64,000 bases of DNA from Podarcis filfolensis. Taxonomy: Eukaryota. The notes under the pieces were generated by a model, which was given only the letters and a program-made list of their open reading frames with translations, was not told where the DNA came from and searched no databases. Positions within the stretch are counted from its first letter, which is position 1. Each line of letters begins with the position of its first letter. The stretch lies in NCBI GenBank assembly GCA_964270895.1, contig OZ185440.1. The stretch is one strand, 5' to 3'. Position numbers and translations under genes: made by a program. Shown here piece by piece: positions 1 through 64,000 of this stretch.

Positions 1-2208
1 GGTCTGTACAATCCTGTGACCGTCCCACATGGTTGCAAAACTCTCAACTCTTTCTAAATAAACAAGCCCTAGTAGTGTCTTGAGCTATAGTAGTAAGAAC
101 AGCAGGGAATACAGTTGGCCAGGCTACCAGGATTTCTTTGTTAAGAGATATGTGCAGATATGACACTCTCGATATAAGCCTTTGTGGGTGTGAGGAACAA
201 AGCGGTGACAATTAGAAAGCTGTGTATATAAATACACAGCAGGCACCGAACGCTCCAGAAGGACAGAAAACTGCACAGTAAACGTTATCATGCCCATGTT
301 TGAGAAGTGTGGGAATGGGCCACTGTTGTAGCTAATTATTTTTCTGAAGCTTCAGGAGGTCTCATTTACATTGTATGCTACAGCAGACATTTGTAAGGAT
401 TAGAATACTTCCCTAGAATTGCTTCAAGTGAAAGCTGGCGGCTGCATGAAGTGTTGTCTGTAATTGACTAGCTTCATGTCTTCACACAGCATCAAGACAA
501 TGTTCCATTATGTTATCCATTGACAGTATCATTGAAAAGATTACTCTCCTTAAAGTATCTGTCAAGCTTGATTGATTTACAAGGGACAAAAGCACCGAGA
601 GGACTTGAAATGCAGGTCCTTCTTTTCTCTCACACCACCGTTTAGCATACATAATGGATCCCCTTTGATGTCAAAAGCTCATATTCCATTAATAATGAAC
701 AGGCTTTTTGAATGCAGGCTCCTTGTACAGAGTCCCACACTAATAACCTGTTTGCTGCAAAATGGGAATCACTGGCAAAGCAATCATTTGTCTGGATTTT
801 ACATGCTATCTGTGAGTCTACACTCAAAGGGATTTCTTTCAGCACTCTGCATGACTGAAGCTCAGGCAAATCCTGGTCTTCCGCTTCAAAAACAACATCC
901 TGAAGATGGTCACTTGAATGGTTTACTTTAATTAGGCTGGGAAAAATTAGCATTGCTATATTGTGGAGTGTATTTCATGCACAAGGAGCTTATTCCCATT
1001 GGTGAGTGATACTCTAAATATCTGGTTGTGCAAATGCTCCATCTACATGTTTGATATGGTGAGTCCCCAGATACAGCTATTGCTGCCTTGGGTAATTCTT
1101 ATAAATAAAATGGGGCATTCTTCTATCAGTGGGAAAATGGCTGTTCTGTCTAGGGATGTGCTTGGTCAGAAGCTATTCCCTCCAAACAGCTGGGTCTCCA
1201 GGGAAGTTTTAGAACAACTTTGTAAATCCCTGAACTGTTCTTTTGCTAATTTCATCTGCTATTTTTTTCTACCACAAGCTAAGTCTGATGAATTCAGGAT
1301 CCATCCTACATAAGAACACATAATCCCCTTTCCAAAGCCATCCAGGTTAGTGATCATCATTACATCCTTTAGATTCTCTATCTCAAGATCACCCCGGGCG
1401 TTTTTGTGAGGGGGACCATAGTAGCAGTCAATTAAATGAAGGACAAAACAAATGATGACATATGACGTGTTTGCTAATTTGGACATAGCCTTACTTTCTT
1501 TATAACCAGAATGGTTCTCATCCATTCTATCTGAGGGAGGAATTTGAAACTCAAAGTTTTACCTGCAAACATTTTTCAGTAAATGATCATACCTTACTTA
1601 TTTATATTTTCATGGACAAAAGTTAAAAGTCACTAGTACAAAGGCTGAGTCACCAGATTTTATGAGTATCTGCTGATTTAATTACCAATGCATCTGATGT
1701 CATTCATAATATAAAGCTAAAGCTGGATTTGGAGTGTGCTGCTTTGCTAGGCATCACTTATTTTACTTAGCAGATTAGTCATCAAAAGCAGCTGAGCATT
1801 TCAAGAAGCCATTAGAGCTTCGGGATGACTAATTGTGCTCTTTGCAATGGGATCAGAGAAGCCTATTTGCTCTTCTTTTTCCAGGAAAAGGAAATGGACA
1901 AAGTCAGTCAGAGAGGGCTTCATTCCCCATCCATCCACCCACCTCAGGTGGATGCTAGGTCTAGCTGTAATCATTGAGATGTCTTGATTAGGCCCCATAT
2001 TGTTGACCCCTTCCTTTTACTCTTTTCACCCAAAGTGGGCCAAGTGTTGACTCCTGCAGTTTTTCAACCAAGTTCAGATGACAGAAGCAGTTAGTCAACA
2101 ACCAGCTCCTGGGCATCGTTCCTTCTGCCGAAGGTAGCAATCTTAAAGGGACAGGTTGGGCAGAGCAGAACTGTGCCAAAGGCATTTTCTCACCTTCCTT
2201 TTGTCCAG

Positions 2209-2650
2209 GTTGTTGTTGTTTAGTCGTTTAGACGTGTCCGACTCTTCATGACCCCATGGACCAGAGCATGCCAGGCACTCCTGTCTTCCACTGCCTCCTG
2301 CAGTTTGGTCAAACTCATGTCCGTAGCTTCGAGAACACTGTCCAACCATCTTGTTCTCTGTTGTCCCCTTCTCCTTGTGCCCTCAATCTTTCCCAACATC
2401 AGGGTCTTTTCCAGGGAGTCTTCTCTTCTCATGAGGTGCCCAAAGTATTGGAGCCTCAGCTTCATGATCTGTCCTTCCAGTGAGCACTCAGGGCTGATTT
2501 CCTTAAGAATGGATAGGTTTGATCTTCTTGCAGTCCATGGGACTCTCAAGAGTCTCCTCCAGCACCATAATTCAAAAGCATCAATTTTTCGGCGGTCAGC
2601 CTTCTTTATGGTCCAGCTCTCACTTCCATACTTCCATACATCACTACTGG
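2209..2650 (-). mobile_element. BovB (RTE clade) LINE, 5'-truncated 3' fragment
   Basis: Minus ORF 2220-2549 (MRVPWTARRSNLSILKEISPECSLEGQIMKLRLQYFGHLMRREDSLEKTLMLGKIEG...) is the characteristic BovB C-terminus. It has a (CAA)n tail and a flanking direct repeat GTCCAGGTT at 2203-2211 and 2653-2661. Confidence 0.95.
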
Positions 2651-3002
2651 TAGTCCAGGTTAGCTGACTGGTACTTTCTCAGAATCGTGCTGCCTAGAGC
2701 TGCTACTGCCCAGTCATGGATCTTGGATAGACACTCTCCCAAATGTCTTCTCTTTGCCTATTGTGCTGCATTCCTTGCAATTCTGCATGAAAACCATGCA
2801 GAATAAAACTTTGCAAAGGCTTGAAAGACTTTGACATAGTTGATCTGTTGGGAAACTATTTCTGGCTACTTACATTAATCCTCTGAATCCCTAACAGTTA
2901 TGGACACATTATTTCTGAGAAAATGTCACTCGGTTTGAAATACCACCACTTTCTAATCTAGGTATTTACATAATTTCTTATCAGAAATCCCTAGCATATG
3001 TA

Positions 3003-3130
3003 AGCAGGGCTGGGAAAGGTCCATATCTGAAATTCGAGAGAGCCACTGCCCACCAGTACTGTATAATAAACAGTGCTGAGTTAGATGCATAAGTCAGTTA
3101 AGTCTGCCTCAGTATATGACAACTTCCCAT
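3003..3130 (+). mobile_element. Decayed CR1-type LINE 3' end
   Basis: ctgggaaagg...gagagccactgcc...gtgctgagttagatg...tcagtatatgacaacttcc resembles the squamate CR1 3' UTR (recalled consensus). Confidence 0.6.
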
Positions 3131-5475
3131 ACTCCTACCTAAATTTCAGAGAATTGCCATGTCTTCAAATTAGCCATGGAATTAGCCCAAAGCAATCTCT
3201 GTAATTGATTTCAATGGGAGAGAAAGTTAAGTACATAATTAAATATCCCTCCTTTGAAATAATGGGACTTAAGCTCTTTGAATCCATTCATCCTTATTCA
3301 GAGATACAGATTCTCAAACTGACCACTGGGTCTTCATGTGGAAGAAGGAGTATAAAATTATTTATGTTTCAGTTAAGCCTTGCTTGAGCAGCAAGGTCTT
3401 CTCAAGCACTGTATTCCTGTACCCTGACTTGCTCTTTGGCCCCAAATAATCCTTTAGTCTTGAATACTGGTTTTCCTGGAGTTCATGGCTCCTCTCAGTG
3501 TACTGGCTCTGACCCTGACACTGCCATAGCAAATTTGATAGCGACACTTAAAATTGAGATAGCTGGCATTAAAACCAGCTACGTTTTCCTCCTCATCAGA
3601 AAACTGGATTCTGCTTGCATGTGAAATACGTAACAGATATATTTATTGCAGTAGCTCTGCAATAGAAACTCTCCTATTCCCTTTTTTTCTAAGAAGACAA
3701 ATGGAACTATTATTTTATTTTTGTTCCTTTGGAATACATTTCTGTACATTGGACATGCCATAGGAATTTTGGTGTTCATTTTGGAGGCAAACAAAAAAAT
3801 AGGATGGGAACTGTATGTGTTTTAAGACTGCAAATGCTGGTTGCTCAGGAACGAGGACCCTCTGGATATTCCTGGCTAAATGAAACCAATCTGTCACATG
3901 ATGTTAAACCAATCTGCTCGTGTTAGCCACAGGGCCATCTTCAAATTAATTTATAGCCCCCAAAAATAGCAGAAAGGAAGAAATATCCACACAACTGTTT
4001 CTTGTTTTCTTCTTGCCACTTCTTGTCCACATCCATTGTTTTAAAGGCCCAGGGGGAAGAAATCCCATGTGCTTAGGGATGAAACCAATTTTCTAAGCAA
4101 ACATACCAGTAAAAGTTACACTCATAAAAACCACCAGCAGGGACCTAGTTTTTGTTATATTTATATAGGAGGAGGTTTCTGGAGAACTTGGCAGTTCTAC
4201 TGATACGAGAGGAATGATGAAAGTACTTTTGCCCCCAGAACTTGCAAGGCTTGACTATACAAAAGAGTTTGGGCTTGTTGTAGTAGTATTTTAGTTCTTC
4301 TCTAGCTCAGTAAACAAAAACAAAGCACCTCTTGAAAGGCACCTAACATGGAAAGTGTTATCTCAGTGCAAATATATGTATCCTATTGATCCTGATATCC
4401 AACTTCTTGCTTCTCACCCCCAAGGTAACAGGGACCTATAGAAAACTATGGTAAAATAATACTGGAATTGACCACCAAGATTATCACCTTCCAACCTGGA
4501 AACCAGTTCCATTTCCTGATGAATGACTGATGCAGAATATGTTGCTTCACTCAGTGCAAACACAGCATTAATCGTGTGGTGATGTAGCACCCACCTATAA
4601 TCTCTTTTTGTGTATGTCTGGGTAGGAGGCATTGGAAGAGATGAAAAGGGTATTGCAATGGGGTCTGAGGCCTTTCTGACCCATCTCTACTTCTATGTCT
4701 CAAAGTCCAAGGTCATCGATGTAGGTCTGGTTGTTAGATTTTACTCTTAATCAAATCTGATGCAGGAAACTAGATATTCTTATGGTGTGGCCATTTCAGG
4801 GTGTTCTGAGCTCTACTTTGCCTCCTTTAGAAGGCTTCTGCCACTTATCATGGCTGTTGGAAATGTGGCAAAACAGTAGCTTGACCTACCTGAGTTTTTC
4901 ATCTCATATGGGTCTCCATTCTCCAGCTACACTGTATGGAATGTGAATGAGACTCCTTCTTTCATCAGAAGATGATGTGAGATTGCATGTGGTGAGTTTT
5001 GCCTATGATCCATTGGGCAATTAGATCTGTGTGCCTGCAGCTTTTATTGGTGTTTGTTTGTACCTCGAGCCTGAAATGAAAATCCTCTCTTAAAATTAGC
5101 TCTCCTACATGTTCCTGCACATATGATTCAGAGCCATCTACTTAAAAGACTCCATACAAAAGAAAAGAGTAATGGAAATTCATAGGTTTAACTGTTGCTT
5201 GCCTGCATTGGTAAGGAGCTGATAGGATGTATAACAGGTTTAATTTTCCCCAATCCTCTATTTTCTGTTCTGCTTAGGGAACATATAAATGTAGTGAACT
5301 ATAGATGGAAATGGTGTATATTGGCTTCTACCCTTAGATTTTCTTGCTATATCTTTGAGGTGTTTTTGTTTGTGCATAATCCTAATGGTCAGGGGTCCCT
5401 TTACCTTTAATCCTTCATAACATGAGAATAGTTTCGCCCATGTCTGTTAAATACAACTGGCAAAGTCCCTCAAAG

Positions 5476-5785
5476 CAGGAGTCAAACCCATTTTCAGCCC
5501 ATGGACCACTTTCCATCATGGGCAACCTTCCCAGGCTGGGTAACAGTACTGGACAGAGCAATATATGTTGCTCTTTTAAGAGGAGGCTACACTCCAGTCA
5601 TACAGCAGCCTCCACATGCAACTCTCTATCCAGGCAAGCACTTCAGTGATACATTCCACCACAGCAAAGACACTTAAGGAGGGCACAGAATAGATCCAGT
5701 AGGGTGTGTGGCCTGGTGAGAGTCCTGAAGGCCGAATAGAGAGACCTGGAGGGTTGCATGCAGCCTGCAGTCTTGGTCACTTGCA
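5476..5785. mobile_element. Decayed hAT-like MITE (about 310 bp family)
   Basis: Shares blocks in reverse complement with 31906-32228 (ttttcagccc/gggctgaaaa; gagagacctggaggg/gcttctctatccggcc). Confidence 0.5.
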
Positions 5786-6982
5786 AGATTAAAGGGCATT
5801 CAAAATTCTTACGCTCCTCCCACAGTTGCCAGCATAAATCAGACAGACACTTAAGGCTTTGAGAGGATTGTTTCATGACTACACCATGAGCTTTTGCCCT
5901 GGGCTCAGGCTCTGACCTACATGGGGAGGAGCCAGCCAATTTAGAGGGGAGGGCAGGGGACTACTGGCTAGGATTGCAGAGGGTTTAGATTGAGATACAA
6001 GCCCTAACCCTGAGATTGAGCCCAAACCTCTCAGCCATGAACAGGGACCCCAGAGACTGCAACCTGTGAGCCTGATGTTCCTAAGGGAACATCTACCCAC
6101 CTGGGGCCCCAAGTTCTCCATTGCTAGTTCACAAGGGCAGGCTATGTACCAGGGAAAACTAATGGAGAAGAGATAGAATGCTATGTTCTGGGCCAGGAGA
6201 CAAGCTCTTTCAGCTCATCCATTTCCAAGACAGAGCCTGAGAGGAGTAGTCTGAACTGAGAAGTAAGAAAGGTCTCATTTGGATTTTTAGGCCTTGTTGG
6301 AGCAAGTGTGCAATTGTCTTGCTTGGAGCTCTCCAAGGTCCTGCAACTCAGGTTTTAAACTAAGCTGTGTTCTGTCAAGCAATCTGACTACAGTTCGAAC
6401 TATTTTTTTATTTCCAACATGTATAACTTTGTTTCCTATACCCATGTCTGATTGTCTATAGTGTAGCAGTTCCCTTTACCTGCCTTTGCTATTCTGCAAT
6501 TTTCACTTACTTGTTCTGTACTGGAGTTACTCCCCACCCCCGACTTAATTTCCCTCCTTTCTCACTCTAACTGAAGCCACTTCAATTTATTTCTATCTTC
6601 CTTGGTCTTGCCCTTTTCCCTCTTCCCGTGTCTGTTCTCCACCATTAATAAATTTCCTGGGACCTCTATCCAAACACTCCCACACCTTGCCTTTTATGCA
6701 GCCACCCTGGGTATCTGATTAATGTTCTGCAGCTGCTGACCTCCAGCTGTCCCTCCCCTGGCTCACCTGTGTTTTCATTTGAGTGAGCCAGGATAGGAAT
6801 GTTGTGGGAGGCAGCTGAAGCTCCTGTGTCCTCCTGACACCAGGATGTGTTTTGTGTGTGTGTGGCTGCTGCTGGTAGTCGTATCAAACTAGGATGATAG
6901 GAGAGAATTTTCTGTTGAAGATAAAATGTGGAGCTTCTCATATGACATTGCAGCCATTTCATTACAGAAGTATTACTTAGGG

Positions 6983-7115
6983 CAGTGGTGAGGAACATCC
7001 AGATTACAATGGAACTACAACATCCATCATCCCTGACAATTGACAATGCTGGCTAAAACTAATGGGAGTTGGAATCCAACATCATCTTGGAAGACCACAG
7101 TTTTTCCTATCCCTG
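6983..7115. mobile_element. Short palindromic hAT-like MITE (family A)
   Basis: CAG...CCTG ends and internal inverted repeat (actacaacatccatca / aatgggagttggaatc). The flanks acttaggg / gcttagga resemble a decayed 8-bp TSD. Confidence 0.55.
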
Positions 7116-8267
7116 GCTTAGGACAAAAGTATTTGCCACATTATTTTTGAGATTTCATCTGCAATCTTAAGGACTAAGAACTTGCCTTTTATAGATAAGT
7201 AGTCTCAGGAGACTATGGATTTGCATCTCTACTTTAAGGAAGCACTACTCCATGCCAAATTTGTGATAATTTCACAGTTATATCTGTACGTAGACATTCT
7301 TCTATCTGCATTCCTTCCTTGTGGACATTTTAAGAGCATAAATGCATATGATGCATCGACTTTGGACTTGGATATGTCCAAGGCTTGGATTTCCAAATGG
7401 TGAGTTTCACCATTAGTAGTCACAGAAGGTAGAAGATGTGGCGACTCTACTGATTCCAGCCATACATGGCCAGCGGAGCAAACCTGCAGTTGCTATTGCT
7501 GCAGTGAATGTGATATGCGGCCCATTGCCAGTTCTAACCAGTGGTTGACACAGCAGGACTTCCAATGCTGAACTTCGGGTTCATACGGGTGCAGGTAGTT
7601 GCTCTGAGAGTCTGATCCAAAACCATTTTCTGCTTTAAAGGTTAATAATCAGTCCATTAAATTGGGCCTGAAAACAGATTGTCACCAGATAAGTATAATG
7701 TGATCTGAATGCCTAGCTGCTACAGTTAAGGCATTGAAGGACTGCCATGTGTACCTCATAAGTTGCTAGTGAAAACCTTTCTAAAATGAAGCCTTCTTCT
7801 CCAATAGTTCCTATTTCTGCTCCTTCACCATTTCTACAGCCCTGTCCTACTTTTCTCTTCTTTAAGGTTCCACTTGTCAACCCTTCTTTCATAATAAGAT
7901 GGTCCACTCTGCTGCTACAGAGACTGAAAATCAGTACTTTGGATCTCATTAGAGAGGATGCATTGGAGTACTGCTTGGCACAAAACAGTGGGAATGTTAC
8001 TATCATAAAGCATTAGTGAAACAGCTAAAGCTTCCTACATTTAATGCTAATAGGAAACTGGGTTCCATCTACTTCTAATTAGCCGCAAGACTTGCCTTTT
8101 TATAACATGAGAAGCTTTAAAACATATCAAATGCTGATAGAGCAGCAGGTATTTTTTGAACTGCAGTCTCCCTGTATACCTCATTTATCATGAGTTGCCA
8201 TGAATTCCTACGTATCTGTTAGCTCTCAAGTCCTAGTTACAAGGAGCTAAGGAAATCAAGCAGCGGG

Positions 8268-8268
<1 letters not shown>

Positions 8269-8302
<34 letters not shown>
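8269..8302. repeat. (TG)17 microsatellite
   Basis: Direct reading. Confidence 0.97.
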
Positions 8303-8305
<3 letters not shown>

Positions 8306-8487
8306 AAAAAATCATTTTTATACTCTCATTTTCTCAGGTACTGGTTCCTGGCAGTCCTGGTATTGCATGGAGTGAATGAGCATATGTTCTAGGCTGACAA
8401 GACAGCTGGCTTCAGGGGCTTGTGGTGGGCATGGGAAGTCTTTTATTGCTTTGTCAGTAGCTCACCTGCAGTCTAGGCAAAGAGTTC

Positions 8488-8501
8488 GCTCCACCTAGTG
8501 G
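8488..8501 (-). promoter_or_regulatory. CTCF-like motif
   Basis: Minus strand CCACTAGGTGGAGC versus the core consensus CCASYAGRKGGCRS, one mismatch. Confidence 0.4.
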
Positions 8502-9682
8502 CTGTTACACTTTCATGGTAGGATACAAATTCATTCTGGATTTTGTGACAGAACACTGCATTGCCCAAGGTTGAGTGCAGAAAAGAAGCGTTAGATGTTG
8601 CACGCATTTGTTGACCAACAAAGAGACTTTGCTGCTGCAGTAAATTAAAATGGCTACTCAGTGGAAATAGTTCTAGCTGTAAAATAAGATGTTGTCCCAC
8701 CCTGCAGAACACAGAGCACTGCATGAAAATAAGAGAGGGGTGGGGTGGGCAAGAAGATTCTGGCAGCACTGGGACAGGGATAAAAAAAATTATCTTTGCA
8801 ATCTCTCAGGGTAGTGAAGCCCATCCAGAGAGCCAGAAGCGTAGGAACATCTACAGAAACATCCCCCCAGAGTTCCTTCTTTGCATAGAGAAAATAAAAT
8901 TTATGTAAAATTTATATGGTGATGCTGAGTGTTAAAGCAGAAGTGAGATTTGAACTTGCAGTATCCCAGGATACAATTCAACCTTTTGACCAGTGTGGTG
9001 TGCTTGAACCTCCTGTCTACATAAAGGTACATTGGGGTGATGGGAGCTGAACATTCCAAGAACTATGGGAACACCTATATATGTGAATGTGTGAACAAAA
9101 TTGTGTTTTGAATAGACTATGTTTGAATGAATTCTCTCTTTAGAACCAAACCTAACTAGATAAGATGACAGAGATCTCTGATTACATCTCCTGTTTCTTT
9201 AAAATTTAGGGAAGAGCAGATGTTTGGGGCAGGGGAGAGATTTAGATGTAAGTAGAGCCCTTCTGGATCAAACCAAAGGCCCATTTAGATCTGCATCCTG
9301 TTTTCACAGTAGCCAACCAAGCAAGGCAGGAGCCCACAATAATTTTCTCCCCAGCAACTGGTATCCAGAGGCAGACTGCATCATTCGGTTTGGATTGAGA
9401 CTGAAGTGCTGGGGCAGAGGAACTTAACCCTTTCCTCAAGTGCTGAATTCTCAAGGCAAAGCTTCCGCCCTCTAATTGATATCTGCCATATTATGGGAAA
9501 CTTACAAACAGCAGCTTCTTCATTCTACTGAGGTAGCATGCATATACATGAGAACAACTGGCACTGGTGTTCTCTTTAGATGCAGGAGTTTGGACTCAAA
9601 TATGTGGTTTGCATGTGCATGTCTTTCAGTAGTATGGCCTCAGCCCTGCTCCAGCTGATTCCTCACCTTCTCTTTCTTACAG

Positions 9683-9845
9683 TCCAGCACCTCCTTCAAC
9701 CGAGATGCTGTTAAGGCAGGGACAGGCCGTCGGTTCCTTGGCGGGCTACTTGATGACACCTCTTACTGCTACACCCTGGAAGTCTCCTTCTACAGTTACA
9801 TAGTTGGAGGGACTACTTCTACAGTCCCGTACACAGAAGAAACGT
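9683..9845 (+). CDS. AGBL4: AGBL4 (cytosolic carboxypeptidase 6, M14 family) internal coding exon, 163 nt, phase 0 to phase 1
   Basis: Translates to SSTSFNRDAVKAGTGRRFLGGLLDDTSYCYTLEVSFYSYIVGGTTSTVPYTEET+T, near-identical to the vertebrate AGBL4 segment as I recall it, including the YTLE motif with the catalytic Glu of CCPs. U2-type acceptor (cctcaccttctctttcttacag); donor GTATCCTTT. Confidence 0.97.
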
Positions 9846-9854
9846 GTATCCTTT
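9846..9854 (+). promoter_or_regulatory. U12-type 5' splice site
   Basis: GTATCCTTT, an exact match to the minor-intron donor consensus RTATCCTTT. Confidence 0.92.
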
Positions 9855-11237
9855 GTGATGCTTTAGTTTTTGTTTTCGCTCTACCACGACCTGGGAATCT
9901 AAGGTAAGCAAAGACTTGGAATAACAGCAGCTCAAAAAAATACATTCTTTGCTCAAGCACACTGTTATATCATCTTTTCAAGGTTTCTCAGAAGTTTCTG
10001 TTAGGATATGGCTTGGATCCTGAAGTAATTTAGTATCAGAAAATTCATGGGAGGAACGTTTCCCATCCCCTCGTTCCCCTTCAGCATTTGTGTCACATTT
10101 GCCAAAGTATCTGGGAATAATGTGGGATGGGACACGAGGGAGCTGTTGGGTGAGAAGAGAACCAGGCTAAATTGGGTAGCTTTCTGCCTGATCTGGGGTG
10201 AACCCCCCATTTCCCCATCAGTCTTTTGTTCCCCATCACATGCTGTTCTGAGGGCCCTTCTATACTCTTGAGGTTTTATGAGGGGTGCAGGTGGCTGCAG
10301 GATGGAGGAGGCGATAGCAAGTTTTCCTTCCAAGAACTTCTTCAAGTAAAATAACCATAGAATCAAAGACTATGTCTATATACCTGTCTTCTCCCCCCTC
10401 TTTTAGGGCTGTATATTGTATAACCTCATTAATGTGCACCTTTTCTGTTTATTCATACTATTCTATAATATTCTAAAGGTTTGCCAGAAGTTTCTATTAG
10501 CTTTTATATCCAGTGGCAAGTGTTAAATTTGTTCTGTCGTCAACCTCTTCTGATTTCTGGTCTAAGCTGTCAAAAGCAATTTTAGCCCCTGTGAGAAAAT
10601 GCCAGTCACTATTCAAAAAAGACTGTGCTGTCCTTGATTATGCATTCCCTCCGTGATTTACATCTCCCACTTCCTCAGCTCCCTGCTAAAAGTCATCCTT
10701 CCTTTTTATTTCCCTTTTTGGGGAATGGGGCTCTTTATATCTCTGCAGGATCAACTTGTCTTATGCAGATGGAGCTATATCACTCTTGCTTCATACATCA
10801 TTGCCATCAGCCAGCCAGAGCAGAAAATAAGTTGTAGATAGCAGTGATTATCTTTGGTGATGAGGTACAGAAAAGCTGAGACTGCAGTTTGATTTCCATA
10901 AGCATGGCTGACCCTGCTGTGCTAAAAGTAGCACAAGCTGGTTTGAACAGGCAAACATGGAAAATGTTAGCATAACCTGTGTATTAATGTGGAAAATCTT
11001 ACCCTGCTTGGATGTAACTTCCTCTCCTTCCTCCTTTGCTGATGTTAGATCTCTCAAAGAAGAGATGCCCTACCTTTCCCTGAATTCCATTGCACTCATT
11101 CCCTGCCACCTTCTGATGTTACATTTCACTTTCTGTGACCCTGGCCAAGAATGATTGTGGTTGGGAAGTTAGGAGGGCTAGCAAGCTTCTTGAAAATCAT
11201 CACTGCAGAAGCTAAATTAATTGGCACAAGAATGATT

Positions 11238-11279
11238 AATTGAATACTATTTCATTATAATTGAATACTGTTTCATTAT
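11238..11279. repeat. 21-bp tandem duplication
   Basis: aattgaatactatttcattat / aattgaatactgtttcattat, 1 mismatch. Confidence 0.9.
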
Positions 11280-11955
11280 AAATTCCACGATCCTTTAGAG
11301 TGCCCAAGCTTGGATATAAAGAAATTTGTTGAAGATTATGTTGTGGAGCTATTGAGGCATGTTAGGAAAGCATAAAAAGCCAGCCTTATCATGGGAATGG
11401 GGATAAGAGTTCCTGTCTCAGCCAGGGATTGTACTCAAAACACCAGCTTTTTATCTAAGAAATCACTCTTGTCAAATCATCCTAATTTACCAGAGAGACT
11501 TGGTGATTGTGATTTCTAGTTAGCTGCATTTCTTAAGTAGAAGACAAAGCAGAGTTCTTTAATGTATTGTGCGGAGCACTGTTTTTCTAATTTATAAATG
11601 ATCAAGCTTAAGAAGACAACACGTCAGCGCTGAAAATCACCCTCTTTAATGTCAAGATGTGTCCTGGTAACCGACGTATTTGCAGCTAAAATGAAACCAT
11701 GCTAGTTAGGTTGCAGCAGCTCTTTATGGGCATGTTTGCAAATTGGTAATTAAATAACATGGTTGAGGTTTTTTTTAATGACCTTGGAGTTCATTAATGA
11801 CTGCAGGGAAAACATTTTTTTCTACTGAACTGTGTTGAGATGAACCCTTCTGTAGCTAATTGTACTTTTTAAGAGGAGAATTTAAAAGTGTAATTTGATT
11901 ATGTTAATTCAAACAATATGTTAATTTTATTTATATGGCCCACAGTGAAATCTGT

Positions 11956-12087
11956 GGATTGGATCCAGAACAAGTTGGTAGCACTTAGGTTCGATTGAAA
12001 GTAGTATGAAATATTAGTTACGACTAATGGATGTCCAATTAATTTCAATAGGACCTAAGCTGGTCAAACTTGGGCTGGATCCAACCC
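11956..12087. mobile_element. Palindromic MITE-like element (about 130 bp)
   Basis: Terminal IR ggattggatccag / ctggatccaaccc (12/13) and inner IR ttaggttcgattgaaa / tttcaataggacctaa. Confidence 0.65.
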
Positions 12088-12151
12088 AATAGAATGTATT
12101 CTACTGAAGATGTTGGAAGAGGAAGAAGTAACCATTTCTGGTAGCAGTGAA

Positions 12152-12285
12152 CAGGGATAGCCAATGTGTTACCCTCCATGTGTTGTTGGACTAGAATTCC
12201 CATCAGCCCCAGCATCTCCAATTATTAGGAATGATGGGAGTTGTAGTCCAGCAATATCTGGAAAGTACCACAGTGACTACACATG
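12152..12285. mobile_element. Short palindromic hAT-like MITE (family A)
   Basis: gttggactagaattcccatca ... tgatgggagttgtagtccagca internal inverted repeat; starts CAGGG. Confidence 0.65.
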
Positions 12286-12667
12286 GGCTACAAATAGGAC
12301 CACAACATTTATTAAGGCTGTGGTGTACATTTCTGCTTTTCACCATTGAGGCTGAAAATAGCTTTCCTCTGTCTGAAACTGTTTCAGCGTATTTTTTTTC
12401 CTATTTAGGGTTTTCCTCACTTTCTTAAGAGAGATCTATCAGTCAAAAGTCATGTAGTAAGTTTGATGACATCCAGGTGCAATGTAGCCAATCAGATTTG
12501 ACTGTGTGATGACATCACTTAAAGGAAACAAAGCCAACTGATAGGGCTTGCTGCATTAGTTATGTGAATAATTCCAATCAGTTGTATCATTCATTGCCCT
12601 CACTCTGTATGGGCAAGCATTTTTACACTCCCTTTTATGTTGTCCTCTCAAAGTGCTAAAAGGGTAG

Positions 12668-13112
12668 TGTTATGTTTCCAAGGGGTTGCTCGAGAGCAAG
12701 CAGGCAAATATCTCCCTGCTTGGCTGTGAAGCCTTGTTTTGCTGCCAAAATAAACCTTATCTGTCCGGAGCCCCACTCTCCCGTGGCTGGCTCAATCGCT
12801 GGCAGAATCCGTGAGTGGGCGGTTCCTAAACTTTCCCCAGCAAAGCAGCCCAGTCTGCGCCTCCCCTCTCTGCGCGGATACTTTCTGCGCAAGGAGGGCG
12901 TGGGTAGCGGAGGACCCCTCTCCTCCCTGCTTTTCCCAGGCAAGGAGTCCTGGGACCGCCTCGCCACTTCCAACTCCTGCAGCTCCTGTCCACTGGAGGC
13001 CTGTTTACTCTCCTCCGTTGAAGAGGAGATGCTTCCCCCGATCCCTGGAGGCTCTCTATAATCCATTCGGCTTTTGCTCTCTCCCTCCTGAGCTGACGGC
13101 AGTTCCCTGACA
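12668..13112. mobile_element. Solo LTR (probably Gypsy/Ty3 class), 445 bp
   Basis: Begins TGTTATG and ends CCTGACA (TG...CA). Exact 5-bp TSD GGTAG at 12663-12667 and 13113-13117. GC- and CpG-rich relative to its flanks. Confidence 0.85.
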
Positions 13113-14489
13113 GGTAGCTTTTGATGCTGCTGGAAATGTTGCAAAAATGCCTCACCTCTGATGCATGTGTAACCCTTGTGCCACCCATGTGATATGCTCA
13201 TAAATTTCAATGGGGTTTCACTAGTGTCAGGGTGGAAGTTCAGGTTGGGGGTTTTGGGTGGGGGGGGGAGGAGGAGAGGAATCCGCATGCAAAACAGGAG
13301 CTGAAAATGTCTCCTATGCTTTACATTTCAATAAGAGCACAGAATAAATCAACTCTGTGCGCCCCCCCCCAGTTCACTTCTTTCAACTTCTTAGTTTGGT
13401 TATTTAAACAGAAATGGACAGTGGTTATGATTTATGGTGTTTGTTCAGAGAAACAAAAAAATTACAAGGAGAAAAGTGTTTAAATGGGAAACATATTTAA
13501 ATGGGAGCACCACAATTTCTTTTCTTTTCCTTCTTTAAGCTTGTCCTTATTCTTTTCTCTTACATATAAGCAAATTGGAAGGAAGTGAAGCAGATGGAAC
13601 TGATAGCTAAACTCTTGGCTGTTCAGAGAACCATAAAAATGCTATTAAACCTATAGTTGAAATAATTCTTTGGTAAATGTTAAATTCCTATTAGTTATAC
13701 TTGCAAAACTTAGGTGCAACAGAAAGGGCAATACTAAGCTGAAAGGCAGTGGAGGCAATGAAGGGCTTAAAAACTATGAACAGTCTACAAAAATTATCTG
13801 AAGAGAGTAAAGTTGATAGCAACAATGTCAGATTGGAGATTTAGTTTGGCAACTGACTTGGTACCTGTGTGTGTGTATGTATCTGTCTGAAGTACAAATA
13901 AGACGGGGCAATGAACACTTCGAATGACCCCCGGGGCATAGATTAATTACAAAAATCTGTGTATCACTGGATTTTTTTTTTGAGCTGTTCTGCCATGTTT
14001 CATGTTTGTCAGTGTAGCTTCTAAAAGAAAGCATTAATACAACGTGTGTGCGCGCGTGGGTGTATGGACTGCTCAGATTAAATGATAATATAGGTACAAA
14101 CAGATGCATGTATGGTGCATATTGCTAAATTTAAAATAAGATTTCTTTCTATTACCTGAATAGAAATTCTGAGAATGTCTTCTCTAGAGCTGCCATGTTG
14201 CTAGTCTTCAAACTGAATGCATTTTTAACTTCACACCCCACCTTGATGTCGAATCTTATGTGTGCGTATGGCACAATGAATGTGCTAAACATGTTGGATC
14301 TCATCCATTTGCTTCCTCCTTGGTTGGTCTTGCCTCTACAAAATTGACCTAACATCCACACATCCCTGATCTTTCCCACCCAATTGTGTGGGATAACTAT
14401 TGCATATTATTGGGCTAGACTTTATGGGTTGAATCCAACTAAGTCATGCTCAGAGCAAACCCACTGAAATAAATGAAAGCAACTAGTTT

Positions 14490-14789
14490 AAATTCCTTCC
14501 AGTAGCACCTTAGAGACCAACTAAGTTAGTTATTGGTTACAGAAAGGTAGCCGTGTTGGTCTGCCATAGTCAAAACAAAAAAAAATTTTTTCTTTCCAGT
14601 AGCACCTTAAAGACCAACTAAGTTAGTTATTGGTATGAGCTTTTGTGTGCATGCATAGGTATCTGAAGAAGTGTGTATGTACACGAAAGCTCATACCAAT
14701 AACTAACTTAGTTGGTCTCTAAGGTGCTATTGGAAGGAATTTTTTTATTTTGTTTCGACTACAGCAGACCAACACGCCTACCTACCTGT
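14490..14789. mobile_element. Penelope-like element pseudo-LTR fragments in tandem and inverted arrangement
   Basis: ccagtagcaccttagagaccaactaag occurs twice directly and once inverted. Arms of about 14537-14655 and 14676-14792 are reverse complements. Flanked by AACTAGTTT at 14481-14489 and 14790-14798. Contains a hammerhead motif. Confidence 0.8.
14658..14697 (+). ncRNA. Minimal type I hammerhead ribozyme motif (Penelope-associated)
   Basis: GGTAT-CTGAAGA-A-GTGTG TATG TACAC-GAA-AGCT-C-ATACC: stem I GGUAU/AUACC, CUGANGA and GAAA cores, stem II, and palindromic AGCU helix III. Confidence 0.7.
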
Positions 14790-14984
14790 AACTAGTTTTA
14801 AGCTCATTACAGTGATTTTAGTGGTTCTATTCTAACACTGCTGGGTACAGCCCTGTATACACACATGTACCACTTACAGATTATGCAGAGCAAGGCAGAA
14901 GCTGACCATGTTCCTGATTTTACAGTCTTCTGTTTGAAAGGCTATCGGAAGACAGCCCTCTGTTTGAAGATGTGTCCAGAAGAG

Positions 14985-15095
14985 TAGTATTCAACTAAGA
15001 CCGCTCAGAGATGACTCACTGAAATTAATGACCCTAAGTTAGTCAAGCCTGTTCCCTTCAGTGAGTCTACTCTGAGTTGGACTAGCATTGGATGT
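14985..15095. mobile_element. Palindromic MITE-like element
   Basis: ctcagagatgactcactgaa / ttcagtgagtctactctgag inverted repeat. Confidence 0.55.
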
Positions 15096-15743
15096 GGTGA
15101 TGCATATCCTCCTTTTCAGCAATATGTGAAGGCAGGTTTCTGCTGTTCCACCACGCACTGGCATACCCTGTTCCCTTGCCTTCTCCATTAGCAACATTTG
15201 TTTTAACTCAGAACTCAGCTCCCTGGCCCCTGCCTCCCCCCAAGTTCTTTTTCTTCACATTCCAATGTGCTTGGTATCAAGAGGTAGATTATTTTTTTTA
15301 AAGTGTGCTCCTTTATAATGAGAAAATGAAATGCTAGTTGCATATCTTCTGCCAGTTCTCTTCTGGAAAAAAGTAAGTGTCAGCAGGAATCTAGTTATCA
15401 ATTAATTGCAGCAAAAGCAAATGCTACAGTACACTAGTAGCTTCCACATGCACCATTTGCCAAGTTTATAATAGTATCAGCCTAGCAAGCCATTAGTAAG
15501 ATCCTGGTCCTCGGTACCATCTGAGAAATACTGCTTTATCGCCACACTAAAACAAAAGCCATTTTCAATTATTGCACACATACTTCCTCACTCCATATAA
15601 GTTCCTGTTTGCCTGCAATAAGCTTACAAGTTCACTGTACTGTATTGTGCTTCTAGACTTCTTGCAGGAATGTCTCTGGGAAATTCCTTTTCTAGCCAGA
15701 GATTCAATGGGGCTCTTTACAATAGCAGTGGAGCTTCTACGTT

Positions 15744-15895
15744 TCATAGAATTGTAGAGTTGGAAGGGACCCTGAGGATCAGCTGGTCCAACCCCTGACA
15801 ATATAGGAATTGAAACTAAATCATACATGATAGATGACCATCCAACCTCTACTTAAAAATGTCCAAGGAAGGAGAGTCCACACAGTACTCCTGGT
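15744..15895 (-). mobile_element. CR1 LINE 3' end
   Basis: catagaattgtagagttggaagggaccctgagg... is the reverse complement of the CR1 tail (...ttccaactctacaattctatg). Confidence 0.75.
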
Positions 15896-15915
15896 GTGGT
15901 CTGACCAAGGCACAA

Positions 15916-15948
<33 letters not shown>

Positions 15949-15950
15949 GT
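15916..15950. repeat. (TG)n microsatellite, one interruption
   Basis: Direct reading. Confidence 0.95.
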
Positions 15951-16329
15951 AATACAGTCATCAGACCCTATCTGATATATCCCAATGCCACAAATGGTAT
16001 ACAGGGAAGCCAGAGAGATTGTTTTGATGGGCAATGCAAGGAGGCAAAGAAAGACCTTTTAAGAGTTATTAGGATTAGATTATTATTTTTGGAGGGGGGG
16101 CTCTGTAATTAATAAGGGGGATATGAGTAGGATTAGAGTAACATATAAGAAAATCCTTAAGAATAAAATAGCGAATTTTGTAAAATAGCGAATGTTGTGA
16201 GATGACAGTGGCAAGAACTAGGGCTGGCGGTGTCTCAGCAAAGGGGAGATAAATTCTGGGACCTGGCAGCTTGGAGCATGAACAAAACAAGATCAACATT
16301 AGATGCCACCATATTGGTGCAAAGCTGGA

Positions 16330-16575
16330 ATATAATAATTAATAATTATTAATTATAAGAATTTGCACCTTGCACATCTGACTGGATTGACCCAGCTTCC
16401 AGCATATATAAATCATAATAAATCCTTAAACCTTAAATGCTTCCCTATACAGGGTTGCCTTCAGATGTTTCCTAAATGTTACATAATTACTCATCTCCTT
16501 AATATCGGATGAGAGGGCATTCCGCAGGGTGGGCGTCACTACCAAGAAGGCCCTCTGCCTGATTCCCTGTAGTAC
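16330..16575 (-). mobile_element. L2 LINE 3' end
   Basis: gagggcattccgcagggtgggcgtcactaccaagaagggccctctgcc plus cttccctatacagggttgccttcagatg and an AT-rich tail match lacertid L2 3' ends (recalled). Confidence 0.65.
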
Positions 16576-17253
16576 TAGTAATAATAAGGGCAACCAGCAA
16601 CTGCCAAAGTGACCACTGATTGGTCAAAACTACTGGAATGGTAGTATCCCCTAGGGCATCCCCTACAGAAATAAAATCTCTCATAGACTACTACATCTCA
16701 CCTTTTTGAATGCTTGGTAATCTGCTCTAGGAAGGCATCATATTATTTATGCCATTCAAATTCCAGAGACCATGGGAAGCCTGCATGCCTATTTTGTATT
16801 TATGTCACAAGAGAATGCAGCCAATATTGATTTAATTTAGCAATAATACTCTCATTTTTTGCTTTTGCCTTTGTACTCTCTAGAGACTTTAATTAATGAC
16901 AATGCACAGCATCCTGCTAGGTACGGATTTTTTCTCCCTGCCCTACATTTTAAAAAAGTGACTGGAGAAGCGAAGAAACAAATTGAATCCACCTTTAGTA
17001 TAGCAAACAAAGTTCCAGTGAATTCAGCAAATCTGGCACACTTTCCTGTTGCTGAACAGCCCTAAGACCTTCGTTACAGGCATCTTTGTTTCTGTGTTAA
17101 ATGTAGTTTGTTTTTTACTTTGGCTGCCATGTACAAAATGGCATGATTTGTCCTAAGGGTAGAATCTAGCCCTCCTCATAAACAATGAACACCCACTCTT
17201 CAAATCTTATTTAAGCAGTTTCTAAGATAGCACTGGTCACCACCACTACTACT

Positions 17254-17391
17254 CAAAAGCTATTTTTTCTAGAAAAAGAGGTGCCAGAACTCACCACAAA
17301 CACCTCCCTTGTTCTCTTACAATGGCAATGGCACCCACCTGAGAGGTGCTGAAACTGAGTTCCAGTGAGTTCCAGCTGAAAAAAAGCCCTG
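17254..17391. mobile_element. hAT-like MITE
   Basis: Ends gctattttttctag ... ctgaaaaaaagccctg with internal gagttccag repeats; a common lacertid MITE (recalled). Confidence 0.6.
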
Positions 17392-18160
17392 GCAGTGACA
17401 GATCTTGGATTTGGGTGTGTGTGTGGAAATGAATGCCCATTGTTTAGAATTCCCTGGTCCTTGTATCTGGGACATTGTTGTGGCAGCATCCTCAGGCATA
17501 ATTAGGAGAACAGTACCAGCCCTTCTCAAGAGTTCCCCGTGTGGTGGTAGTGCTGCTGCCAAATATGTTTTGGGAACAGGAAAGAGGCTGTGTGTGTGTT
17601 GTCTTACAAGCACAGTCTCATTCCTGTTGATGTCTGCAGGACCATGTTGAAGCTTAAAATTTGGAATGGACTTAGAAATGAGCTCTTTTTCCAAGAGGTG
17701 TTTTTTTTAACACTGTTACTTTAGATGACCCCATTCTGTATTGCAACTGCGGCGTCAGCTATCCATATTCATTTGTGTTGCTGCTGCTTTTATATTAACA
17801 AATTCTGTGCTATTTCTCAGCTCACTTTACCAATAATTTAAGTGGAACTGTCTTCCGGGGTTGATCATTTCTTCACATGTAAGAGATCTCCACACTAGCA
17901 CTACTTTATTCCATCGCTTGCCAGGTGTCCTGCATATGTCCACAGAGTTAAAATGGACATGTGCAGGATATATGGCAAGAAATGACTCAGGCCAATGGAA
18001 TATGCTTGTGTGGGACCCTACCATTTTAAAAGATCAAGGAGACAGCCACCTATGTGATGAGTGCATGATCTAAGATTAACAGTAGGCCTTATGTGGGTGC
18101 AGGAAGCAAACAACCGAGAACACTGGAGAGGTGTATATCCAAAGATGGATGTGAGATGCT

Positions 18161-18181
18161 GAAGAAGAAGAAGAAGAAGAA
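18161..18181. repeat. (GAA)7 microsatellite
   Basis: Direct reading. Confidence 0.9.
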
Positions 18182-19066
18182 GTGCAGGATCTGTCTATCA
18201 TTGCTCCATCTCATACTTGTCACCAACCAGAACTCATGGTATCATTGTGATTGTATATTTTTCTGACTTGCGCCTTAATCCCCTGGACACGAGATTTAGA
18301 AGCTGACCCAGAGAACAGGCAGCAGTAAAGTGCCTAAATCCCCATGGAGATACAACTAGATCTCTCAGGCTCCTTAGAAATCCTTGCATTTCAGCAGAAT
18401 AACAAATCCTAGACTAACTACAGTTCTTGCTTTTCTTCTCCTTCACATACAATCCACTCTGCCATACTTAAGCAAGTCAGCAAAGAAACAGTTGTGGATA
18501 CACTTCCCCACAAAGTTAACTACTAACTACTACCTATAACTAGCATATATGTTTCTCCGTTCAAAGTGACTCAGTACTTCTCAGCTGGGCATGGCTAGTT
18601 CTCGCTTTATGATTTCCACCCCTCATCATGGGTAAGCCAGCGCCATCCAGAGGCAATAGGGAAGGGCACAGGAAATTGCTAGTGAACCCAGATGTGCATC
18701 CTCACCCACTTGCCCTCTTATGCCAAGGGTAAGACCTTAAACCCAGCTCGATGTGTCACCTTAGCAGGAGCCCTGCTCAGAACTCCTTGCCACTGACCAG
18801 TGGCTCCACAAACCAGGAACGCAGCGCTCATAACGCTCCGTTCTTGGCCCTTGCCCTTAAGTTATTGGTTTAAGAAAGGCTAGACAAACAGTGTGCTAAA
18901 ATCCTTTTCTGAGACATACAGCTTATTTCTGAGCTCGCCATCCTGGAATGACATTAGTTAAGTTGTGGCACAGGTGTGTGTGGTCGACACATCTACATTT
19001 ACAGGAGCAAAGACATAATGGTTCAGCTATTGTCCGAAGCAACTTCTGCAGTATGCAGCTACTAGA

Positions 19067-20158
19067 GATGAATGAATGAATGAATGAATGAATCTTTATT
19101 TGCATCAGCCACTGGCCATAGCAATAAAAAAAACAATATGATATACAAAGAATAAAGATAAAAAGTCAATTATATAAAATACATTTTTGGGTTTTGAATC
19201 AATAGTCAAATAGTGGATCTTATTCTAATTGCCCCGGCTAAAAACCTTGCAATCTTTGCTGTCACCTGCTCATCTTGATCTGCCAAAAGAAAGGACACTG
19301 TGACAGTGGCTGGGTGACCCGGAATGGACAATAAAAGAGGTGTGATAACATTCCTCAAGTCTTTATAAAGAGTGCAAGCCAGAAGGGCATGCGCCACCAA
19401 GTCGAAATGGGTAGGTGGAAAATAGTCGTACCATGGGCAAAATTTCCTTATTATGGCCAAGTTGTTCTCTCGCTTGATATCATTTAGGCGCTTACTAATT
19501 AGACTGTTTGCTTTACTAAAACCCTGTGTGAGTAGCTGTTGTGGTGATAAACCACAAGAGTGAAGTTTTCAATAGACAATTTTGGTCTAGGCGCTTTTGT
19601 GACAATCTTGCGGCACTAGGGGTATTAGACCAGGGGGATTTCAGTTTAGGCGAAGCCAATAGTTAAGTGTCCTATGCCATACCCGTAATTCTACCAAGGG
19701 AAGATTAGCCTCTAGGTGCAATGAGTTGGTACAGAGAAAATTTGCCTTAAGAACTTTGATTGGACAGCTTCCGTAGATCCAAGCTGAGTGCCTCTCCAGA
19801 TCTGAGCCCCATATAATAACTGTCCTAGGGGTTTAGCTTGGAACACTTCTAGGACTGATAGTGTATGTTTACCACCTTTTGTATAGAAAAAGCGTGTCAG
19901 AATTTTGGCGCTTTGGGATGCTTTTTCTTTTGAACATTTCTGGTGTGCTCCCCATGACCCTGTAGACTGGAAAATAAGGCCAAGAAATTTGACCTGTTCA
20001 ATTAGCTGGTTGTCCATGCACCATCTATGGGCTCTATAGTTTCTTGAGAAAACCATGACTTTGGTTTTCTTGTAATTCACGGCCAGCTGTTCTCTCTGGC
20101 AATATCCTGAAAATTCAGTCTTTTTAGGCCTACTTTTGTTGGGATAGAAGAATGGAAT
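19067..20158 (-). mobile_element. Non-LTR retrotransposon 3' fragment (RTE-X-like), frameshifted
   Basis: Minus ORFs 19712-20080 (NYKKTKVMVF...IEQVKFLG...LLYGAQIW...EAVQSKFLR) and 19206-19460 (H.LL.C..Y..LR...). AATAAA followed by an (ATTC)n tail. 8-bp TSD CTACTAGA at 19059-19066 and 20159-20166. The family assignment is less certain than the LINE call. Confidence 0.8.
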
Positions 20159-21470
20159 CTACTAGAAATGTATTCCCAGTGGCTGGCACCAGTGTTATCC
20201 TTTTGTAGCCAGCTTTTCACACAAGAAGTCTTCCCGCTTTCCTCTGCTTGCTTAATACAATGCCCTACCTTTCTTTTTGAGGCACAGTTCCTTGATTTGG
20301 TTCCATTTTCAAAGCCTTCCTGGAAGACAGCATTTCTTCAGCCCAGGGCCAGAGTAAGTGTGAATCTTGTGAACCGTCAATATTTTTCTTGAGATGATAA
20401 ATGGCCTGCCGATAAACGAAGGCAGCTGCCAGCTCTGTCTGAGAAACACACCTTCATCCCCAGTTTGTCCGTGCCTGGCTTATTTATGTGCCTGCTAACT
20501 TTAAACACTTACACCAGACAAACTTAAAAGAGCCTTCTGAGTTATTCCAAAACCGTAATCGCCGTCGTGTGTGAGGCAGATACCAGTCACAAGATTTCTG
20601 CAGCTCCAGTGCGCACAGAAAGACTCATGTTCACATAGAGCTCTGTGAAATCAGGTAGCTGTGCAGGTAAGGGGCTGCAAATAGGGAGTTTATTTGGGAG
20701 GGGTTGGCTTTCAAGCCTCAAATGGACATGATTTCACCATATAAAAATGTGTTCTGCTAGTAAAGTTTGTGGATATATCTGCAAAGGTGCCCTAATGGTT
20801 TCCCTCTCCACGCAGAGTGCAAGTAAAGAGAAAGATACCTAGAAAGGGCATCAGAAATAGTATGGGGAGTTAAGGAGCACCTATAGTGACAGGCCAGCCC
20901 AACTTGGCACCACCAAGCCAGATTTAACTTCCCATCCCTGTATTGTGGCCTCCCATATATATGCATAGCAATCTCTGCATTCTGTTTGGCAGTTCCAGGC
21001 AAAGGGCAAAAGAAAGGACCCCAATAGGTTTCTCAAACCCCTATGAACAGTCCTGTCCTGCATGGCTGGCGATCTGCACTTGGGTTGGTGGGTCATGCAC
21101 GTCCGATCTAGGAGACTGATTTGGACCCATGGGCTTTGACGTTCTTGTGGCTTTTCATGTAAAAAGCAATGCCATGTGTCCTGCATCTGGTCAATACAAT
21201 CTTTGTTTTTCCTTACAATTTGCCCCTTTTGCGGTATATATGGGTTAGCCCATATGACTTAAAAAAGAAAAAGAAAACAACAACAACAACAAACAGGCAA
21301 ATAGGGAATTCTGTTGCAAACTACTGGCTTGGTGCATCTTTCTGTATCTCTGCAGTCAAATGCCATCATCCTACAAGCTAGGAGATAACTAAGCAGTTTC
21401 CCTCTTCCTCCATCACCTTCTTTCCTGGGTGATTCCTAAACAGCATAGATTGCATTTGTCTGTAGTTAAA

Positions 21471-21484
21471 GTGCCCTCTTGTGG
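21471..21484 (-). promoter_or_regulatory. CTCF-like motif
   Basis: Minus strand CCACAAGAGGGCAC versus CCASYAGRKGGCRS, one mismatch. Confidence 0.45.
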
Positions 21485-22119
21485 CACAAATGAGATTTTC
21501 CTCCTTCCTCCAAATGTCCTTACAGGAGAAATATTTGGATGTTTTCTTTGTTGCTGTGAAATAAAGTCAAGCCACTGCCCCTGCTTTTAAAATCTTTATA
21601 GCTTCAGTTTCCCTTGGCAGGCAGTGATGGTGGCCAGTAGTTATCATCATGGTGATTCAAGCATGTCTGTAATAGCTGGGGGAAAGAAATTATCCACATT
21701 GTAGCTATAATAGGTTGAGATTCATCCTTTTCTTACATACAGAAGACAGCAAATAATCATATTTAGGGTTACAGATGCTGCTGTAAATAGATGAAAGACA
21801 TTTGTCTCTGCTCCATTCTTCTCTTTGGGTTATATCCTCATCAGGCATAAACTGGAGCACTAACCTGTCAGACCATGCCAGGATCAGCCTAGTATGTGCA
21901 TCAGCCTCAATTCATCCCCTTGCTGCAGTGTGCTATGCCAAACCATCCCCCGTTAACATCAAGAGTAATTTTGCCAATGATTTCAGTAGCTTCACGGCTT
22001 ATTGGTTAGGAAAGAGGTGACTGAAGAACAGGCAGACATTTGTCTTAAATGTTCTCAAAAGTGATCCACACAGAAAGCCAGTTGCGGACACACTTGCCAA
22101 TGTGAATTCAAGGTTAGCA

Positions 22120-22218
22120 CAAAACAAAAAAATATTTTTTTCCTTCCAGTAGCACCTTAAAGACCAACTAAGTTAGTTCTTGGTATGAGCTTTCGTGTGC
22201 ATGCACACTTCTTCAGAT
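22120..22218 (-). mobile_element. Penelope-like pseudo-LTR fragment (99 bp) with hammerhead motif
   Basis: Same sequence family as 14570-14657. Flanked by direct repeat AGGTTAGCA (22111-22119, 22219-22227). The minus strand reads TATCTGAAGAAGTGTGCATGCACACGAAAGCTCATA. Confidence 0.8.
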
Positions 22219-22305
22219 AGGTTAGCAGTCACTGTAGAAGTATGTAGCTGGATTTAAAGGAGGCTTTAATAAAAGGAAGGAGTTAATTGCTTGCTGTTGC
22301 AGGTG

Positions 22306-22343
22306 TTTTCGCATTCTCACAATATTTTCGCATTCTCAGAATA
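22306..22343. repeat. 19-bp tandem duplication
   Basis: ttttcgcattctcacaata / ttttcgcattctcagaata. Confidence 0.9.
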
Positions 22344-25300
22344 TTTATGGAACGTTTCACACTGCCATTGATAGTAGCTGAAGTTTGTGAGTTAAGTTAG
22401 GGATCAGTTGATCTGGACATTTACTTTGTTGTTGTTATAGGAGGCAAAGCTTGCTTTACATTTGGGTTTTTGTTGTATCGAAGAAGGGCATTCTTAAAAG
22501 ATAACTTCATACTACAAAGTTGTTCTGCAAACCTGATGCAATATTTCTTTCAGTGTCATCATCTCATTATAGTGGGAAGTTCAGGAACAATCTTTACAGG
22601 GTGTGTTTCCGCCATAGGAGGTACAAGGGTTATAGGGTATTTTTAAAACAACAACAACAACCCATTTATTTATAAATGTGCATCATGAACCACCACCTGT
22701 ACACATGAGGGTGCAGGGGCAAGTGCATAGGCAGCAACAGATGATGTTAATCAACTCCAAAGCCAGCCTAGCTCTTGTCACATCAAAATAAAAAAATGAA
22801 AAAACTGCTGCTGCTTCCCAATCAGCATGTTGAGGGAAAACTGGATGGTGACTCAACTCAGGCAGGTGTTTTTGTCCTCAGCTTTTGCGTTGCAGCCAGG
22901 TTCCTATTAGAGCCTGTTTTAGGGAAACAGGGTATACCATACCAAATGTCTCTCTACCTTGTATAGTTGGGCAGTGTAATTCCCAACAATATTGTTGTAT
23001 ATTGCATTAGTTCACATTCCAGGAACATTCTTTAGATTGGTATAATAGGATCATGTTTACAGATGACCTGATTGCCACTCAGACTTGTTTACATTTGAAC
23101 AAGTCCATGATGAGATCAGGGAGTCTTAACTTCTCTTTCATCTGCCTGTGGCTTGTGAGCAGGTGTAGCATATGGAAACAAGCCACCAGCACTAAGTCAC
23201 AACCTTGGAGGAGTGGGGAGCAAGGGCAGAGGTGGATCTGAAGCAACAACATTCTGGCGTAGAGTTGCTGAGTAGACAGAGTGCCCATCAGACTGGAGAT
23301 TTCACAGAGAAATACAAGGATCTGTGACTGGTCTAGGGATTTTTAACTGGAAAATCATCATTAAAGATTAACAGTCCTAGGATGAAACCTGGGCATGGCA
23401 ACGTCTAAATCTTAATGCTGTAAACAGGCATTGAGTCTTTATGCAGCATGGATATATGTTTCCTTGTATCCTATAGGGAATATATGTTCGTCATCACCCA
23501 TTGCAGCACACATGTAATGGAGAAACTGTCTGTCAGTCCTTGGAGAAATGGTCCGCCCTTTTTTTGTATTTTCTATTTCAAAATCCTCCAGTGCTGCAAT
23601 CTGTTCAGTAACTCCCTTCTGGGATTATTTATTGTCAAAACAGCAATCAACAGAGTTTTAAAACCGGCTCAAAAGCTCTCTTGGCGTCCCTTTAGGATAG
23701 TTTCCAGGCACCACATTTGCTTGATACCAAAGCTGTTGTAAATCACTCCAAAATGTTCACTGATGTCATCTATTCATCCATAGGTGTTCTTTGGGCCTCC
23801 TTCTAACATTGCAGGAGTTGTTTAGGATTTTGTGTGGAAGTGTAACTGAGGTGCCAGTGGTGGGTCTCACGATCGTTAGGTGCCGGGAGCTATGTCGTTA
23901 GATGATTGTGTTGCAGGGGCATTTCTGAAACACTGCAGACAAAAAAAAGAAAGAAAAAGAAATTAAAAAGCAACATTGTAGAGCATAAAATGGTTGAGCA
24001 TGGAATACTGAAGAACCGATCCCTCCAAGTCATTCTTAGGCAAGACATTTGTCCCTCAGTCTAACAAGGTTGAGTGGTTAAATAAAATAGGATATTTTGC
24101 CAACTGCTTTGAAAACAGGGTGCAAAAGAAACCTAAGAAAGGCATTGAGGGAATGCTTATTCTTGGCTATGGTCTTTACACTGTAGTAGAGGGAAAGGTG
24201 ACACAGTATTCTTTCACAGAGCTGATAGGCCAACAAAGAACTGCTACAGTTAAATAGGCTAATTCACCTGGGATTGGTTCTGCTGTCTGTTGTGGTTGCT
24301 TTTCTACCAGTGGGGCAATGTTAATTAGCCAGAGTACAACACGAGATCAGCATAATTAAAATCATGTCATTTCATTTCTAGATAACAGTTCAGTGGAAAA
24401 GTAGACCCCCCCCTGCTACTGCCCTGCTGTAGGTTAATGGCCAAATTCATTTCAACCGCCTTCCACCTCTTGTTTAGTCTTTTCTGCTTAGGGCCGCACT
24501 TCAACTGTTACATACCCATTGTGCTTTCAGCGCATTCACTGGGATGGGTCTCCCTTTCATTTGGTATGGTGTTCATTGTGATAGACATGCTGAAATCATG
24601 TTGGCTGTGCAAAGTGTTAAACAGCCCTTTGGCAGTCAGCATCCGTACCACAGAAGCACTGGCAAAACAGGACGCTGGGAGAGCGACACAAACCCCTCCC
24701 TTCTTCCATGTAGAAAACTCTTGCCAGTGTGAGCTCAGTCACATGCCGATCCAGTTCACAGACCACCTTCCCTGAAAGAATCAAGTGAAGCAGGCCTCTG
24801 CATCCTCCAGGCATTCCCCCATAGGGCCTGGCTCAGATGGGAGGTTATTTGCAAAGAGGGACCCTATGCCCCACTATTTCATGCAAATGTATGAACCAGA
24901 GCCGAGTTGCTTACATACCCTGTTTCCTCACAATGCATACATAAGGTGTGAATAAATAAAAAAATTGGTTGGGTGAGATGTGAGCAGGTGAACGATGCAA
25001 GCATATTGTCAAACCAATAGGAGTCCTTCATTTTTAGAAGCTACTCCTGCTGGTGCCATTTTTAATAAAGGAAACTTACTGGAATAGAACATAAATCAAT
25101 GGGCCTCTTACTGGGATGGCTCCTTTCAAACACCTGCTTGTAAATTAAAAATGAATAGAAACAAAATGCAGCCACCCAGTGTCAGGAAACCAAAAGCAGC
25201 CACGCAGTTTAGATGTGTTGTTTCTCGAAAGAGTAAAACCAGAGAATTCTGTAGAAATGTAGCAATAATGATATTTTTAAAAACCCACCAAAAACCAGAG

Positions 25301-28300
25301 CTCAGGCCAATGTTTTAAGAATGCTGAGCGCATGTTGTTTTTGTGAGCCTGTAATAGCACCACTTATATCTAAAACAGTATGTGTTCCATAAAAAGGGCT
25401 GAGTAAATACTGATATAAAGCAGTGCATGGTAAGCTCCAGCCAAAGAAGGGAACAGGGGAATGTGAGCAAGCAGTAGGCTACTTTTCAGATAGTCTGCTC
25501 TTGGAACCCCATGGAGCCAATCACTAGTGCCTGGCACATGTTAAATCTATATTAAAATTTTGATGAAGAAAATTGGGTTGGGGTTCATACATAACACATT
25601 TGTACCCTGTGGGGACAGACCTTTATCATTGCTGGTGCAGTTGCCCACCCGCCTCAAATGATGTCTAAATTGATATCCATGCATGCTGTAACTAGTGGAT
25701 TAGCAGGGTCATTCCCCAATTGTGGTTCCAGGGTATGGTGTGAAATCTCGCTGCCTCTGCTTCTCGCATGGAAAGAAGATGGGATGTAAATTGTTTAAAA
25801 TAAATTTATAATGACACATATTCCTATAGGCTTGGAGGTTGATCTGAGCCTGTTGAGACAGAAGGTCACACAACACCTTCTGCCAAAAGAAAGGTTTCTT
25901 CCCCTTCCCTTCCATCAAAAAATGGCAAAACGTCTTTCTGACATTCTCTTAAAAGTATCCTGCTAAATTTAGCAAATAAATGTCCTTTTCAGAAAAAAAG
26001 TGGTCCCATCATCGTTTTCAAACTGAGTTATTTTAGATTTCTTCATTGAATAGGAGGGTAAATGGTTATGTGCTCCTGGGGGCAAATGCAATCATATCTA
26101 ATAGGTTTAAAGGAGGGGTGTGTGTGTCATGCTGAATAATGAAGTTAACAGACACCAGGTTTCCATCTTGAGCTGCACAGTGCTTTGTCCATCTTAAACT
26201 GTTTCCTGAAAGTCCCAGCTTCTGTTTAATGCAATCACTTTTATGCTTTATGTTCTGTTCTGAAGCAGTTTAAGAATTACAACTTCATAGATATCAGCAG
26301 TGAGCTGAGGCTTCCTCATACCAACTCACTTAATGGCCGGTTGTATTTCTTGACATGATCTAGTCATTTGGCCTGTGAAAAACAAAACAGCCCCCCCCCC
26401 CACCTTAACCCACTGCAGGGAACAAAGTGGTCCCTCTTGGTGAAACTGAGAACAATCCCTAGGGCTGTTTTTATTTATGGTTGCCTTAGCTGGGCTGACG
26501 AGATCAAGATGTCCTGATCTGCTGAGATCTCTAGACCATCTTGCTCTGCTTGGCGAGAGTCTAAATAGTGTCGCTTCATTCAATGAATTACCTGTGCTCT
26601 TTCACGGTGGCAAGAACTTTTCTACAGCTGCAGGTCACACTTTTGCGACTGTGTGGTATAAACTAGGCCTCATCGTGGAATTGTAATAAATTGCCTGCAT
26701 GTTGAGCTGGCAATGTAACCCTTTCAGGAGCCAACTGTTCATTGCAAACTGGACAGCAAGCAGTGATAAAAGGAAATCAGTTAGGGGGCAGAGACATTCC
26801 TTTTCCCCCTGCTGGGTCTGCCAGTTAACCCTGCCAGGAACCAGAAAACCAGACTAGAGGTGTCAATGGAAAATGAGCTAGAGGAGGAGGGAAAACATTG
26901 CAGAAGTCAGAACAGTTTCCTAGCAAATCAACTTGACTCCTGCTCTGACTGGGGATGAGGACCCTCAACAGCCTGAGCTGCATTAACAGGAACAGCATGA
27001 TACAATTTGCAAACTCTTCTACACTTTGGAAACTGCTGGGTGGGGGGGAGAGACACAAATACAGAACAGCCCCTGATGGAATCTGGATTGTATTTTGTAT
27101 GGATGCAGTGTTTGTTTCTTAAGAGTCACGTGGATTTATGTGGCATGCTTATAAGAAACTAAGGATCTGTGTGTCGGTGCTACTCAAGTGGGGTCAGAAT
27201 GTGAGCAAAATCCCTGCTCTCCCTTATCGCAACCTGCAAAAAAGATTTGGGCATCCTCTTCCCTCCTCATTCTGGTACTCGTTTCTTTCTGGAATTACCT
27301 TGTATCTAACAGGTGTTGTTTCTAGCTCCATACCGCAAAGTGTTTAACGTATTACCACTTCCCATCACAGAAGTGTGTGAATGGCATCAGGGCATGCATG
27401 CTTATTTGTTGGGATGTAGTACAGTGGGTTTGTCATGTGAGAGAACTTTTGCTTTGATTTCCCCTTAACATGGAACTGGGTTCATCAGGGCCTATGGGGA
27501 GTCCATAGAAACTGCAGGGGAAGTGCTGTGCAAGATATTTGTGTTTGACCTTGACATTTACAAGGGAGTGCATCTCTAGCCTGTATGAAGTATCTCAGAT
27601 GCAGCCACAAGCATGTGTGAAATGGGCAAGGACTAATGTACAGATTTAACATAAAAAGCCCTAAGACGTACTACTGTGTTTCACTGTGTTTAAAGAATAT
27701 AATGAACCTGGTCCCTAATATTCTGTTAGTATTTTTCCTGTTAATCTATAGCACAAGTAATCATAGGCCTGTAACCAGGGCTTCCAGAAAACTCTTATTC
27801 TTAGGTGGCATTCCATCATATCTCCCTAAAACATAAAGAGCAGCTCTTGTTTCAAAGCACCCCGGGCCCATTAAACTACCTGGAACTAATGCTGCTGCTA
27901 CAGGGTGATTTGTTTCTGGGATTTTCTTCTGACAGGCCCCTAACTTGGATCATATACTGGCTGATCTTGATGACCTTTGATGCAAAGACTCCAGATCTAA
28001 AGAGCAGTGAAAGCCCAGAGCGAAGTACACCTTCAGACTCCAGCCATAGACAGTTAATGTTCCTTCTAGGAGGCCGTGAAATCAATCTTCCAGGTCAATA
28101 TGTGGCCTGCCTCAGCATTATGTTTATGCATTTCTGACAGAGCTGGTTGCAGCCTCACTTGCATTGGTGAACCTTTCATTGTTTTAGCTGATTTCAGCTC
28201 ATACCTCTTTGAACATTTCATTGCCAATATGCAGTCTTCTGTCACCCAGCTGCAGCAACAGTGAAACCAACACTCTCTTCTACAGATTTCAAGGGCACAA

Positions 28301-30333
28301 TGTTCTACTGCTTACTCTTAGACCAGAAAAGGAGTAGTAACTATCAATCTGTCTTTCTTCCCTGTAGTGCACTAGGAAATTATCACAGTGTTTGTTAAGC
28401 GCAATGACTCAAATGAATCAGGAAGCTCAGCCCTTAACAGCCTTTGGCTTCATCTGGTATCCTCTGCCTCACCCACAGTAGTGGTCCAGCCTTCATCATG
28501 TCCTCCACAATTGCTAGTCTGCTACACTACCTCATATTAATGAGAAGCAGAATCTGTGCCCCAGAGTTAAGGGGGCAGTAGGAATCCAGGCATTTTGAAC
28601 CACCAAAAGTTTGGTTGCTGGTCAGAACCAGAAATACAGACATTCATCAAGATGTTGCTAATTGTCAACCACTGCATTTTGAGCTTCCAAATTGTTGAAA
28701 GTGAAGGTGGTTCTATCTTTTGTTATCTACTGCTGCCGATAACTCAGTTAAACTGAAACTCTGCACTTGCCCGGAGACTGTGTGTGCATTTTAGCTTTGC
28801 TCTGAGCAGTGCACCTGGTGCCATTGTGGTGAATCAGAGAAAGTGATTATTGTTCAAATTTAAGCACATCCCAGTTTAGCAGTAAGCTAAAGAAAGTCCC
28901 CAACAACAACAGTACTTGAGATTGAACTGTGCAAGGGTCTGAAAGACATATGCTCAAGCCTAATTAGTTCCTGGAACTTTTGCCACTAAACTCTTATTCA
29001 ATTATCAATTAACTTTAGGAAAGTAACAATAGGGCATCCTCCAGCAAGCATCTTCTCCCACTAATTGGATTATATTCCTTTGGAAACATCCCCACCTTTC
29101 CCAATGAGGGACATCTCAGTCACCTGGCTGTGAGTTTTGATTAACCAGAGCTCCCTCATGACCTCCCTGCCTCTCTCTGGCAGGAAAATTGTATTGTGAT
29201 GTTTATTGACAGCTATATCCTTGGCATTCAATGCCCCTTCCTTCCAGCCCTGTCCTTAATGAGATCACTCTTTGTGTTACAGCTCATGCCCATCAAGAAG
29301 TTTCTTTCTTACAACTAACTGGACACTTCTCATTCTCCACTATGACCAATCTTTCTCCACTGAAGCTGTCCCATGTCTCTCTCCTATTCATTCAGCTTTT
29401 TGAAATCCTCCAGGATGCTCTTCCACAACATCCTGTTCCAACTCTCTGACACCATGGATGCCATTGGGAGTCAGACTACTTCTTCAGCTTACCTGGATCA
29501 CAAATCTTGCCTCCTTTCTGCTTCCCTGCTTCTTAGCCATGCCCATTTCCTCCTCTTACATTAGTCAAGACCCTTGCAGGAAGCACAAGCCAGTGTTACC
29601 CTGAAAGGAAGCCTTTTCATGGAACCTAGGGTAGGGAGAGGATTTATCTCAGTGGGAATTTATGAAACCTAGCCTACCCTGAGCCACCCCATCAACAGTT
29701 GAGACTAGAAAATGTTTTTCTGCTCGTTTACTGAAAGCTCACAAGCTTGCTGTTAATGATGTCCAGGCGGATTAGCCTCAAATAATTTGTGCTTAGTTTT
29801 TGCTGAGAGTCCGAGACCCAGTCCTGACCTTGCACCCGCAGGTCACAGTAAAACTCTGAAAGCAATAAAACTCTTTACTCTCCCTTCCTTGGGACAGGTA
29901 ATTATTAATGTCTTCCTCCTACCTCTATCTTGCTCATTCCCATAATCTCGCTGTCTCTGAACTCTAGTGCTGCTCCAAAGACCAGTGATTTGCATTTGAG
30001 CTTTTTCCCATAGTACCTTTTCCCTGCCCATCTTCACCCAATATAAGGCACTTTCTCTGCTTCTTTTTAGCTTTGTAACAGGAAATGTTTACACTTATGG
30101 TTTGGTCAATGTGAGTTTGAGTAGCTTCTGTGACAACATGGTTAAGATACAGGTTTGTGACTTGTATGTATGTAAAGGAACATGAGCAAATCTAGTAGCA
30201 CGAGTGTTTGCTTGAATCTTGTCATGATTTTGATCTTGTGTGTGTCATGAATTTGGTCCCAAAAGTTAAATACAATCTATACAATTAATATTGTAATGAT
30301 TTAAGAGGTGACTTTCAATGTGACTGTCAGTCT

Positions 30334-30335
30334 TC

Positions 30336-30390
<55 letters not shown>
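30334..30390. repeat. (CT)n microsatellite
   Basis: Direct reading; two interruptions. Confidence 0.95.
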
Positions 30391-30391
<1 letters not shown>

Positions 30392-30595
30392 ATAAATTTC
30401 CTATGAACTTCTCCAGCAGAGGGATCCACTATCAGTAGCAATCAAATATTAATAATTAGGCAATAATTTCCTAAATACCTTCTTATTAGTTATAGTTAAC
30501 GGGTGCTGAAAATAACCACCATGAGATTGCCTCGCAAAGTGAAATTTTCATATTTGTAGTTGCAGATGTGTGAGAGGAATAAACAGAGGATTAAA

Positions 30596-30921
30596 TAGAC
30601 TCATAGATATTACAGGTTCAGTTCCAGACCAGCACAATAAAGTGAATATTGTACTAAAGTGAGTTACAATGGTTTCCCAGTGCATTTAGAAGTTATGTTG
30701 ACACTATAGAGTTGCTTATTAAGCCATGACCCACTGGCTGCAGGAATGGGAAGGGAAAACCCACCTCCAACCCTAGCCAGCTCCACTCCTGTGGCAAGAA
30801 GCGGGACGGCAGGAGCAGGGGGCTTCCTTCTCCTGGAAGCAGCTGGGCTGCCTGCAGCTGCACCCGCAACCTCCTCCTAAGCAGCAATGTAGGTGAAATA
30901 CAATAAAATAAGGTGTTCTTG
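30596..30921 (+). mobile_element. Tigger1-like (pogo) non-autonomous element, decayed
   Basis: gatattacaggttcagttccagaccagcacaataaagtgaatattg...ggtttcccagtgcatttagaagttatgttgacactata resembles the Tigger1 5' end as I recall it. The right end caataaaataaggtgttcttg|TA resembles the Tigger1 3' TIR. Confidence 0.6.
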
Positions 30922-31905
30922 TAATAAGTTTCCAAGCAGTTATTGCTGATTCAAATACGCAAAAGAAGTGATGACTTGTCCAAAGTATTGACAGTTAAAC
31001 CAATTGCACGGAATGAGGCATAATGGGGAAGAATATATTCTGATTACAGAGTAGTTAAACCAGAATGCAAATGACCTTTGCAGCAATGGTATGACATATT
31101 ACTCTAATGAACATAATCACCCTGGGCATGCAATACCACTGTTCCACAAGGTGGATATATCCATAGAACTAAACGGGTAGGTTTCATACATCCCTGATTT
31201 TAAATACCTTAAAATTTCATTGTATAATTTGGATAAAACTGAAGATAGTTTTTCCCCCTATGCTAGCACAGAAACCACTTGTGCTATTTACCACCTGCTC
31301 TCTAGGTGTACTTTCCATTGTTTCTTTCTTTATCAAGGTGTTAAGCAAGTCTCTTGAAATCTGCCAATGGCCACCTGCCCTTGGACTAGTAGGATTACTG
31401 GGGGTGGGAATTCGGATTCAGCACTGAGTTAACAGTGGTCTTGCAGAGATCTCTGTACTATTTGACTTGTGCTTCAAGTGGTTTAATGCACAGAGAAGGT
31501 CTGAAAGCTTGAGTTGATTTGTTTTTAAAGGGGTCACGCACTGGGATTTTATTTGATACACTACATCTGTGTCTAGCCCTTTATATTACCTTTCCTTTCA
31601 CAGTTCTTCTTTACAATGGCTTAGGACTTTTTATTCATTTAGTCACTCTAATGCTGGTGTCAACAGATGCTTCTTGCTTCACTGGAACTTACAGAACGAA
31701 TGTTGTTTTAAATGGAGACATCCTTTAATTGTGCTATAAAGTTGGTGGTCAAGGTAGGACCTTGCATTTTATCCTCAATGTCCTCCTTTTTTACTCAGTT
31801 TAGACATTGCTTTTTCTCCTGTTGTAGTTGCAACTATTCCTTGTGGCTTCTATGGTAATTCTGGTGTGCGTTGTGCTTCCCAATGTCTGTATCATTAACC
31901 TGGAC

Positions 31906-32041
31906 CCGGGATGAAGAACCTCAGGCCTGCAGGGCTTCTCTATCCGGCCCTTTGTACTCCCAGGATACACACCCCTCCCCAACCTTGCTTGCCATTCTTC
32001 TTGAGTCTTTATGCTTTCCTGAATGGATGGAGAGGGTGTGG

Positions 32042-32084
<43 letters not shown>

Positions 32085-32228
32085 AACTAGCCCACAGAAC
32101 ACAGGTAAAATTCATATTCATTCCTCTGCCCACCTTTGCCTTTGGCTCTACCCACCCCTGGCATTTAGCTTCTGGAAGGTTCCTCAGAAAGAAAAGCGGG
32201 TCTTGGGCTGAAAAACATCCCCACTCCT
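31906..32228. mobile_element. hAT-like MITE (same family as 5476-5785) containing a TG microsatellite
   Basis: gggatgaagaacctcaggcc ... ttgcctttggctctacccacc ... gggctgaaaaacatccccac. Confidence 0.55.
32043..32081. repeat. (TG)19 microsatellite
   Basis: Direct reading. Confidence 0.97.
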
Positions 32229-35200
32229 TTTCTATACCATGCTGTTATGGATGCTGTCTGGTCAAACCTTTTTTGCTTGACATTGCTTGCTAATGTGCCG
32301 AATGTCTGACAGGTGTTTCCTAATGGAGCCAATGGCTAGGAAGCAGGGCCAGCCCAAGGCATTCACCGTTTAGAGCAGAAGCAGATGGTACCCCTGTCCC
32401 CTCCATTCACACAAACAAATGGAGACAGCAGGTAACAACAATAGGAAGGTGAATGCCAACTTTAGCGTCCCCAACTCTTCTTTACTGCATCTGCTTCTGC
32501 ACCTGTGGAGAACAGCAGCCTGTTGAGGAGCCAGAAGGTGGAGCCATCTAGCCTCACCTGTGGAGAGCAAAAGTGAGAACTTGGCCACACCTTAGCTGTT
32601 TCTAAGGAGGTTTATTTGGAGGTGTCTGTGGGCTGATTGAAGCAGCGCTAAAGAGGGAGCTGATGCTAAAGGTGAAGGTTACTCTTTGGGTTGGTCCTTT
32701 GGGTTAGGATGAGGGCGAAGAAACTCCCCATTGGCAATTGTTTGTGAATGGGCTTGCTCCTAGGTCAAAGATGGAGGGGTGAGTCAACCTGACTTCTAAG
32801 TGAGAGGTAGATGCTGGGGAACTCCCTTTGTGGTGAGAGCATGGATGCAGCTCACTAGTGCACAAAGTGTGGATGATGGGGCACCTGATGTTTGCTATTT
32901 TGTATTATATTTGCTTTTGTATTAATCTGTTCACTGCTTGGGGGACCTTTGAGCCAAACAGTGGCATATAGACAAACCAATGAATGAATGAAAGCCAAAG
33001 TGTGTAATAACCAAGGCCAGCCAAGTTATTTAGTACCTGAGTCAGAAAATCCCACAAGCACCTCCTTCCCTCCCTGGTAGTAAAAGTAAAATAGAAACAA
33101 ATTAAATAGCAAACCATTTATTGCCCTTTCATGACACCTGAAATCAGATGTCTGACATGGCTCTCTCACTCAGCCTAACAGCAGTGTTTCTTGTTTTACA
33201 TTTTGAATGGGAAAGACCACTCTGGAATGTCTGGAATATGAAAAGCATCAGAGTTTAGGGGAAATGACTCCTAAACATGGCCCAGCTAAGGAAACCCAAT
33301 TAACTGGCAGACCTGTAGGTTATACTTTCCCTTTCCCACCTCTATGCCATGTAGATACATGCTAAATGAACTCAGAAGCATAAATTAAGCACAAAGGCTA
33401 TCCATCCATCAGCAATCATCATGGTGGGAATGAAAACCCCTCAACCTGGTCTCCAGCTAATCTCTGGCTATTCGTGCCATTTCATTTAGGGGTCCCCAGC
33501 GTGGAACCCATGGACACCGTAACACCCTCAGACATTCTCCTTGACATCCACCAAGGCATCCTGTCACTTCCTCCCTCCCCTTTTTAGTTGAGGCTTATGG
33601 GCTTTTTATTGTTGCTTGTTTGGGGGTGCTCTCTGCTTTTTTAAAATTTGTGTAGCATTTGTCTGGGGGAGGTATAGGTATTTTGCCTGTTTACAGGAAG
33701 GGGCAGTTCTGAGCAGGATAGTAATGGAATTTTTACTATTCAAATACATCTATTTGAATATATTTTCCAATTCATTCCTTTTTACTTGGAAGAAAAGTTG
33801 AGCAGGTGAAAGTTATTTCTGCAGTTCTGCTTTCTTATTCCTTATGTGAAAATGCATCTCTTGGTTGTGCTATGTGAAGAAAGAGCCTCTTCCCCTCCTT
33901 CCCCCTTTATCTGCTCTGGATGTTGCAAACTTACTGCTGCTGAGATCCCAGGAAAGTCCTATTCTGTCATCTGCTTTTGTTAAGAAATAAAAAGCATTGC
34001 TTTTGCATTTGTCAACATTAAGCCTCATTTGCTGCGCATCAGCCAAGCAACATGGCTGGGAGAAAGAGACTCTAACATTTCTATGCTGGCTTTTCTTTCT
34101 TCTTCTGGTCTCCCCCCTCCTGCTGCATCCACTCGGATGCCCAATTCCATGTTGTCAGCAGACTTAACCAGTTTTCAGTCAGCTTCTCAGAGCCATTTAT
34201 ATAAATTAGGCCTAGCAGGGGCTCCCAGAATCACACAGCAACAAACATTACTTTGCATTTGTTGACTTTAATTTTCACATTGCCGTATGTTGACCCAATT
34301 CCGGAGTAGCTGTAAATCGTGGGTTGCTTTTTGGCTGTGTTTTCTCAGCCCTGCCAGTGAATTTGGGAAGCCTAAAAATTCTGTCTCCCCGAGTCATTTG
34401 CATAACCTAAAAACGGCAGCGGGAAAGTCATATGCACTGACCTAATTTAGCTACTTCGGCCATTTCATCTCCTTTCTGTTCCACTGCCTGATCTGTAGCC
34501 ATTCTTATTTTGTAACCCTGACTCATTGCTGCTTTCCACTAAATTTGTCACTTTCTCTGGGGAATTTAGCTAAGCTGCCTACAAAACCTGGCTGGGTTGC
34601 TATAAGGGCAAATAGTACTTTAGCAGTTTAAATGGGAGAGAAGGAACAGAGACTTAACAGAATTTCTGGAATATTTGCTTTATTTACAAATCTACAAGTA
34701 GATAAAGGGAGGCAAAGAGGCAAGTGGGAGATCTCCCAGAGAGGATCAGGACAACCCTCCAGCTTTGTGCTTCCTCTAAGCACCTTGGTTATGGATCATT
34801 CATCATGATTTGTTTTCAGGAAGATTAGATGACACTGGTTACTTACTAAGAATTCGTTCTGATTTGTTTTCAGGGAGGGTAGATGATATTATGTCAAGCA
34901 AATGATATTCCACACTTTCCAGTGCATCACCTTTCTTATCGCAAAAAGTCTGATTTTTTGAGGTGTGTAGCTTGCTCCCCCCCCCATATCCATTTTAATT
35001 GCACAGCCTTAATTTTCCAGTATGTGATTGAATCCCACCTGAAAATAGTGGCAGTTTGGAATCACTCTTGTTAGTAACTCTCATTTCTCTCTCTCCCCCC
35101 CCCCCCATTTCCAACAGCAAATATTACTGTTTCTCTTAGATTTATTCATATTTTCTTTTTAAAAAAATTATACATTGTCTTATTGCAAACCAAACATCAA

Positions 35201-36341
35201 GTGGGGGTATGGGTGGATGTGTATGCATGCTGGATACTATTTCTGCAAACCCAGGTGTACACACAAGCTTGCTGATACCTCTTGGACATGTCTTGTGCCA
35301 TTACATAAGCTTTGACAGTCACCTCTGTCAAATTTCAGAAAGATCTCTGCCATAGATCATGTATGTGTGTGCACATATACAAAGTGCTTCTATGTTTTAG
35401 GGAGAGGTCCTGAGATTTTTTTCTCCCCCACTCCTCCACTGTTTTCCCCAATGCTTCACCCAAATTAAAGCTTTGATTTGGAGCTGGGTTTCTGCGATTC
35501 AGTTTGACTAGTTCATTTCTCCTGGGAAAGGCAGGTTTGGTTGCCTTTCAGTACAGGAGAAAAGGTGAGGTCTTTTCTGTTAGCGTGAATATGAAAGAAA
35601 AGCCTAAAGAGAAGAAATGCCCATTCGAAGGGCAGAAAGTCACAGCATTTCTGCTGCTACTTTCCGGGAACAAAAATAGCAAGAGCTGGTCCCAGCTGCT
35701 GGCCACTGTGGGTTTGAAAAGGTTATCAAGACATTATAGCATATAAACAGCAGAGCTATTAGCTCTGAGCTGTGAAAAGTTTCTAACCTTCACAGCGAAA
35801 ACCTTAAATTATTTTTGAAGTGTTAATGAAAGTCAGCTCTCCAAAGATGGATGTGGAGCAAGGAATTGCATCAGAAAAATGGCAAGTAATGTATTAATAG
35901 TTATTGCTTCAGAAGGCCCTGAGGGGGGGGGGGTCTGAGGTGGCTGAAAGTCAGCCACCTTCATATGAATCTCTCCCATGAAAAAAAGAAAATCCTGGGT
36001 GTAATATTGATCATGCCCAACCCACTAGGAGGTATTCCTCCTCCAATGGTTCCAGGCAAGGAAATCATAAAAGAGCTCCAACTTTCTGGCTGTGATGTTA
36101 CATTATGTCCCATGGCGTCTTGGCTCCTCCTGCAAGCTGCAGCAAAAGGGGGAGGAGGGCAGAAGGAGAAGGAGTTCAGCACAGTCAAAGGAAAAACAAG
36201 CTTGACTCAATTTCTCTTCACTGGAAACCACACATTCAGATTTCATTTCTCCACAGGATTGCTCTCAGCGAAAAATCATAGATGGGGGGGTCAGTGGTTT
36301 ATTCCCCCAGGGTTAGGGGAGACTTCATGTTCCAATAACCA

Positions 36342-36554
36342 CAGTGGTACCTCGGGTTACAGACGCTTCAGACTACAGACTCAGAACCCAGAAATAGTAC
36401 CTCAGGTTAAGAACTTTACTTCAGGATGAGAACAGAAATCGCACGGCAGCAGCGGGAGGCCCCATTAGCTAAAGTGGTACCTCAGGTTAAGAACAGTTTC
36501 AGGTTAACAACGGACCTCCAGAACGAGTTAAGTTATTAACCCGAAGTACCACTG
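36342..36554. mobile_element. Tc1/mariner-pogo (Tigger-like) MITE, 213 bp
   Basis: 18-bp TIRs CAGTGGTACCTCGGGTTA / TAACCCGAAGTACCACTG (1 mismatch); TA on the right flank, CA on the left. Confidence 0.88.
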
Positions 36555-36602
36555 TACTGTTTTGGTCCACTGCTAATAACCCCATGGAGAAATATTATCA
36601 GG

Positions 36603-36730
36603 TATAGCTCAGTACAGCACAAGACTCTTACCCTCAGGTTTGTGGGTTCAAGCCTTATGTTGGTCAAAAGATTCCTGCATTGCAGATGGCCCTCATGGTC
36701 CCTTTCAACTTTACAATTCTGTGATTCTGT
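36603..36730 (+). mobile_element. tRNA-headed SINE with CR1-type tail, decayed
   Basis: tagctcag A-box-like, gggttcaagcc B-box-like, and tail attcctgcattgcag...tccctttcaactttacaattctgtgattct. Confidence 0.65.
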
Positions 36731-36845
36731 TATCTGAACGACGCCATGAGCTAATCACAGCCTTTGCTTTTAGCAAGCATTTGGATAAAGTATATGCATC
36801 ATTATTGAGCATTTGAGTCTGTCTTGGCACTGTCCTTTCCCAAGA

Positions 36846-36975
36846 CAGTGTAATATAGCGGCTAAAGTGCTGGACTTAGACCAAACATATCTGGATTCAA
36901 ATTCCTGCTCAGCCTGAAATTTCTTGTTAACTTTGGGCCAATCTTTACATCTCAGTCTAGCATACTGAACTTTTA
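36846..36975 (+). mobile_element. CORE/MIR-type tRNA SINE, decayed
   Basis: gcggctaaagtgctggact...ggattcaaattcctgctcagcc...actttgggcc...tctcagtctag. Confidence 0.5.
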
Positions 36976-38320
36976 GTTCGGGGGTTGCCAAACTGGTGCC
37001 ATGATGCCTGCGTAGATAGGGTCCCAAAACTTCCTAGAAAAAAGTTATGCAGCAAAATGTGCAAGTACCCTTTATGAGGTTCATATTGCCTCATACTTCA
37101 GAGCAGTTCCTGGCCTTGGAAGAATCCACCCCCTTTTATTCCAATTGGTTGGGCAGTCAACAGCTCCCCTCCTTTGGGGGACAGATAAGAAGCAGGGAAG
37201 AATTTCTAACTCCCCTCATGGTTTGCCTTCTTACTTTTCTAGCATAGGAAGGCATTTTTATTTGTGGGGTAGTGGTGAGGGGACTGTCTTCCCCCTTTTA
37301 TTGCCCCAGAGGGCATTTTGGTGAAGGTGGAGAAGCAGGGAGGGGTCTACCTTTCCTCTTTTTTTAGACCTGGAGGCCATTTTGATGGGGGGGGGGGTAG
37401 AGAGAAGAGGCAATGGGGATGCCTGCCCAGCTTGCTTCATCTTAGAATCAGTGAGCTTTCTAAGGGTCCCAGAAAGTGACAGTAAAACCTGTTGATTTTT
37501 AGGAGTGCTGTATTAGCCATTTATAGATGCCTTCCCCTCCCTTGCTTCATAGACTGCCTTCCTGCTCTTTTATGCATTTTGATTTAGAGTGGGGGAGGGA
37601 GCGGCAAGTGGGATGCCTCCCCCCTCCCCTTGCCTTGAGTCTTGTCTCTTTGCTTTTCCTTGCCCTGAAGGACATTTCTATTTGGGGCTTTATGCCCTTG
37701 GTGTCAGGTGCATCATGTACCCATTCAAAGCAGTCCACAGTCAGCTACCCAAGGTGAGTCACTCTGGGTACATGAGCTGCAGAGCACTTGATTTCCTTTT
37801 CTGTCCCCTTTCTGCCGTTTGTTTGGCTAGCTCTTTCTAGTGAAATTCTCCTCCCACTTTCAATCTCTGTAGCAACAAATAGAATATGGTTCAACTGGTA
37901 GCTTAAGCCCAATGCAGACTGGGTTCCTCTTTCTGCAGACTGGGTTCCTCCTCCCATCCTTTTATTTGCTGGCTGCAATATGTTTTGTGTCATATAGGGG
38001 AGGAAAGTAACCTATTTGCCTCTGTAGTGGAAAATGCCTGCTGTATATTCATGGCTGTATATTCAACTCCTTTCGATGTTGTGGCCACTGCAGCAGGTTG
38101 AGATGTTCTTTCTTAGTTAACAAGATCCAAATAACGCAGGACTTAATGCAAATGAGCATCAGGGTGGGATGGGGGCAGGGATGTAGGTGGCTACATTAGC
38201 CAGGCTGGGTAAGTTCAGTTATATATATAATCATTAAAGTGGCTTCATTAAGAATGTATCTTAAGAGACAGCAACACTACTTGGTGTGGAGTCAGCAATC
38301 CAGAAGGAATGGCTTCACAA

Positions 38321-38515
38321 TGTGAGCCTATGCATGTTTATACAAAAGCAAGTCCCACTGTATTTAGTGATGCTTACTCCCAAGAAGGTGTGTTTAGGAT
38401 TTCAGTCATTGGAGAGGAGACCTTTTAGGCTCCAATCCTATATCCAATTACCAGGGACTAAGACCCACTAAACTAAACAGGGCTTGTTTCTGAGTAGGCA
38501 TGTCTAGGAGTCCAG
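38321..38515. mobile_element. Two adjacent short (about 90 bp) palindromic lizard repeats
   Basis: gcatgtttat...aagtcccact...gcttactccc...ttaggattt followed by an oppositely oriented copy; related to 42183-42266. Confidence 0.45.
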
Positions 38516-38619
38516 ATAGAGATTGTAGTTATGCTAGCCCTTGGAACATAATGTGGAGAAATTAAATTAGATAGACTAAACATTTGGGGCTGGCTGTTGC
38601 AGTTGTTTTATCTTCCAGG

Positions 38620-38745
38620 CAGCTGAAATATATCCTGTGAGGTAAGTTAGACTGCGTGACAGTGACTGATGCAAAATTGGCCAGTCATCTTTGTGAATGC
38701 GTAGGGATTTATACTCTGGTTTTTCAGGTCAACCAATCACTTGTG
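38620..38745 (-). mobile_element. CORE/MIR-type SINE fragment
   Basis: cctgtgaggtaagttagactg...cagtgactg...gggatttatactc is the reverse complement of the SINE body. Confidence 0.5.
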
Positions 38746-41450
38746 GCTTTTTATATAGGAATACGAGTATTATCAATTTTCTTTCAAGTCCAACTCCCTT
38801 GTGGCAGCCATTTTGTGACTGGAGCCCACAACATACTCTCAACATTTCAAATGTGCCCCTGGGCCCAAAAAGGTTGGCAGTCACTATTCTAGTCTGTGTA
38901 TCAAAGCTTATTTCTTTAGCCCAACACATTCCCAAACACACAGTGTTTCTTCTGAACTTGTGCTTCTATACATATTTGCCTCCTGTTCAGTGCATGAAGC
39001 ACTGAGGCATAGATTTGAAAGAGTTCTCTCATCTCTTACTATAGATAGCAGGAGCTCAGGGAACTCATACAGTATCTTGCTTCTTCCCCCAGAGAGCTTG
39101 GAACTGCTTAAATATGGTTCCTATGCTGTTTCTCAGTGATGCAGCTTACATGGCCAGGCCAAACCTGCTTAACTTCATCAGCAGAATTGTATCATGTGCT
39201 TTTCACATGTTCTTTCAATGCATGAATGGACAGGGACTGGGATAGTGCCTGCTGATCTCGCTCCTGACCTCCAGTTGTCCATCAGAAATGTGAATAAGGC
39301 AGTGGAAATTCAAATTGTCCATGTGTAACATGTCTCTACTCAGTTGAGAAGTTTGAGGGAGTAGAGGGGGAGGGACAATGGTGGTGCGAACACACTGGCA
39401 GAGCAAATCTAGCTCTCCAGCCCATGTATTTGCACCATGCTAATCTGCCCACTGCCTCATCTCCTAGCTCTGCCTTTCAGAAAGCAGTAGTATCATGGCC
39501 AACCAGAGGTTGAGTGACTGGTGGTGCCCCACCAAGCCATCTACTACTGGAAATGATGCATTTGAACATCTGAACTAAAGTGAAACCCCTTTCAACATGC
39601 ATCTAAAGAGCAACATTTTTTAAAGTGGAAAATTCATGAGCTATTATGTGGTCTGAAGATACTGGCTGTGCCGAAATGACTTCTTAATTTAACTGACCCA
39701 ATAGTGTGTGGCTTTACTTCACCTAAAGTGGTTTCTGCACTGTTAATTAACTACTTCCAGTTCACATTACTTATATTCTCTTGGATTTTAACCAGTACTG
39801 TTATTTTTACGGCTTTGTAGGGGGGCAGTTTTGGCCTGCCCAGTTACTGTTGTTCAATTAATATTAGCTCTAAGAAGCAACTCGTTTTCTCTGTTTATTT
39901 GTTCGCACCTACCATTATTGCCTTACCTGGTGGGAACCATAAACAGATGTAATTATGCTTCATTAAAATGGTGATTGATAATGGCCTGACTCTACAAGGT
40001 GCATTATGAGACTTCCTCTCCCCCCTGCTAGCTGGGCTTATTAATTGTAATGTATAGCATTTTGCATATCCATTAAGTCACAATTAAAATGCACACAAAT
40101 GAAGTTCAGATTAAGTTTAGTCACTGGTGTAAATTCACAAAAGGTAGACTTTGTGGAACTTGGGTGGAGGCTGCAATGCCTGATGTGAAACTAAAACTTA
40201 AGAGATTGCAATTTCTTTTCTTTCTCACAGAGATAAGCTCTCCAGAATAAAACATAGTTGGAGCCAAAACCTATGGTTTGATCTACCCAAAGATGTTCTT
40301 TACAGTGCTAGCTGAAACCACTAGAACAGAACAGCACTATTTTCTATGGTTAATGACTCTAAGTAAGTGAACAATAAGTAAATAACTATGGATGACTCAG
40401 ACAGCATCCTCCTGACTTGTCTGACTGGCAGATTTTGCACAGAAATACTTTTAGAACTAAAGGATAAACAGGGCAAAACACAGCAGTCTTCATGCTGCAA
40501 GATGTGGTTTTGAGTCCCTAAGTTGGCTAAACAAGTACATTGTGTTGAATCTCATGTTCTGGGAGGTGGGAGATGAGCTACATCAGATACATAATAAATA
40601 GGATGATTGTTGGGCCTTCAGCTTCATCTTGTTGATTACGATCTGACCTTTACAGCTGCCTCTGTCTTTCACTACCAGAATTGATAGCACATTCACATAA
40701 AGCACATGACTTTTAATAAATGCCCATTATTTAGGCATTTTATCAAAAATCTGCAACATGATATGAAAATCTCTTTCTATATAGGATGAAAGAAGCAGCT
40801 AATGCACTCCTTTATGCTAAGGATGATTGAGTGGGCAAGAGCGGCCAGAGCTTAATAAAAAGGAGGCAGGGATTCAAACCGTGACTTCAGGAGATTGAGT
40901 CTATAGATCTTCATTAGAGCTTTATGCCTTAAAAAGTGGTAATAGTCCCAAGGATTTACAGAAAACCACTCTGAGCTGCATGTTAACTTTTTTCACCACT
41001 GTTTCTCTGTATAATAGAAATAGAACCATGATTATTGTTGCTGTTGCTGTCTGTTAATAATATAGTATCATCCATGTACTTTGTACTTTACAACCTAGTG
41101 AATGAAAAACCAGTTTCCTGACTGAGGAGTTTATTATCTAAAATTGGAGGGAGGGAAGCAGGGACACAAGGAGACAATACATTCAGTTGAGCAACCAGTA
41201 TGGTGAAAGAGAGCCATGTCCCTATAGTTTACCTGGATGGGATTGGAGAAGAGCAGGGTTGTCGTGGTGACAAGGTTGTGGGGGCCCACTGGCAGTAATG
41301 GCAAATGGCCGTGGTGGAAGTTTCCATGCAGCCCCATTTCCATCTTGATAAGCTATAGAAGTGCCAGCATTGGCAAAGTGATTCTGCAGCTCTGCCCCCA
41401 CCAGACTGGCTGCCACTGGCAACCAGGCTTCGGTTAGGTTAAGCAGAGTA

Positions 41451-41691
41451 CAGTCGTATCTTGGAAGTCAAACAGAATCCGTTCTGGAAGTCCGTTCGAC
41501 TTCCAAAACATTTGGAAACCAAAGCGCAGCTTCTGATTGGCTGCAAGAAGCTCCTGCAGCCATTTGGAAGCCATGCCAGACGTTTGGCTTCCGAAAATTG
41601 TTCAAAAACCAGAACACTCACTTCCGGGTTTTGATAGTTTGGGAGCCAATTTATTTGGGAGCCAAGGCGTTCGAGATCCAAGGTACGACTG
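41451..41691. mobile_element. Tc1/mariner-pogo (Tigger-like) MITE, 241 bp
   Basis: 15-bp TIRs CAGTCGTATCTTGGA / TCCAAGGTACGACTG (1 mismatch); TA on the left flank. Confidence 0.85.
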
Positions 41692-42182
41692 TTTAAGAAA
41701 CTGGTAAAAGTTCTCCAACCTCAGACTTAGAAGGAAATTCTAGAAACTCAGCGAAGTCCATTTCAAAAAAAGAAAGAAGGAAGGAAAGAAAGAAAAGAAA
41801 AGATGATCTAGGAGAATAGTTTACTGGAAGAGAGGAGTAAACTTCTCAAGTGTTGAGGACAGGGATGGGTTGCTGGTAGAATCTTCAAAATCTAAAGAGT
41901 GGGCAGATGTGACAGAAAACACAAGAAATGGCTGTTTTTTAAGCAAGATGGCAGCACCAGTGCACTGTGCGCATGGAAGAAGCAAGAGGCAGAGTGTCTG
42001 GATGATGAGGATGTGTGCAGTGTTGAAAGCAATGGCAAGAGAGAATTTCACAACAGAAGTTACAATATCCTTTCCTGGATATTCTTGGCCATGTTCACTA
42101 CAGGCATTTTGTGTCCAAAAGATACCAAGATGCTAGGGGCAAATCATGATATCCTCTGACAGTCTTTATTTTGCTAGTAATT

Positions 42183-42266
42183 TGCAATCCTGTACACACC
42201 TACTTGGGAGTAAGTTCCATTGAACTCAGTGGGATTTACATCTGAGCAGAAATGTCTGGGATTGTG
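42183..42266. mobile_element. Short palindromic lizard repeat (about 85 bp)
   Basis: gcaatcc...gggagtaagttccattgaactcagtgggatttac...ggattgt with inverted ends. Confidence 0.5.
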
Positions 42267-43504
42267 CTGCAAACTTCTTAAGGAATGATTTCAAAAATGT
42301 CCTATGATTCTTTGACCCTGTTGTGCCATATTTCATATTCTGAACACCCTAGAGGGAAGAAAAACAAACTCTGTATGCCAGTACACTTTAAAGAAGGACA
42401 ATTTGTTCTTCACAATCATTTCCAGCTACGGTATAAATTATTTGGAAAAATTGATACTGCATACATTAAGGAGTGTTATTTCTCCCCCTCTCTTTTTCGT
42501 CCCTTTTTTTGTTCTGATTAGACAAATGAATCATGCGAGTGAGCATTCCCTGTGATGCTGCTAATTGATGGTACACTATAAAATTGTATTGCAATAAGCA
42601 AACACTTTCAGCCTCCCTGTGCTTAGCTGCATTGGCCCACGATCAGCAAAGCTTTGAAATCCTGAATTTAAATTACCATTCTTTTGACTGCTGTTCATGA
42701 CGTTAATTAGCTGTGTTAATTGGTTGTTTTGATACATGAAGAGCAGAATAATCCAACTTTATTTTTTATTTTTTGGAAAGCCAAAATTATTAGGAGTTTG
42801 GCAAGAGCACGGGGAGGGTTTTCTTTAGTACTTTTGAATGCTTCCATCTTCCTGTTTTCTGTGTGCACTGTTGTGTTTGCTGATGACTGCATTCTTTTTT
42901 AAGCCCCCTGTGTGAGTAATCAACACAGGAGTCAATGGTACATGTTTGAATATGCTTTCCAGCAGAGATCTGTGAGACATTGTTGTCTCCAAATTATTGA
43001 ATTGCTGTAGACAAAATGCAGCCATGCCAACATCGTTTGTATTGTAGGGGGGTCTGGCAGATGAAAGGATACGTGCTTTAAACCATTTAGCTGCCAAAGT
43101 TGCTGCTATAGCCACACAGCAGGTGACTCAGAATTGAGATAATGGTTCTGAAGTCATGATGCGCCAACTCATCAGAACAGGGCAGGCTCTCGGTTTTATC
43201 ACACTAAAGCAAGCAGGAGGAAGTGGTCTCATGGACACATGACCTTTAGCATTCCAGCTTATAGGTGTTGTCCAGCTCTGTGAGATAAATGGTAGGTAGC
43301 TATCTGCTTTTGTAAACAGTTGATAAGGAATGTGCTTGCTGTTGTTTTGCCCTGTGCTGCGCACACTTCACAATATCAACATGTGGGGTCACTTAAATAA
43401 GCAACTACTCCATATCTTGTGGACCTCCTATATTCCAGCTCCACCTTTTATTGCTCCTTTTGCCTTTCTCCAGTCTGAATTTGCCCATGGTTGAGGTGGA
43501 AAGG

Positions 43505-43875
43505 AGACAGGGAAAAGGAAGTTCTGGGAAACTACAGGTCAAGTTTATATTTGATACAAGGGGAGACACTACAACAGATTATAAAAAGAGTTCATTTGTG
43601 TTTTGTTTAAAATGCAGTGATTAGTAAGAGCCAGCATGACTTTGTCAAGAATAAATCCTGCCAGGCTAATTTTATCTCTCCCTCTTTTACTTTGGTGACT
43701 AGCTTAATGGGTTGTGGGAATGCCGCACATGTAATTTATCTTGATTTCAGCAAAGCATTTGACAAAGTTGTCCATGTTTTTTTGGTTAGCAAACGAGTTA
43801 AATGTGGGCAATACTCTCAAGTGGATTCACAATTGGTTGGAAAGCCATACTCAAAATATTGCTCATCAATAGTTA
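43505..43875 (+). mobile_element. CR1 LINE reverse-transcriptase fragment, frameshifted
   Basis: Conceptual translation GNYR...LQQIIKR...SQHDFVKNKSCQ.N...GNA..VIYLDFSKAFDKV.H...KCG...WIHNWL matches the CR1 RT motifs. Confidence 0.9.
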
Positions 43876-45299
43876 CACATCAAACTAGGGCTGGTCCAAA
43901 ACGAGAAGAAGCTGTTCATTTCTATTTCACCCACCTTAACATTTGCTGTCTGGATTCATCTTTCTTTCCTGAGGATGTTGAATGCTGCAAAGAAAAAGGC
44001 AGCCACAATGAGCCATTGCTGCTCACTGGAAAGTGGGGGCGGTTAGCCAGGTTTCACCCTGATTCTATCCATGCCACCCACTGCCTGTTTCTACCATTCA
44101 TTAGCCTGGAGTCCTTGTGCCCTTGTAGAATTAGAGATACATGGCAAAATGTGCAGCTCCTTTTCTTCACTGATGACACTAGCGTCCACAAGTCTGCCTC
44201 CATGGAGGACATTGCAAAATATTTTGTCTCTTGAACTCTCTTGTGCAAAGAGAAGCAGTAAGGACACTGAGCGGCGTTTCAGAGTTCTTGAACGGACCTT
44301 TTCCTGTGCTGCTTGCTAGAGACTAGGTAACCAGACAAAGCCCCAAGCCCTTGGCCATGCCCTCAAGCACTCATTGTTTGCTGGGATGAAAACAGAGGAA
44401 AACAATGGCATAAAACAAATAGTGAAATAAAAGTAGGTCTGAAATTACAGATTATTCTGATGTACCATATGTTACTTATATATAATGACAGTCAAAGGGC
44501 TACAGCTTTTTGTCCTGTTCAGTTGCATTTCCCTTTATACATTTAAAAGGAAAAGAAGCAGTAAAGTGGTGGGTGTTTGCAAAATGCATCTATTTTGGCT
44601 GCAGCCCTAAACCTGCTTACCTGGGGACCATCAATTCAATGGACTTATATCCGAGTAGATCTATATAGAATTTCACTATGTGTTTGTGCACATGTGTGGC
44701 ACACTCTTCTCTGTGGAATTTTATTGATTTGCAGAGCAGGGCTTTTTTGCTGTCAAGATTGTGGAGGCTTTAGCCTGTAAATTTTATTTCCAGCGAAGTG
44801 TCAAGCAATGTAATCCAGCAAAGCTACCATGATGACTGCCATTGGAGGAAAGTGACAGTTTCTCTGCCATTTTCCAAGCTCTTCCCATCCTCCCAACACT
44901 TTCTGTTTTACCGTGTGGGCGGATTGATTGGCAGGTACCTCAGTAAATAGGTTGTGAAAATATCACTTAAATGACTTGATATTGCAGGTGACTTGAAGGA
45001 CTTGTGAAAACAGCGTCAATTAAGCCATGTGCATGTGTGTATGTGTGTGCTTGAATATGGCTTCTGAATGCTTTTGAAAGTAAAAGCACCTATCATTCAA
45101 AATGTTACACAAGAGGCACTTAGCAGGTGAAGCAACACACTGAAAGTGCAGTGTAATCAGTTGCTACTGAGAATCCTCACTTGAAAAGGAGAAACTGCCA
45201 GGTGCTGATCTCTTTAACTCCATGTGGTTAGTCTGTCCAAGTTGAGAAGTGATCTGAACACAAACTGGTGTGTGGCTTGCTGCCATATTTAAACCAAGG

Positions 45300-45436
45300 C
45301 AGGGAGGAGGAACCTCAGACTCTCCAGATGTTGTTGGATTCCTTCTTCTATGCACTCCAGCCAGCTTGGCCTATTCTTAAGGATGCTGTGAGTTGTAGTC
45401 CAGCAACATCTGGATGCCCAAAGCCTCCCCGCCATG
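45300..45436. mobile_element. Short palindromic hAT-like MITE (family A)
   Basis: ctccagatgttgttgga ... tccagcaacatctggatg inverted repeat. Confidence 0.6.
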
Positions 45437-45530
45437 TTTCGGCTTTAAAAAATGTGGTTTGGGGTTTCTGTTTCATTACTGCAAGTCAGTGGATCAGGCA
45501 ACTGACTCTGTGCATTCTAAAGGATAACTA

Positions 45531-45803
45531 AGCCATGGAATCTGCTACAAGAAGATGTAGTAGTGATGGCCACTAACTTGGATGGCTTTAAAATGGGCTT
45601 AGATAAATTCAAAGCTAAGGCTATCATTGGCTACTAATGGCTACCTATTATCTACGCTATCAGGGGCAAAATGCCTCTTGATTCCAGTTTCTTGGGATCA
45701 TGAGGAGGGAGTGCTATCACACAGCTATCTGGTTAGCCACTGTGGGAGCAGGATACTGGACTGGTTGGTGCTGTGTGTGATGCAGCAGAGCTCTTATGTT
45801 CTT
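45531..45803 (+). mobile_element. CR1 LINE 3' end
   Basis: gtgatggccactaacttggatggctttaaaatgggcttagataaattc...ctcttatgttctt, typical of squamate CR1 3' ends. Confidence 0.75.
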
Positions 45804-46769
45804 GTAGGAAATGAATCACATGTGAACTGGCCCTACAGCCCTTAGACCTCAGGTCCAAGTAGCTACAGCTACTCTGCTGCTTAAGTACAGTCTGATATTA
45901 ATCTTCCCATTGCCACCACTGCCACTAAGTTTAGCTGCTGCGATATTTGCTCTTAAAGAGTGCTGGGCTGGCATAGCCTGATTACCGACGCTTATGAGAT
46001 CCTGCAGTTTTTCTGGGTATGTCTCTTTTCTTTCATTTGTTCTTTAAAAAGAAAAGAAAGGACTTGCTAAGAAAATCCAATTCTAGATGCAATATCAGTC
46101 CTGGTCCAATCTTACCTCGGTAGCCTAAGCTTGCTTCAGACACCAGTGGACAGTTGACTCATCCCAGGAAATGTAACACAATTTAGTGCAATTTTCCACA
46201 GTTGACATATGTTGATCAATATAGGACTTAGAATTTAACAAGCGTGGCATTTCAATTAAATTGAATTACTGAAGAGTATAGTCATCATCGTACCAGGAGA
46301 AAGGTGTTTTAGCAAATGAAACGGCCAACCCCCCACTCTCTCCTCATGCTGTGTTGCAGCTGGTCTGTGAATTAAAAAGTAAGCTTTAGCTTTCAACTTT
46401 CATCAACACTTAATTCTTAAGCAAACCATGTCATTAAGGTAAATTGTTTCTCTTCCCTCCCCTCTTTCCCTCGGGCTACTGCTACATTTTTATTTTTTTG
46501 AAAGCATAAAAGAAGGATGCTTGCTACAGAACAGGCACATATACTGTCCATTAGATGATGCATTACTAAACACCCAGCTCCGCTGTCCTCAATTAATAAT
46601 TCCACATTGTTCATATAATGGCTGAACTGCAATGCAAAAACTCTTCTACACACAACCATATTCTCAAAGAACAGCTATTGTGTTTGTGTAACATTTGATC
46701 TGCTTACCTACGAGTCTGCCTTACCCCATACATGCCCACACAACTACTTCTGGTGGAAATGGCACTGTT

Positions 46770-47100
46770 ACAGGTGCTCCATAATACCCATTGCAAGAAC
46801 TTGATCTTTTAGTGTGGCAGCATCTACACTTTGGAAAGCCCTGCCTATTGACACCAGGCAAGCACCTTCACTGTGCTCTCTTCCGTGCCAGTTAAAAACT
46901 TCTTATTTAGACAATCCTACCCAGATGTTTAGAAAGTTGATGTGAGTTTTAATCAGTTTTTAGTTTATTGTTATTTCAACTTCTTGAAAGTTTTAAATTG
47001 TTGTTAATTTTTATAATGGAAATTTTATTGTTTTATCTTTTTTTGTAAACTGCTTTGAGGGGTTTTATTTACACTGTATAAATTTTATGAAATAAAATCA
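46770..47100 (+). mobile_element. L2 LINE 3' end
   Basis: ttttagtgtggcagcatctacactttggaaagccctgcc (an RAFSV.AP.LWN.LP-like remnant) followed by a T-rich tail ending tgtaaactgctttgag...aataaa. Confidence 0.65.
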
Positions 47101-47104
47101 AAAT

Positions 47105-47225
47105 AGGGCAGGGAGGGAAACGTTTTCATCCCAAAGGCCACGTTTTCTCTTGGATACACACCAGTGACAAGCACAGCTAGATGCAGCCAGTGAGTGTAGT
47201 CAGAGGCAAAAGTGGGTGAATAAAC
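47105..47225. mobile_element. Partial hAT-like MITE (family of 5476 and 31906)
   Basis: ggccacgttttc...cagaggcaaaagtggg is the reverse complement of the 32130-32215 block. Confidence 0.45.
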
Positions 47226-47545
47226 AGATGTGGAAAAGATCAGCCATATAAAAACCAGAGGTTTCTACACACACATACACACATATCTTTGCATCCTCCA
47301 TCTAGGTAATCAAGAGACACTTTCACGATTTGGATATACTTCTAATATAAAATATGCCCCTTGCAATTATATCCCATCCCTTGTTCAAGGAGTTCAGAAC
47401 AGTGTACATGGAAGGAGTTATCTCACTTTGTCTTCATTACAACCCTAGGCTAAAAAACAGTGTTTGGCTCAAAACAACCCAGTGATCTTCATGGTCCAAG
47501 TGGAGTTTTGACCATAGGGCTCCTAAATCCAAATCTTCTAACCCA

Positions 47546-47672
47546 GTATTCATCCACGAGTAGCCAATGCAGTGCCCTCTGATATTGTTTGCCTCCAGCC
47601 CCAGCATCCTTGACCACTGGCCATGCTGCCTGGGGCTGATGTCCAACAATAGCTGGAAAGCAACAGACTGAC
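47546..47672. mobile_element. Decayed palindromic MITE (family A)
   Basis: ccctctgatattgtt...ccccagcatcc...ggggctgatgtccaacaatagctgg. Confidence 0.45.
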
Positions 47673-49717
47673 TCCCTGTACATCCACCACATGAAGAATG
47701 AGTGCCTTCTCACCTGTTTTAAACTGATCTAGCCTAGGAGGGCTAGTGGATGAACGCTGCACACATTAGCAACTACATATGAAACCACATATGCGGGTGA
47801 ATGTTAGGCAGATCTTTTTTTTTAGTTCACTTGAAGCCAAGTTTGTTTGCAGTCCCTTCTGCTCTTCCTTTTACCATGCTAACAGACACTGTAAATTCAA
47901 GTGTGAAGGAACCATGCCTGCACAATTATCTTCTGTCACAGGAGTTGCAATCTGCATCATTAGCCAGGCATTAATGTTGGCAGAAGAACAAGACAGGAAG
48001 AGGCAGTGTTTAATATAAACACCAGTAAATGACAGCAAGCCTGCGTGCACAGTTTAACATCTTTTGGTTTTTTTTATCATTTCCACATTGGGCTTTACTT
48101 ATTACAGTTAAATAAAACATGTAGCACAATTAGAGGAATGTAATAAAGATCACTCTATCTATCTTATAAGTGCATATGTCTGTTGCGGTATAAGCATTTA
48201 GGATGCAAGCTTTTTTAGATAAGAGTGTTGAAGGTGGTTTAATACAGGTGCTATTTCCTGTGGAGCATACAGTCAACTGGCTTATGAAGGTTTTTTAAAA
48301 ACAACAACAACAACAAAATAAAATAAGTACTGCAAAAATCTGAGAATGACAATGGGGTTGTATTGGGAAAACACATACAACACCTCTATCATTTTATTCA
48401 CAGCTATCTGAAAAGAACTGCCAATGGCAATTATAGGATTGGAGTATGTTTCTCTTTTTAGGAAATCTGAAATTCCTGGTTACCATAGCGTGGAAGGTTG
48501 ATTGGAGGCAGACTTTGGTAATCTTTCAAAATATGGCACCCTTTGCAAGGCCAACATTTGGCACCCCAAAATCTTCACCATTATGGATCATCTCAATTGT
48601 GTGCCCCCATGGCTCAGCTCCCTGTATGGCAGAACGGCTCACACCACCTTAAATCCTGCACTGGGTTGATATTAAAGTAATGAGAAGATCAGTTCTGCAG
48701 CAGTATATCTTTGTCACTGCCACCCTTGTCACACACACCCTTCTTTCCCAAGCAAAAATGCTAGGGAATCTGGAATGGAGTACTCTACATTAATGACACA
48801 TTGTTGACATGTTCTACAAGAATTTGGCTCTTATTTAATGTGCAGACATAGAGACGGCACTCATGTGGTATCTGAATTCTGTACCTACTTTAAAAATTGC
48901 AGTGGATATGTCTGTTAGCTGGGGAAGCCATATGGGGGCAACTAAGTAACAGTGCAGTCAATTACCTGCCCAGATATGGTGGGTGCAAAGCATTTTCCAA
49001 GTCAAAGAAAATGTTTGATGAGATAAAGGGAAGCAGTTCATGGCAAATGGCAAATGTGTGGTGGAGGTGGAGGAGAAGAGAGATTAATTCCCCTCTTGAA
49101 TGAGAAGTGTGTTTGAGACTGACAGATGGGCTGTAAATACTCAGAACCAAGGACAGGAGCTGCGAAAGAGACAGTCTGGTGATTGAAGTGTGATTGTGAT
49201 TGAGGTAGTATGTTTCCTAGCCAAGGTGACAGGTTTTTTTGTGCTGGGGTTGAAGCGAGGAAGGGGAAAGAACTCAAGCCAAGGGTGCAGCACTTCACAT
49301 CAGCCTAGACTAGGGCACAATCTTTAGACTCAATAAGTGATATCTGGGTCCCATAGGGGTTATCCTTGCAGGTCAAATTCACTGCCAGCCTTTTAAGTGA
49401 GTTGCTGAAGGTGCAAGAAAGGTGAAAAGACTTTGTTCCTTGCTAAAATCATTGAGCTGTCTAGCAGCGTTGACTATGGTAGCCATGTGACTGGAAGTTA
49501 ATCACGCAGTGGTGAAATGTGGCCGATGTTGATCATGAGAACAGCCACTACACATCAGTGGCAATTTGGCCCCAAAAGTAGGCATTACCTAAGAAAGAGA
49601 GGGGGGGCATTTCAGATCTAGAAGAATTTCTGTACATATTCCCTTCATATGTGTTGCTTTGCTGTGCAGATGTAAACTTATCATAATGGCTTTGTTCAAC
49701 ATCACACATCATTCATT

Positions 49718-49732
49718 CTACTACTACTACTG

Positions 49733-49763
<31 letters not shown>
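49718..49763. repeat. (CTA)n microsatellite, one interruption
   Basis: Direct reading. Confidence 0.95.
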
Positions 49764-50347
49764 CTGACACACCCTCCATTGTTACTTTTAATACATATTA
49801 TAAAATGTCTGAAAGGCTAATTCACCAGTTCAGGATTTGAGCAATGGCTACACAGATTTATCTCAGCAATTTAAATAAGATTCTAGGCAAACCCCTGTAA
49901 ATAAAACCCATGGGTCAGAGACCAGGGACAGGTTCAGCGTTTAGAGATTTTCTTCTTTTATATTTGGTTCTAGCTTGAAGAACCCCACCCCCCACCCAAA
50001 AAAACAACAACCACACACACCTGGAACCCCAATCTGGATGTCTGGATAGCTGCTTCTGCAACCTCTCACACGCACCTGAGAGATGGCCAAACAACCATAT
50101 TTTTAAAAGGTTCTTTAAAAACCCAGCAGTATTAGCAGCCAGAAGACTGTAGATACATAGATATTCTGAACTTCAAAACTTCCCATTTCCTCCCAAGGTC
50201 TAAATGCACAGTTGAAAGTCTGTTTCCTTTCGCCCGTCTCATGGAGTTGGAGTCCCTTGCTTGCTCTGCCAATATGCAAAAATTGAGAGTGTAGAATGGG
50301 GGTAGGTGGGAATCAAGAGCATTGGAAAATGGAAACATTTGGAGCGC

Positions 50348-50379
50348 TGCAATCGATCCTGGTCCAGCAGGTGGCAGCA
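50348..50379 (+). promoter_or_regulatory. CTCF motif with upstream module
   Basis: CCAGCAGGTGGCAG (50364-50377) is an exact match to CCASYAGRKGGCRS, with TGCAAT at 50348-50353. Confidence 0.6.
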
Positions 50380-50821
50380 GAAGGCTCTAATAATTCCTCC
50401 AAAAAAAATTTAGAAACTTGCAGTTCCTGATTTTGCCAATAGAAAATTGAGAAAATGAATCCAGCTGCTAGGATATCTCAACACTTCCCTTCCGGCCTGA
50501 GTAGAGTCTTGGATTTCAGTGTATGTGATTCCCAAAGGAGAACTATTAATCATGTGACTATTCATCACGTTAATGGGAAATTGTGACCAGTGGAAGCCAG
50601 TCCCCCTTCTTAAGACAGAGTTTAACTTGGACCTATGGCAAACTAAGCTCCATTTCTTATGCACCTGTTGAAGGGAGCCAAACATAAATTTATCTAGATA
50701 AGTTTCCACCTTCTTCATGCTTCTGAACCAAACATTTCAGAGGATCAAGCTGGGAAAGTGGACTGGAGACAAAGCAATGGATTTTCATTCCCCAGCAGGA
50801 GTTCAGAGCCCCAGAAACGCT

Positions 50822-50957
50822 TAGCCTCTTTCAACCTTGGTTCCCTATATGTTGTTGGACTGCAACTCCCATCACCCTGGAACACTGGTCCTACTAGCCA
50901 AGGATGATGGGAGTTGTATTACAACAATAGCTGGGGACCCATGGTTGAAAAAGGCTG
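50822..50957. mobile_element. Short palindromic MITE (family A)
   Basis: Terminal IR agcctctttcaacc / ggttgaaaaaggct (13/14) and inner IR caactcccatca / tgatgggagttg. Confidence 0.75.
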
Positions 50958-52558
50958 TTCTAAATGGTGCTGTTTGTCCTGCAGGGATTATACTCTCTGT
51001 ATTAACTCCCTGTACATAGAGCAATGAAAGATGCTCACCTGTCAGCAGCACCCCCCCCCCATACACACACACCTTAGAAAAGTCAACCCAGAATTCCCAT
51101 TAAATCTCCCTATAGTCGTGGCCCAGCAAAAGCTCCCTGTTTCCTGACACTGAGCAACTTAGTGACCTGGAATGTCTGCCTGATATCTTGCTAGACTTTC
51201 TACCGCATCTATCATATCATATCATATGGTTTATTTATTTTATGCATTGTACCTCACTCTGGTATCTGTACAGGTGATGGGCAGTATATTTATATTTTTA
51301 AGACAATTGTGTGGGCTTTGTCCTACTTGCCACGTCTATAATTCTGCATCAGCTGCAGGAGGGCAAACTGACTCTCTCACTCTGGCTTTTATTCCTCTCC
51401 CATTCCAGCTCAAAACAGTACTTTAGTTCAGCTTGCTTATGCTTCTTCCTTCCCCTTGATTGCTTTCTGCACTTTCTTTATTTGCCCATACTGGCTTGCT
51501 TTGCCGCAAAGTGTATTTATTGCTAGCTAGCACACATAAATGCTCAGACATACATTCAATTACCTTTGAACAATTTCCATTTACTTTCTATTTTTTGCTT
51601 TCCCCCTGTTCAATTTCACCAAGCTCCTGCATTCTCCTGAGTGTGTTCAACTGACATGCACTCTTCTTCTAGTTCTTCTTTAATTAAGGACTTGCACTAA
51701 ATTCTCATCAGTGGGATTCAGTGGCTATCTTGTTTATACATCTTGGGCTGGGAATGTAAGCTTACCCCCCAAAACAGAGCAAGCGGTGCTGGTGTTTTGT
51801 TTTGGTTTTTTCCATCTACCATTGCAAATTATGCATAAAATCACTTTCCTGCCATGCATCTTCAGAATTGTTTTTGTCCAGACATGATTTCTAGTAGTAG
51901 GGTCTAGGAAACACACTATTTTGGCAATGTTTTCTGGCCCATGTATTTGCTCCAGCACTCCTTTCCTTCTTCACCCATTCAGTCTAGGCCTAGACCTCAA
52001 AATATCCTTGCCGGTGGATATGACAACACTGTTTTGATCTTGACTGTATCTGAACTCTGTCCATAGTCACATCTTCCTTAAGGCAGATGATGGCCCAGGA
52101 ATTCCTCGGGAGACTTGACACAATTTGAGAGGAGCAAGAGGATTCCTGGAGAGAATGAACTATAAAAATATTACTGGCCAGGAAATTATAACGACTTGGG
52201 GTGGGGGAGACAGGATTTAACAACTGCTTAGGAAGTCTATCAGGTTATGACAGGGGTGGGAATATAAGGGGTGGGGCTGAATCAGAACATCGGTTTGTTT
52301 AGCTTATTCTGAGTGAGGGCATGACAACTTGCACAACTTGTGATCTACCAAACTGAACGCAGCTGATCTGCAATGTACTTTAGTCTGCATTTGGTGACAG
52401 TTAGTACTGATACCTCACAACGGATTACTGTGCTGTTTATTTTTGTTGTTTGATACTATTTTATTTAACTCGTTGATTTTAATAAGATTTTGTATAGTTT
52501 TAATACACTGGAAACCATTTTGGTATTTTCCTATAAATGAAAAGTGGTGTGGTAGGTA

Positions 52559-53100
52559 CCGTATTTTTCGCCCTATAAGACGCACTTTTTCCCCTCCAAA
52601 AATGAAGGGGAAATGTGTGTGCGTCCTATGGGGCGAATGCAGGCTTTTGCTGAAGCCTGGAGAGCCCCAGCGCCAGCCCCAGCCCCACAAGGTCGGGGGA
52701 CAGCGGGGAGGCAGAACGCCGCCATCCCGCTGTCTCCCGATGTGGTTTGGAGGCTGACGGCGGGGAGACGCGTGCTTCTCCTCGCCGCCAGCCCTGCAAG
52801 CTCCAGGGACAGCAGGGAGGCGCAGCGCGTCTTCCCGCCGTCCCCGGACCTGGTCTGCAGGCGGGCGGCGGGGAGAAGAACGCTTCTCCCCGCTGCCGGC
52901 CCCGCAAGCTCCGGGGACAGCTGGGAGGCGCAGCATGTCTTCCCGCTGTCCCGGGACCTGGTCTGAAGGCTGGCGGCGGGGAGAAGAGCGCCAGCCCCAC
53001 AAGCGCCTGGGGGGGAAATAATTTTTTTTCCCTTTATTTCCCCCCCAAAAAACTTGGTGCGTCCTATGGGCCGGTGCGTCCTATGGGGCGAAAAATATGG
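52559..53100. mobile_element. Tc2/pogo-like MITE, 542 bp, with an internal tandem array of about 108-bp GC-rich units
   Basis: 27-bp TIRs CCGTATTTTTCGCCCTATAAGACGCAC / GTGCGTCCTATGGGGCGAAAAATATGG (3 mismatches), TA TSD on both sides. gggacagc recurs at 52697, 52806 and 52914. Confidence 0.9.
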
Positions 53101-54293
53101 TATACATTCTCTCTCTCTCTCTCTCGTTATAGTCTGCCTCTCAAACCCATGCTCCATCTTTCCTTGTTAATGGGCACAATCAGAACTACAATTGTGCTTG
53201 GTCAATATGTAGTTCCTCAGATTGCTTACTTGGCAGGTGCCCAGGATCTAAGCAGGGAATGGAAGCTGAGGCTGGGGAAATCTATGGGCCTTGAGGGATT
53301 GGAGCTGACAGTGTTACTTCTTCTCCTCCAGTCAATTATTTTCCTCCAGCCCCTTCTAATACCCCATTTTTATAATAAATTATGGATTACTTACATAAAA
53401 GCTTTTTAGAAAAAAACAGTGCTGTTGTACCAGGATTTTATCGTATAAAATTCTAATCTGCCATAACTCCTGGGGCAAGCATCCCTCAGCAGGTTCTTTC
53501 TCTCTTCTTAGCAACGCAATGCATTTAGGGTTGGGGGAACCAACACACTTGAGGACAAAAACAACACCTAGAACCCATTGGTAGAGATGGTTACAGTGCT
53601 TTAACATTTGCAGCTGGATCTTAATCAAAACTAAATCATGCTGCAGTCTTATATACCAATACCTGTATGATCTATGAGGTGCATGGGTATCTTCAGGAAT
53701 TTTTCCAGGGGTGAGCAAAGTGAAAACCTGGGGGGGGGGTTCCCCAGGGATGCACAGGGTAGTTTTCATGGCCAGGAAGCTTCAGTCCCAGAAGCCAAAT
53801 GTGCCCCTTCAGGCCTCTACTTTTGCCTTTGGCTCCACTCACCATTGGCATTCAGGTCCCATAAACTTGCCCATACGAAAATGTGGCCCTCAGACCCTCA
53901 GACCCCCTTGGTTTAATCCTCTGACTTTTTCATTATTGCCTCTTCCTCATTTTGCTCGTCTCCTCTTTCCCCAATAACTCTACTCTGACTAACCTTGCAG
54001 ATCACCCCATGTAATTTCTCCATTTGCCCTTTGCCCATTCTAGTTTGAATATCATGAATACTGCTGTCTATTCCCCTCTTCACCTTTAAAGGTGTCTAGA
54101 GTAATGTTTTAACCTACTGCAGTCCTGATAAGCACCTAATAATTTTGTTCGGGACTATAAAATAGGTTTTGCCAAGTTCCCATTTGCTTCTTAATTCATT
54201 GGAACTGTGTTGAGTAGAACTTTCAGCTGAATTCCAGCTTTCTATTGCATACAGAAGCACTACATTTATGGAAGTGATTGAGATGCAATATCA

Positions 54294-54294
54294 G

Positions 54295-54329
<35 letters not shown>
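54294..54329. repeat. (GTT)12 microsatellite
   Basis: Direct reading. Confidence 0.97.
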
Positions 54330-54330
<1 letters not shown>

Positions 54331-55709
54331 TAAAAAAATCTGAACAGGCACTATTACTGAGAGGCCTGAATGCAACTAATGTTCCTAAAAAATGCTGAAC
54401 TCCCTCAGATAAAAGATGCAGCACCTTAAATTAGGCTGAAAAATCCTGACCTCTGCAAACCTTGTTTTCATCCCCCTCATCACATACATTGATGCTATAT
54501 GAATAATATCACTAGATCTCATTCAGATGCAACGTATGGTGCTGTGGACTGAAACAGCTCTCTGATTGTAATTAATCCCCAGAACAATTCCTTGCTCCCA
54601 ATAAATATTAGCAGACATCAGAGATAACTGAGGAGGAGAGATAACATGAATGTTGTGAAGGAGAGAACAGTAATGCTGGTAGGTTCTCCCCCATTTTAAT
54701 TTTGACCTTCCCTTGAAAAATAAAGTTTCCTTAGTCCCCCTTCCCTTTGGCCCCTATTTGCAGCCAGAGAATTACCAGAGCTTCTGCCTCTTTGAGTTAT
54801 TTTCTTCTCACTGATAAAACCTTAAATCTTTTTAAAAGACTGCTTGTTTTAATTGCAAAATTTCAATCAATCTACAACCCCCCCATCCTAAATAGCCCCA
54901 CATGCAGTAAATAATCTGTAGTGAGGCTTTCTGCAGTAAAGAAATAAATAATTCTGAATCTGCTGTATCCTACTTGATCTCCAAGCTTTAAATCACTGTG
55001 GTTTGCACTGAGCTCAGCCAAAATACTAAACACACTGGAGCATGACTATTACTTAGGGACTGCAAGTCTTTTTTTAAAGGTACAGCATCAGAGGCTGTCA
55101 ACCTTTCCCCCAGGGGAGCTCTATCATGATAGAGCCTGCTGGTTCTGTGCAAGCAAATTGGCTTCCATGCCACTTCATCTGCTCTTAACGTTAGGGGTGA
55201 AGAAAATGCTTTAGACATAAGAACAGGTGGGCTGTAGAGCAAATACCTCAGGGAAGTTGCAGAACAGCCTTCCCAAAAGGTCTCCAAGAAGAGAATGGAT
55301 GGCTGTTAATCAGGTATTGTACAGTATAAGGCTGGGATTCCTGATTTGGCAGGGGGTCAAACGGGATAAGTTATGGGAGCCCTTCCCTTGTTGTGATTGC
55401 ATGACAGCAATATCCAACATCCAACGAGAAGACTGAAAACCTTTCTACTTAATTCAGCCCAGGTCCTCGGACATCAGATTTCCTTACTCTTTTCCAGTAA
55501 ATCTGATCCATTTCAATTTGGCGTGCCAAGTAGCGTTTATAAGGTAATTCCTCTCGTTTCTTTGTGATGCATTGTACCAGGCAAGACATTTGAACATTGC
55601 CCTTGCTTTGCATGGAATGTTCGTATTTGTTTCTTCTGTGTTCAGAGGCCGCACCCAAACTGACATGTGCAATATGAGTTCTGCTTAAGGTAATATCAAA
55701 GTCCCGCAT

Positions 55710-55904
55710 CCTGCCAGTGCAAGGATTTCCACATGCGCATTAGGGCTCCCCCTCCCCCAATGCATGTGACCTGCATTCTCTCTATATCTGTTCTGGAGCA
55801 CTGGAGAAAACCCCATAATAGATTTAGGGGATGGATGGGGAGAGGAGACGGAATGGGGAGGGGGGGAGTCCCCTAGTGCAAGTGGAAATCCTTGCGCTGA
55901 CAGG
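55710..55904. mobile_element. Palindromic MITE-like element (195 bp)
   Basis: cctgccagtgcaaggatttccac / gtggaaatccttgcgctgacagg (21/23 complementary), with the similarity continuing inward. Confidence 0.7.
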
Positions 55905-58900
55905 AGGCTTACTTAACGCCTCACTGGATACGAGCTTAATTATGCCATTCCCATGATATCCGCTGCACGTGTTGGACCAGATTACCACTGACCAGGTTGT
56001 GGTAGGTAATTTTAGTCGCTTAGTGGACATGCTCATCTGAAAGTAAATCCTATTAAATTCAATGAGACGGTCTTCTAAACAGGTACAGTATGTATAGGAA
56101 TGTGCTGTAAAGGGATCCATTTCTAATTCAGCTTGTAGACAGGTAGTTGGAAAGCAGCCTGTGCCATCATCTTGACAGAACGTAATTTTTGAAGTACAAT
56201 TTATAACGCTTTAAAATACGTTGTGGGAACAGCTTATATTCTTTTAGAAAGAATCTGTATTAAATCACTGGGCAGTGAATTGTATCTCCTTTCACATAGA
56301 TATAGAGCTATTGATGCTGGCAGTGCTTTCTCTGAGGGGTACTCAAAGGTACACAGTACTGGCACCTTCATACCCCCCTCCCATGTTAAAAGTGTGTCAC
56401 TTCCTGTAACAACTTCATGGTGAGTGCTGGCACCTTTTTTCTAAAAAAGAAAAAGAGAGAAAGCACTTGATGTTGCTGGGTTTTCTCTGCTCGCTAATGT
56501 ATATGCTGAGAAGAAGTGGTGGATTGCACCACTGCAGACTACTGGTGCAGGACCACATGTTTGAGTTCAGCCCACTATTGAAAACAAACAAGCTATATCC
56601 GGACGCTTCTGTCGTTGTCCATATCAGTTGCAAATTTCCTTTCTTTAAAGGGTCATTGTGAAAATCCATTAGCATTTATGTAATGCATTGATGTTGTCTT
56701 CACAAATCTATGCCTTTTGATGCACACTTTACTCAAATAGACGCATTTTTGGTATACATTGTCTGGAGAACTGCATTGCAAAATTCAGAGAAGTGCAAAT
56801 AGCTGTCCTCCAGTTCACTTTTTGCTTCAGGCAGAGCAAATTACGGTAGGCAGGTTCACCTTCAAATGTGAACTTAACCAATTTTGTCCCCCATCCCTAC
56901 AAACAACTATCTGCAAAGAGAAAATTAGCACTACACAGAGAAGGCTAAGCTCATTCACAACATGCAGCTTTTCTACATGCAAGTATGTTGGGAGGTATTT
57001 ATATATACATTCTCATGATTCTTTTAAACATGCAACTCAGCTCAAAATCTCATATGGAGTGTCCAACCTGCAACCACTACAACAGACTTATGGTAACTGT
57101 TAATTACCATGTCTATTATTCTGTTTTTTAAAATCCATGTACATAGTAAACAAGCACATCAGGAAGTTGACTAGCTTGGACCATTCTCTTTGATATTCTA
57201 ATTTTCTACATGCATTCCCAAGTGTAGGTGACCATTAAAGGGGGGGGGGGGATTGCATTTTGAAGCTGACAAAATATTCAGCCAGATAGTGGGGAGAATT
57301 GTTTGGTTTGCTAGATGGGGTGTGTGAGAGGAGAGGATGATTTATAATGCTCATTTAGTGCAACTGTGATGAAAGAGACGTACATGACAGAGTTTCAACT
57401 CAGGAAAAGCTTCCATAGTCTTGAACATCAGTACCCACACACCTAAGGACCTATTTCTTAATGAAACTGACAAAAATATATTCCTAGGCCATAGTTACAT
57501 GAAAGAAAGGAAATTCTCTTCTTGATAAACGCCGCAATTTCTGTAATGGAAAACTGACTTTCTAGCAAAGTTGGCATACTCAGCAGAGCTGTATCCTGTT
57601 GTCGGCTTCTTACTCTGTATGCATCTCCCTCCCTCTTCCTCCTCTTTTTTCATAATTTAACTGCTTGCATAAAACAAAGAAGCACACAGGTCTGTCAAAT
57701 GATACCTCCAGTCTAGAAGGTCATAGTTCTTAATCCTCTTAGGGGGATAGACTTGGATGAGTTCCATAACTAATAACCCAGCCAATAGCATTTCAGGCTG
57801 ATGGAGGTGCTGTCCTCTAGAAGAGACATAAAAGTTAAGATCCAATCCGTTTGATGGAGACCCCCAAAGGACTTATCAAATATTGAACGGCGCTGCTAAC
57901 TGGCTTTGCCCTTGTCAAATCCTTATCGCAGCAGAAGCCTCACTCACTGTGGCATAGAAATGACACAACAGATCTTATTAAAATGAGATTGTGGCTTTGA
58001 AAGGAGTCTTATTATTTCCAATAATTGCCACTGCTTTGCAAAACGGGGGGGGGGGGGTGGAAAGTCAACCCACAATCTTGAAAGCAAAATGACCCCACAT
58101 TTTAAGAAGTAAAACAAGCGCAAGGATGGATCATAGTGCGACTGGTCTCTGCAGTGGCAACATTATTAAATGATCAGTGAGCTATTAAAGCTACAGTGCT
58201 TAGTATCTCCCCTAAAGACTCATAGCGCTAACAGGTTTCCAAATTGAGGTTTTTATTGCTGGAAGAAGGCTCTGTGTGCAGTTCTTGAAGCTGCGATTAC
58301 AGGGAATGGTTGTGAGCAGACTGACACTAAACAGGAGCAACAAATCTTCTTGAGTGAAAACTGGCAATGGATGACTCCCCAAAGTGTTTCAATATGACAG
58401 CAAAGAGGACTATAGAAGTGGAAAGGATACTGCATAATAAGAAACTGAAACTAATCAGAAATATGGTGTTTTACTTGGATTTAAATAAAGAGCAAGGTTT
58501 TACGCGCCTTTATCTGACCAGTTGGGATGGGTAAAAATGGGTAATTGATAGCGTTGCAGGAAATTTCACCCACCATTAACTTCAAATGGTATCCTTTCCT
58601 AGGGGGCTAAGGTTTCTTATATTCCTTCCAAAGGTATTGAAATGTAGCCACTAGCAGAGGAGAAACTGCTGCCACTTCTGTTTTTCCAAGAGCAGGTCTT
58701 TCACCATGTCATTTGGGCCAGAAAAGAGGAAGGAATACTAATCCAATAGCCATCACAAGGATGGTAATGACAGCAGGAACCAATGTTCTGGGGAACACCT
58801 CTGGAAAATTGAAATCCAGGGAAGCAGCCATTGTTAGTTCCACTGGGTCAAGTAAGTTTCCCCCCCCCCCTCTCTCCTGTGGCATAATTTTATAGATTGC

Positions 58901-59504
58901 AAATGCAGGATAGTGTAAGAGGAAAAACTGAAAATAAAAGTCACGCAAAAGAAAGAAAAAGGAACCAGTTGAAGACATTGCTGCGATTATAGTGGACAAA
59001 GAGTCCCTGTACAGTGGATTTTAAGAACCAGCCCGCCTTTTTCAGCACCCTTATTTCATTTGTTACCAGCTCAACTGATTAGAGGACAGAGACATGTGGA
59101 GCGCATCTGAAGTTGAGATAAGAGAATCATTACAATAGTAAAGGTGCAAAGCCTTTATCTCCTTTGCATGTGAGAGATGCAATTGTCTGCAAAAAGTGAC
59201 TGAGAAACATCCCAAGATCAAGCTTTTTCAGACTACCAATGCAGCTTTCTGCAGGAGATCTATGAAGTACTAAATACCTGGAGCCAATGATAGATGAAAC
59301 AATTGACATCTCATATGCACCTACATCAAATGTAGTTAAGCTGAAATCCGGAGAAAGAATAAATGAAACAGGTGCTGCACAGTGTATCTGCAGGACTTTA
59401 GAAAAGGTTTTGGTCACTGAGACTTGTGCTACATTAAGAAGCAGAGTAATAATAATAATAAATACCTTCTGAATGATATCATGAATGTTTTCTTTTGTTT
59501 TTAA

Positions 59505-59582
59505 AAACTTTCCCATCAGCCCCAGCAAGCATATTCAAGGATGATGGAAAATCTGGAGGGCCACAGGTTCTCTACCCCTGCC
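59505..59582. mobile_element. Partial MITE (family A)
   Basis: ttcccatcagccccagca...atctggagggccacaggttctctacccctg. Confidence 0.55.
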
Positions 59583-60733
59583 TAGATCTTGGGTTAGGTC
59601 CCTCATGACAAACAGTGGTTGGTTCTGAGCTGACATCAAACATTACTTGAAGTGATTAGTGTCCTTGTTTTAAATGAAAGCTCAGTTATTTCCAAAAGTG
59701 TGAAGTCTTGTTCTTACAGATTTCCATGATGTGATTCCCCCACCTACAGTCAGAAGTGGTACAATCCAGACTCAGGTTTACCCTCCTCATGAGAAATAGC
59801 TTGATTCAAGGTGAAACCCGGCACATTCGTGCTAATAAAAGTTGGTTCTGAATATATATATATATATAAATGTATTTCTACTACTTTGTCTCCCTTTGCC
59901 CCAGTTGAATAATAATCCTGCATGGGCTTCAGGGTCATTTCTACAATTAGACTGTAGCTCATTTACAAACCTCTTGGATTAGTTTCTCTGTATAATACTT
60001 CCAGCTTTCAGCCACAGAGCTAAGACTTTACATGATTTCACATTAGTCATCTTCTCCATTTGAAGAAAAAATAATGAGCAGAGATATTTCCCCCCACAGA
60101 GTGTGAACTCTGCATCTTAAATTCATTTGTTTTGATATCCCTAATGTGAGTAGGCGGGTAATAACAAATGCTTCATTTAGAAGTTGGCATCTTTACATAA
60201 GATGCCTGGAAACCCTGAAATGTTATACTTCTGGAATTTCCCACTACTGGAAATTGCATCAGGTAATTACTGATAACTGCATTTGTACAAGACACAAATA
60301 GATTTAAGTTTCAGAATGGACGAAAAGCTAATAATATAATGTATGTGTGCATAAAATGGAAGTGCATACAAAATCATGGACAATCATTGGTGTTTGCTGA
60401 AGGGACAGGGTGCTTGGTTCAGTAGGTTATGTAAAGGTGATACATAATCAAGCTGTACATAACATTCCCTTTCAGGAGTTGAGAATCCTCTTTAGAGTAG
60501 CCAAGTCACATGAGTGTGCGTGAGGTAATTCAAGTGGGAGCATACGTTACAATTTTAGCAACATATTATTGTTTGGTTTGAACAAAAGTGATACCCAGTT
60601 ATGACACTTGTAAATCTGTTAATAAATATTAAGGTCAGATCTATTGGAGTATTAAACTCAAATTTGCTTATGCATCGTATCTCTGTAATTTACCTTTGCA
60701 GCTGGTTTGGATTTTAAAAACCCCTTTTAAGCA

Positions 60734-60744
60734 TTCTCCTTAAT
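60734..60744 (+). promoter_or_regulatory. U12-type branch site
   Basis: TTCTCCTTAAT versus consensus TTCCTTAAC/T; the presumptive branch A60743 is 14 nt from the intron end. Confidence 0.85.
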
Positions 60745-60757
60745 TAGACACTCACAG

Positions 60758-60854
60758 ATATGAAACTAGGAAGGAATGTGGCCAGAACCTTTTTGGATTA
60801 CTACAGGCTAAACAGCATCACAGAGAGACCATTGGCACCAATCTCAAGTACATG
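60758..60854 (+). CDS. AGBL4: AGBL4 internal coding exon, 97 nt, phase 1 to phase 2
   Basis: (T)AT ATG AAA CTA GGA AGG... = YMKLGRNVARTFLDYYRLNSITERPLAPISST+TG, matching the AGBL4 YMKLGRNVARTFLDYYRLN segment. U2 donor G|GTAGGT at 60855. Confidence 0.96.
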
Positions 60855-61416
60855 GTAGGTTTCAAAATGCATCTGGCTGCTTTTTTGAAAATGAATTCTT
60901 TACCTTTTTTAATGTAATTACAGTAAACTTGGTCAGTTGTGTACCTAGCAAAGCCATCCTGATTTAGCATGAAATCTCCAGAATGTGGTATCTATGTTCC
61001 TGAATGGCAGTGATACAGTGGTGTGTATGTGATGGAATCATTGATGAGCTTGCTTTCCACAATTTTTTAAAAAAATCTTGCTAGTATTATTAAAAACTCA
61101 GTTTGACTCCCTGGGTAACAGCTTCTTCAGGAAGAGCTCCTTAAAAACCTCCAGGGATACATGCACCTGCCTCCCTAATAACAAATTACTTTCCTAAACT
61201 TTTTGAGTTCAGTAAAAGGTAAAGGGACCCCTGACCATTAGGTCCAGTTGCGGACGACTCTGGAGTTGCGGCACTCATCTCGCTTTATTGGCCGAGGGAG
61301 CCGGTGTACAGCTTCCAGGTCATGTGGCCAGCATGACTAAGCCACTTCTGGAGAACCAGAACAGCACACGGAAACACTGTTTACCTTCCTGCCGGAGCGG
61401 TACCTATTTATCTACT

Positions 61417-61871
61417 CAGTGGCGTAGCGTGGGGGGTGCAGGGGGGGCCGGCCGTACCGGGCGCAACATCTGGGGGGGGCGCGCTCGCACTCGCATCTCT
61501 CTGCCCCTACCTGGCTCACTCACTCACTCTCACTGCAGTGCTGGCTGTGCGAATCCGATCCGAGCTGCCGGGTCGCCGCCCACTGTGGAGGGGGTGGGTG
61601 CCAGGCGTGCGGTGTGGAGAGAGAGCGAGGGACTATCTGGGGGAGGGACAGTGCAGCGGCCGCCCAGCGCAGCGCTGAGCGCGGGAGAGAACCACACCAG
61701 ACCAGGCAGCAGCAAGAAGAAGCTGGCAGCGGCGGCAGGTTAGGGGTTAGGGGGCGCAAATTACTTGCCTTGCCCCGGATTAGGGGGCGCAAATTACTTG
61801 CCTTGCCCCGGGTTAGGGGGCGCAAATTACTTGCCTTGCCCTGGGTGCTGACAACCCACGCTACGCCGCTG
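61417..61871. mobile_element. hAT-superfamily MITE, 455 bp
   Basis: 17-bp TIRs CAGTGGCGTAGCGTGGG / CCCACGCTACGCCGCTG (1 mismatch); exact 8-bp TSD TATCTACT at 61409-61416 and 61872-61879. Confidence 0.93.
61747..61845. repeat. Three 33-bp subterminal tandem repeats within the hAT MITE
   Basis: TTAGGGGGCGCAAATTACTTGCCTTGCCCCGG(A/G) starting at 61747, 61780 and 61813. Confidence 0.95.
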
Positions 61872-62344
61872 TATCTACTTGCATTTTGACGTGCTTTCGA
61901 ACTGCTAGGTTGGCAGGAGCTGGGACCGAGCAACGGGAGCTCACCCCGTCGCAGGGATTCGAACCATCGACCTTCTGATCAGCAAGCCCTAGTATGTGTA
62001 TTAAAATGACATAACTGAGAGGGTGAAGGCTATGCTCTCACACAAGCACTAATGATTTAAAAGCATTATTGGGAAGTGGTAGGCCAGGGGTGGGCAATCA
62101 GTAGAGCCACATGTGGAACTCAGCCAGCTTGGTCCTTTTTCATGCATGGTCAGGGATGATGTTCTCTAGCAACGTATGGAGTGCCACAAGTTCTCCACCC
62201 CTGAAGGCATGTAGACAAATAAGAATGAAGGTATCTCACTTGAAATAAGTAGATCTGGATCTGGAAACCCCACCTACACCACCATGAGCTCAATGATGGA
62301 AGAAATGCAAAATATAAACATACATTATTTATATAAATATAAAT

Positions 62345-62930
62345 AATAAGTGTTTCTTTGCTACTACAATTTAGACCCTGCTTTTCTGTAAGCTGATATC
62401 TGAGGAAGTTTGCCATAAAAAGACTCTACTCCTGCAAAGAGGGGAGGGGTTGTGGGCAGGAGCCGATCTCCGCCTCAAGCAGGGGGCGTTAGCCCCCTGC
62501 CACCCACTCACCTGGCTGGCGCACCAAGCCCACGGGCAAGCGCCCAACCAGGTGGCTTGGAAGGGGCGTGGACGGCAGCTTAACTTGCTGCTGCACCAGC
62601 CACGCGGCCTCGCTTGCCATAAAACTATAAAACAGTACAAAAACATATCTTCCAAGAAAAAGCTGCAACAGACAGAAACAGTGACATAAGGTCACAATTG
62701 CTTACAGATTTGCTGGAATGATGTAAGCTTGACTGCCTACCTAAAAGAGGGCTGTGATGGGGCAGGAATACCATTCTTGGGGCACTGTTCCACAGTCTAG
62801 GCACCATATAAAAAGATCTTGTCTCTTGTGCACCCTCACCACACCTCTGAAGACAGCAGGTCACACAGAAGGGGCTCTACCATTGAGAGGGATTCACAGA
62901 CAAACTCATATGGAATGAGGTGATTATTGA
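62345..62930 (-). mobile_element. L2 LINE 3' end, interrupted by a 193-bp insertion
   Basis: Minus translation RSFYMVPRLWNSAPR is a decayed RAFSVVAPRLWNSLPR L2 motif, followed by an AT-rich tail. Confidence 0.65.
62421..62613. mobile_element. Unclassified GC-rich insertion with an 11-bp TSD
   Basis: TTGCCATAAAA at 62410-62420 and 62614-62624 flanks a CpG-rich 193-bp segment. Confidence 0.7.
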
Positions 62931-64000
62931 GACTGATGAAACGAAACTACCAGAGTGCAAGAATGTGGGGTGGATTATTGAATCTCCAGGTTTTGTGCAT
63001 TTTCACAATGCCACTATCGTTTCTTTCACTGAACCTGCGCTCGGGCTGCGACACCTCTGCACCTTTTACTTTGCCCCACCTCGCAGCCCAGAGTGATCAC
63101 AGATGCATTGTGAAGCAGCAGAATTTGACAAAACAAAATACATTTCTCTCGGCTACACAATCTTTGATGTGTTTGTATTACATGCAGCTCTTAGTCCATC
63201 CATATGCAGTCAGCGACTACAGAAATACTGAGCAAATCATATTTCGCCTGTAAACAGATAATTCTGAAATCTTTCAGTGATTATATCAGCTGTATTTCTT
63301 ACACTAGAATCGGCAAGATAAGATCAGAACATGTCCCTCTTTCTATTTTAGCACAGTGCTTCGAGAAGGGCCTGGCCTTGGTAAATCTTTGAGCCTGAGC
63401 ACCATGCCTGCGCTGTTAAGACACCACAGCAGGTAGAGAAATAGCCTGCCTGTGAAACGCTTCAGTTAATTGGAAAACAGGCTTTCTGAACCATTTAGTA
63501 AATCCAATTTAATTAAATGTCATCACAGACTGAGAGTATTTTCATAAAATACACATTCTTCTACTTCTGATGATAAGGAAGTGACTCGAGTATTAAGGTT
63601 TACATTTCAGCAGCATAAGATGCCACACATATTTTTTTTAAGAAGCTATTTGTGTGAGGTAGAAAGGGGAAAGTCTATTGCTTGAGTGTCATAATTTTGT
63701 CATTTTGCCCCTAGTTAGTCAATACAAAGTGATCCCAGCGTGTGAGATCAAGGGAAGTATTTGGGCTTTGGGGGAACCTTCCTTCAGATTCCATAACCTG
63801 GATCTGAAACCCATTCCCCAAATCACAAGTGCCATGTCCTGTGAGAAACATCTGTACATTCCTCTAGGACCATCATGAGTGCCTTTTTAACAATATCTGT
63901 GATATCACTGAGGATTAGGCACAATCCTGTGACTCATCTCCATAGCTACAGTTTATATCAGTGAGTGAGTGCTGACTTGATTTATCACACAAGTTCTCAT

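What the first reader, a model, noticed from the sequence alone, without database searches (positions are those of the whole stretch)
9846..60757. A 50.9-kb minor-spliceosome (U12-type) intron directly after the catalytic-Glu exon of AGBL4/CCP6
Seen: donor T|GTATCCTTT, branch site TTCTCCTTAAT with A at -14, CAG|AT acceptor without a pyrimidine tract, and an in-frame junction restoring ...PYTEET-Y-MKLGRN. Established: these are the defining U11/U12 recognition signals; minor introns are rare and are often rate-limiting for expression. Inference: U11/U12 must bridge about 51 kb full of TE-derived U2 sites, so production of full-length tubulin deglutamylase may depend on minor-spliceosome activity. 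I cannot tell from here whether the orthologous intron is already catalogued.
Basis: partly seen in the sequence, partly recalled or inferred. Interest (0 to 1): 0.75.

Follow-up and report, generated by a model that had tools for sequence, protein, structure and literature searches.

The report
Known minor-spliceosome intron in lizard-type AGBL4
The 50.9-kb gap between two coding exons of the tubulin deglutamylase gene AGBL4/CCP6 is a genuine U12-type (minor-spliceosome) intron, but it is the orthologue of one already catalogued in human and mouse, so it is real and ordinary.

Summary
These are donor T|GTATCCTTT at 9846, branch-site box TTCTCCTTAAT at 60734-60744, a CAG acceptor ending at 60757 with no pyrimidine tract behind it, and a phase-1 junction that rebuilds a Tyr codon (…PYTEET-Y-MKLGRN…).

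- **Chance:** both signals falling at the two homology-defined exon borders is expected about 5e-8 times by chance.
- **Gene identity:** the exons match AGBL4/CCP6 orthologues. The closest are a lizard and a snake at 96% identity.
- **Already catalogued:** the MIDB tables of Olthof et al. 2019 list this intron in human (47,265 nt) and mouse (39,043 nt), with near-identical donor and branch boxes.
- **Conservation:** the same U12 signals sit in the same Tyr codon in a fish (8.4-kb intron) and in amphioxus (about 400 nt). Of 145 related gene models, 52 read through the donor as "CIL" (TGT ATC CTN).
- **RNA evidence:** partial. One run's contigs cover only the exon. They are spliced at its 5' border and stop within 4 nt of the donor.
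- **Not tested:** dependence on minor snRNPs, and any rate-limiting role.

Verdict: a correct call on an already known feature, of low novelty.

The parts
9683..9845 (+). AGBL4/CCP6 coding exon A (163 nt). It starts in phase 0, ends after the first base of a Tyr codon, and contains the TLEVSF motif with the presumed general-base Glu.
   Evidence: Translation. 145 homologues with up to 100% identity, named AGBL4/CCP6. RNA-type contigs of run X1 cover 9683/9686-9849 only, and carry a spliced-on upstream exon tail before 9683.
9846..9854 (+). U12-type 5' splice site GTATCCTTT, with T at -1.
   Evidence: Identical GTATCC core at the same codon in 8 other loci. Human CCT|GTATCCTTA and mouse CCT|GTATCCTTG are listed in MIDB.
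9846..60757 (+). The intron, 50,912 nt. No Rfam family, no convincing coding exon, a few TE remnants.
   Evidence: The orthologous introns are 47,265 nt in human and 39,043 nt in mouse.
60734..60745 (+). U12-type branch-site box TTCTCCTTAATT. The candidate branch adenosines are 60742 and 60743, which lie 15 and 14 nt before the last intron base.
   Evidence: The human box is TGCTCCTTAATG and the mouse box TGCTTCTTAACA. The fish has CTCCTTGAC and amphioxus has TACCTTGAC at the same distance.
60755..60757 (+). 3' splice site CAG, with no pyrimidine tract between the branch box and the AG.
60758..60854 (+). AGBL4/CCP6 coding exon B (97 nt). It encodes (Y)MKLGRNVARTFLDYYRLNSITERPLAPISST and is followed by a U2-type donor GTAGGT at 60855.
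   Evidence: The lizard protein P0003 joins ...PYTEET directly to YMKLGRNVARTFLDYYRLNAITERPLAPISST.

Best explanation
Bases 9846-60757 are a U12-type (minor-spliceosome) GT-AG intron of the AGBL4/CCP6 gene of a squamate reptile. It is orthologous to the minor intron already catalogued in human and mouse AGBL4.

Proposed mechanism, from established knowledge of this intron class:
- U11 snRNA pairs with the donor GTATCCTTT.
- U12 snRNA pairs with the box TCCTTAAT and bulges one of the two adenosines.
- The U11/U12 di-snRNP recognises both ends together.
- The close spacing between box and AG, read by ZRSR2, replaces a pyrimidine tract.
- U4atac/U6atac.U5 then carry out catalysis.

Splicing joins T(9845) to AT(60758), which rebuilds a Tyr codon and continues the carboxypeptidase after its catalytic-Glu strand.

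If the intron is not removed, the frame reads CILCDALVFVFALPRPGNLR and then stops, which gives a C-terminally truncated protein.

Shown here: the signals, their position, their conservation and the gene identity. Inferred: the snRNP dependence.
For: **Signals.** They are present at the homology-defined exon borders. The joint chance expectation is about 5e-8.

**Catalogue.** MIDB lists AGBL4 with MIG status 'Both' in human and mouse, with 5'ss PWM scores of 98.7 and 96.5 and BPS scores of 76.2 and 81.4. The listed introns are 47,265 and 39,043 nt.

**Donor conservation in DNA.** The donor T|GTATCC is conserved in a 96%-identical relative, two fishes, a tunicate-like contig, amphioxus and three unnamed eukaryotic contigs.

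**Acceptor conservation.** The branch box plus AG lies at the same distance in Hypomesus and Branchiostoma, always splitting the same Tyr codon in phase 1.

**Gene models.** 52 of 145 homologous models continue ...PYTEEx-CIL, which is read-through of GTATCCTN. 20 or more are spliced to Y-MKLGRN.

**Poor fit to the major spliceosome.** The donor has T at -1 and TCC at +4 to +6, and no pyrimidine tract precedes the AG.

**RNA.** Contigs of run X1 cover only exon A, carry a spliced-on upstream exon, and stop at 9849 with one differing letter. That pattern fits ...T|ATATG of exon B.
Against: - No read or contig was seen to span 9845^60758 in this species. The three raw RNA runs laid gave zero reads.
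- The X1 contig gives only 5 letters beyond the donor, and the position of its one mismatch was not printed.
- No PWM program (intronIC) was run.
- Dependence on the minor spliceosome cannot be tested with these tools.
- The last base of the branch box is T rather than the commonest C. Human AGBL4 shares this.
Confidence: 0.93

Rival explanations
1. The junction is as described, but the major (U2-type) spliceosome removes the intron. The U12-like motifs would then be coincidental or vestigial.
For: The termini are GT-AG, which both spliceosomes accept. An unnamed invertebrate-type contig (L009) has a plain U2-type intron (T|GTAAGAGA ... TTTAG|AT) in the same Tyr codon, so the position itself tolerates a U2-type intron.
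Against: - The donor has almost no U1 complementarity: T at -1 and T, C, C at +4 to +6.
- There is no pyrimidine tract.
- The GTATCC core and the CCTT(A/G)A box have been kept from amphioxus to tetrapods, while the intron sequence beside them is not conserved.
- The human and mouse orthologues are classed as minor introns.
Confidence: 0.03
2. In this species the real transcript uses another acceptor, or carries an extra exon inside the 51 kb, so the 50.9-kb figure would describe two or more introns.
For: No spanning read was obtained. The intron also contains other U12-like donors (29215, 42065, 52002, 58589) and branch-like boxes (for example 29253) on the + strand.
Against: - All spliced orthologues, including a lizard at 96% identity, join ...PYTEEx directly to YMKLGRN with nothing between.
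- The human and mouse introns have the same single-intron structure and similar lengths.
- The five letters that the X1 contig carries past 9845 fit exon B's start.
- Any extra exon would have to be non-coding or alternative.
Confidence: 0.03

Closest known systems
Human AGBL4 minor intron (chr1:48539739-48587003, ENST00000371839) and mouse Agbl4 minor intron (chr4:111617283-111656325), as listed in MIDB by Olthof et al. 2019, BMC Genomics 20:686 (PMC6717393, Tables S1 and S2)
   Same: Same gene, same GT-AG U12 subtype, and same T at -1 before the donor. The donor GTATCCTT and the branch box CTCCTTAAT are identical to human. Length is of the same order: 47 kb and 39 kb against 50.9 kb. No exon lies between the two.
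   Different: Different species (a squamate). The codon before the junction is ACG (Thr) rather than GCC (Ala). The ninth donor base is T rather than A or G. These differences are not functionally meaningful.
U12-type GT-AG introns in general (U11/U12-dependent; consensus /RTATCCTTT and TTCCTTRAY 10-15 nt before the 3' splice site)
   Same: All sequence criteria are met: donor, branch box, short distance from box to AG, no pyrimidine tract, and phase 1, which is said to be common for this class (my own knowledge).
   Different: It is much longer than a typical minor intron. The branch box ends in T.
U2-type intron at the same codon in an unnamed invertebrate-type contig (L009)
   Same: Same intron position and phase in the CCP6-like gene.
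   Different: GTAAGA donor, no TCCTTRAY box, and only about 210 nt long. It looks like a U12-to-U2 conversion, which is a known evolutionary path.

Membership tests
U12-type (minor-spliceosome) intron, GT-AG subtype | 5' splice site matching /RTATCCTT(T) | tested here: met
   GTATCCTTT at 9846-9854 is a perfect match.
U12-type (minor-spliceosome) intron, GT-AG subtype | Branch-site box TTCCTTRAY close to the 3' splice site (about 8-21 nt) | tested here: met
   TCTCCTTAAT at 60735-60744. The adenosines lie 14 and 15 nt before the last intron base. It matches the box listed for human AGBL4.
U12-type (minor-spliceosome) intron, GT-AG subtype | No polypyrimidine tract between the branch site and the AG | tested here: met
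   The spacer is TAGACACTCACAG. The neighbouring U2-type acceptor of exon A has 90% pyrimidines.
U12-type (minor-spliceosome) intron, GT-AG subtype | Signals conserved at the orthologous position in other species | tested here: met
   Human and mouse. Fish, amphioxus, a tunicate-like contig and others. 52 gene models show the 'CIL' read-through.
U12-type (minor-spliceosome) intron, GT-AG subtype | The junction is actually used in RNA of this organism | tested here: inconclusive
   X1 contigs cover only the exon and end at 9849 with one differing letter, which is compatible with a join to ATATG. No spanning read was found, and three raw RNA runs gave 0 reads.
U12-type (minor-spliceosome) intron, GT-AG subtype | Splicing depends on U11/U12/U4atac/U6atac | not testable with these tools
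   This needs knockdown or mutant RNA-seq.
AGBL4 / CCP6 (M14D cytosolic carboxypeptidase, tubulin deglutamylase) | Sequence orthology to named AGBL4/CCP6 proteins | tested here: met
   Exon A is 96% identical to Phrynocephalus and Ophiophagus CCP6, and 81-94% identical to turtle, bird, frog, shark and fish proteins named AGBL4/CCP6, CCP6-like or left unnamed by their source.
AGBL4 / CCP6 (M14D cytosolic carboxypeptidase, tubulin deglutamylase) | Peptidase_M14 domain | tested here: met
   The two exons alone give no Pfam hit because they are too short. Full-length orthologues hit PF00246 and the solved CCP5 structures 8v3m and 8v3q.
AGBL4 / CCP6 (M14D cytosolic carboxypeptidase, tubulin deglutamylase) | The exon carries the general-base Glu (equivalent of CPA Glu270) | tested here: inconclusive
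   In orthologue P0018 the HxxE His, the third zinc His and the TLEVSF Glu are spaced by 98 and 73 residues. In the Burkholderia CCP structure paper His171, His268 and Glu344 are spaced by 97 and 76. The spacing fits, but no alignment or structure reached the motif.

The most novel reading that the evidence does not exclude
The unusually long (about 40-50 kb in amniotes) and very old U12 intron directly after the catalytic strand works as a regulated bottleneck. Under this reading, minor-spliceosome activity sets the level of full-length CCP6 in ciliated and testis cells. Retention or early termination would produce the CIL-tailed truncated protein as a regulated product rather than as noise.
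Probability: 0.08. Interest if true: 0.45.

Novelty: already known. Interest (0 to 1): 0.15.

Why it matters
AGBL4/CCP6 removes glutamate chains from tubulin and matters for cilia and centrioles. Because it contains a minor intron, its expression should fall in minor-spliceosome disorders, but that is already implied by its listing in MIDB.

The practical value here is for annotation.
- Gene predictors often fail at this intron. 52 of 145 related models run into it and end in 'CIL...'. The deposited amphioxus model skips the true donor.
- Orthologues in reptiles and many other animals are therefore likely to be truncated or mis-joined in databases.

The data also show that the intron predates vertebrates, and that at least one invertebrate-type lineage has replaced it with a U2-type intron.

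Tried and rejected
- **Pfam and PDB searches of the single exons:** no hits, because the exons are too short.
- **Paper search for AGBL4 with 'minor intron' or 'U12' in main texts:** nothing relevant. The listing is only in supplementary tables.
- **Supplements of the intronIC/IAOD paper and of the 2024 MIDB paper:** no AGBL4 in the one file held, or no files held. No supplements are held for PMC7507305.
- **Lizard genomic locus of P0003:** not fetchable, because the gene range exceeds 100 kb.
- **Ciona P0052 and P0012:** not on record.
- **Tunicate-like contig L003:** exon B was not found in it.
- **Word-index protein search with exon A:** no spliced fragment from the same species.
- **Raw RNA runs X21-X23:** zero reads on the stretch, so they are no test.
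- **Rfam scan of the window:** nothing, so no intron-hosted known RNA.
- **Upstream exon (…CQNAEDFSF):** not inside the window.
- **Earlier scan notes:** none near this place.
- **PWM from the MIDB 12-mers:** not built, because that would have meant typing many sequences.
- **Contig look-ups:** none were made for proteins of mammalian type, and no contig fetched looked human.
Full report
**Observation**

- A coding exon runs from 9683, after a pyrimidine-rich CAG acceptor, to 9845.
- The intron begins GTATCCTTT at 9846.
- The box TTCTCCTTAAT lies at 60734-60744.
- The intron ends CAG at 60757.
- The next exon starts AT ATG AAA CTA GGA AGG AAT at 60758 and ends before a U2-type donor GTAGGT at 60855.

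Exon A translates to SSTSFNRDAVKAGTGRRFLGGLLDDTSYCYTLEVSFYSYIVGGTTSTVPYTEET. Exon B translates to (Y)MKLGRNVARTFLDYYRLNSITERPLAPISST. The split codon T|AT gives Tyr. The intron is 50,912 nt.

The only correction concerns numbering. A60743 is 14 nt before the terminal G, which makes it position -15 if that G is -1.

**Chance**

From the window's base composition, RTATCCTT at one fixed position has P = 4.8e-5. TCCTTRAY in any of 12 allowed positions has P = 1e-3. The joint value is about 5e-8.

Empirically, RTATCCTT occurs 5 times and TCCTTAAY 3 times on the + strand of the 64 kb. The 13 nt between the box and the AG are not a pyrimidine tract. Exon A's own acceptor has 90% pyrimidines.

**Gene identity**

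The exons alone are too short for Pfam or PDB hits. I therefore ran exon A against the 1.84-billion-protein representative library, which returned 145 hits, 65 of them at E <= 1e-10.

Named members include:
- Phrynocephalus forsythii, a lizard, at 96% identity
- Ophiophagus hannah 'Cytosolic carboxypeptidase 6', at 96%
- Platysternon CCP6
- Pavo and Anas/Anser AGBL4
- Callorhinchus AGBL4
- Ascaphus CCP6-like
- several fishes
- Ciona CCP6-like
- Branchiostoma CCP6

Full-length orthologues carry Peptidase_M14 and match the solved CCP5 structures. The window is therefore AGBL4/CCP6 of a squamate.

The claim that the exon holds the catalytic Glu rests on the TLEVSF motif and on spacing.
- In orthologue P0018, the zinc His of HxxE, the third zinc His and the TLEVSF Glu are 98 and 73 residues apart.
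- The Burkholderia CCP structure paper gives His171, His268 and general-base Glu344, which are 97 and 76 apart (PMC3940198).

No alignment reached the motif, so this point is inference.

**Is it catalogued?**

Yes. The supplementary tables of Olthof et al. 2019 (PMC6717393; Table S1 'Minor intron coordinates ... as reported on MIDB' and Table S2 'MIG orthologs') list AGBL4 with MIG status 'Both'.

| | Human | Mouse |
|---|---|---|
| Coordinates | chr1:48539739-48587003 | chr4:111617283-111656325 |
| Length | 47,265 nt | 39,043 nt |
| 5'ss | CCT\|GTATCCTTA | CCT\|GTATCCTTG |
| 5'ss score | 98.7 | 96.5 |
| BPS | TGCTCCTTAATG | TGCTTCTTAACA |
| BPS score | 76.2 | 81.4 |

The window's TTCTCCTTAATT shares the core CTCCTTAAT with human. 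The same paper places Agbl4 in the mouse testis up-signature under the centriole and cilium terms. AGBL4 occurs only in the coordinate, orthologue, expression and functional-annotation tables, not in the remaining ones, which include the intron-retention and alternative-splicing tables.

**Conservation beyond mammals**

The protein hits themselves carry a signature of the donor. After ...PYTEEx, 52 of 145 models continue 'CIL', which is T|GT ATC CTN. Eight more continue 'CIx'. These are gene models that ran into the intron. Twenty or more are spliced to Y-MKLGRN-type sequence.

At the DNA level, the donor T|GTATCC was found at the same codon in these loci:
- a 96%-identical relative (L001)
- two fishes (L004, and L007 from Hypomesus)
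- a tunicate-like contig (L003)
- Branchiostoma belcheri (L008)
- three unnamed eukaryotic contigs (L002, L005, L006)

Two loci also hold the acceptor.
- Hypomesus has ...CCTCCTTGAC-14 nt-CAG|AT ATG AGG, with an intron of about 8.4 kb.
- Branchiostoma has ...TACCTTGAC-13 nt-CAG|AC ATG AAG, with an intron of about 400 nt.

The intron is therefore a U12-type intron that predates vertebrates, and it has grown roughly 100-fold in amniotes. The deposited amphioxus model (P0054) avoids the true donor and loses ...PYTEEAY. One unnamed invertebrate-type contig (L009) has a U2-type intron, T|GTAAGAGA ... TTTAG|AT, in the same Tyr codon. This looks like a U12-to-U2 conversion.

**RNA evidence in this organism**

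One search for runs was allowed and one laying of reads (on window 9300-10300). Three raw bulk RNA runs gave zero reads and so are no test.

The contigs of run X1 cover only 9683/9686-9849. Nothing lies on the flanking intron on either side. Before 9683 the contigs continue with letters that are not in the window and that translate ...CQNAEDFSF, which is the end of the upstream exon as seen in orthologues (alignment). So these are spliced transcripts, and exon A's 5' border is confirmed.

The 165-nt contig aligns to 9849 with one differing letter, and its last letter is unaligned. That is exactly what ...ACGT|ATATG (exon B) would give against ...ACGT|GTATC. The position of the mismatch was not printed, however, so the junction is only partly confirmed.

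**Mechanism**

From established knowledge of the class, which was not tested here:
- The U11/U12 di-snRNP binds the donor and the branch box cooperatively.
- ZRSR2 reads the nearby AG.
- U4atac/U6atac.U5 carry out catalysis.

Failure to splice gives CILCDALVFVFALPRPGNLR followed by a stop, read.

The intron holds only 2 AGGTRAGT matches, one Y10NCAGG match, one sub-threshold reverse-transcriptase remnant and no Rfam family.

- No contig look-up was made for proteins of mammalian type.
- No earlier scan note exists near here.

**Verdict**

The feature is the orthologue of a catalogued minor intron, so it is already known and of low interest. The side results are a deep-conservation record, a recurrent 'CIL' annotation artefact, and one case of a U2-type intron at the same position.

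Noticed in passing
Proteins P0001-P0145: 52 of 145 AGBL4/CCP6-like gene models in public collections end or continue with 'CIL...' right after ...PYTEEx. This is read-through of the U12 donor T|GTATCCTN. It is a recurrent annotation artefact that marks the minor intron at the protein level.
   Followed up: yes
L009:6259-6566 (unnamed eukaryotic contig from a bioreactor metagenome): The same Tyr-codon intron position carries a short U2-type intron (T|GTAAGAGA ... TTTAG|AT, about 210 nt) with no TCCTTRAY box. This is probably a U12-to-U2 conversion in some invertebrate lineage. Five other fragments (…PYTEELCKK…) suggest the same. The taxon is unknown.
   Followed up: partly
L008:22465-22960 (Branchiostoma belcheri, GCA_025402995.1): The deposited CCP6 model (P0054) reads ...SSVPTSTDMKLGRN and so skips ...PYTEEAY. 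The true U12 donor and acceptor lie about 400 nt apart. The model is mis-spliced around the minor intron.
   Followed up: partly
window:52501-53000 (tandem repeat at 52679-52991): A GC-rich (63%), CpG-rich (observed/expected 0.76) patch deep inside the intron. It contains a 108-bp unit repeated 2.9 times that is also partly self-complementary, and long ORFs overlap it on both strands with no Pfam family. It could be a CpG island, a TE fragment or a minisatellite.
   Followed up: partly
window:61001-62000 (tandem repeat at 61747-61841): A second CpG-rich patch (GC up to 62%, observed/expected 0.6-0.7) just downstream of exon B, with a 33-bp unit repeated 2.9 times at 98% identity. It is unexplained.
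   Followed up: no
window:43617-44234 (+): A 205-aa ORF with a weak RVT_1 match below the curated cut-off (E = 0.006). It is probably a decayed retroelement inside the intron.
   Followed up: no
P0059 and P0062 (ENA metagenome contigs of 7.7 and 39 kb): CCP6-like ORFs called as one uninterrupted frame across the junction (…PYTEEGYMKLGRN…, …PYAEDIYMRLGRS…). These organisms may lack the intron altogether. The contigs were not fetched.
   Followed up: no
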